Shown: piece after piece, positions 1-34,038 of the stretch
How positions within the stretch are numbered: the first letter of the stretch is position 1
How the letters are laid out: each line of letters opens with the position of its first letter
Virus record (IMG/VR): IMGVR_UViG_3300032236_000424
Coordinates: 1 to 34,038 of that record
Strand: one strand, 5' to 3'
Source: a virus
Lineage: Duplodnaviria; Caudoviricetes
DNA length: 34,038 nt
Position numbers and translations under genes: made by a program
The notes under the pieces: model-generated
What the model was told of the DNA's origin: nothing
The model's input: only the letters and a program-made list of their open reading frames with translations
Databases searched by the model: none

Positions 1-123
1 TCAACATACTGATTAACCAAAGTATTCTCAACAGCATGAGTGGATATTCTTTGAGGAATATAGCCATTCATTTGCATAATCTGGGATTGACCCCTGATAT
101 TTCTGGACAAATAGGCAAAGGAA
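1..123. repeat. Direct terminal repeat, copy 1 (circular assembly overlap)
   Basis: Bases 1-123 are identical to 33916-34038, and the gp10-like reading frame stays in frame across the join. Confidence 0.97.
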
Positions 124-1526
124 TTTCCTAGCCTAGCCACTGAAAATGGAGCAACAATGCCATGCTGAGTGGAAGTGCCAGGGATCCTCTGGAATGGGAA
201 AGGATAAGTCCCAGTATCTACCCAGACCTCTGAGGAAACCTCTCCCATTAAATAAACTTCCCTGTGATCCACAATCAGAGAAACTAAGTTATCTGGAGCA
301 CCATCTTTAGAGGCAAAACTAAGTGAATAGGAAATAGGGGAAAGTAGATTACTAGCCCCCCATTGTTGGGTATTTGGTTTGTTATAGACAAAATAATTGT
401 CCACTGTATCCACCACATCTGCACCAGTAAATGCCCCATCTGAGGATGGCAAAACAGTGAAATTGAGCACATACATGGTTTCAGAGGAGACTGTCTGAGT
501 ACCAGATAAAACATAAGATCCAGTGCCTCCAGAGCCTGTACCAAATGTCAGATTTAGGGTTAACCCTGTGCCAGATCCAGAATCAGTGACAGAAACTGGG
601 TTGCTAGGTGTGGAGGTATAGGCTCCAGGACTGGTCAAAGTCAGTCCAGTAACTGAGCCTCCAGAGCCTATTGTTGTGACTGTAAAGGTTGCAGGGCTTT
701 GCCCATAAACACCACCCACCACAGTGACCACATCATTGACAGAATATCCAGTGCCTGCAGTGGCTATGGTCTGGCTCAATACTGTCTGAGAGCCTAGAGC
801 TGTAATGACTGTGTTACTTGCCACACTAGTGCCTTGGACTGTCTGCCCAGGGTACAGAGTGCCAGAGGCAACAGCAGTTACATTGAGGGTAGATCCACTG
901 ATACTGGCTGTGATCTTGGCCGCCACAGCTGTAGAGTTCATCACCTCTGATGCCACTGACTGGCTAATATTTATGGTGTATGTTCCCACACCTCCAGAGC
1001 CAGTCCCCAAAGCTGTAATCACAGTTTCAGAAGTTACATTTAGACCAAATAAAGATTGCCCAATTCCAATAGTTCCATTGGTAACAGCTGTGACTGTTAG
1101 GGTTGTGCCAGAAACTGAGCCTGTAAACACAGCAGAACTAGGGCTAGAAATCCTCCAAGAATATCTGTAAACCCCATCCACAATGTAAGCATAAATCCCA
1201 TTATCTGTGATTCCAACTTGACCAGTGCTAGTCAATAACTGACCAATTAAGGTAGGAACCAGACTGGCAGTCATGGCATAAACATACTGACCACAGACTG
1301 CAATTAATTGATTTCCACCAGAAACAGCCCTTAAACCCCTGACTGGAGCCTGATTCTGAAATGCCACTAAAGAAGTCAGCCCAGGAGTTGGATAGAGTGC
1401 AACCACACCCCTAGTGCCTGGCTGTTTAAGTGGATCAATCTCTGGCCTCCAATTAATACACTCCTGATCATCTTGGTAGATAGATGCAGAAGAATAGGAT
1501 GGGCCAACAAAGCCAAATTCAGGCAT
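1..1526 (-). CDS. P22 gp10-like tail hub / DNA stabilisation protein, 5' part; continues at 33915..33303, about 712 aa in total
   Basis: Missing from the ORF track because it runs off the window. ATG at 1526 reads MPEFGFVGPSYSSASIYQDDQECINWRPEID, in frame with ORF 33303..34025 through the repeat. It follows the gp4-like gene. Confidence 0.85.
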   Translation of the reverse strand, partial: MPEFGFVGPSYSSASIYQDDQECINWRPEIDPLKQPGTRGVVALYPTPGLTSLVAFQNQAPVRGLRAVSGGNQLIAVCGQYVYAMTASLVPTLIGQLLTSTGQVGITDNGIYAYIVDGVYRYSWRISSPSSAVFTGSVSGTTLTVTAVTNGTIGIGQSLFGLNVTSETVITALGTGSGGVGTYTINISQSVASEVMNSTAVAAKITASISGSTLNVTAVASGTLYPGQTVQGTSVASNTVITALGSQTVLSQTIATAGTGYSVNDVVTVVGGVYGQSPATFTVTTIGSGGSVTGLTLTSPGAYTSTPSNPVSVTDSGSGTGLTLNLTFGTGSGGTGSYVLSGTQTVSSETMYVLNFTVLPSSDGAFTGADVVDTVDNYFVYNKPNTQQWGASNLLSPISYSLSFASKDGAPDNLVSLIVDHREVYLMGEVSSEVWVDTGTYPFPFQRIPGTSTQHGIVAPFSVARLGNSFAYLSRNIRGQSQIMQMNGYIPQRISTHAVENTLVNQYV

Positions 1527-1536
1527 TATTTAGTCC

Positions 1537-2511
1537 TCATCTAAAGAATCCACCGCTCAAGATCCACCCTGCATCTTTTTGTCTTCCAACCAATAAAGAG
1601 TCAGCATAGGTAGAAACTATTGGAGGTCTCATATTTGTTCTTTTGACTGTGGATTTGCCTTGGGCCGCATATTTCATAATCATGCTTATTTGGGTAGGAC
1701 TAGCCTTCCCATACATAGGCATTAGCCTCTCAGCCAAACACCACCTCAGAGCCATTGTGTAGCCTTGGGGTAAATTTACTGTGTCATTAATACTGGTGAA
1801 TTGCTGAAAGATTTGATCCACAAAAATATGCATCTCACCTTGGCTAGGATTAGGCCAGACATAGATGTTTCCCAGTGTCTCAGTTGGCTCATAATAGACT
1901 GCTTTAGGCCAAGGGCCATTTAAAGTCTTAAGCCCAATCATTTCATATTGCTCAATATTAAGCACAGAAACTGGATAATCCAAGCCTCCGTTTGTAATGG
2001 GTTGACCATTGGAATAGGTATTAATCCTGACAAAACATGAGTTCAGGGTCAGAGGCCTTTGGTAATAGGCATTAATGGTTTCACTGGAAATTGTGGGATT
2101 GCTTACACTTAGCTTGTAAGTTCCTGCCTCATTTATATTCCCACCTGCCCCTGTGAGCATTTGTGTGATTTTGGTTCCAGGGATAATATTAGTCCCAGAC
2201 AATGTCATGCCCAAGGAAATACCACCAGACTGGATGGATGTCACAGTCAAGGTAGTGCCTGAAATAGAGCCTGTAAATACAGCTCCAATTTGTCCCCCAG
2301 GGCCTATGGTGTACTGTGTCTGTCCTGAAACTAATGGGAAAATGATCTCATTCTTGTAAAAGACCATCATGCTCTCATTTGACCATTGGTCTAGCATGTC
2401 TTGGAGCATGTCATAAGCATCTTGGGCAGACTCAGGGGTTGGAGTCTCCCCTGCCTCCAAGGCTCCAATATCCTTTAATGCCCTAGAAATGATGTCAATA
2501 GCCTGAGTCAT
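1537..2511 (-). CDS. Head-tail adaptor (P22 gp4-like) with an inserted beta-rich module
   Basis: N-terminus [15 protein letters not shown]....QDA...L..MLDQW resembles gp4-type adaptors; lies directly upstream of the gp10-like gene. Confidence 0.7.
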
Positions 2512-2519
2512 GGGTCACC

Positions 2520-2834
2520 TTATATATTTGGAGTGAAAACTTGTGGTTTCCAAGGAGGAACAACAGATTTTGACTGCTCTAAGAGTGCTAATTGTTCCTC
2601 AAGCCTTGATTTTATTACACAAAGCCCATCTTTCATAGCATCTTTTTCTATCCACCCAACCACCATTTCCTCTGTAATTTCTGCAAAAGGAATCTTGTTC
2701 TCAGGGTCTAAAAAGTACCAATTGCCCTCAGTTTCAACTGTATTTTCGCCATCAGATAGGCTTACATGGTATTTAGCATGGGTGATGACTTCATTTTCTG
2801 CACTTAGTTCTGATATTGTCCATTTGTAAATCAT
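2520..2834 (-). CDS. Hypothetical tail-fibre-associated protein
   Basis: ORF; likely start MIYKWTI at 2834 overlaps the upstream stop (ATGA). Contains IPFAEITEEMVVGW and PPW motifs. Confidence 0.6.
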   Translation of the reverse strand: MIYKWTISELSAENEVITHAKYHVSLSDGENTVETEGNWYFLDPENKIPFAEITEEMVVGWIEKDAMKDGLCVIKSRLEEQLALLEQSKSVVPPWKPQVFTPNI

Positions 2835-3199
2835 ACTGGCACCCATGTTTTAGTTGTTTCATCCCAATTATAAAAATTATTATCTGTTGGATATGGAGTA
2901 GGAGGTGTCCAAGTCCAATTTGGAGAACTTATTGTCCAAGATGGATATGGTTGTGGAGGATAAAAAACATCATTAACTTGATCATAAATATAACCTATTC
3001 CTGCATAATTTCCACGCAAAGCAATTCCACCGTCAGGTTGCCCATTAGAATCATAATGAATTCCTCCCCTAGTGTTATATGAAGTTTGAATCCATTGACC
3101 AGGAGATGTATCTATAAAATGTCCATTGGTAAAAAAATCTGCTTCTGCAACAATAACAGTAATAACAATTCCATTATTAACTTTTGCATAATGACTCAT
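2831..3199 (-). CDS. Phage protein partnered with the glycine-rich tail protein
   Basis: Motifs MSHYAKV, WIQTSYN, RGNYAGIGY and PPQPYPSW; ATGA coupling to the upstream Gly-rich gene. Confidence 0.65.
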   Translation of the reverse strand: MSHYAKVNNGIVITVIVAEADFFTNGHFIDTSPGQWIQTSYNTRGGIHYDSNGQPDGGIALRGNYAGIGYIYDQVNDVFYPPQPYPSWTISSPNWTWTPPTPYPTDNNFYNWDETTKTWVPV

Positions 3200-4368
3200 C
3201 CTGTATAACTCCCTGATGAAGTATATTTAATAATAGTATTTGAACCTGAAGTAGTAACAGTCGGACTTCCTGTTGTAATTCCAGAATAACTATTTGTAGG
3301 AACTGAGATAATAACAACTCCTGAGCCACCGCTACCACCACTATATACAGTTGTTGCAGCACCTCCACCACCTCCACCACCAGTATTGACAGTTCCAGAT
3401 GTACCACTTCCTCCATTTGATCCCGCTCCACCACCACCATTTCCCCCAGTACCTGGAGTTCCTCCTGATACATAATTTCCACCGCCTCCACCACCAGCAT
3501 AATAAACAGCAGAACCAGTAATTGAAGAACTTAAACCAACTCCTCCATTTCCTGCTTGTGAACCAGAATAATTACCTCCTACTCCTCCAGCTCCTCCTCC
3601 TCCTCCCCCAGAATAATATGGGCCTCCTGAAGTAGCATTTCCCCCCGCATTTCCTTGCCCAGAAGTTCCAGAAGCTCCAGTAAGGTTGTTATTATCTCCA
3701 CCACCACCAGAACCGCCACTTGCAGGAGCAATTGATCCAGAACCAGAACCGCCTCCCCCTCCTCCTATTGCAGTTGTTAATCCAGTAAAAGATGAATTAG
3801 CACCACTTGAATTTGATCCTCCTTGACCGGAAGTTGTAGCTCCAGTTCCTCCACCTCCAACAGTAATTGTATAAACTGTTGATGGAGTAATTGTTGTTGT
3901 ACCAGATAGTAATCCTCCAGCTCCCCCCCCTCCTCCTTGAGCTATTCCACCACCTCCACCACCAGCTACAATTAAATAAGAAGCTGTATAAACTGCTGGG
4001 CCTGGAGTTGAAGCATTAAATCCAGAATATGGTATCCATCCTTGAGTTGTATCTATATAAACAAATGCAATAGACTCTCTATTTGTACTCAATAAAACAT
4101 TAACAGTTGATCCGTCTAATTTTGATCCATTAGGATTAATAATAAGGTTATTAGTTGCAAATGTTCCTGCATAATCTGTTAATTGAATGTAATTTCCTAC
4201 ACTAGGATTAAATGGAAAAGTTACTGTAATTGATCCAGATGTTGTGTTTATTGGGTATCCGTTGCCACTTATAGCAGAAAAACTTGTAGTTTGGACGGAT
4301 TGCCAAGCTAAACTAGAATTAGCCGTAGATAACAAATTATATTGAAAGGACTGCCCAGGAAAAGACAT
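3196..4368 (-). CDS. Glycine-rich domain tail / receptor-binding protein
   Basis: 390 aa with YLIVAGGGGGG...GGGGAGG...GGSGVVII polyglycine tracts after a fibre-type N-terminal domain. Confidence 0.7.
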   Translation of the reverse strand: MSFPGQSFQYNLLSTANSSLAWQSVQTTSFSAISGNGYPINTTSGSITVTFPFNPSVGNYIQLTDYAGTFATNNLIINPNGSKLDGSTVNVLLSTNRESIAFVYIDTTQGWIPYSGFNASTPGPAVYTASYLIVAGGGGGGIAQGGGGGAGGLLSGTTTITPSTVYTITVGGGGTGATTSGQGGSNSSGANSSFTGLTTAIGGGGGGSGSGSIAPASGGSGGGGDNNNLTGASGTSGQGNAGGNATSGGPYYSGGGGGGAGGVGGNYSGSQAGNGGVGLSSSITGSAVYYAGGGGGGNYVSGGTPGTGGNGGGGAGSNGGSGTSGTVNTGGGGGGGAATTVYSGGSGGSGVVIISVPTNSYSGITTGSPTVTTSGSNTIIKYTSSGSYTG

Positions 4369-4778
4369 TAGTATTGACCTCCAAAAGCCATTACGTTTAA
4401 GTCTGCACTAGTTGTACCCACTTGCTCAGAAATATACAACTGATAAGTTGGAGGTAAAACCAAGTTATTAAATGTAACTGTTGTTGTAAAAGCAGTTACT
4501 GTAGTACTTGGAGTTATAGCAGAAACTGGAATTTCAGCATAAAGATATGAAGTTGTTCCGTTATAAATCCAAATATCAACAATGTTAGCTACCGTTGTTC
4601 CTTTAGCAGTAACTGAAATAGCATCTACTTTTGTTCCGTTTGTGGATGTTGCAGTAAGTTGAACCAGTCCAGTTGTACCGGTAATGTTAGCCCTAGAAGT
4701 AATAGCAGTTGCAGATGTTAATGTCGCAATGCCTACTATGGGCGTTAATGGGAAAATAGGTGAAGTGTTTGATGCCAT
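4368..4778 (-). CDS. Hypothetical tail-associated beta-rich protein
   Basis: 136-aa Thr-rich ORF coupled to both neighbouring fibre genes. Confidence 0.6.
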   Translation of the reverse strand: MASNTSPIFPLTPIVGIATLTSATAITSRANITGTTGLVQLTATSTNGTKVDAISVTAKGTTVANIVDIWIYNGTTSYLYAEIPVSAITPSTTVTAFTTTVTFNNLVLPPTYQLYISEQVGTTSADLNVMAFGGQY

Positions 4779-7700
4779 TTAAATGTAGCCCCCAAAGTTT
4801 TGTTGTAAGGTAATGTTAAGCGCAGGAGGTGAAGAACCACCACTAGCATTTGCCCAAATAGGCGCTGCAGATGAGCCTTGGGAAGTTAATACCTGCCCAG
4901 TTGTTCCATATCCAGTTGTGCCAGTTGTTGCAGGGGTTGTACCCAGATTAGTTGACAATCCAATAGCACCACTAGCATTGATAACGTGAGCAGATTGACC
5001 AGTTGTACCCCATGCAAAATAATACTTAAAACCATTACCTGAACCAACAGTAATATCACCATCATGGCCAGAGAAATAAATACCATTGTTGATGCTAAAG
5101 AAATCTGCAAAAGTTCCACTAGCAGTATAAGTGCTTGAATTCATGCCAAACTCACCATAATAGGTTGAGTCTGTCCCTAAATTGTTGGAAATTACATAAT
5201 TTGTAGAAGCTCCTGCACTATTGCTTAAGTTTTGAATTACTAATTGATTGTAAGAACTAGCAGTTGTAGACCCAAAGGAAGCAATAGTATTAGAAGCATT
5301 AAAACTCAAAACTGGAGTTGTGCTTGTAACTGTATTGGCACTTAAAGTTGTAAAGTCCCCACTTGACCTAGTTGTCGCACCTATTGACCCATTAAATGTA
5401 CCCGCAAATCCTGTGGCAGTTAATATGCCTGTATTAGGCACAAAAGACAATTTAGTTGAGCTAGTTGTTTCCCCTGTAATAGTGCCTGTTGTGGCAGTAG
5501 TCAGGGTTGGGTAATAAGTAGAGCTAGAACTTGTATTGTCTGTGATTGTAATGCCAGAGACTGGAGCAGTTGCCCAAGTAGGAACTCCACCTGCCAATGT
5601 CAGAATGTAGCCATTTGTACTTGCCGCTAAAAATGTAGTTGCCCCAGACCCAGTCTGATAGGGTAATGAGCCATTTGCTCCCCCTGCAAGGTTTGTAGCA
5701 CTTGTGGCTAATGTGGATGTTGCTGAGTTTCCACCAATAGAAAGACTTGAGGCAGTTCCTGTGAGTCCTGTGCCTGCTCCACTAAACACAGTAGCAGTCA
5801 GAGTTCCTGTGCTTGGGTTGTATTGGTATTTTGTGGAACTGGTGTATTCAGTTGAGATACTTCCACTTGTCTGGTTAGCAAATAATGGGTATCTTGTGCC
5901 GTTGGTTGTCGTGTCATCCGTTACAGAAGCATAGCTAACTGGGGTTGCCCAAGTAGGTGCACTTGTGCCATTACTTTGTAAAAACTGTCCAGTTGTACCT
6001 ACAGCACTCAAAGCCAAAGCAGATGCTGTAGAGTAGGCAATAGCTCCTGCACTTGCAGTTAAATTGGCATTAGTTCCACCATAAGCTAAACCAATTAATG
6101 AGCCATTCCAAACTGAATTTGTAATATTTTGCCCTGCCATGCTAAGAGTATTTGTTCCCCAAGATACAAATCCTGTAGAACTATTTGCAGGAGGTAACAA
6201 ATAACCACCCCAATTCCCTGTTGCAGAACCATTTCCATAAGAATAGATATATCCTGCTGAACCAGATGGGCCTGAATAAACTGTACTTCCTGCACTATCT
6301 GTAACAGTTACAGTTCCAGTTGAATCATTATCAATAATGTATGCCATTCCTAATGGAATAGTTGTCAAATCAGGAAGTTTTATAGTTTGATTTGAAGACC
6401 CTGTAACGTGCTGATAATAACTAGATGCAATTGTTAAAGTAGTTGTTCCACCAGATGATGCAATGTTTGTAAGATTTGGGGCTTCATTATTCCAAGTAAT
6501 ATTAGCATTTGAATCTCTTAAAACTACAGAATTAGCTCCACTTGAACTAGTTACTCCAGTTCCTCCACTACTCACACCTAAAGTGCCTGCAAGAGTAACA
6601 GCTCCAGTTGTTGAAGTGCTTGGAGTCAACCCAGACAAAGAGGTCTGGAATGTAGATACAAAATTACCTGAAAGAGCAGATGTGGGAATGGTTGTGGAGG
6701 CAGTCATTGCTCCAGTTCCATTGCCATATACATAGCCTGTCAGGGTTGTTGCTCCAGTACCTCCATTGGATGCATTTAAAGTGCCTCCAAGAGTGATTGC
6801 TCCTGTGCTTGTAGTGTTAGGAGTAAATCCTGTAGTTCCACCAGAAAAGCTAAGAACACCAGTATTTGCTATTGTTACAGCTGTTGATCCATTGTAGCTA
6901 GTGCCTGAAAGTCCTGTGCCTATAGTCAAAGCATTTGGATTTACAGCAGTTATAGTGGCTGATCCACCCAAACTAATAGAACTTCCATTTATTGTGATTG
7001 AGCTATTTGTCAATCCAGAATTAGGAATAGTTGCATTAATTTGACTAGGTGCAATGCTAATTGATGTATTGGTTACAGATGAAACCTGACCTGATGCATT
7101 TGTAACAAATACTGGAACACTTGAGGCAGATCCATAAGTGCCTGCAGTGCCTACTGGAGTGATGCTGAACTGGTATCCAGACAAAGTCAGCCCAGTGCCT
7201 GCTGTATACACAGAGGAATTGCTGAACTGGCTGAATGTTATGGCAGTTGTTCCTAGTGTTCCATTTTGTGGAATAGTGGAAACCCAAGCAGATCCAGACT
7301 GACCACCATTTTCTACAAATAGAAAAGCAGAAACTAGCTCTGCATATGTGTCAGCATCAGTAGATCTAGTCCATCCACTTGCAGATGCTATATAAATACC
7401 ATTATTAGCCTGAGTTCCTTGGTTTTTAACCAAAACTCTATCACCAGACAATGTGGTGTAGCCATCAATGGTCTGCAATCCAGACAGTGTGATGTTGGTA
7501 GTTGTGGCAACTTGTGCAGGCTGTTTGAATGCCAAACCCTGTGCAACTGCATCCACATATGATTTATTGACCAAATCTGTAGGATTTACAGCTGTGGTGC
7601 TAATTGTTCCAGTGACTGTGCTGATATTGGTAAATGCTCCAGATGATGGAGTCACTAGCCCAATAGTTGTGCTGTTTATTGTGCTATTTGTAATGTTTAA

Positions 7701-7835
7701 GCCAGATTGGCTTGGGTTTACAGTAGCATAAAAAGGTTGCCCCTGACCTATAAAAGTCTGGAAATTGCCATAAACATCAAAATATGCTTGAACTGGCAGT
7801 AGGTTTTGATCAGATGTTAAGGCAGGGGCAGTCAT
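4779..7835 (-). CDS. Long tail fibre protein
   Basis: 1018 aa, rich in T/S/G. Carries the fibre motif NKSYVD..AQGL..K....VATTTNITLSGLQTIDG.....GDRVLVKNQ, repeated GGTG motifs and duplicated segments (TDDTTTNGTRYP.. / TDNTSSSSTYYP..). Confidence 0.85.
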   Translation of the reverse strand: MTAPALTSDQNLLPVQAYFDVYGNFQTFIGQGQPFYATVNPSQSGLNITNSTINSTTIGLVTPSSGAFTNISTVTGTISTTAVNPTDLVNKSYVDAVAQGLAFKQPAQVATTTNITLSGLQTIDGYTTLSGDRVLVKNQGTQANNGIYIASASGWTRSTDADTYAELVSAFLFVENGGQSGSAWVSTIPQNGTLGTTAITFSQFSNSSVYTAGTGLTLSGYQFSITPVGTAGTYGSASSVPVFVTNASGQVSSVTNTSISIAPSQINATIPNSGLTNSSITINGSSISLGGSATITAVNPNALTIGTGLSGTSYNGSTAVTIANTGVLSFSGGTTGFTPNTTSTGAITLGGTLNASNGGTGATTLTGYVYGNGTGAMTASTTIPTSALSGNFVSTFQTSLSGLTPSTSTTGAVTLAGTLGVSSGGTGVTSSSGANSVVLRDSNANITWNNEAPNLTNIASSGGTTTLTIASSYYQHVTGSSNQTIKLPDLTTIPLGMAYIIDNDSTGTVTVTDSAGSTVYSGPSGSAGYIYSYGNGSATGNWGGYLLPPANSSTGFVSWGTNTLSMAGQNITNSVWNGSLIGLAYGGTNANLTASAGAIAYSTASALALSAVGTTGQFLQSNGTSAPTWATPVSYASVTDDTTTNGTRYPLFANQTSGSISTEYTSSTKYQYNPSTGTLTATVFSGAGTGLTGTASSLSIGGNSATSTLATSATNLAGGANGSLPYQTGSGATTFLAASTNGYILTLAGGVPTWATAPVSGITITDNTSSSSTYYPTLTTATTGTITGETTSSTKLSFVPNTGILTATGFAGTFNGSIGATTRSSGDFTTLSANTVTSTTPVLSFNASNTIASFGSTTASSYNQLVIQNLSNSAGASTNYVISNNLGTDSTYYGEFGMNSSTYTASGTFADFFSINNGIYFSGHDGDITVGSGNGFKYYFAWGTTGQSAHVINASGAIGLSTNLGTTPATTGTTGYGTTGQVLTSQGSSAAPIWANASGGSSPPALNITLQQNFGGYI

Positions 7836-7836
7836 C

Positions 7837-8196
7837 TCAGAATGGGATAGCAGTTAGGATTAATGTATCACCTGCACTCATATTAGCCGCATTTCCAGTA
7901 GTAATGCTATAGCTGTTAATGGTTGCAGTTGTTGTAGTGTAAGCAGTTTGTTGCAAGAACAAAGTGGTTCCACTTGTGATGTCATAGCCTTGAACTAGCC
8001 ACCCATTTGGAGCAGGAGGAAATGTTAAAACTCCACTTCCTGATGCTGTGCTACCAACAATCACCCTAAAAGCATTGGTCTGATTACCTAGAACATAACC
8101 ATTGGAACCAAAGCCAGAGGCAATTGTTGGAACAGTGTCATATGCCAATACAGCAACTGTATTGATTGTCTGTGTTGATGCTACTTGATTGGTCAT
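7837..8196 (-). CDS. Putative minor virion protein
   Basis: Small beta-rich ORF in the structural operon, translationally coupled. Confidence 0.55.
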   Translation of the reverse strand: MTNQVASTQTINTVAVLAYDTVPTIASGFGSNGYVLGNQTNAFRVIVGSTASGSGVLTFPPAPNGWLVQGYDITSGTTLFLQQTAYTTTTATINSYSITTGNAANMSAGDTLILTAIPF

Positions 8197-8546
8197 GATT
8201 GATCAGCCACAGGCATTACATAAAGAGTGGTAGCCGTTCCAACTGCACTCAAATTAAATCCATTTGCAGGCACTGCAATCACAGTAGGCTGAGACATGGA
8301 AATACCAAGCACAAATGATGTGCTAGTGTTTCCTGCTGTAGGCAATACTGCTGATGGTGCTGTGATGCTAGTAGGATTTAATGGTGCAATTGAAATAGCC
8401 ACTGGTGTAGATGCAGTATTCAAAAATGCACAGTAGTTGATCTGGTCATTGCCAACAGGGACAATGCTCAGAGAGCTACTAGCAGTTGTGGTTACTGCCA
8501 CAGCATAGGTCTGGCCTATGGGTCTGTAGACACTAGTGTTAGCCAT
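8193..8546 (-). CDS. Putative minor virion protein
   Basis: Small beta-rich ORF in the structural operon. Confidence 0.55.
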   Translation of the reverse strand: MANTSVYRPIGQTYAVAVTTTASSSLSIVPVGNDQINYCAFLNTASTPVAISIAPLNPTSITAPSAVLPTAGNTSTSFVLGISMSQPTVIAVPANGFNLSAVGTATTLYVMPVADQS

Positions 8547-8548
8547 GA

Positions 8549-8887
8549 TTAAGCCGCGTTAACTGCAATTGGCAAACCCTCAACTCTATGAACTTTGAAG
8601 TCATAGACACCAGAGGCAGGGATAATGGCAGTTGCCGCACCAGAAACATTCTGGAATTGAACTGTCAAAACATTAGGATTTGCAACATCACAATTTGTGA
8701 TTGCAATATTGGAAGTTTGGTTTCCTTGATACTGTAAGAAAGTAACAATATCTGTAGCCAATAAACCAGGGATAGGGAAAGTCTGTAAAGACTGAACTGA
8801 AGATGTGGTCAGGATTGTTGGGGTAAGAGTAGGAGCAATAACAAACTGCTCTAATATGTTGCCCCTTGCAATTGTGGTGCTTGACAT
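8549..8887 (-). CDS. Putative minor virion / decoration protein
   Basis: ORF with an AAGGA ribosome-binding site, downstream of the capsid terminator. Confidence 0.55.
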   Translation of the reverse strand: MSSTTIARGNILEQFVIAPTLTPTILTTSSVQSLQTFPIPGLLATDIVTFLQYQGNQTSNIAITNCDVANPNVLTVQFQNVSGAATAIIPASGVYDFKVHRVEGLPIAVNAA

Positions 8888-8923
8888 GATTTTTTTCCTT
8901 TGAAAATTTAAATTGTACTGTTT

Positions 8924-8960
8924 AAAACAGAAAAAGCTACCCCTTTTGAGAGTAGCTTTC
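8924..8960 (-). terminator. Rho-independent terminator after the coat and decoration genes
   Basis: Minus strand AAAGCUACUCUC-AA-AAGGGGUAGCUUUUUCUGUUUU forms a stem followed by a U tract. Confidence 0.8.
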
Positions 8961-8977
8961 CCTTATTTCAGTAAATA

Positions 8978-9406
8978 TTAGCTGAAGTCATAGCCATAAA
9001 CATAGATGTCTACAGTACCAGTGTTGCCTGATGCTGTGGTCACGTTTGCATATAGATATTGGCCTTGATAAGCTGTGCTTGTAGCTGATGCATCTACATA
9101 CTGAACACCCAAGTTGGTTGTACAGTTAGAGGCAGTCACACTTCCAAAGATTGATGTACCAGATCCAGATGCAGGAGTAATGGTTGCCACCAAAGATGCG
9201 GCACTCACTGTAGTTCCATTATTGTTGGAATTGGTAATGATCAACTCTTTTGGCATGTATGTTGTAGAGTTGTTAACTTGGATTTGTGTTGTTGCTACAG
9301 CATTAGCATTTACACCCTTTGCCACAGCAATCAAGCGCAATGCTTGGTTTGTGGTGACATTACTTGGGTGTGCTGAGACTGTGGTTGCGGGTCCGGGATT
9401 ACTCAT
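8978..9406 (-). CDS. Putative capsid decoration / cement protein
   Basis: 142 aa directly after the coat gene and before the terminator; strong AAGGA RBS; C-terminal VDIYVYG strand. Confidence 0.6.
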   Translation of the reverse strand: MSNPGPATTVSAHPSNVTTNQALRLIAVAKGVNANAVATTQIQVNNSTTYMPKELIITNSNNNGTTVSAASLVATITPASGSGTSIFGSVTASNCTTNLGVQYVDASATSTAYQGQYLYANVTTASGNTGTVDIYVYGYDFS

Positions 9407-9437
9407 TTTGTATTTCCTTTAATGTAAATGTGAATGA

Positions 9438-10691
9438 TTAAGCCGCGATTCTGCAAGCAAGTTCTTGGTACAAAGGCGCCCAACCATATAAGACATCAAG
9501 CCTTGTAGGAATGCTGTCGTTGTTGATGGTGTACTGCCTCACGACACGCATGGACAATCCAACTTCCTTATCAGATGCTCTGCCTGCAAAGTGGACTCCC
9601 TCTGGCAACTCAAGATCCGCTACTGCCAGGGTAAATGCATTACGATGGAAGAGCATATTCTGTGGAGACAGAACACCAGTGTTGTTGAATGGAGTAACTA
9701 AAGCAGTTGTTGATGTAGAACCAATGATGATTGAGTTCTGGAACTGACCACCAATGATCACTGCAGGGCTAACTGTAATGTTTGTAGCTGAAGTTCCAAC
9801 TGTTGTTGTGGACTGAACTACAAAGTTACGAAGTTTGCCAGAGCCATAGGCTTGTCTGTTTTGTGGGTTAGTTGCATACACTCCTGCAATCTGGAACACA
9901 TCACCTGCATTTAATGTAGATGCTGTAGATGCTTTGATCTGGATTGTTGAGTATTGTGCCCATCCACTTGAGAGGTAACCAACTTGACCAGTAGATGCTG
10001 TTGTATCTGCTGATAATGTGTAACCACTGTAAGAACCAAAGGTTTGGCTAACGACGTTTTGGTCGAGTTTCCAATTCGTGCCCGCGGAATCCCGCCCCAT
10101 AAGGCCTTTGCGATACTGTTCAGCAATAGCCTCTTGTGGCATGAACAAACCTTTTAATGAATCAACAATAGTTGCTGATGTAAAGGGTTCAACAATACAT
10201 GCTCTACGACCATCTCTTGGTGCACCTTCAGCATCAAGATATGCTCCTGCTGTTAGATAGGTGATGAGGCCTGTCGGTGGAGTGCCTGCTGTACCAACAA
10301 TGTTTGCTGTTTGCAGAGCCGCCATCTGGAGACCATCTCTATCAATCTTGTTTGCTATTGCCGCTACTGCAGGCTTGAGCACACGGTCACTGAACATATC
10401 TAAAGATAATGCAAGATCTTGTGTTGTGAATTGTGTGTCCACATGGAATTGTGTTGAGAGAGTAACTGGTACTGAAGTCTCATTGAAGTCCTCAACATTA
10501 AGTGCCGGTCCTGTTGTACCAATGAATCTACCTGGTCTGCGGACATTGACTGTGTTACCAATCTTGCCACCGACTACAGCAAACTGATCATCATAGTTAC
10601 GATCAACTTCACTTGAAAATGTCAATTCGTTCTCTAGAACCATTAACGCTTCATTTGTGATTTTTGATATCGTTAGCAAATTATTTGCCAT
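9438..10691 (-). CDS. Major capsid protein (P22 coat gp5 family)
   Basis: Motifs MANNLLT..ITNEALMVLEN, KIGNTVNVRRP, FHRNAFTLA..DL.LP and RLDVLYG; follows the scaffold gene. Confidence 0.93.
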   Translation of the reverse strand: MANNLLTISKITNEALMVLENELTFSSEVDRNYDDQFAVVGGKIGNTVNVRRPGRFIGTTGPALNVEDFNETSVPVTLSTQFHVDTQFTTQDLALSLDMFSDRVLKPAVAAIANKIDRDGLQMAALQTANIVGTAGTPPTGLITYLTAGAYLDAEGAPRDGRRACIVEPFTSATIVDSLKGLFMPQEAIAEQYRKGLMGRDSAGTNWKLDQNVVSQTFGSYSGYTLSADTTASTGQVGYLSSGWAQYSTIQIKASTASTLNAGDVFQIAGVYATNPQNRQAYGSGKLRNFVVQSTTTVGTSATNITVSPAVIIGGQFQNSIIIGSTSTTALVTPFNNTGVLSPQNMLFHRNAFTLAVADLELPEGVHFAGRASDKEVGLSMRVVRQYTINNDSIPTRLDVLYGWAPLYQELACRIAA

Positions 10692-10719
10692 TTTGATTTC
10701 CTTTTAAAATTAAAAAAAG

Positions 10720-11631
10720 TTACTTTATCTTTCCTGCTTTCCTGAGTTCTTTCCATTGTGAAATTGATCCAGTAAATTCACCATTTGAATCTATTGGCAC
10801 TTCAACATTAGAACCCCCTCTAATAGGATTGATAGGCTGTGGTGCATTGCTCTTTCTTACAGCAGGCTTTTGTGTCTCTGCAGGCTTTTCAAATCTAGCC
10901 TCCAATTTGCCAATTTCTCTCAAAGCACTAATCAATGACATCTTGCCTATTTTTTCTGCTACCTCTGGATTTTCTGCCAAGTGATACAAAATCTTTGGCC
11001 CAGTTTCACTTTCTAAAATAGCATCCCTAACTTGATCTGAAACAACTACATCTGAAGATGCAATCATTTCCTCATAATCAGGGAGTTCAGCTTTGGCTTG
11101 CTCTAGCTTTTGATTCCAAGATGTTAAAACCTTGTCCTTTTCTGCTCTTGCTTGTCTTTGCTGTTCTGCTTGATCTCTATCTTTCAATGCCTTTTCAGTT
11201 GAGTACTTTGCTAATGCCTTTGCATATTCAAAAGCATCAGTGAAGTCCTGTGGCTGTGGTTCTTTATCAGGATTTTCTGCCACTTGTGGCTTGGATGCCT
11301 GTTCAAGTTCCTTTAATCGATTTTCTAAAGCCTCTCTCTGTTCCCTTTCCTTTTGAGCTTCAGCTCTGGCAAGTTCCCTTTCTTTGATGACTTTGTCAAA
11401 TCTCTTTTCGAGTTTTGGCTTTCTGACACCTTCCTCTACTGGTTTGGTCTCTTCTTGTGCCTCTGGTAAACTCTGATCCTCTTTTGTCTCTGTCAGCTCA
11501 GTTTGCTCAACCTCTTGTGAGGGAGCCTCTGCAGGGTCAGGACTTTGGGTCTCAGCTAAACCAAGTTTGTTAGCATAAAAATCACCTGAATTTTCTGAAG
11601 TAATTACATTACTTGCTTGTCTATCACTCAT
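10720..11631 (-). CDS. Scaffolding protein
   Basis: Acidic coiled-coil protein with a basic C-terminus, between portal and coat. Likely start is the ATG at 11631 after a GAGG RBS. Confidence 0.85.
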   Translation of the reverse strand: MSDRQASNVITSENSGDFYANKLGLAETQSPDPAEAPSQEVEQTELTETKEDQSLPEAQEETKPVEEGVRKPKLEKRFDKVIKERELARAEAQKEREQREALENRLKELEQASKPQVAENPDKEPQPQDFTDAFEYAKALAKYSTEKALKDRDQAEQQRQARAEKDKVLTSWNQKLEQAKAELPDYEEMIASSDVVVSDQVRDAILESETGPKILYHLAENPEVAEKIGKMSLISALREIGKLEARFEKPAETQKPAVRKSNAPQPINPIRGGSNVEVPIDSNGEFTGSISQWKELRKAGKIK

Positions 11632-11683
11632 GAGTTGCCTCAAGTATTTTGCCTAGTCTGCCTGACTAGTAAGGTTTGTGGGC

Positions 11684-11712
11684 AATATAACCCAAAATCA
11701 TAAGACTGTCAA
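11684..11712 (-). promoter_or_regulatory. Sigma70-type promoter for scaffold and coat
   Basis: TTGACA-17 bp-TATATT in the portal/scaffold intergenic region. Confidence 0.75.
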
Positions 11713-13821
11713 TCAATATGCTTGATTTGGCATAATGGATTGGTCAGCCTCTCTAATTGCTTGATACTGCTCTTTGTTCCTCATGGCTATTTCTCTTTCT
11801 AGCCTAGCAGTGTCCATGTTATGGAGGATCATGTCTGCAATCATCTCAATTTCTGTCTTGTTCTGGCTTGTAATGGCCTTGGTGTTCACATCATGAACCC
11901 TAGCCTCCAGAGTGGCCTCAGTATTGTGAGCCTTGGCTGTCTGCCTCATCAGCTCCCTCTGAGTCTCAGCCTGTTGCTTGACTTGCTCAATATCCTGTCT
12001 TTGTTGCATTGCCAACTGCATTGCTTGTAGCTGTTGGGTTAACTGTTGGACTTGTTGCTGTCCTTGCTTGATCATCATCTGAGCCTGTGGAGGAATCTCA
12101 GAATGTTCATCAATTTGGGCTAATGGGTTGAGGGCGGCCAGTCTGTCTGCAATGGTCTCAGCTCCTGGGAAGTCCATATTTCTGAAGACCAGATCTGCGG
12201 CTGAGTTGAACAATGCCTCATTTCCTTGCAGTAATGGCATCATGGCCTCAACTGCCTCCTGTCTCTTAGAGTTGTAGCCTGGGCCTGTCTCCATCACCAC
12301 ATCATATTGACCAACAGTGACATCATTCATCACTCTGCCAACTGCATCCCTCTCATTAATGGTCAAAAGGTCTGGCTTTCCATCATCTCCAATAATCCTC
12401 ATCACTCTTTCAGTGTCATATATGTGAGGGATTAGATCCAAAATGATCTTGCCAATATGGCAAATTGACTTGGTTAAGTTGTCATAGAGGTCAAAATTGG
12501 TCAAATCAATCTGCATCTGCTGACCATTTAGAGCTTTTCCAGACATATTGCCTGGGAGCTGTTGGCTTGGGTCATAAATCCCAATAATGGTAGCCATGTC
12601 TTGGTTGATCTGGTTGGCGGCTGTCATCACCCCACTTGGAGGAGGCTCTGGTTGGAGTCTTTGAGGAGGAGGAGCAGGGTTGCCATCAATATCAGTCTGC
12701 TTGTATCTCAAAGTTGCCATTGACTTGATGTTGGCACTTGCCCAATCAGTCTCATGACCCTCATCCTGACCCTCTGCCATGATCCATTTAGCCTTGGGAG
12801 CTAAGGCAACAGACTCAGTGAGTGAAGTCACCCAGAAGTTGTACATGCGTTGGCTGTCCTTCGCGTGTCTCACCATTCCAAACTTTTTCCTCTTGTCTCC
12901 AATAACCACATGCCTTCCATAGACTGGGACTATTGGGATGTAATAACCAGGCCAATCCCTCTCCTCAAGCACCTCAATGGCTGTGAGTTTTTTCCATTTA
13001 ATGGTCTTTTTGACACTTGGTCTCTCATCCACTACTTCAAGGCCTGCTCTGGCAATTTTCTCAAAAAAGTCCTTGGAATCAGCAAATCTAGAGGTTCCAT
13101 CACTCAATAAATAGAGCTTGGCTTTCTCTCTGACTGTGTAAAAGTATTCAGCAACCCTGATGTCTTCCCTTGTAATCCATTCAGATTGAGTGTCCCCAGT
13201 TCCCCTAGAGGTAAATGAGGTGTCTTGGGCATCTGGGTACATTTCCTTAAATATTGACTTTGGCATCATGGAGGTAATTAAGCACCTCTCTTGGTCTGAG
13301 CCATCAACTGCTATGGAATTTGGATCCATGTAGACAGTAAAAGGGTTATCTATTGGGTCTATATAGATTTCTTGGTCAAAAGAGTCTTCCCTTACATATC
13401 TGTGGTCAACTCTGACAAATCCCCAACCCATTCTGACTGCATAGTTATAAGCATTGTCATAGGCATTATCAGCATTAGAGTTCACCTCAATGTGCCTGAC
13501 CATGCCTTGGACTACCTTTGCATCAGCCGCATCCTCCACAGTATTGGTAGCATGAACCTTAATCCTTGGTCTTTGCTGTCTCTGTTGGTTTGTGACTTGC
13601 CTACAGTAGCCATCTAACTTATTGATTGTCAGAACTGGTCTAGATTCCAAGTTTCTTGAATTTTGCAGGTCAACAGGCCATTGATCGCCCCCAGAGGCAA
13701 ATTTAAGGTCTTCTAAAGCCTCTTGCCTATTCATTGTGTCTGCATCATTAGCAAACTTTAGGAATTGTTTTGCCTCATCTATGATGGGGTCATAATCTGT
13801 TTCGATTGGATCTAGTGCCAT
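11713..13821 (-). CDS. Portal protein (P22 gp1-like)
   Basis: 702 aa with EDLKFA.GGDQW, RPVLTIN and SGKAL..QQ motifs and a Q-rich C-terminal barrel; follows terL. Confidence 0.92.
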   Translation of the reverse strand: MALDPIETDYDPIIDEAKQFLKFANDADTMNRQEALEDLKFASGGDQWPVDLQNSRNLESRPVLTINKLDGYCRQVTNQQRQQRPRIKVHATNTVEDAADAKVVQGMVRHIEVNSNADNAYDNAYNYAVRMGWGFVRVDHRYVREDSFDQEIYIDPIDNPFTVYMDPNSIAVDGSDQERCLITSMMPKSIFKEMYPDAQDTSFTSRGTGDTQSEWITREDIRVAEYFYTVREKAKLYLLSDGTSRFADSKDFFEKIARAGLEVVDERPSVKKTIKWKKLTAIEVLEERDWPGYYIPIVPVYGRHVVIGDKRKKFGMVRHAKDSQRMYNFWVTSLTESVALAPKAKWIMAEGQDEGHETDWASANIKSMATLRYKQTDIDGNPAPPPQRLQPEPPPSGVMTAANQINQDMATIIGIYDPSQQLPGNMSGKALNGQQMQIDLTNFDLYDNLTKSICHIGKIILDLIPHIYDTERVMRIIGDDGKPDLLTINERDAVGRVMNDVTVGQYDVVMETGPGYNSKRQEAVEAMMPLLQGNEALFNSAADLVFRNMDFPGAETIADRLAALNPLAQIDEHSEIPPQAQMMIKQGQQQVQQLTQQLQAMQLAMQQRQDIEQVKQQAETQRELMRQTAKAHNTEATLEARVHDVNTKAITSQNKTEIEMIADMILHNMDTARLEREIAMRNKEQYQAIREADQSIMPNQAY

Positions 13822-15108
13822 TTATAGTGCCATCCATGATTGTGGTGGTGCATAGTTTACTTGTTTTGGTCTTCTAGGTCTAGTCTCTTGGACTCCCAAG
13901 GCAACCATGCGGAAAGCATCAGCTCCATGTGAATACTGGTCATGGAGTGGATTTTTGCTAAATGCTTTGGTGTCTGGGTCAACCTCATATCTATAGTGTC
14001 TGAGGCATTGCAACCCATCATAGCAATTATCTCTGTCAAAGAAACAATTCCTGAACATGGTTCTGGCTGAGTTTATTGAGTCAACTATGGAAGTTCTAGG
14101 GATGATTTTGGTCTTGAACCCTGAATTCCTGACAATCTCCTCAATGGTTCTGCCTTGGGCGGCCAGTGTCTTGTTCTGGGCATCATGTGGCAACCAGAGA
14201 GTGTCATAGACATATCCATAGGTCTGCATCAGGCTCAGATAATGGCTCACAGTCTGCTGATTGTCCTCAATATATCTGATGAATCTAATCTCTTGGGCTA
14301 TGAACTGGACAAACCAGATTGCTGTGGAGTCTGCCCATCCAAGGTCAAACACAGCATGAACTGGCTTGGTAGGGTCATACCTAACCTTGGTGATTCTTTC
14401 CTCCAACTCAGCACTTTGCATCTCTCTGGCGAACACTGCACCATCAACAGTCTGCCTGCACAGTCCTTCCCAGACAGTGTTATATGCCTCTGGATCTCTG
14501 GCCTGAAGTGTCATCCTCTCATGGTTCAAAACCTCTGGGAACCAAGGATTATCTGACCAGTTGACCTTGGCAGTTATACAGTTTTCAGGTTTGTGAAGAA
14601 TAAATCTTTGATAAGTAGCATCTGACTCCAACTCTGGATTCATGGTTATCCAGATCTCTGAGTCCTTTGCCCTAATGGTTGGAATCAAAATATCCCATGA
14701 TCTGGCTGAAACTGCTTGTGCCTCCTCAACCCAGACAATTGTGCACCCCTCGTATGACTTAATATTGTGAGGATTGTTTTTTAGGCCTACAAAAGAGAAT
14801 TCTGTCCCATTTGCACCCTTGATTGAGGATTGGGTAATCTCATAGAACCCAATTAGTCCCAACTCAACAATCTGGTCACTTAATAGCTTATGAACTGATT
14901 GAGATATGGAGTTCTGGAATTCCCTTGCACACAGAATCCTGTGGACTTGCTTTGCACCCAAGATGAGCAATGCTCTAGCAACAGACCATGACTTTGCTGA
15001 TCCCCTTCCGCCATAGATGCACTTGTATCTGGATGGCTGAAAGAGACACTGGAGCTTGACTGGAAATTCAGCCTTTTTAATAACTTGGGCAAGTTCACTC
15101 TGCTCCAT
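13822..15108 (-). CDS. terL: Terminase large subunit (PBSX family)
   Basis: Walker A-like GGRGSAKS, Walker B VWVEEAQ, MNP motif, nuclease DLGWAD and HGADAFR. Confidence 0.95.
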   Translation of the reverse strand: MEQSELAQVIKKAEFPVKLQCLFQPSRYKCIYGGRGSAKSWSVARALLILGAKQVHRILCAREFQNSISQSVHKLLSDQIVELGLIGFYEITQSSIKGANGTEFSFVGLKNNPHNIKSYEGCTIVWVEEAQAVSARSWDILIPTIRAKDSEIWITMNPELESDATYQRFILHKPENCITAKVNWSDNPWFPEVLNHERMTLQARDPEAYNTVWEGLCRQTVDGAVFAREMQSAELEERITKVRYDPTKPVHAVFDLGWADSTAIWFVQFIAQEIRFIRYIEDNQQTVSHYLSLMQTYGYVYDTLWLPHDAQNKTLAAQGRTIEEIVRNSGFKTKIIPRTSIVDSINSARTMFRNCFFDRDNCYDGLQCLRHYRYEVDPDTKAFSKNPLHDQYSHGADAFRMVALGVQETRPRRPKQVNYAPPQSWMAL

Positions 15109-15376
15109 CTGGCTTTACAAATGTGACCTGAAGATGAGGCATGATGACATTTCCACTTGCATCCTCAAGAGTATTGGTTTGGACTGCCTTGCCCTCAAGC
15201 CTATCAAATAATTCTTTGATTGCCCAAGGCTCTCCCTCTTCAGCCTGTCTAATCAACTGTTCAGCAATGGATCTGAGTCTATGTGGCTCAGTGGTAAGAA
15301 CCATTCTTAGACGATCAGAAAACATCCTAGATTTGGATGCATTCTTGTTCCCTAATGGTGCTCCTCCAATTGACAT
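15095..15376 (-). CDS. terS: Terminase small subunit
   Basis: GAPLGNKNA N-terminus and WAIKELFDRLEGKAVQ motif; overlaps the terL start. Confidence 0.75.
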   Translation of the reverse strand: MSIGGAPLGNKNASKSRMFSDRLRMVLTTEPHRLRSIAEQLIRQAEEGEPWAIKELFDRLEGKAVQTNTLEDASGNVIMPHLQVTFVKPDGAE

Positions 15377-15415
15377 AGTTGTTTTAACCTATAAAGAATT
15401 GATTATTAATTACTT

Positions 15416-15592
15416 TTAGCTATTAGCTTGAGTATCTGGAACTGGTTCAATTGGGGTCTTATCCTTATCCATTGATAATTGCTTATTTCCCTCAATTGTT
15501 AACTTTTGGACTAATAACTGCATATCCCTAATTTTGTGTTCTAGAGATGTGATGATTAGGTTTAAGTCTTGGACTGCATGGTCAAATATCAT
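15416..15592 (-). CDS. Hypothetical protein, 58 aa
   Basis: Manually translated MIFDHAVQDLNLIITSLEHKIRDMQLL...; AGGA RBS and ATGA coupling. Confidence 0.6.
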   Translation of the reverse strand: MIFDHAVQDLNLIITSLEHKIRDMQLLVQKLTIEGNKQLSMDKDKTPIEPVPDTQANS

Positions 15593-15750
15593 TTTTTCTT
15601 TCCTTGGTTGTGCTTTCTGCCTGGGCCTTTCTTTGTGGCTTTTGAGCTTTTGCCTGTTTGCCAGTTAAGAAATAGCTTTTCATCTAGTCCTAAAGCTACT
15701 AATAGATGGCTTGCCATATTAGCTCTTTTGGGTTCTGGATAGTGGATCAT
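15589..15750 (-). CDS. Small basic protein, 53 aa
   Basis: Manually translated MIHYPEPKRANMASHLLVALGL...KKGPGRKHNQGKKK; ATGA overlap on both sides. Confidence 0.6.
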   Translation of the reverse strand: MIHYPEPKRANMASHLLVALGLDEKLFLNWQTGKSSKATKKGPGRKHNQGKKK

Positions 15751-15890
15751 TTCTTTTTCTTGGCCTTTTCAGCCTCTCTTTTCTCACTGTAGGCTATAGC
15801 AACTGCCTGCTTGATTGGCTTTCCTGCCTTGACCTCAGCTTTGATATTTTCTTTGAATGCTTTGGGTGATGTGGATTTTTTGAGTGGCAT
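15747..15890 (-). CDS. Small basic protein, 47 aa (QAVAIA motif)
   Basis: Manually translated MPLKKSTSPKAFKENIKAEVKAGKPIKQAVAIAYSEKREAEKAKKKK; coupled on both sides. Confidence 0.75.
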   Translation of the reverse strand: MPLKKSTSPKAFKENIKAEVKAGKPIKQAVAIAYSEKREAEKAKKKK

Positions 15891-16165
15891 TAGCAGTTCC
15901 AGTTCTTAAGTGATGCTTTGGCTCTCTCTGCAGGGCCTTTAGCGTTTTTGACAACTCCCTCCATCCTGGCACAGAAAGAGGCTTTTCTGCCCTTATCTTT
16001 GTCAGTCTTGGGGTTGGGAGCAGGAGGCTTTAGGTTTGACCCATTTTTGGCATTGTATTCAGCTCTACCCTTGGCAGTCATGCCTGCACCCTTTTCTGTA
16101 GGGTTGTAGGTCTTCCCTTTGCCAGTGGTCTTGTGCTCTATGGGTTTGTCATGTTTTTTAGTCAT
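15890..16165 (-). CDS. Basic protein, DUF6321-like
   Basis: GMTAKGR..YN...GSNLKPP...RKASFCARM...SLKNWNC motif. Confidence 0.7.
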   Translation of the reverse strand: MTKKHDKPIEHKTTGKGKTYNPTEKGAGMTAKGRAEYNAKNGSNLKPPAPNPKTDKDKGRKASFCARMEGVVKNAKGPAERAKASLKNWNC

Positions 16166-16293
16166 TTTTTGGCTGTCTTTGCAGACTCTTTAAATGCTTT
16201 GGCAGTTGGAGCACCCTTAGATCCAGGCTTTCTCATGTGCTCAACAGGCTTACCCTCTGCCTTTTCCTTGGCATATAACCCAGTTTTAGCCAT
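16162..16293 (-). CDS. Small basic protein, 43 aa
   Basis: Manually translated MAKTGLYAKEKAEGKPVEHMRKPGSKGAPTAKAFKESAKTAKK; GGAGG RBS. Confidence 0.75.
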   Translation of the reverse strand: MAKTGLYAKEKAEGKPVEHMRKPGSKGAPTAKAFKESAKTAKK

Positions 16294-16554
16294 TTAATCC
16301 TCCAATATTGCACAAATATCTGCCTCTTGGATGATCTGGAACTCTTCTCCATCTGCATCCTTGAAAACAGGAAAATCTAAGTAAGTTCCATTCCCATATT
16401 TGATGAAATCACCCACTTTGGCTTGGTCAACCATAGGGCCTATGGCAAAAATAGTACCCTCATTAAACTTTTCTGTATTCTCAACAATAATAATGTCTGA
16501 GAGCTTTCTGGTGTTAGGTCTGACAGCTATTCTGTCTCTTAATGGATTAATCAT
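16294..16554 (-). CDS. groES: GroES-like co-chaperonin
   Basis: Pattern PLRDRIAV...GTIFAIGP....KVGD.IKYG...IIQEADICAILE matches Cpn10. Confidence 0.85.
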   Translation of the reverse strand: MINPLRDRIAVRPNTRKLSDIIIVENTEKFNEGTIFAIGPMVDQAKVGDFIKYGNGTYLDFPVFKDADGEEFQIIQEADICAILED

Positions 16555-16811
16555 GGGATTTGTCTCCCACTTAATTTAGGCCTACCAGGTTTCTTCTTCT
16601 CTTGAGCCTCTGCTTGTGAAACCAAATTATCAATGGTATCTGGCAAATCTGTGTGTTTTAGTGTAATTGTGGTTGGCAAAATTGGGTTATGCTCACCACA
16701 CCAACTGCTTTCATTGGTGTTTTGAACCCCTGGGTATCTCTTACAAAGACCCATTCCCCTAAATCCATCTTGGGAAAAATACCTACAAGTCTTACAATGT
16801 TGAGTAGTCAA
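16551..16811 (-). CDS. Hypothetical Cys-motif protein
   Basis: CxxC..F, CKRYP and WCGEH motifs with a KKPGRPK tail; TTG start after AAGGA. Confidence 0.6.
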   Translation of the reverse strand: MTTQHCKTCRYFSQDGFRGMGLCKRYPGVQNTNESSWCGEHNPILPTTITLKHTDLPDTIDNLVSQAEAQEKKKPGRPKLSGRQIP

Positions 16812-16839
16812 TTCAAATCCTTATTATTTGGGTTGATTA

Positions 16840-16876
16840 GAAATACCCCTTAGACCTCTAATCTTTGGGGTATTTC
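16840..16876. terminator. Stem-loop, probable terminator or attenuator
   Basis: GAAATACCCC / GGGGTATTTC 10-bp inverted repeat just after the stop at 16882. Confidence 0.6.
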
Positions 16877-16881
16877 GCTTT

Positions 16882-17217
16882 TTACATATCTTGGATATGT
16901 GGTGCTCTTTCATGTGAGTAGCACTCATGCTCTTTGGAGCCTGAATTGAACTCACCAGTTCTGCCATCCACTTTACCCATATGGCTCATGTCTCTAGAAC
17001 CAATGCTGTCAGCCTTGCCGATTGCAACGCCTCCAACCAGTTTGGCTTTACGCTCTCCAGACATATCTGAGCTGTTCACACCCTTGGGCATGTGCTCACC
17101 AGACATACCTTTTGTGCCTTTAGTGCTGTTTGGGCCAGTTTCCATGCCTTTTTTCTCACCAGTTCTGTCTGATGATTTAGCCCCTTTAGGCTCTTTTTCC
17201 ATTCCATAATATCCCAT
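16882..17217 (-). CDS. G/K/M/S-rich low-complexity protein, first gene of the late operon
   Basis: Likely start MGYYG at 17217 after AAGGA; internal repeat PKGAKSSDRTGE / PKGVNSSDMSGE. Confidence 0.7.
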   Translation of the reverse strand: MGYYGMEKEPKGAKSSDRTGEKKGMETGPNSTKGTKGMSGEHMPKGVNSSDMSGERKAKLVGGVAIGKADSIGSRDMSHMGKVDGRTGEFNSGSKEHECYSHERAPHIQDM

Positions 17218-17252
17218 TTTTTGTTCCTTGCAAGTTAAAAATTGGAGCCTCA

Positions 17253-17280
17253 ATTATCCCAAATCACTATCTCTTGTCAA
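17253..17280 (-). promoter_or_regulatory. Sigma70-type promoter for the late operon
   Basis: TTGACA-16 bp-GATAAT with a TGn extension. Confidence 0.65.
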
Positions 17281-17424
17281 GTGAATTTTGGCATCTCTGA
17301 TGGCTTTTTCTAATTTCTCATCCTCTTCTTTTAAGATTATATATAAGAAAAAAGCCCAAATACTAACCATGAAAACAAAGGCTCCAACCATCAAAAGCAT
17401 GGAAATAATTAGGAAATTAGTCAT
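17254..17424 (-). CDS. Small membrane protein, 56 aa
   Basis: Manually translated MTNFLIISMLLMVGAFVFMVSIWAFFLYIILKEEDEK...; GAGG RBS. Confidence 0.6.
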   Translation of the reverse strand: MTNFLIISMLLMVGAFVFMVSIWAFFLYIILKEEDEKLEKAIRDAKIHLTRDSDLG

Positions 17425-17629
17425 TTAACCTCTCTAATAGCTTGTCAGTTAGGTCTACAGACATTTGCACCAACTCATCTGGCTCCCATCCTGAACTAGG
17501 CCATAAAGTGGATAAAAGACCAGACATGACCTTGCCTGCAATCATAGCCCTCAAATCTCTTTGATTGATATAGTCTTTGTGCATATCATCAAGCATTTCC
17601 TGAAATTGCTCATCATCATCATAAGTCAT
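17417..17629 (-). CDS. Hypothetical protein
   Basis: Coupled ORF with an R...AGKVMSGLL motif common in phage early proteins. Confidence 0.6.
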   Translation of the reverse strand: MTYDDDEQFQEMLDDMHKDYINQRDLRAMIAGKVMSGLLSTLWPSSGWEPDELVQMSVDLTDKLLERLND

Positions 17630-17814
17630 AGTATCCCCTTTAATTCCTCAAGTTCAGATCTCATTCCACTAGCATCTACCTCAGATTCAATCCTCTTTTT
17701 GTATCTTTTGGTCATTAACTCAATTTCTCTGAGTCTGTAAACTATTTGAATGTCTGGGCATTTTTTGTAAATAGCTTGGAGTTGCTGTTTTCTCTGTTCT
17801 AGGAGTTCAATCAT
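17626..17814 (-). CDS. Hypothetical protein
   Basis: ATGA-coupled ORF. Confidence 0.55.
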   Translation of the reverse strand: MIELLEQRKQQLQAIYKKCPDIQIVYRLREIELMTKRYKKRIESEVDASGMRSELEELKGIL

Positions 17815-18044
17815 TTGACCAACTCCACAGATATAAGTTTTGTCTTGTCAGAATTCCAGACTGCTTTAACAATAATTCCCTCTTTTATTGTCCACATTTC
17901 TGTGATGTCTTGTGGTTTTATTCTGTATTCACCAAGTACATCCCAATCTGGTTTTATACAGATTAACCATTCACTATACACTTTTCTCTCAATTTGAGCA
18001 CCATTAGCCCAAGCAATAATTAAATCTGCATGTTTATGTCTCAT
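17811..18044 (-). CDS. Phage hypothetical protein
   Basis: HKHADLI.AWANGAQIE...P.W....YRIKP motif; AAGGA RBS. Confidence 0.65.
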   Translation of the reverse strand: MRHKHADLIIAWANGAQIERKVYSEWLICIKPDWDVLGEYRIKPQDITEMWTIKEGIIVKAVWNSDKTKLISVELVK

Positions 18045-18268
18045 GTCAATTCCTTATTAAATAAATATTCAAATACTTTCTTATCTGCTAGGTAGTAACC
18101 CTTATCCCAAGCAGAATACAAAATAGGCACATTAAATTGTTTTCTCAACATATTAATATCCCTTTTAAATGTGGCTGTTGAAATGTTCAAAGTATCAGTA
18201 AAAACTTTCTGTGGCACAGCCTTACTGATGCTTAATAATTGATTGTAAAGAGGAAGTCTAGTAATCAT
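18041..18268 (-). CDS. Stand-alone winged HTH (HTH_11-like)
   Basis: L.IS.ATFKRDI..LR......I.Y.....GYY pattern. Confidence 0.7.
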   Translation of the reverse strand: MITRLPLYNQLLSISKAVPQKVFTDTLNISTATFKRDINMLRKQFNVPILYSAWDKGYYLADKKVFEYLFNKELT

Positions 18269-18597
18269 ACAGCCCTCACTATTCTTTGTTGTCTGTTAGA
18301 GTTGCCCTTTTTAGTCTTGCCAGTATCCTCAATTAAGCCCTTTCTAAGCAGTGAGGCATATCTAGCAGTGATTGAGCTGTATCTGTGATTTGGTAATAGA
18401 TCTAAGATCTCATCAGAGATGCAACCTATCTCACCAAATGACCAAATTGCCTCATAGACAATTCTTTCTAAATTGGTTGTGTCTACAGTCTTGGCTGATT
18501 CTTTGGATGTATTTGGGTCATTCCTCCTAGCTAATAAATCTGGATGAGTTCCAAATACTGGATTGTTAAATTGTTCAAAAATATTCATTTGTTTCAT
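18265..18597 (-). CDS. Putative winged-helix DNA-binding protein
   Basis: ARRNDP.TS..SA and SITARYASL.RKGLIEDTG motifs; likely start 18597 after GGAG. Confidence 0.65.
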   Translation of the reverse strand: MKQMNIFEQFNNPVFGTHPDLLARRNDPNTSKESAKTVDTTNLERIVYEAIWSFGEIGCISDEILDLLPNHRYSSITARYASLLRKGLIEDTGKTKKGNSNRQQRIVRAV

Positions 18598-18620
18598 AAT
18601 TAGCTCCATATTAAAAATTA

Positions 18621-18699
18621 GGGGGGAGGCTCACATAAAGCAGTGTTTGTACATTTTTCACTTCTACACCATGAGGCGCTAACCCTCATGACCTCCCTT
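18621..18699 (-). ncRNA. Candidate structured RNA element after the SSB-like gene
   Basis: Nested stems GGGAGG/CCTCCC, CATGAGG/CCTCATG and GTGT/ACAC; family not identified. Confidence 0.4.
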
Positions 18700-18702
18700 A
18701 AA

Positions 18703-18933
18703 TCAAAATCCTATGTCATCATCCTTTTTATCCCAATTCTTTTCCCTTGGAGGATTGATCCATGCCCAACCATTCCAAGGAGGATCACAAACAGGCAATG
18801 ATTCAATCTTAAGCATGTGACCTTGTGGTGTGTCAAAAATAAACCCAAGTCTATGGTATTTATTCTTTTTATTACCCTCTCTATCAGTGTAAGAACCAAC
18901 AATAGTGGTCAATTCTGAAATCATCTTAGACAT
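18703..18933 (-). CDS. Small SSB-like protein
   Basis: YTDREG.KK..Y..LG core with an acidic DDDIGF tail, downstream of ERF and the exonuclease. Confidence 0.6.
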   Translation of the reverse strand: MSKMISELTTIVGSYTDREGNKKNKYHRLGFIFDTPQGHMLKIESLPVCDPPWNGWAWINPPREKNWDKKDDDIGF

Positions 18934-19540
18934 TTAAACTCCTTAATTTACTTACTTTCTCTTCAACTTCTCTCAAAAACACAATCACCTCTTGCTCCAA
19001 CTCAGCCAGATATGCCTTGTCCAACTCCACTCTTTTACAGAATAGTTGTAAATTTTCTGGCATTCTTGGGTCATAGGAAACAAAGTCAGTCCACTCAGTG
19101 CCTGTACAGCCCATTTGCCAAGTCATTTGAATAACGTATTTAGAGGCAACCTTTTGGGATAGTAAGGTTTCCAGGTGTGTAGCGGTATTAGGGCATTTGA
19201 TCTCTATGAGACCTTCATCTACCAGACCATCTGGTGAGGCTCCAGACATCTCAATCCTTGGGTGAGGCACAAAGCCAACCTGATTGACCATGCAGTTGTA
19301 TTTGACTTCGTATGCCGCCCTTGCAAGTGGCTCAGTCTCAGTACCCCACTGCATTGCTGAGTTGCTATAAGACTCCACAGGCTTACCAGTGAGCCTTTCA
19401 CAAACCAGTTGAGCCATGTAGTTTTCCCTTGATGCTGAATAGCCTGTTTTTGTCTTGGCTACTATGTCAGCAACTCTAGAGGCTGTTACCTTGCCAAGTC
19501 TGGCTTGAAACCATTCATCTGTGCCTTGTTCTATATCCAT
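18926..19540 (-). CDS. YqaJ / lambda-exonuclease family recombination nuclease
   Basis: QGTDEWFQARLGKVTAS, WGTETEP.AR, GASPDGLV and IEIKCP motifs. Confidence 0.93.
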   Translation of the reverse strand: MDIEQGTDEWFQARLGKVTASRVADIVAKTKTGYSASRENYMAQLVCERLTGKPVESYSNSAMQWGTETEPLARAAYEVKYNCMVNQVGFVPHPRIEMSGASPDGLVDEGLIEIKCPNTATHLETLLSQKVASKYVIQMTWQMGCTGTEWTDFVSYDPRMPENLQLFCKRVELDKAYLAELEQEVIVFLREVEEKVSKLRSLNV

Positions 19541-19740
19541 GTTTTATCTCCATCAAACTGTTTTTTTCTTTCAATTAAATGTTCAATTACATCTATAAAA
19601 TCCATTTCTAATTCTTCTGATACTGTAATTAAAATATCAATTGTTGCGCAATAGGTAACGTCCATCTTTTCATTTAAAAACGCATCAAGCATTTTTTCGT
19701 AAACTCTTACAACATCTTTTTCAAATTTAGTTTTAGCCAT
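19531..19740 (-). CDS. Hypothetical acidic protein
   Basis: Coupled ORF between erf and the exonuclease gene. Confidence 0.6.
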   Translation of the reverse strand: MAKTKFEKDVVRVYEKMLDAFLNEKMDVTYCATIDILITVSEELEMDFIDVIEHLIERKKQFDGDKTWI

Positions 19741-20306
19741 TATTTATTCTCCAATTTCTTTTTCATTTTGTCTTTTACAACAATTACTTTTAACTGCCAT
19801 TGTTTGTCACCATCTGTAGCTGATATAGCTTGGACAAAGTTTTTCTGCAACTCACCCAAATCTTGACTCTGAGCTATTGCCTCAAGCCAATCAGCCATCT
19901 CTGACTCATTTACATTGGACTTTGGTTCTGGCTTTCTAGAGGCTAGATTGCCATCATCATCCTCTGGAGCTATGCCACAGGCACTCATCAGGCTGTACCG
20001 CCTTGCATAGGTCAAAGCACTGCCATACCCTTGCGGGTCTTGCTTGGATGCAGGCACATGGAGAATCCCATTAGCCATAGACTCACCAGACTCATGCACA
20101 AAAATGGTCTCAATAGCAACCCCTTTGTCAGATTCATGAAGTTTCTGCATTAAGGCAATTCCATGATTGTTTAGTGCATCAATCACTGCTTCCACACAGG
20201 CTGATAGGTCAGCATATTTGGATTTGAAATGTGGATTAGTGCTAGATTTCAAAGCAGGCCCAAATTCTTTTTGAGCCGCTACAAATGCTGAATGTATTGA
20301 TTTCAA
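19740..20306 (-). CDS. erf: ERF-family single-strand annealing protein
   Basis: NPHFKSKYADL and QGYGSALTYARRYSL...GIAPEDDDG motifs; likely TTG start at 20306. Confidence 0.93.
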   Translation of the reverse strand: MKSIHSAFVAAQKEFGPALKSSTNPHFKSKYADLSACVEAVIDALNNHGIALMQKLHESDKGVAIETIFVHESGESMANGILHVPASKQDPQGYGSALTYARRYSLMSACGIAPEDDDGNLASRKPEPKSNVNESEMADWLEAIAQSQDLGELQKNFVQAISATDGDKQWQLKVIVVKDKMKKKLENK

Positions 20307-20482
20307 AATGTTCCCCAAGTAATTACTACAAATAAAATAAAAGCTATGACAATGCAAGCAGTCATGACCAATTTGTCTTCCTTGTCAAATCCCTCTTTCT
20401 CAAAGTTTGGATCTGGATTCTCAGGAAAGGCCTCTGCCAAAGTTCTTGGAAATTTCTTGGTTGTTGGATTAGTTTTCATCTT
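20303..20482 (-). CDS. Small membrane protein
   Basis: FPRTLAEAFP motif and a C-terminal TM helix. Start estimated at MKMKT within ORF 20303..20548. Confidence 0.55.
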   Translation of the reverse strand, partial: KMKTNPTTKKFPRTLAEAFPENPDPNFEKEGFDKEDKLVMTACIVIAFILFVVITWGTF

Positions 20483-20639
20483 CATATTCCTCTGGTTCAC
20501 AATTTGGGCATCCTGGATGGTCTGGGTCTTGGCAATCTGGATGGGCAAAATAATGGGATTGATATCTTTTCTGATTTAGCACTTGATTGTGCAAGTCTCT
20601 TTCCTCATCATCATCTTCAAAGTAAACTCTGTTACACAT
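20469..20639 (-). CDS. Small acidic His/Cys protein
   Basis: Start at 20639 after AAGGAACTAATT; HPDCQDPDHPGCPNC motif. Confidence 0.65.
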   Translation of the reverse strand: MCNRVYFEDDDEERDLHNQVLNQKRYQSHYFAHPDCQDPDHPGCPNCEPEEYEDEN

Positions 20640-20656
20640 AATTAGTTCCTTATTAA

Positions 20657-20676
20657 ATAGGGGCAAATGCCCCTAT
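20657..20676. terminator. Intergenic stem-loop
   Basis: ATAGGGGC-AAAT-GCCCCTAT perfect 8-bp stem. Confidence 0.55.
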
Positions 20677-20678
20677 GG

Positions 20679-20945
20679 TTATGCCAAATCTAACAACTCT
20701 TCCATTGATAATAATGGGCCATAATTAGCAATTGAATATTCAATTTGCTTAATGGTAGGTCTCATTATTAATAAATAGTCAACACCTCCCATGCATTGTC
20801 TTTCACCTTCTTTGTGTTGCAACTCAACAATGTGGCTATTTTCAAAGATATGACTTATTGTGTAGACTTGTGCTTCTGTCATGTCAGTTGTAACTACCAA
20901 CATGCCTACATATAAATCTTGAGATTTGATTTTTACTTGTTTCAT
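20679..20945 (-). CDS. Hypothetical protein, first gene of the leftward early operon
   Basis: ORF with the AAGGAACTAATTATG leader. Confidence 0.65.
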   Translation of the reverse strand: MKQVKIKSQDLYVGMLVVTTDMTEAQVYTISHIFENSHIVELQHKEGERQCMGGVDYLLIMRPTIKQIEYSIANYGPLLSMEELLDLA

Positions 20946-21003
20946 AATTAGTTCCTTAATTTAGATTTAATTTAAATATCAGTTTGTTTTCCTGATGTTT
21001 GTA

Positions 21004-21088
21004 ATGGTACATCAAATTTGGCAAAAGTAAACATCTTGTGTAAAAATAATACACATTTTGTTGACTATTTGCAATTTATGATTAAAAT
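21004..21088. promoter_or_regulatory. Divergent early promoters with two operator-like sites
   Basis: Leftward TTTACT-16-TACCAT and rightward TTGACT-16-TAAAAT. An inverted pair, TACACAAGATGTTTAC (21027-21042, -) and TACACATTTTGTTGAC (21050-21065, +), overlaps the two -35 boxes. Confidence 0.7.
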
Positions 21089-21094
21089 ACAACT

Positions 21095-21277
21095 ATGAAC
21101 ACAACAATTCAATCAGATAAAGAACTTATAACAAAATTGGGAGGGTCTAGTGCTCTTGCCAAAAGACTTGGTTTAAGCAAACAAAGGGTAAATAACTGGA
21201 ATACTAGGGGTATTCCCCCATCTATTAAGTTAACTTATCCCAAAATATTTTTATCTAAAAAGGTAAAAAATGTCTAG
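21095..21277 (+). CDS. Cro/YdaS-like HTH regulator
   Basis: LGGSSALAKRLGLSKQRVNNW..RGIP helix-turn-helix; first rightward gene. Confidence 0.85.
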   Translation: MNTTIQSDKELITKLGGSSALAKRLGLSKQRVNNWNTRGIPPSIKLTYPKIFLSKKVKNV

Positions 21278-21569
21278 ATTTTGCAAAATTTGCCAAGTTA
21301 ATATTGATATGAGGGATTCTAGGGCTGTCTTTTGTTTTAAATGTAAAGATGAAAAAGGCATAAGAACTGGAGGAACTAAAGCAATTAACTTGGTTAAAAA
21401 AGCAATTGAAAATGGTATTTTGTTGCCTTTGGAGGGTTTGTTATGTGTTGATTGTGGAGCACAAGCTAAATGCTATGACCACAGAGATTACAACAAGCCT
21501 TTGGAAGTTGAGCCAGTTTGTAAAAAATGTAACAGGATTAGAGGGCCTGGAATATATTTACAATCTTGA
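21270..21569 (+). CDS. Zinc-finger / HNH-like protein
   Basis: Four CxxC pairs and a DHRDYNKPLEV..VC..C motif. Confidence 0.65.
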   Translation: MSRFCKICQVNIDMRDSRAVFCFKCKDEKGIRTGGTKAINLVKKAIENGILLPLEGLLCVDCGAQAKCYDHRDYNKPLEVEPVCKKCNRIRGPGIYLQS

Positions 21570-21673
21570 AGTAAAATAAATTGGAACTGGGCTAGATAGG
21601 GATTGATCCCCCTTTCGAAAAGAGTACTCCCCTCCTGCCATAGTTTCTTTTCTGGGAGTAACGCGGAGCATTT

Positions 21674-22363
21674 ATGAAAATTAAAAATTGGTCAAAATTT
21701 CAGCACTTCAAGGATCGAAAACCTCCTTGGGTAAAACTTTATCGTGACCTTTTGGATGACATTGAATGGCATGAACTTGATCCAATGTCTGCAAAAGTCC
21801 TTTGTATGCTTTGGCTTATAGCCTCTGAAGATGATGGAAATGTGCCTGAACTAAAAACTCTTAGTTTTAGACTTAGATTGCCTTTAAAGACTACTAAAGA
21901 ATGTCTTTCAAAGCTAAATCATTGGTTGATACATGATGATATCAATATGATATCAGATGGATATCAAAGTGATGGTCTAGAGACAGAGAGAGAGACAGAG
22001 TTAGAGATAGAGAAAGAGACAGAGAGAGAGGGAAAGAGAAAAGCCTCAAGGCTTTCCCCCAACTGGGTTTTGTCTGATGATGATTACAATTTTTGTAGAA
22101 CTGAAAGACCAGACCTAGATCCACAAAAAATAGCTGAATCTTTCAAAGATTATTGGTTATCTAAGCCAAAGGATGCCAGTAAAACTGATTGGTCAGCAAC
22201 TTGGAGAAATTGGGTCAGAAGACAAGATGTGCCTAAAACACAGCAAAAATCTTTTTATGAAAGAGATTTGGAGCTGAAAAAGGCTAGACATGATGAGATG
22301 GTTGGCAAAAACAAAAGAAAAGTCTTTGACATCACCCCTAATGACATCTTGGAGCTGAAATGA
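21674..22363 (+). CDS. Replication initiator (lambda O-like position)
   Basis: IKNW.KFQH...R.PPW.KLY N-terminus, low-complexity linker, and F.DYW....K.DW.ATWRNW C-terminal domain. Confidence 0.8.
   Translation: MKIKNWSKFQHFKDRKPPWVKLYRDLLDDIEWHELDPMSAKVLCMLWLIASEDDGNVPELKTLSFRLRLPLKTTKECLSKLNHWLIHDDINMISDGYQSDGLETERETELEIEKETEREGKRKASRLSPNWVLSDDDYNFCRTERPDLDPQKIAESFKDYWLSKPKDASKTDWSATWRNWVRRQDVPKTQQKSFYERDLELKKARHDEMVGKNKRKVFDITPNDILELK
21937..22030 (+). repeat. Iteron-like repeats plus a purine tract: probable replication origin
   Basis: GATATCA three times at 11-bp spacing (21937-21966), followed by an AG-rich tract, inside the initiator gene. Confidence 0.6.
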
Positions 22364-22707
22364 GTTTACCTATTGAAGTTATTGATGAATTATTTAACAG
22401 GCTCTCCAACACCTATGGGAATGGTTGGGATTCAATGTGGTCAACCCATGACATACAGGAAGTTAAAGAGCTTTGGGCTTCAGAATTAAGATTTTTTAAT
22501 AATAAATGGGATTGTTTTCATTGGGCATTTCAAAATTTACCTGAAAGACCACCTAATTTAATAATATTAAAAAAGTTATTAATGGAATGCCCATATTTAA
22601 GGAGTGAATCACAAACCTATTTGCCTCCACCCAAAGGTGAACCTCCTGCACCAGAAATTAAAGAAAAAATGGATCAATTAATTAAAAAATTAAAAAATGA
22701 GGTTTAA
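22360..22707 (+). CDS. Putative helicase loader / replication partner
   Basis: ATGA-coupled to the initiator; F.RL...YG..W...W...L...LPERPPNL motif. Confidence 0.6.
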   Translation: MSLPIEVIDELFNRLSNTYGNGWDSMWSTHDIQEVKELWASELRFFNNKWDCFHWAFQNLPERPPNLIILKKLLMECPYLRSESQTYLPPPKGEPPAPEIKEKMDQLIKKLKNEV

Positions 22708-22710
22708 ATT

Positions 22711-22953
22711 ATGAAATATGATTTATTTGGTGAAATTATCACAGCTCAAGCTGAATGGCAGGACATGCCTGAATTCTTTCAGGAAGATTTAACTCCTCAC
22801 AGGGTCATTTATGTCAGATTCAGAAATGATGAAGATGTCCAAAAGTTTGCTGAGTTGATGGGTCAAAAGATTACCCCCAAGGCAAAAACTATTTGGTTTC
22901 CTTATGCTGAACCCAGAGCTGTTGCCCATTTGAGGTATGTAGATGAAGAATAA
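22711..22953 (+). CDS. Small partner protein of the glycosyltransferase
   Basis: EWQDMPEF.QED...VRFRN.EDV..FA..MGQ.IT...KTIWFP; GAGG RBS; overlaps the GT start. Confidence 0.7.
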   Translation: MKYDLFGEIITAQAEWQDMPEFFQEDLTPHRVIYVRFRNDEDVQKFAELMGQKITPKAKTIWFPYAEPRAVAHLRYVDEE

Positions 22954-23800
22954 ATATCCAATTTACATTGTTTCTAAGGGTAGGCATGAAAGCAGGCTAA
23001 CTAGCAAAGCATTAGAAAAAATGAATGCTGATTATTTCATTGTTGTTGAGGAACAGGAATTTGATTTGTATGCCAAACACATAAGCAAAGATAAGATACT
23101 CATCCTTCCACAGAAATATCTGGATGAGTATGACACCTTTGATGACCTTGGAAATACCAAAAGCAAAGGCCCAGGAGGAGCTAGAAATTTTGCTTGGGAG
23201 CATTCCATAGGTTTAGGTGCTTTTAGGCATTGGGTCATGGATGACAATATTGAAAACTTTTGCAGGCTGAACAGAAACAGGATGGTCAGATCCCATACAC
23301 CTACCATTTTTAAATGTGCAGAGGATTTTGTGGATAGATACACCAATGTCTACATCTCTGGATTCAATTATGATTTTTTTGTTTTGGCTAAAGCCTTACA
23401 CCCTCCATTTGTGATGAACACTAGAATTTACTCTTGTTTGCTTATCCAAAATGACATCCCTTACAGATGGAGAGGTAGATACAATGAGGATACAGATTTG
23501 TCCCTTAGAGTCTTGAAAGATGGGTTTTGCACCATTCAATTCAATGCTTTTCTACAGCAAAAGGCAACTACACAGACCCTCAAAGGAGGCAATACAGATG
23601 CTTTTTATGCCAAAGAGGGAACTTTGCCCAAGTCTCAAATGCTAGTGGATATGCATCCTGATGTGTCAAAAGTGGTTTGGAAATTCAACAGATGGCATCA
23701 TGAGGTAAATTACAGGAAATTTAAAGCTAACCAACTCATCAGGAAAGAGGGATTAGTGGTTAAGCCTGGAATTAATAATTATGGGATGAAATTGGTATGA
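22943..23800 (+). CDS. GT-A fold glycosyltransferase, GREB1/TAGT-like
   Basis: YPIYIVSKGR, G...ARNF.W, WVMDDNI (metal-binding acidic motif), RIYSC.LI, NEDTDL and GGNT motifs. Confidence 0.8.
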   Translation: MKNKYPIYIVSKGRHESRLTSKALEKMNADYFIVVEEQEFDLYAKHISKDKILILPQKYLDEYDTFDDLGNTKSKGPGGARNFAWEHSIGLGAFRHWVMDDNIENFCRLNRNRMVRSHTPTIFKCAEDFVDRYTNVYISGFNYDFFVLAKALHPPFVMNTRIYSCLLIQNDIPYRWRGRYNEDTDLSLRVLKDGFCTIQFNAFLQQKATTQTLKGGNTDAFYAKEGTLPKSQMLVDMHPDVSKVVWKFNRWHHEVNYRKFKANQLIRKEGLVVKPGINNYGMKLV

Positions 23801-23943
23801 TTAAAACTATTTGGCAACCAGTTCCCAAATGGGACATTCCTTTAAAACAACTGGACAGATCTAAATATCCTAAAAGAAAAGATGAGCTTAAAAGGGAAAG
23901 AGTAAATCAAAATGACTACAGAAAATGGATCTTCAATCTTTGA
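23797..23943 (+). CDS. Hypothetical protein, 48 aa
   Basis: Manually translated MIKTIWQPVPKWDIPLK...; ATGA overlap with the GT stop. Confidence 0.5.
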   Translation: MIKTIWQPVPKWDIPLKQLDRSKYPKRKDELKRERVNQNDYRKWIFNL

Positions 23944-24124
23944 CTGGGATGCTGAATACCAAAGCATTGTCAAGTTCTATGCTGAGTTGGCACTGGCTCC
24001 AGGATGGATTGAATACACCAGAGATGTGGTCAAACAAAAACAATTATCTGAACCTCTATTTAAAAATTTAGGCAAAGATGTGGCTGAAAAAATTAAGGAA
24101 TTAAAAGATGAGAAGGGATGCTAG
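23912..24124 (+). CDS. Hypothetical protein
   Basis: ORF in the coupled rightward operon. Confidence 0.55.
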   Translation: MTTENGSSIFDWDAEYQSIVKFYAELALAPGWIEYTRDVVKQKQLSEPLFKNLGKDVAEKIKELKDEKGC

Positions 24125-24389
24125 GAGGGATGTGAATGAAAAACCCATCATAGAGGCACTCAGAGCTGTGGGAGCCACTGTTTACATTATGGATGATCCA
24201 TGTGACCTACTTGTGGGCTACAAAGGATCTACCTTGCTTATGGAAGTGAAAAACCCAGACTCCAGATATGGCAAAAAAGGCTTTAATGAAAACCAAAAGC
24301 ATTTTGCTGAAAACTGGAAAGGAGGGCCATTTTGCCTTGTAGATAGCATTGAGTCTGCCCTCAGAATGCTAAATATTATGATTGATTGA
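24108..24389 (+). CDS. PD-(D/E)xK nuclease (VRR-NUC / resolvase-like)
   Basis: R.D.NE..I.EALR..GATV, DLLVGY and LMEVK motifs. Confidence 0.8.
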   Translation: MRRDARRDVNEKPIIEALRAVGATVYIMDDPCDLLVGYKGSTLLMEVKNPDSRYGKKGFNENQKHFAENWKGGPFCLVDSIESALRMLNIMID

Positions 24390-24804
24390 TATGCAATACA
24401 AATTAATAAATGTGGAACAAGGCACAGCTTTAATCAAAAATTTGTGGCCTAAAATGAAAACAGCATTGGAATCAGGGAAAACCCTAGTTATGAATGTTGA
24501 GGAGGAACACAGATCAAATGACCAAAATGCCAAATTCCATGTGATCATTGCCCAAATTGCAAAAGAAACTCAGCATTTTGGAGCCAAGTGGGATGCAGAA
24601 TCTTGGAAGAGGTTTTTAATAGACCAATTTGCCACAGAAACAGGGTTACATGCCTCCAAAATAGCTCCCTCCTTAGATGGGCATAGACTTGTGCAATTAG
24701 GCCTCCAGAGTCGTAAATTCAGCAAAGACCAAGCTAGTCAATTTGTGGAGTGGTTAGAGGCTTGGTGTGCTGACAAAGGAATTGAGCTTGAAAGCACATC
24801 CTAA
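24382..24804 (+). CDS. ninB: NinB-like recombination protein
   Basis: RS.DQNAKFH, W..E.WK and SRKFSK.QASQFVEW..AW motifs. Confidence 0.8.
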   Translation: MIDMQYKLINVEQGTALIKNLWPKMKTALESGKTLVMNVEEEHRSNDQNAKFHVIIAQIAKETQHFGAKWDAESWKRFLIDQFATETGLHASKIAPSLDGHRLVQLGLQSRKFSKDQASQFVEWLEAWCADKGIELESTS

Positions 24805-25144
24805 AAGGCAATATGTCAGGAATGCCAAACTGTTAAATAACATCAGGTATTTGCACTGTCATGCTTGTGGCAATGATGATGAGACAGTAGTGGGTGCTCA
24901 CTCCAATAGCTCAAAATATGGCAAAGGAAGAGGCATTAAGGCTGACGACAACATGATAGCGGCCTTGTGTTGGGACTGCCATCATGCCCTAGATCAAGGC
25001 CATTATTTAAATAAAGAGGAAAAAGAGGAGTTCTGGATGGATGCTCATCTCAGGACTGTTTTTAGCCTCATCAAGGCTGAGTTATGGCCTCCAGATGTGC
25101 CAATCCCTCAGACCTATATTGACTACCAAAATAAGCTAAATTAG
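24767..25144 (+). CDS. DUF1364/YbcO-like zinc-binding nuclease-domain protein
   Basis: CHACG....VGAH....GKG.GIKADD...A.LC..CH..LD motif. Confidence 0.7.
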   Translation: MLTKELSLKAHPKRQYVRNAKLLNNIRYLHCHACGNDDETVVGAHSNSSKYGKGRGIKADDNMIAALCWDCHHALDQGHYLNKEEKEEFWMDAHLRTVFSLIKAELWPPDVPIPQTYIDYQNKLN

Positions 25145-25308
25145 CCTTTTTGTGGGTGAGCTTTTTCCATAGGAAGGTGCTCATGCTTTTTGAGCTTGTC
25201 CTCTAGTCTATGCAACTCATGCTCAGTTTTCTTTTCATGCTCCCTCAAAACTACATAATGAGCCTTGGGAGACTTGTATTCTTTGCCTTCAATTTTAAAG
25301 TTTTTCAT
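25141..25308 (-). CDS. Small His/Lys-rich protein
   Basis: Likely start MKNFK at 25308; last gene of the late operon. Confidence 0.55.
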   Translation of the reverse strand: MKNFKIEGKEYKSPKAHYVVLREHEKKTEHELHRLEDKLKKHEHLPMEKAHPQKG

Positions 25309-25753
25309 ATTCATCCTTAGAAAGTAAACCAATTTTGTATTTTTTGGCAGGGTTAAAAATAGTCAATTTCTGCATCCTCATCTCAGGAGCAAAGCTAATG
25401 TGAGTCCAAATTCCATACTCATGGATGAGTTGGTCAAATTTGATCCCTGCATCCTCAATAGCCTTGGCAACCATTAAAGGTGTCCCAAAGTCCTTGCATG
25501 TGAAGTCAATAGCCCAACCATCCATGTGGCTAGAAACCTTGGCTCCCCCAACTGCTTGGTTTACCTCTGGCAGTCTTAACCATGAATTAATATGAATAGA
25601 CTTACCCAACAAGGCTCTGACCTCTTCCATGCCTTGGGCTGACTTTTTCATGTTTTCTAGTTGTTGCTCACTTGGCTGATTACTGATACCAAGTCTGGAG
25701 GCAGTCTCAGAGTAAGTAGCCTCCTCAAGTGTGAAATGTTCACTCAGATTCAT
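25295..25753 (-). CDS. Endolysin, peptidase M15A family
   Basis: LSEHFTL.E, SSHM.G.AID and WTHIS zinc-ligand motifs. Confidence 0.9.
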   Translation of the reverse strand: MNLSEHFTLEEATYSETASRLGISNQPSEQQLENMKKSAQGMEEVRALLGKSIHINSWLRLPEVNQAVGGAKVSSHMDGWAIDFTCKDFGTPLMVAKAIEDAGIKFDQLIHEYGIWTHISFAPEMRMQKLTIFNPAKKYKIGLLSKDEYEKL

Positions 25754-25967
25754 TTTGAGCCTTTCCTATGTGAATTCCTGTGATTAGACCAAGGAATCCA
25801 CCACAGATGGATTGGAATGCAGGCCCAACAATATCAAACACCACTTTGTCATCCACAGTTGGATCAAGCACTGCCTGAACAAACATCCAAATCATTGAGG
25901 CAATCACTCCCATGAGGGAAAGAGTTGCAATCATAGTTACACAGCCTTTTAGTGTCCAGTTTTTCAT
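25740..25967 (-). CDS. Putative holin (2 TM)
   Basis: Two hydrophobic helices; adjacent to the endolysin. Confidence 0.55.
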   Translation of the reverse strand: MKNWTLKGCVTMIATLSLMGVIASMIWMFVQAVLDPTVDDKVVFDIVGPAFQSICGGFLGLITGIHIGKAQNESE

Positions 25968-26422
25968 TGGTTTCCTTTCATTATTTTATAAACATTATTG
26001 TATTGATCTATGCATGAATTTAGTTCATTTATGGCTTTGTCACCTGTTGTGGTGAGGCTGATAAGGAAGTTACTAGTTGATTGGTCAAGTTGGGTTCCCT
26101 TTTCTGAATCTGCATAGGAGGCATCTGAGGGCATTGATAAGCCACTTTTGGTGTGGATGAACAACCTGAGATTAGCACTAGCCAAATCAGACCTAAGTTG
26201 AGCTTGTTTTTGATCTGCATCTTTATTTATTTTTTGGAGTTGTTGATAAGAGCTTGAATTTTGCTCAACCATTCTTTGCTCATTTGCCCTAGCTTGCTCA
26301 TTAAGCCTTGCAACTTCAATTTGATTTCTTGCTGATTCATCATTTTCTCCTTTGTAGTAACCTGACCCAAATGCACCAAGTATTGACACAATCATTCCCA
26401 AAAGAACCCAAGGATTAAACAT
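25964..26422 (-). CDS. rz: Inner-membrane spanin (Rz-like)
   Basis: N-terminal TM, coiled coil and LNSCIDQY C-terminus; likely start 26422. Confidence 0.8.
   Translation of the reverse strand: MFNPWVLLGMIVSILGAFGSGYYKGENDESARNQIEVARLNEQARANEQRMVEQNSSSYQQLQKINKDADQKQAQLRSDLASANLRLFIHTKSGLSMPSDASYADSEKGTQLDQSTSNFLISLTTTGDKAINELNSCIDQYNNVYKIMKGNQ
26029..26220 (-). CDS. rz1: Outer-membrane spanin lipoprotein (Rz1-like), embedded in rz
   Basis: Signal peptide with lipobox LVLISG-C and a Pro-rich mature part, in an alternate frame inside rz. Confidence 0.75.
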   Translation of the reverse strand: MQIKNKLNLGLIWLVLISGCSSTPKVAYQCPQMPPMQIQKREPNLTNQLVTSLSASPQQVTKP

Positions 26423-26433
26423 TTCTGCCCCTT

Positions 26434-26691
26434 TTATATGCAATATTTTGGTGAATATCCAGTTTCTCTAAAAATCTTATAACATTCATATTCTTTGCTA
26501 TTTTCTCTGAATTTCTTTTTGAACTCAATATGCCAAGGCTCTTCCACTTTACTTCTTTGATAGTCTAAGTTGATGTAATACATCAGTCCAAAGATGGTGA
26601 GCATAACCACCAAGATTGCAATGCAGATTGCAATTCTAAGTGTCCATCTCTCTTTTCTTTCTCTTCTTTCTCTTTCTTCAACTTGATCCTT
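26434..26691 (-). CDS. -1 frame extension (85 aa: TM plus two-Cys domain) of the 27074 gene
   Basis: Open -1 frame from the A9 run (26690-26698) to TAA at 26434, which abuts the rz RBS. Confidence 0.7.
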   Translation of the reverse strand, partial: KDQVEERERRERKERWTLRIAICIAILVVMLTIFGLMYYINLDYQRSKVEEPWHIEFKKKFRENSKEYECYKIFRETGYSPKYCI

Positions 26692-27074
26692 TTTTTTTGA
26701 TCTTTGTCAAACTTGGCTTGATCCTTTTCTAGTTTTTCTCTTTCTTTTTGAAAGTCAGACCATAAAGCACCAAGCTCTGGAGGTGATTCATAAATCAAAA
26801 CTCTCCTTAAATCCTCCTCTGCCTGTTCTAGTTGTTTTCTCTTAATTACATTCTCAAGTGCTTGAGCCTTGATACTTTTGCCTTTAGGAGGATTCTTTTC
26901 TTTATGCTTGACCTCTGCAATAGCTTTTTCTTGATGGTCAAAAAAAGAGCCAAGTGAATCACTCAGCTCTGAATATATTCCAACTACTTCCTTTCCCACA
27001 CCCTTGGCCTCTTTATACAAAGCCACCCCTTGCTTAATAGCAGAGACAGCTGAGATAGCCAACATGAAAGGCAT
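26583..27074 (-). CDS. Coiled-coil protein; zero-frame product of a probable frameshift gene
   Basis: 163-aa ORF containing CAA AAA AAA AGG at codons 126-129. Confidence 0.7.
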   Translation of the reverse strand: MPFMLAISAVSAIKQGVALYKEAKGVGKEVVGIYSELSDSLGSFFDHQEKAIAEVKHKEKNPPKGKSIKAQALENVIKRKQLEQAEEDLRRVLIYESPPELGALWSDFQKEREKLEKDQAKFDKDQKKRIKLKKEKEEKEKRDGHLELQSALQSWWLCSPSLD

Positions 27075-27301
27075 TATTTGAGAGTAAAGTAGTGTGAAAG
27101 AAAGCCTACCAGACTAGAAATGCCTGAGACCACCATCATGCCAACCCAAAAACCTCCTTTAGATTTATCAGCCATAGAAACTAGCTTTTCAATAGAGTTT
27201 TCAAGTTTGTCTATTTTCTTTTCCATAGAATCAAACTTTTTTTCATAGTCCTCTACCTTTTGCCAAAGGACTCCATATTTAACTAAATCAATTTCAGCCA
27301 T
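27074..27301 (-). CDS. Small coiled-coil plus C-terminal TM protein (holin- or XhlA-like)
   Basis: Heptad region followed by GGFWVGMMVVSGISSLVGFL. Confidence 0.6.
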   Translation of the reverse strand: MAEIDLVKYGVLWQKVEDYEKKFDSMEKKIDKLENSIEKLVSMADKSKGGFWVGMMVVSGISSLVGFLSHYFTLK

Positions 27302-27303
27302 GA

Positions 27304-28050
27304 TTAACTTTTCATGATGTATGCAAGAGCATAGTATGGAGGCATATTTGCACCAGATCCACTTACACCAGTTGTTTGGTTGCTTGTGGCTACTGTAATG
27401 CCAGTTGATGATGTTCCAGTTGTGCCAGTTGTAGCACTACCAAAAGTAACTTGTGATCCAGAATTAGTGCCACCATAACCATTTGTTGTTTGAGCTTGTG
27501 GGCTGAATGTGTGGTTGTGTCCTGGGTCTGTAACAGTTGAAGTAGCTGTGTGAGTATGAGAAACAATTACTGCATCTGTAGATCCACCAGTTTGGCCTAC
27601 AGAGTAGGTGTTGCCTGCACCCAATACAAAGCTATTTCTCAGATCTGGTGTGCCATTTTGACCATTACACAAATACCATCCAGATGGTACAGATCCCACA
27701 GCTCCTGACCAAATAGCAATTAATCCACTTGGAACACTTGCTGATGTGGTTGGTGCAACTCCAATAATTCCATATAAATTATCATAAGTCTGGATAGTGT
27801 TATAGCTTGAGTCTTGGAGCACAAACTTATAGTTATATCCATAGGTTAACCAGATCTCAGTCTGAGGTCTGCCATCAGTACCCAAGACAATAGGATTGGT
27901 GTTTGGATAGGCTCCTGCATTATCAGAATAAGTAGCCTGTGGTGTGGTTGACCCTGCCTGATAGGTATAGATCAACCCTCCTGATAATGGAAGTCCTGTA
28001 GTGGTAAAGAATTGAAATCCATTACCTATTGGGGCAAGATTGACACTCAT
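27304..28050 (-). CDS. Short tail fibre: virion-binding N-domain plus collar domain
   Basis: QFF...G.PLSGG.IYTY.AG.TTP N-terminus; VPSGWYLCNG.NGTPDLR..F collar motif; NMPPYYALAYIMK end. Confidence 0.8.
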   Translation of the reverse strand: MSVNLAPIGNGFQFFTTTGLPLSGGLIYTYQAGSTTPQATYSDNAGAYPNTNPIVLGTDGRPQTEIWLTYGYNYKFVLQDSSYNTIQTYDNLYGIIGVAPTTSASVPSGLIAIWSGAVGSVPSGWYLCNGQNGTPDLRNSFVLGAGNTYSVGQTGGSTDAVIVSHTHTATSTVTDPGHNHTFSPQAQTTNGYGGTNSGSQVTFGSATTGTTGTSSTGITVATSNQTTGVSGSGANMPPYYALAYIMKS

Positions 28051-30299
28051 TTTCCTATGTCCTTAATATTGTTTATTCCAGCGGTTCTGGAAATAGTTTT
28101 TGCTAATTGCTCTTGTTGAAGTCTTTTTTGCTCTTCCAATGCAAGTCTTTCATTTCTTGCCCTAAGAATTGGCTTGGTGATTGATGTTACTAATCCAAGT
28201 TTTCCACCAGTTGCAAAATTTCCTCCTGCCTCTGCAACTCCAAGAGCCGCCTCTTTGATTGCTTTCTTAGCCGCTTCCCTTTCAGATGTAATTGCTGTCT
28301 GAGATACATTAGCATTTCCACCCTCTGCATTTCTAACATGCTCAGTAAATCTAGCAACATCACCAATGTTTCTAAGTCTGTTGGCGGCTTCTGAACCCAC
28401 AGCTAAATCAAGTTTTCCACCTAAATTATTTAATTCTTTATTTAAAGCCTTTTGTGATATTGCTCCCACTTCACCAGATTCAGTGTTAACCACCCCTGCA
28501 TTAGACTTTAAATGATCAACTAAACCAGAAATCAATTCATGATGAGATTTAGATCCTTCACCAACCAAATTAATTAATCTATTAATATCAGATTGAGATG
28601 CTTTATCACTTGTAACCAATGTTTTAAAAAAGTTTTTAGCATCAGGATGAGGTATTAATTTTTCAATTTCCTCTGGTGTTCTTGGGTCATCATAAGCCAG
28701 AGCATATGCTTTGTTGTAATTAGGATTTGGCTTGTTTTTTGTTGGAGGTGTAATTAATTGTTTTTGTGCTCTAAATAATGATCTAGCTTGATCTGCAACA
28801 GCCTTTTGCTCTGCATTTTCACCTTTAAGTGGTAAATCCTCTAATGCATCTCTAATGTGACCAAGAGCATTTCTTACATTTCCATCTGTACTTGCTCTGC
28901 TTGCTGTAGCCAATTGAGTTCTAAGATTCTCAAATTGGTTGAAATTCATATCCCTTTCAGGAGGAGTTGTGCCAATTACTTCACCAGTTTTAGGATCTAA
29001 TTTTTCTTGTGGTAAATATCTATTTAATTTCTTTTGCCAAACTTCTGGCAAATGATCAATATCATCAGTTTCTACTGTCAGCTTTTTCATTGCATTTTTT
29101 GCAAATGCCTCTGAATCAATAGGAAACTTACCACCACCTAAGTCTTCAAGACTTTTATAAGCATCTTTAATTGCTTGAGTGTCTTTATCTACTTTATTTA
29201 TCTTAATATCTTCAAGAATATTGTTTGCTTTATCTTCCATGCTTTTGCCAGAATGTTCAGGAGCAAACTCTTCTTTAATATTATTAAATCCCTTAATTAA
29301 CATGGGATTTCTTTGTTCAAATTTTTCTCTCAATAATTCATTACCAGGCAATGCTTTGTGATTGTATTCATCAGACATTTTTGTAATATCTTGCAAAGCC
29401 TGACCCTCTGTAGGTACAAAATTAGGGTCAACTTTAGAAAATTTATTATGTATTTCTAATGACTTTAGATCTTGAGGTGTGTAACTAGTAATTGGTTTAT
29501 TAGCTAATTGAGCTTGTAAAGTTGGATGGGCATTGGCTAATTCTGCTTTAACTGCTGTTTCAGGCACAGTAGCCGCGGCTCCTCCACTTTGTAATCCAGT
29601 TGTTTCTGGTGCAACTGATGTAACTGGTGCAATTGTAGGTGCTTTTCTAGCCTCGAATTGGCTTGTTAAATCAGATCTAAGACCTCTAATATCTGAAGCT
29701 ACACCTCTAACTGTTGAACCCAGTGGAGCTACATACTTAGCACCAAATGGAGCCGCCAAACCTAAAGCATTAATTCCTTGTTGGACATCTTGAACAGGAA
29801 TATGTAGATTTTTTGCAATAACTTCTGCACCCTCATTAATATGAGATGCAATGTAATTATTAATTGGATCTGTAAGTCTACTTTTATATCCTTCAGTTCC
29901 TAATATTTTGCTTGGCAAATTAGAAATTGGCTCACTTACATTTTCAGCAGTTTTTGATGCTTGTTCAGCAGATTGACCAAAAAGTCTAGACCCAAGATAA
30001 GTACCTAAATTGGCTACAGCTCCTGGCAAGTTTGCAGGAATATCTGCCAAATTAGCTATTTCAGGAACTATTTTTGAATAATCAATTGGCTTTTGTTGAG
30101 CAATAGCTTGCTTACTCCTAACAGGCCTAATTCCAATGTAAGGCTTTGTTAAATCAATTTCTTGAGGTTTATTTGTAGGAGTTACATTTTGCAAAAACTC
30201 ATTAATATCATGCTCTTGAACTTTTGATTTTGGTTCAGGCAAAGAAGTAAGAAATTGATTAATATCATATTCTTTTGGCTGTGATGTGGACATGACCAT
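28047..30299 (-). CDS. Large DNA ejection (internal virion) protein, gp16 position
   Basis: About 750-aa helical protein, third of three genes after the gp10-like gene; GGAGG RBS before the ATG at 30299. Confidence 0.65.
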   Translation of the reverse strand: MVMSTSQPKEYDINQFLTSLPEPKSKVQEHDINEFLQNVTPTNKPQEIDLTKPYIGIRPVRSKQAIAQQKPIDYSKIVPEIANLADIPANLPGAVANLGTYLGSRLFGQSAEQASKTAENVSEPISNLPSKILGTEGYKSRLTDPINNYIASHINEGAEVIAKNLHIPVQDVQQGINALGLAAPFGAKYVAPLGSTVRGVASDIRGLRSDLTSQFEARKAPTIAPVTSVAPETTGLQSGGAAATVPETAVKAELANAHPTLQAQLANKPITSYTPQDLKSLEIHNKFSKVDPNFVPTEGQALQDITKMSDEYNHKALPGNELLREKFEQRNPMLIKGFNNIKEEFAPEHSGKSMEDKANNILEDIKINKVDKDTQAIKDAYKSLEDLGGGKFPIDSEAFAKNAMKKLTVETDDIDHLPEVWQKKLNRYLPQEKLDPKTGEVIGTTPPERDMNFNQFENLRTQLATASRASTDGNVRNALGHIRDALEDLPLKGENAEQKAVADQARSLFRAQKQLITPPTKNKPNPNYNKAYALAYDDPRTPEEIEKLIPHPDAKNFFKTLVTSDKASQSDINRLINLVGEGSKSHHELISGLVDHLKSNAGVVNTESGEVGAISQKALNKELNNLGGKLDLAVGSEAANRLRNIGDVARFTEHVRNAEGGNANVSQTAITSEREAAKKAIKEAALGVAEAGGNFATGGKLGLVTSITKPILRARNERLALEEQKRLQQEQLAKTISRTAGINNIKDIGK

Positions 30300-30300
30300 A

Positions 30301-31851
30301 TTATTGGCCTCCAACAAGTTTCAACAATTGTTGCCTTTGCTGTTCCAATGCTTGTCTTCTTTGTAATGGCATATTTCCCATGAAATTCTTTGCATGGTCT
30401 TTTTCATATTCTTTAATAAGAAGTTTGTTTGGATTTTCACCAACTATTGAAATGTATCTCATTAGGTCAGGAAAATCTTTACTACTAGCAAATTTTGCAA
30501 ATTCATTGTTAAAACCTTGCACAGCTCCCAATCTTGGATTTACTTGATAGCCTGCATTGTTTTGAATGCCCCTAGCTTGTAATTCTTGTTGAGTGAGCCA
30601 AGCATTATCTTGTCTAACAATTTCTTTAAGAGGTTCTTTGCCAAGACTAAAAGATCCATAAGCCGCTCTTTTACTTTCTGCATCAGCATCAGATTTAGTG
30701 GATAAATTTTGAATCCTTTGCTCAAGATATTTTGTTAACTGAGTTTCTTTATCATTAAGAATTCCTTTATTTGTTTTATTAGCCAAATAATTGGAAACCA
30801 CACCAGGCCTAACATCCTCATCATGAAGTAATTCCATGATGTGATCATTAACAGTTCTAATAGTTGGCAGATGACCATATTCACTCTTTGCATTACTAAA
30901 TTGATCTTTTGCCTTTTCTAATGTTGCTTGATTAGATGCAATCCTTGCATTAAAGTTTTCAGGAGACTCATTAGGCATTGGAGTCAATTGAGGATTGAAT
31001 CTAGTTGGAGACATTACCATTGGAGGTGCTGTTCCAGTAGTAGCTCTTGGAGTTGTTGCAGTTGCAGTTGTAGCTTGTGGGGTAGCTGTTGTAGCAGTTG
31101 GAGGCCCACTTTTTGTGATGTTTCCAGTTAAATTGCCAGATACATCTCTTTGACCTCCAACTACATATTGTTGTTTTGTTATTGGATCTGTAACAACTTG
31201 TGGAGCAATACTTGTTGGTAATGGTGCACCTATTTTAGTTCCAGGAGCTGTCTCAGCCATCTGAGGATTACCAGTAGCAACAGGCTGAACAATTCCTCCC
31301 AAATTAGCCAAATTAGCAGTTGGGAATTTAGCTCCAAACTGTTCTGATGGAGATGCAGAACTTCCTGCAGATGTAAGCCTTAATTTTTCATATTTTGCAA
31401 AATCACCATCTTCAATTGCTTTTTCCATTTGACCCAAAAGATTGGATGGATGCTTTGGAAGACCAACAGCAATAGTTGCTTCCCTAACAATTCCCAAAGA
31501 TTCTGCTAATGCATTTTTATTTATTTCACCATTTTTATCTTTAAATGAATCAATTTTTGGCAAAGCATTAATCATTCTCCTTGCATAATCTTCACCAGAA
31601 ACCATCAAGTCTTGTTTGCTTTTTTGAGCTTGTGTTTGAGCTGTTGATAAATCTGCTTTAGCCTTTTCAACTGCCAATGGATTTGTTTGTTGTAATTGCT
31701 CAATAGTCATTTGAGCTTGTTGTAAAGCCAAAGGATTCAATTGTTGAGCCTGTTGATATGCCTGTGCTCCTCTAGCAATATTCATCATGTCAGCCAAAGA
31801 TGTCTGTGGCTGTTGCTGTACATTTATTGGTGCAAAATTAAATCCTGCCAT
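30301..31851 (-). CDS. DNA ejection protein, gp20 position
   Basis: Q/A-rich N-terminus; synteny with P22-like ejection genes. Confidence 0.65.
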   Translation of the reverse strand: MAGFNFAPINVQQQPQTSLADMMNIARGAQAYQQAQQLNPLALQQAQMTIEQLQQTNPLAVEKAKADLSTAQTQAQKSKQDLMVSGEDYARRMINALPKIDSFKDKNGEINKNALAESLGIVREATIAVGLPKHPSNLLGQMEKAIEDGDFAKYEKLRLTSAGSSASPSEQFGAKFPTANLANLGGIVQPVATGNPQMAETAPGTKIGAPLPTSIAPQVVTDPITKQQYVVGGQRDVSGNLTGNITKSGPPTATTATPQATTATATTPRATTGTAPPMVMSPTRFNPQLTPMPNESPENFNARIASNQATLEKAKDQFSNAKSEYGHLPTIRTVNDHIMELLHDEDVRPGVVSNYLANKTNKGILNDKETQLTKYLEQRIQNLSTKSDADAESKRAAYGSFSLGKEPLKEIVRQDNAWLTQQELQARGIQNNAGYQVNPRLGAVQGFNNEFAKFASSKDFPDLMRYISIVGENPNKLLIKEYEKDHAKNFMGNMPLQRRQALEQQRQQLLKLVGGQ

Positions 31852-31853
31852 TT

Positions 31854-32738
31854 TTAATACCCTCCAGGATTGAATGTGCCACTACCCAAGGCTCCACCAG
31901 AGTTCACATTAAAAGTTCCACTTCCCAAAGAATTTAAAGAATTAGCTGATGGGGAATATGTAGGAGCTACATAAGGAGTTTGGAATCCTGTCATATCAGT
32001 TGGAGTAATGCTTGGGTTTTGATTTAATAAGGAATAAAGCATTGCATTATTTCCTAAATTATTAAGTGCACCACCATAAGCATTAGCTACACCCATTTGA
32101 CCTTGACCTAATGCAGATGCTCCACCAATTCCAAGTGCTCCTTGATTGGTTGCAGTGGTTGTGCCTGCAGTGTTAACTTGATTTTGACCAACTTGTCCAA
32201 GCCCTGCTTGACTTGCCAACATGCCATAAATATTGTTTCTTTGATTCTGGTAATTAGTAAATGCATTTTGATATTGGTTGCCTGCCAAGCCTTGTGTGTA
32301 GTTTTGTAGGCCTGCCAAAGCATTACCACCTATTAATCCACCACCTACATTATTAGATGCCTGTAAAGCATTTTGGCCTTGTTGAAGCACAAATCCATAA
32401 TTAGGAGCAATCTGAGAATTTAGATCTGCCGCACCAAATTGATTTGTCAAATATCCTGATCCAACTCCAGTGCCTGCAGGATTTCCATTTTGATCAACTA
32501 TGCCATAAGTTCCAGAGCCTAAAGAACCAATTCTATTAATTGCATTGTAGCCAAGCTGTCTAACTGGGGCTTGTTGACTATTAATAGTGTTGAAGTTTTG
32601 TTGTTGAAGTGCTTGGGCATTAGCCGCTGCATTTGCTTGTAAATTAGCCGCGTTATTAGCCGCGTTCGCAGACATCCCTGCCCCTACAAGGCCAAGACCT
32701 CCTGCAATTGCCATTCCTAACCCTGCTCCAATTGGCAT
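31854..32738 (-). CDS. DNA ejection / pilot protein, gp7-like
   Basis: Hydrophobic G/A-rich N-terminus followed by A/N/Q-rich helices; PNYGF..QQG..A motif. Confidence 0.75.
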   Translation of the reverse strand: MPIGAGLGMAIAGGLGLVGAGMSANAANNAANLQANAAANAQALQQQNFNTINSQQAPVRQLGYNAINRIGSLGSGTYGIVDQNGNPAGTGVGSGYLTNQFGAADLNSQIAPNYGFVLQQGQNALQASNNVGGGLIGGNALAGLQNYTQGLAGNQYQNAFTNYQNQRNNIYGMLASQAGLGQVGQNQVNTAGTTTATNQGALGIGGASALGQGQMGVANAYGGALNNLGNNAMLYSLLNQNPSITPTDMTGFQTPYVAPTYSPSANSLNSLGSGTFNVNSGGALGSGTFNPGGY

Positions 32739-32740
32739 AA

Positions 32741-33091
32741 TTAACCCCTTTTAATCAAAACATCATCCACTTTTTCTGGATCTTTTTCAGCAGTGGCATG
32801 AATACAAAACCAAACTGATTCCTCTAAAGCCTGTATTGAATGATGCACCCCTGATTTTATTTCAATACAGGCAGGAGCACCATACATTTTTTCAGAATCA
32901 TCAGTCCTAACAATTACCTTTCCTTTGGCCAAAATACTCAAGTGGCTGAAATTATGGACATGCTGAACTATAAAAAAATCCTTTGGAATTGTCATTTCCT
33001 TGGCATAGAGGCCATCAGAAAAGTTATGGACAATCTTTGGATCAAAGTCCATTCTGCCCTCTAGAGTCTTGAATATGTCAGCATGATTCAT
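32741..33091 (-). CDS. Cupin-fold protein
   Basis: H.FSDGLYAKE..IP, HVHNFSHLSIL.KG, G.HH and WFCIH motifs. Confidence 0.7.
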   Translation of the reverse strand: MNHADIFKTLEGRMDFDPKIVHNFSDGLYAKEMTIPKDFFIVQHVHNFSHLSILAKGKVIVRTDDSEKMYGAPACIEIKSGVHHSIQALEESVWFCIHATAEKDPEKVDDVLIKRG

Positions 33092-33306
33092 TGGTTGTAA
33101 TAAGGTACTTTGTAGTTTTTGCCATTAACTGTGACATTCATGAACCCTGCAGGAGCAGTTGGCAAAATAGCTCCTCCCTTTGTAGCAGTCCCTGAAGATG
33201 TGAAATTTAACAAATTCTGAAAATATTGTAGCCAAGCCCTTTGTGGTCTTTTTGTGGATTGGTCAATAAACTCAGTCTGTGGGTATCCCTGAATCTGTGT
33301 GGTCAT
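33088..33306 (-). CDS. Small virion-associated hypothetical protein
   Basis: R.W..YF..L and LP..PAGF....NG..YKVPYY motifs; ATGA-coupled. Confidence 0.6.
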   Translation of the reverse strand: MTTQIQGYPQTEFIDQSTKRPQRAWLQYFQNLLNFTSSGTATKGGAILPTAPAGFMNVTVNGKNYKVPYYNQ

Positions 33307-34038
33307 GACTCACCCTCACTTGCTTTTAGGTTAGAGGAAATGATCACAGCAAAGACTGGATCAGTCACAGAAACCTCAAAAACCCTGTCCCTAGACCATC
33401 CAAGCCTTCTCCAAATAGCTCTGTTGCTGTATTTTCCTTCCTGTCCAATAGTCACCCAATATTCCCTAGACCATGTGGATCCACCATCATTTGACCATCT
33501 GAGCATGGCTTGAGGATAGGTTGTAACTGATCCAGTGGTAATTGGCAAAGACACTCCAGTGGTTCCAACTCCAGGCTGAAACTGGATCTGCAACTCATGG
33601 AAATACTGCCTTTGGAAGTCTGTAACCAAATGAGGTGCTCTTCTGACCCTCCTGATTGGCTGTCCATTGTCTGTGTAATTATTGGGATCTAGCATGTAGA
33701 GCTGACCATTTTGCCAATCTCCAACCACCACCATATTTTGAAAAACAGCAGAACAGTTGCCTCTGTGCCTATGGAATGTGTTTGTATTGTCTCTCCAAAG
33801 CCATTTATGCCACATTCCTGTGCTGATGTCATATGCCCAAGTTAAGTCAATAGTTGGGAAATTAATTACATAAACCTCATGGCCTTCTAGCTGATATGTC
33901 CATGAAACAGCATCCTCAACATACTGATTAACCAAAGTATTCTCAACAGCATGAGTGGATATTCTTTGAGGAATATAGCCATTCATTTGCATAATCTGGG
34001 ATTGACCCCTGATATTTCTGGACAAATAGGCAAAGGAA
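33303..34038 (-). CDS. gp10-like protein, 3' part (joined to 1..1526)
   Basis: RISTHAVE, YQLEGHE.Y and L.WSNDGG.TW...G..G.Y..R..WRRLG..RDRVF motifs. Confidence 0.88.
   Translation of the reverse strand, partial: SFAYLSRNIRGQSQIMQMNGYIPQRISTHAVENTLVNQYVEDAVSWTYQLEGHEVYVINFPTIDLTWAYDISTGMWHKWLWRDNTNTFHRHRGNCSAVFQNMVVVGDWQNGQLYMLDPNNYTDNGQPIRRVRRAPHLVTDFQRQYFHELQIQFQPGVGTTGVSLPITTGSVTTYPQAMLRWSNDGGSTWSREYWVTIGQEGKYSNRAIWRRLGWSRDRVFEVSVTDPVFAVIISSNLKASEGES
33916..34038. repeat. Direct terminal repeat, copy 2
   Basis: Identical to bases 1-123. Confidence 0.97.

What the first reader, a model, noticed from the sequence alone, without database searches (positions are those of the whole stretch)
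1..34038. Genome-wide, roughly ten-fold CG dinucleotide depletion
Seen: by eye there are about 130 CG in 34 kb, against roughly 1,300 expected if GC is near 40%. I found none in about 21750-24710 or 24965-28080. Arg is almost always AGA/AGG, while GC, GGCC, GATC and CCWGG are common. Inference: strong selection or mutation acting on CG itself, such as a host CG-directed restriction or sensing system, several CG-containing R-M sites, or CG methylation followed by deamination. The phage encodes no recognisable methyltransferase, so the driver is probably the host.
Basis: partly seen in the sequence, partly recalled or inferred. Interest (0 to 1): 0.72.

Follow-up and report, generated by a model that had tools for sequence, protein, structure and literature searches.

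The report
Phage purges CG, shields with it
This phage and its close relatives have lost about nine tenths of the two-letter DNA word CG, yet they keep a CG pressed against likely restriction-enzyme sites they cannot recode, which likely means their CG pairs carry a protective chemical mark, probably written by the host bacterium.

Summary
Confirmed: 133 CG against 1,366 expected (rho 0.10), equally low at all three codon positions. The window is a whole P22-like phage genome. The loss marks one clade; sister phages have rho 0.67-0.86. It is selection, not deamination: new CGs appear at about 0.1x the background rate, there is no TG/CA excess at silent sites, and Arg moved to AGR with no loss of Arg. 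New here: surviving restriction-type sites touch a CG. In the subclade that purges GGCC, 59 of 66 survivors overlap CG, and Trp-Pro (which forces GGCC) uses CCG in 20 of 21 cases, against 0 of 22 in the window's subclade and 0 of 8 in CG-normal purgers. So CG likely carries a blocking mark. Best guess (0.4): a host CG-marking enzyme plus a nuclease that cuts the rare unmarked CG. Host, enzyme and chemistry are unidentified. This scan noted CG-poor phages before, and once GATC survivors touching CG, on other DNA.

The parts
1..34038 (.). Whole circularly permuted P22-like phage genome (123-nt end overlap), rho(CG) 0.10
21745..24711 (.). CG-free tract over the replication genes and the TAGT cassette
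24962..28081 (.). CG-free tract over lysis genes and tail collar gene
9438..10691 (-). Major capsid gene; keeps 29 CG (23 per kb). 18 clade relatives keep 19-39 per kb. Inferred: codon selection for high expression offsets the CG cost
2831..4778 (-). Three-gene tail module absent from 14 related records; 21 CG, the only bare GCWGC (3356) and 5 of 6 CCAGC. Inferred recent import, not yet purged
   Evidence: one contig of run X1 spans 1901-12300 without a difference (X1 may be the source of the window)
4863..4868 (.). Surviving GCWGC with a CG overlapping its end
32625..32630 (.). Surviving GCWGC with a CG overlapping its end
9390..9395 (.). Surviving GGWCC with a CG overlapping its end
10506..10511 (.). 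Surviving GGWCC with a CG overlapping its end
28078..28083 (.). Only CCAGC outside the imported module; overlaps a CG
22711..22953 (+). 80-aa partner gene upstream of TAGT; no family hit
22943..23800 (+). TAGT-family glycosyltransferase in a swappable slot before NinB; cassette has 0 CG in 1,090 nt; candidate but less likely writer of the mark
   Evidence: PF20691 E 3e-45, phrog_842 E 1e-54
17626..17814 (-). 62-aa ORF found only in CG-poor loci of this phage family (29 loci) but also in an unrelated phage group without the shield
17254..17424 (-). 56-aa hydrophobic ORF found only in CG-poor loci (32 loci)

Best explanation
This phage clade is under direct selection against every CG in its DNA while its surviving restriction-type sites overlap a CG, most likely because the host marks nearly all CG pairs chemically and likely cuts the few that escape marking. 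Shown: a clade-specific, context-flat purge of CG that behaves as selection of modest strength (population-scaled S about 3), and strong epistasis in which a CG makes an overlapping GGCC, GCWGC or GGWCC site tolerable. Inferred: the CG carries a covalent mark that blocks those nucleases; the writer is host-encoded; each CG has a small chance of staying unmarked during fast phage replication, so the cost per site is small and additive, which lets about 130 CGs stay where they pay their way (shielding, Ala-Ala, capsid codons, fresh imports). A mark other than 5-methylcytosine, such as N4-methylcytosine, would fit the absent deamination signal; that is a guess.
For: Selection: in 80 close pairs from 26 genes CG gain is x0.10 (bootstrap 0.04-0.20) and loss x2.0 (1.1-4.0); mutation-only fit lnL -2479.6, selection -2431.9, free -2430.2; normal relatives gain x0.79, loss x1.07. 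TG excess 0.78 (0.69-0.95) and CA excess 1.05 (0.88-1.37) against 1.37-1.49 predicted by deamination. Relatives' CGN Arg aligns with AGR in 610 of 821 listed comparisons, Gln 9, His 4; Arg totals unchanged. Shield: GGCC survivors overlap CG in 10/10, 20/21, 16/21 and 13/14 cases in G004, G342, G343, G006, with about 5% expected; seven control words give ratios 0.80-1.25. With groups fixed by the portal tree, Trp-Pro uses CCG in 20 of 21 cases in that subclade (other Pro 14 of 1,431), 0 of 22 in the window's subclade, 0 of 8 in normal GGCC purgers (p 2e-11 and 2e-6). All four bases occur 5' of the shielding CG. Normal relatives that purge these words show no such excess: GGCC 68/302, GCWGC 0/12, GGWCC 26/74, about a third expected. 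Writer not the cassette: G342 lacks TAGT yet holds CG-overlapped GGCC at eight places where G004 has GGWCC (seven bare), and its ABC/GNAT gene has one GGCC and one GCWGC, both overlapped. No enzyme-sized window gene is confined to the clade.
Against: No host, writer or nuclease was identified. In the candidate genus C5 and N4/N6 methyltransferases are patchy (54 of 241; 22 of 121) and none could be assigned to CG. I know no bacterial two-base restriction system (recalled), and a review passage reports no prevalence of CpG methylation by R-M systems (PMC11282364). The shield is not total: distinct survivor contexts overlap CG in 24/31 (GGCC), 22/42 (GCWGC), 13/25 (GGWCC) cases; GGATCC 0/10; window GGYRCC 0/2 and CCAGC 1/6. 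The nearest TAGT relatives sit in a second, independently CG-poor lineage, which favours the phage-writer rival. The data do not tell an unmarked-CG cutter from a marked-CG cutter. Genomes within a subclade share sites, so counts are not independent: 9 distinct Trp-Pro columns.
Confidence: 0.4

Rival explanations
1. The phage writes the mark. TAGT with its 80-aa partner, or the interchangeable ABC/GNAT or C5-methyltransferase cassettes, would modify CG as a counter-defence against a host activity that attacks CG; incomplete protection leaves a cost per CG.
For: The window-type TAGT cassette has 0 CG in 1,090 nt in both subclades, while replacements are CG-richer (rho 0.23-0.28, 0.72, 0.79), so it looks long resident. 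Its sister TAGT branch (support 0.94) lies in phages with rho 0.29-0.46 whose nearest backbones have rho 1.0-1.2, and one of these shows overlap at GATC (15/30) and GGWCC (5/10). Solitary TAGTs of unknown substrate are common (288 of 753 genomes, PMC13216743). A sugar would block more enzymes than a methyl group (recalled).
Against: TAGT was not found in three near-complete CG-poor records (G005, G341, G342) that keep the purge and the shield. TAGT occurs in CG-normal relatives (G024, rho 0.78; most of the 80 TAGT loci), as do C5-methyltransferases and distant ABC/GNAT genes. The phage has no gene for a hydroxylated acceptor base. Two origins are not a statistical test.
Confidence: 0.22
2. A host enzyme marks CG and the mark itself is the target: a modification-dependent nuclease or glycosylase (Mrr, McrA, McrBC, MspJI type) in other strains of the host range cuts marked CG.
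For: Explains mark and cost together. Enzymes that read methylated CG exist (MspJI and PsuGI passages; Mrr and McrA seen only as reference titles; PMC12707154).
Against: With 125-255 marked sites left per genome such an enzyme should still cut, so a tenfold reduction buys little unless the chance per site is tiny. Only weak avoidance of type IV sites was seen in phages (PMC6286503). CG-rich imports persist.
Confidence: 0.17
3. An orphan host enzyme marks CG and no nuclease is involved; the mark slows phage replication, transcription or packaging a little at each site.
For: Gives a small, additive, context-flat cost and the shield with one enzyme.
Against: An intrinsic cost should also thin CG in the host; no CG-poor chromosome was found among the genomes screened, although the true host may not be among them.
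Confidence: 0.1
4. Host CG 5-methylation with hypermutation to TG/CA, helped by mutational load, drives the loss; 5mC gives the shield.
For: Genome-wide rho(TG) is 1.36. A CpG methyltransferase accompanies CpG loss in Mycoplasma penetrans (cited in PMC11282364). A mixture of very fast turnover and a protected class could mimic the pair test.
Against: No TG or CA excess at fourfold sites (the CA interval reaches 1.37, just under the prediction). In two long shared segments transitions make up 37 of 74 and 27 of 41 single-base CG differences, like background (57%, 62%) (direction of change unknown). CG-normal relatives also reach rho(TG) 1.2-1.4.
Confidence: 0.06
5. The phage mirrors a CG-poor host, or CG loss is the sum of several four-base restriction sites; the overlaps reflect longer recognition sites.
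For: Phage CpG content tends to resemble the host's (PMC11282364). The clade avoids many sites.
Against: No screened chromosome comes near rho 0.1 (lowest stretches 0.40 on 3.5 kb, 0.58-0.66 on longer ones). Non-palindromic contexts are as depleted as palindromic ones. Three different nucleases would all need the same flank exclusion, in this clade only.
Confidence: 0.05

Closest known systems
Type II restriction-site avoidance in non-temperate dsDNA phages (Rusinov et al. 2018, PMC6286503; passages seen)
   Same: Silent purge of short words by selection; the window shows it for GCWGC, GGWCC, CCAGC and 6-bp palindromes.
   Different: The word is two bases, the purge stops at about 10%, and the word rescues other sites. 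The passages searched hold no mention of dinucleotides or CpG (0 occurrences).
CpG loss with a CG-specific C5 methyltransferase (M.MpeI, M.SssI of Mollicutes; seen only as cited in PMC11282364, original not held)
   Same: A mark on CG and deep CG loss.
   Different: Here the loss is in a phage, by selection, with no deamination signal, and no CG-poor host was found.
Blocking of restriction enzymes by overlapping CpG methylation (AvaII, TseI types; recalled from enzyme catalogues, no call)
   Same: A CG touching the end of a site stops cutting.
   Different: Known as a laboratory effect; here it appears to steer codon choice. HaeIII is recalled as insensitive to such 5mC, which would point to another enzyme or another mark.
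TET/C5-methyltransferase-linked GT-A glycosyltransferases and T2/T6 TAGT (bioRxiv 10.1101/2023.12.21.572611, PMC13216743; passages seen)
   Same: Same Pfam family; post-replicative marks set in a two-base context (GpC there).
   Different: No oxygenase, methyltransferase or hydroxymethylase in this genome; context would be CG; the gene is dispensable for the pattern.
N4-methylcytosine writers of bacterial origin acting at CpG (N4CMT, PMC8885841; passages seen)
   Same: A CG-biased mark without a deamination signature.
   Different: Described in rotifers and a liverwort; no such enzyme was located in a candidate host here.

Membership tests
Type II restriction-site avoidance | Word depleted by selection, not mutation | tested here: met
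Type II restriction-site avoidance | Word is a 4-8 bp site of a known orthodox type II system | tested here: not met
   All ten NCGN classes depleted to 0.015-0.13 of normal; the unit is CG
Type II restriction-site avoidance | Cognate nuclease and methyltransferase in the host | not testable with these tools
   Host unproven
CpG methylation-deamination loss (M.MpeI/M.SssI type) | Raised CG-to-TG/CA loss with normal gain | tested here: not met
   gain x0.10, loss x2.0
CpG methylation-deamination loss (M.MpeI/M.SssI type) | TG/CA excess at silent sites | tested here: not met
   0.78 and 1.05 against 1.37-1.49
CpG methylation-deamination loss (M.MpeI/M.SssI type) | CG-specific C5 methyltransferase in phage or host | tested here: inconclusive
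   None in the window; 54 of 241 candidate-host genomes have a C5 enzyme of unknown specificity; the G341 enzyme is nearest HhaI/HaeIII in PDB, all weak
Shielding by an overlapping DNA mark | Purged sites survive where the marked word overlaps, in any flank | tested here: met
Shielding by an overlapping DNA mark | No such survival in relatives without the trait | tested here: met
Shielding by an overlapping DNA mark | Chemical mark seen on the DNA | not testable with these tools
   Only assembled contigs are held
TAGT/TET hypermodification pathway | GT-A glycosyltransferase of PF20691 | tested here: met
TAGT/TET hypermodification pathway | Enzyme making a hydroxylated acceptor base | tested here: not met
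   No hit among 60 proteins in PHROGs and Pfam or 12 unexplained window proteins in NCBIfam
TAGT/TET hypermodification pathway | Gene required for the trait | tested here: not met
   Not found in G005, G341, G342 (95-100% complete); time since loss unknown
Type IV modification-dependent restriction as driver | Reader of marked CG in host strains | not tested
   No host to search
Host-resembling CpG content | Host chromosome equally CG-poor | tested here: inconclusive
   Not found in 301, 401 and 241 genomes; host unproven

The most novel reading that the evidence does not exclude
A freshwater betaproteobacterium runs a two-base self/non-self system: it marks every CG, probably not as 5-methylcytosine, and destroys DNA with unmarked CG. 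Its phages answer by shedding nine tenths of their CGs and by borrowing the host's mark as a shield, writing CCG after Trp to cover a GGCC site they cannot recode. This would be a CpG-based immunity in bacteria, and codon choice in phage genomes would be a way to read unknown DNA marks from sequence alone.
Probability: 0.35. Interest if true: 0.9.

Novelty: new variant of a known kind. Interest (0 to 1): 0.7.

Why it matters
Why some phages are nearly free of CG is unexplained; a 2024 paper says the reasons for phage CpG bias are unknown and doubts a defence cause (PMC11282364). This clade gives sister lineages with and without the trait, a measured selection signal, and an internal readout (CG-overlapped survivors, Trp-Pro codons) that predicts a modified base at CG. 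One long-read kinetic run or LC-MS analysis tests it. A CG-specific writer that leaves no deamination trace, or a nuclease for unmarked CG, would also be a useful reagent.

Tried and rejected
TAGT as sole cause: absent from 3 CG-poor records and present in CG-normal ones; kept as a rival. Sum of four-base cutters and a CCGC/GCGG-specific shield: unforced GCGG is as depleted as other contexts (41/1,351). A footprint effect of neighbouring CGs: only CGCGGC is free (21/47); other CGCG 4/52; mild clustering beyond that. A clade-specific enzyme: only two small ORFs; the 62-aa one has 29 homologues, no family, Atlas score 0.81 and also occurs in four loci of another phage group with rho 0.37-0.64 and no shield. 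Host search: 19 genome-collection loci for the capsid gene are scattered over unrelated bins, with integrated copies only in Burkholderia-group genomes at 54-58% identity; portal hits in 10 of 296 family genomes were all distant, 28-49% identity; the TerL search gave no host name; no cultured close relative (best 65% portal identity). The capsid tree was a quick, unfinished tree and leaves three normal rows unresolved with the clade. L498 (normal locus, TerL half identical to a CG-poor one) may be a chimera and was not used. The 20 runs were mostly small shares; only X1 and X2 were laid. TAGT has no PDB match. A second TAGT scan added no close lineage. The methylome paper of one candidate-host species holds no CpG mention (PMC7522526). 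Ancestral states were not available, so all rate tests are unpolarised. No complex or fold prediction was run.
Full report
What the window is. The window is one whole record with a 123-nt end overlap. It encodes a P22-like coat, portal, terminase, Erf, YqaJ exonuclease, Cro-like and NinB proteins; no integrase, methyltransferase or tRNA was found. A relative about 93% alike over 7.6-13.8 kb lies in run X2, labelled lake water.

The observation. 133 CG against 1,366 expected, rho 0.10; 0.08, 0.10 and 0.11 at the three codon positions; 60 against 530 +/- 17 in a synonymous shuffle; 5 CG in 1,316 non-coding bases; 368 of 388 Arg codons are AGR. The two CG-free tracts are as stated. The genome also purges GCWGC, GGWCC, CCAGC and several 6-bp palindromes, and GGCC and CCWGG are about half of expectation.

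A clade trait. Of 80 capsid-gene loci, 10 have rho below 0.3 and 70 have 0.62-1.14. In a portal tree of 63 rows (30 near-duplicates dropped) the 23 CG-poor rows form one clade with support 1.0, sister to G008. Nine clade records have rho 0.10-0.24 and six outside records 0.67-0.86. In the TerL tree 22 of 24 CG-poor rows group together; the other two carry a 5' half imported from a normal phage, with 16 CG against 1 in the native half. So the two kinds exchange genes, and CG-rich imports are tolerated for a time.

Selection, not deamination. Aligned to eleven near relatives, their CGN Arg codons face AGR in 610 of 821 listed comparisons, Lys in 71, Gln in 9 and His in 4, and Arg totals match (comparisons are not independent). 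In 80 disjoint close pairs from 26 genes, C/T differences before G are 0.11 of background per T; a two-state fit gives gain x0.10 and loss x2.0, a mutation-only model is 49 log units worse than the free fit and a selection model with S = 3.0 is 1.7 worse; normal relatives give x0.79 and x1.07. A mixture of extreme turnover and protected sites could mimic this, so I tested composition: relative to near relatives the TG excess is 0.78 (0.69-0.95) and the CA excess 1.05 (0.88-1.37), where deamination predicts 1.37-1.49. All ten NCGN classes are depleted, so the unit is CG. The cost per site is modest: Ala-Ala uses a CG codon first in 22 of 25 cases, avoiding GCWGC, against 5 of 174 for Ala before other G-starting codons, and the capsid gene keeps 19-39 CG per kb in 18 clade rows against 28-50 in ten near relatives.

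The shield. In the window 5 of the 11 surviving GCWGC, GGWCC and CCAGC sites overlap a CG; the other 6 lie in a three-gene module that 14 related records lack, and outside it all 5 do (chance 2e-8, but the module was set aside after the fact). Two GGYRCC and three GGATCC sites in the window do not overlap. The second subclade purges GGCC, and 59 of its 66 survivors in four records overlap a CG, about 5% being expected; seven control words give 0.80-1.25 and GCNNGC 1.63. Counting distinct contexts, 24 of 31 GGCC, 22 of 42 GCWGC and 13 of 25 GGWCC overlap, with all four bases 5' of the CG for GGCC; normal relatives that purge the same words give 68 of 302, 0 of 12 and 26 of 74 with a third expected. 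Trp-Pro forces GGCC. With groups set by the portal tree, it is written with CCG in 20 of 21 cases in the GGCC-purging subclade (other Pro 14 of 1,431), 0 of 22 in the window's subclade and 0 of 8 in two normal purgers, at the same homologous places. A first version of this test (9 of 9 columns) classed loci by bare GGCC and is partly circular. An extra CG is also free in CGCGGC (21 of 47, 14 of 24 columns) but not in other CGCG (4 of 52). Under additive costs a site plus a CG would be the first thing lost, so I infer that CG in these phages carries a mark that blocks the nucleases. That these words are nuclease targets is inferred from their purge; the enzyme names are recalled.

Who writes it. 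The slot before NinB holds the window-type TAGT in G000, G004, G033, G034 and G951, an ABC/GNAT gene in G005 and G342, a C5 methyltransferase in G341 and another TAGT in G343. Core-gene CG counts do not differ with the cassette, except that the capsid gene has 24-29 CG with TAGT and 36-47 without (two against four records). G342 keeps and extends the shield without TAGT. Only two small window ORFs are confined to the clade. This points to the host. Against it, the TAGT cassette looks ancestral, and its sister branch lies in a second CG-poor lineage biased against CCG, with some overlap signal.

The host. Unproven. Integrated capsid relatives lie in Burkholderia-group genomes. In a genus of 241 small Burkholderiaceae genomes (size and GC suggest Polynucleobacter; recalled, no call names it) 8 hold window-like DNA: two bins hold contigs of near relatives (Erf 88%, Hc3 68%), which binning alone could cause, and one chromosome has a prophage sharing only 100 residues of the initiator. 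No genome came near the phage's CG loss in screens of 301, 401 and 241 genomes (stretches checked; the 401 include one unpublished genome, G632, as a tally row). Methyltransferases there are patchy and of unknown specificity.

Mechanism. A cutter that always acted on CG would gain the phage nothing from 1,300 to 130 sites. The cost must be a small chance per site. With the shield, the simplest reading is a host writer that marks almost every CG and a nuclease for the few missed (0.4). A phage writer (0.22), a reader of the mark (0.17), an intrinsic cost (0.10), deamination (0.06) and host mimicry (0.05) follow.

Literature. Ten searches; those aimed at phage CG loss or shielding returned no description of either effect in their listings. 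The library lacks most subscription papers. I saw passages only of PMC11282364, PMC6286503, PMC12707154, PMC7522526, PMC13216743, PMC8885841 and bioRxiv 10.1101/2023.12.21.572611; PMC3538198 was not held. Earlier notes of this scan report CG-poor crAss-like and other phages and one phage whose GATC survivors touch CG; I read the latter before forming the shield idea and did not check its genome.

Verdict. Real, clade-specific, selected, and carrying a testable sign of an unknown CG mark. New variant of a known kind; interest 0.7.

Noticed in passing
L088, L089, L091, L092, L095, L087/G035, L098, L099, L103, L108, L109, L360, L361: Other phages avoid CCG/CGG (0.05-0.15 of expectation) far more than ACG (0.2-0.6); all but L360/L361 came from the TAGT scan, so the link to TAGT is biased by the search.
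   Followed up: partly
window 22711-23800 and the same slot in G005, G342, G341, G343, G008, G344: One slot before NinB holds four or five unrelated putative DNA-modifying genes; the G008 methyltransferase seems split by a nuclease-like insertion; the 240-aa G344 gene has no family hit.
   Followed up: partly
L321/L216/L236 TerL gene: 5' half of the terminase gene imported from a CG-normal phage near L045, identical in contigs whose native halves differ by 1-12%.
   Followed up: yes
L228:1-2296, L330 and L331 first 1 kb, L317:11727-15379 against L340, L318:266-2826 against L010: Further 85-97% identical segments shared between CG-poor and CG-normal phages; direction unknown.
   Followed up: partly
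window 21658-21669: A non-coding CGCG just upstream of the replication initiator gene, beside the likely ribosome-binding site, is kept in G000, G004 and G033.
   Followed up: no
L243-L253, L177, L174, G344: A sister lineage purges GCSGC but not GCWGC, the reverse of the window; G008, G345, G016, G017 purge CGCG. Each lineage shows a different set of purged words.
   Followed up: partly
window 16294-16554 and 16551-16811 (-): A GroES-like gene (PF00166, E 6e-7) beside a small Cys-rich protein with a weak HiPIP-like hit.
   Followed up: no
L610-L613: An unrelated phage group with several glycosyltransferase-like genes shares the 62-aa ORF and two lysis-region genes with the window.
   Followed up: partly
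window 1-34038: CCC/GGG is low (581 against 781) and TA is 0.70 of expectation.
   Followed up: no

Follow-up and report, generated by a model that had tools for sequence, protein, structure and literature searches.

A conserved, probable recoding site at an A9 run of a phage lysis-cassette gene predicts a soluble and a membrane-anchored product

The window, which is the whole analysed stretch of 34,038 bases, carries P22-like portal, scaffold, head and DNA-ejection genes of a phage, as determined by profile search. The gene under study lies on the minus strand within the order tail fibre, XhlA-like 75-aa protein, recoded gene, Rz/Rz1, 75-aa hydrophobic ORF and M15 endolysin; the cassette features below are all on this strand. 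The XhlA/hemolysin-like small membrane protein (27074..27301, 75 aa; phrog_1193, E 9e-4) is encoded upstream, and its stop codon overlaps the start of the recoded gene (TAATG). The Rz-like i-spanin gene (25964..26422; phrog_1327, E 9e-15) begins 11 nt past the stop codon of the -1 frame and contains an embedded Rz1-like ORF (26029-26220; phrog_3198, E 8e-5). The hydrophobic 75-aa ORF of the ORF list (25740..25967), for which PHROG and Pfam matches were absent, is a holin candidate by position only, and the endolysin gene (25295..25753) encodes a peptidase M15 (phrog_894, E 4e-34; PF08291, E 6e-17). A glycosyltransferase gene of this small podophage, at window positions 22943-23800, was matched by phrog_842 (beta-glucosyl-HMC-alpha-glucosyltransferase label) with E 1e-54.

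The zero-frame ORF (26583..27074) translates into 163 residues, the predicted short soluble form, consisting of an N-domain of residues 1-128 (26691..27074) and a 35-aa tail. The two parts meet at a run of nine A (26690..26698), read on the coding strand as GAT CAA AAA AAA AGG (T9 on the plus strand), within which the heptamer A_AAA_AAA (26697-26691) is in phase. The run is the sole A/T run of eight or more in the whole window. The -1 frame is open from just 5' of the run through TAA (26436-26434), which abuts AAGGGG, followed by the Rz-like ATG at 26422. The frame-shifted product would comprise 213 aa, residues 129-213 being encoded by the extension (26434..26691). The highest 19-residue hydropathy of the zero-frame product was 1.46, located N-terminally, and a hydrophobic segment is absent from its C-terminal part. 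The hydropathy of the long form peaked at 2.77 over residues 148-166 (26578..26634), the predicted transmembrane helix. Its cysteines are at positions 151, 198 and 212, with Cys198 and Cys212 as a C-x13-C pair (26440..26484) in a small C-terminal, probably periplasmic domain. One extra A would give the same 213-aa product, and runs of 8 or 11 would lead to termination at 131-132 aa, just beyond the N-domain.

Two further details of the gene were recorded. It begins with M-P-F-M, resulting in two potential Met starts with no SD (window 27063-27077), and most relatives begin with M-D-P. An inverted repeat, ATTGCAAT-CTGC-ATTGCAAT (26608-26642, minus strand), was spotted by eye in the helix-coding part about 50 nt past the run, which is too distant for a standard stimulator.

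Viral, metagenome, genome and phage collections were scanned for homologues, resulting in 198 loci plus the window, many of them duplicates. Four of the 199 were truncated and excluded (L002, L060, L093, L170), and the remaining 195 collapsed to 117 distinct stretches; L137 and L188 were reassigned by hand to the in-frame group. The distinct stretches comprised 102 frame-broken and 14 uninterrupted ones and one artefact, a ratio that is not a family frequency, as the distant queries were chosen for looking broken. The artefact, L048, was set aside because of an internal duplication and a frame jump in its N-domain, which likely arose in assembly. No loci were found with queries P0139 and P0142, and the sole locus from the genome collection came from a Bacteroidetes bin and may belong to a phage binned with it. 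The in-phase A_AAA_AAR, at one fixed codon with respect to the N-domain, was present in 102/102 broken and 0/14 uninterrupted stretches, compared with a background of 9 among 13,743 N-domain codon positions. The most divergent broken clade has 36% identity to the window N-domain, and most of the distant representatives at 50% identity are uninterrupted. A further run, A8 and again with the heptamer in phase, was noticed 30 nt past the site in L017, L025, L028, L032 and L033 (gene nt 407).

The first-pass annotation had proposed a recoded gene with a short form lacking and a long form carrying a membrane anchor, had read a run of nine A's, and had named homologues that are uninterrupted and lack a conserved run as a ground for refutation. 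The recoding and the run were upheld by the survey and this ground failed, since relatives with as little as 36% identity keep both run and break at one codon; uninterrupted homologues were found as well (14 of the 117 distinct stretches). An assembly error, a recent inactivation or phase variation between A9 and A10 at the DNA level would be suggested by the error-prone nature of homopolymers and by the existence of uninterrupted homologues, and the comparison of sequencing runs was at contig level. Against it, the break was retained in 176/195 scored loci. No in-frame A10 allele was found among 75 distinct A9-10 sequences; the single A10 arose by substitution and keeps the break. Contigs from eight public runs had no indel at A9, and beyond the probable source (X1), those of X2 (75 differences), X4, X7 and X8 spanned the run with substitutions only and no gaps. 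In-frame relatives have the run itself interrupted (GAA AGA AAA). Only one other run of nine or more A's was detected on the coding strand across 58 non-redundant related loci (271 kb). Together with the purifying selection on the -1 frame described below, these results leave such an error or variation a negligible chance.

The selection on both frames was estimated as nonsyn/syn from pairwise single-base difference counts over 60 A9-type genes, not tree-corrected, which resulted in 0.39 for the N-domain. Directly past the slip site the values were 1.40 in the -1 frame vs 5.26 in the zero frame, in the region of the transmembrane helix 0.51 vs 2.28, and in the C-terminal part 0.73 vs 6.88, respectively. 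This shows that the -1 frame is under purifying selection and the zero-frame tail, 1-95 aa long among relatives, is under none. The -1 extension was also 35% identical over 77 aa (E 1e-14) to the C-terminal part of the uninterrupted homologue P0122. The ORF list contains a TTG-started 59-aa ORF (26613-26434), from which the -1 frame could be translated as a separate gene. However, this TTG is located within the predicted transmembrane helix, and already directly past the slip site the nonsyn/syn values are in favour of the -1 frame. Uninterrupted homologues also align colinearly through this point, and a separate start would leave the fixed heptamer unexplained; two separate genes are thus highly improbable. 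The window gene very likely makes both a short soluble and a long membrane-anchored product, and conserved programmed recoding in this uncharacterised family of lysis-cassette membrane proteins is supported by comparative sequence analysis.

According to the AlphaFold2 model (pLDDT 90.1, pTM 0.79), the N-domain has four predicted helices (residues 2-25, 31-60, 68-94 and 99-127), and the slip site coincides with the end of this confidently predicted compact domain. The model of an uninterrupted homologue (pLDDT 80.8) comprises three helices, a long one that spans the anchor, and a short one at the C-terminus. Seven K/R were counted in the 15 residues before the transmembrane helix and two in the 15 after it, and from this bias the long form is likely oriented N-in/C-out. 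The two-Cys tail was present in 74/100 complete extensions. The claim that the shift adds both a transmembrane helix and a two-Cys domain therefore held for the anchor, which is the constant addition, and the Cys tail proved to be optional, as it is missing in 26/100. No Pfam or PHROG family was matched by either half of the window protein. In structure comparisons, Foldseek gave no match to the PDB at E<=0.001, the named top matches in BFVD were uncharacterised phage proteins only, and the ESM Atlas yielded only unnamed viral clusters. The best VIA-align Z scores, 10.7 with the full length and 9.3 with the N-domain, were obtained with helical bundles of a generic kind, spectrin repeats and syntaxin Habc among them, and for that reason the SNARE-like outline is not read as a sign of homology. 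A likeness of the N-terminus to HeLo/MLKL-type pore domains was also considered and gained no support, as none occurred among the fold or profile matches listed.

A PHROG lysis gene was detected among the next 1-3 ORFs in 21/22 broken loci, examined as 22 of 47 representatives, and in 4/9 in-frame loci, the other 5/9 having no lysis match in the 1-3 ORFs tested. These counts and the profile matches of the window neighbours bore out the suggested lysis-cassette location. The downstream neighbours vary, including holin, Rz, phrog_1544 and at least five endolysin families, and in the broken group L162 a terminase is found downstream instead of a lysis gene. As a lysis gene is nearby in nearly all broken loci examined despite the changing neighbours, the long form is read as a likely lysis accessory protein in the inner membrane. 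Upstream of the L162 family member, a 150-aa protein of similar outline (L162:1046-1495), for which a PHROG match was absent, is a possible paralogue. The commonest downstream neighbour, a 165-aa phrog_1544 protein of unknown function (L008:3650-4147, with many relatives), replaces a 3-TM holin or Rz directly before the endolysin and is a candidate holin. Regarding holins and antiholins, the recoded gene has the cassette position and, in the long form only, a transmembrane helix; no holin family in PHROG or Pfam was matched by the window halves or by 39 uninterrupted members, and the holin/antiholin-like role put forward in the first-pass annotation remains a prediction.

Four signal classes were distinguished among the 102 broken sequences: A6 with A_AAA_AAG (18), A7 with A_AAA_AAG (9), A9 with A_AAA_AAA only, which is the window type (61), and A9-10 with A_AAA_AAG (14). 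A_AAA_AAA in a run shorter than nine was found in none of the sequences, the long-run classes were 9-10 long in 75/75, and the length of nine occurred in both of two codon phases. Structure within 42 nt past the heptamer was compared with synonymous randomisations for 58 representatives at 90% identity and of similar GC. A 3' hairpin beyond the synonymous expectation was detected in 11/18 short-run, 0/29 A9-10 and 1/11 in-frame representatives, and the independence of these counts is limited, since in the tree the short-run genes fall into about three groups. The remaining 7/18 short-run representatives failed the test, and RNAalifold gave a consensus of 0 pairs, the short-run hairpins having no common register. 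An SD-like motif was present in 15/27 short-run relatives, mostly at the 17-nt edge, and in 1/61 of the A9 class (control 0.16). A 5' hairpin specific to the A9 class was not found. In the window, no structure was predicted in the 60 nt downstream (MFE 0.0) and no SD-like motif was detected.

The distant short-run clades very probably use -1 ribosomal frameshifting at A_AAA_AAG with a hairpin, as judged from their sequences; A_AAA_AAG is among the best E. coli frameshift motifs described in PMC4066793. For the window clade, either a ribosomal shift or polymerase slippage had been suggested in the first-pass annotation. The recoding stood, and of the two routes slippage is the better fit, given the A9 run, hairpins in 0/29 and SD-like motifs in 1/61. 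A run of about nine or more lies at the frame transition and its length is kept across codon phases without stimulators, as in transcriptional slippage. Of the features of bacterial -1 ribosomal sites, the in-phase X_XXY_YYZ is present, and neither a stem-loop starting 4-10 nt after the motif nor an SD-like motif 6-17 nt upstream was found in this clade. The lack of hairpins at A9-10 points to RNA polymerase slippage, which appears to be the main route with somewhat better than even probability, the rest being divided between ribosomal and mixed routes. Slippage by bacterial polymerase is described as efficient at nine A/T (PMC5009743), and in PMC6260861 the host polymerase is described as inactive below eight A's and T7 polymerase as slipping on short runs. 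The statement in the latter that E. coli polymerase favours T runs, with little rescue on runs up to 8, counts against the slippage reading.

The main rival explanation assumes the same two products with a ribosomal shift in the window clade too: tandem tRNA-Lys would slip -1 on A_AAA_AAA, perhaps aided by a slow AGG codon. The heptamer is in X_XXY_YYZ phase in 102/102, AGG is the next zero-frame codon in 59/61 A9 genes, and the distant clades bear the ribosomal signature. However, AGA and AGT also occur at this codon, the hairpin and SD counts give no sign of stimulators, the E. coli motifs rated best have A_AAG at their end (PMC4066793), and the run is never shorter than nine when AAG is absent. 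This route is considered a real but clearly smaller possibility. The Lys codon past the heptamer was AAG in 61/61 A9 genes, vs AAA in 208/326 N-domain Lys codons; the A9 clade stems for the most part from one lineage, so its 61 sequences, or 25 at 90% identity, do not count as independent cases. The flanks of the run are near-fixed in the A9 class (window 26686-26699, minus strand), with C before and GGA after at 97-100%, above the neighbouring codons. Possible reasons are protein constraint (Q126, K129-D130), the AGG codon or the slippage context.

In a tree of 61 N-domains (unrooted, with 25 rows labelled from protein alone), the in-frame label required 8 changes, of which 4 were forced by well-supported branches. 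The in-frame L050 and L054 (GAA AGA AAA) grouped at 100/94 with the A9-bearing L049 and the truncated P0123, which indicates that the break was probably lost in L050/L054. The repeated occurrence of uninterrupted lineages implies that some phages can manage with no short form. More distant uninterrupted relatives were found via the family profile: 11 of 17 proteins, all distant in-frame members, matched phrog_32327 of unknown function (E 2e-6 to 8e-13), which the window protein does not match. The members of phrog_32327, including XLZ15461.1 of Limnohabitans phage DC31 and gp42 of Roseobacter phage CRP-113, share the N-domain, long helix and C-terminal anchor, but in contrast to the window gene they have no frame break and no Cys tail. 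In the cultured phage DC31, the relative is preceded by an XhlA-like gene and followed by Rz-like and endolysin genes.

Programmed slippage at the conserved A9 very likely gives mostly the soluble 163-aa form and a smaller share of the 213-aa form, which has a predicted anchor in the inner membrane. In the window clade one A would probably be added by the host RNA polymerase, and the anchored long form would have the soluble short one as its partner or brake. This explanation as a whole, polymerase slippage at A9 with two products and the short form as partner or brake of an anchored lysis accessory, is modestly favoured from the sequence features. A working role of the short form in setting lysis timing is plausible. 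It is suggested by the site being fixed at the domain end across distant clades with two signal types, and by the tssM1 precedent, where both forms are needed (PMC4256274). Alternatively, the recoding would be a mere throttle, which limits the amount of a membrane protein that could be lethal and/or controls how many ribosomes reach the next lysis gene; the short form would then be waste. Such a throttle agrees with the unselected zero-frame tail of 1-95 aa, with in-frame lineages having no short form, and with the short distance from the -1 stop to the next start, -4 to +11 nt in 41/44 broken representatives that have a downstream ORF; slippage in spa13 and mxiE is described as influencing the next gene (PMC5009743). 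However, the position of a throttle within the gene would be arbitrary, whereas the slip site keeps its place at the end of the domain in distant clades and with either signal type; close packing is found in in-frame loci also, and the window Rz has its own SD. This alternative is less likely than not, and nearly as likely as the partner or brake role.

Lambda S105/S107 is a holin/antiholin pair with opposed roles, made from one gene by dual starts. The window gene resembles it as a lysis-cassette gene with two predicted products, and differs in that recoding would take the place of dual starts. Lysis-related recoding has reportedly been found in MS2 coat/lysis, and a lactococcal phage lysin is said to be made from two overlapping genes. 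No sequence match to the lambda holin/antiholin or to Mu releasin was obtained in profile searches. Mu gp25 releasin (DUF2730) is likewise a membrane-tethered cytoplasmic lysis accessory, but its anchor is N-terminal and it serves SAR endolysins (PMC9239132), whereas the anchor of the window protein is C-terminal and its N-terminal hydropathy 1.46.

The closest parallel in signal is dnaX tau/gamma, where one family obtains a short/long pair via A_AAA_AAG with a 3' hairpin or via a 9-A run: a -1 ribosomal frameshift with stimulators in E. coli and nine-A transcriptional slippage in Thermus thermophilus (PMC5009743). In contrast to dnaX, it is the long form of the phage gene that needs the shift, the protein is a lysis-cassette membrane protein known here from sequence alone, and a conserved SD stimulator is absent. 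The A11 transcriptional frameshift in Citrobacter rodentium tssM1, as described in PMC4256274, also concerns an interrupted membrane-protein gene in which an A run restores the full length seen uninterrupted in relatives, and both forms and their ratio are required there. Both TssM1 forms retain the membrane part and serve bacterial secretion, whereas the phage gene switches the anchor and belongs to phage lysis. E. coli copA/CopA(Z) and Ebola sGP/GP are described in PMC5009743 as soluble and membrane forms of one gene obtained through recoding; the proteins are unrelated to the phage family, the copA shift makes the short form, and Ebola uses the viral polymerase. The tail-assembly chaperone G/GT also has a conserved -1 shift over divergent tailed phages with a fixed short:long ratio (PMC5009743). 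In contrast, the window gene lies in the lysis module between XhlA-like and Rz-like genes, not between the major tail and tape-measure genes of a long-tailed phage, and its extension is a membrane anchor. A tail chaperone was thus rejected, and the earlier judgement that this explanation does not apply to a phage with a P22-like portal and head proved correct.

In the literature covered, with subscription journals largely outside its scope, no description of this family was found; the supplements of PMC3711429 and PMC10885494 could list the family. Most known cases of conserved recoding in tailed phages concern tail chaperones and capsid/tail extensions, to which a lysis-module family is now added. 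The family is common in lake phages (the window phage is of freshwater), and routine annotation presents it as a hypothetical protein, truncated to 160 aa and soluble; the family points to a predicted, uncharacterised lysis accessory protein. At one codon it provides a natural series of hairpin-assisted A_AAA_AAG, bare A9 and locked in-frame genes, which offers a test of why a gene takes ribosomal or polymerase slippage. Arguments on this choice have so far come mainly from dnaX and IS elements; a driving role of host tRNA-Lys content in the route switch is an idea discussed in PMC5009743. Tentatively, the family may be a widespread undescribed lysis regulator, in which recoding would yield effector and inhibitor by switching the anchor, and lineages would have swapped ribosomal, polymerase and locked in-frame solutions at one codon. 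If true, the effector/inhibitor reading would make the gene a recoding counterpart of the dual-start holin/antiholin.
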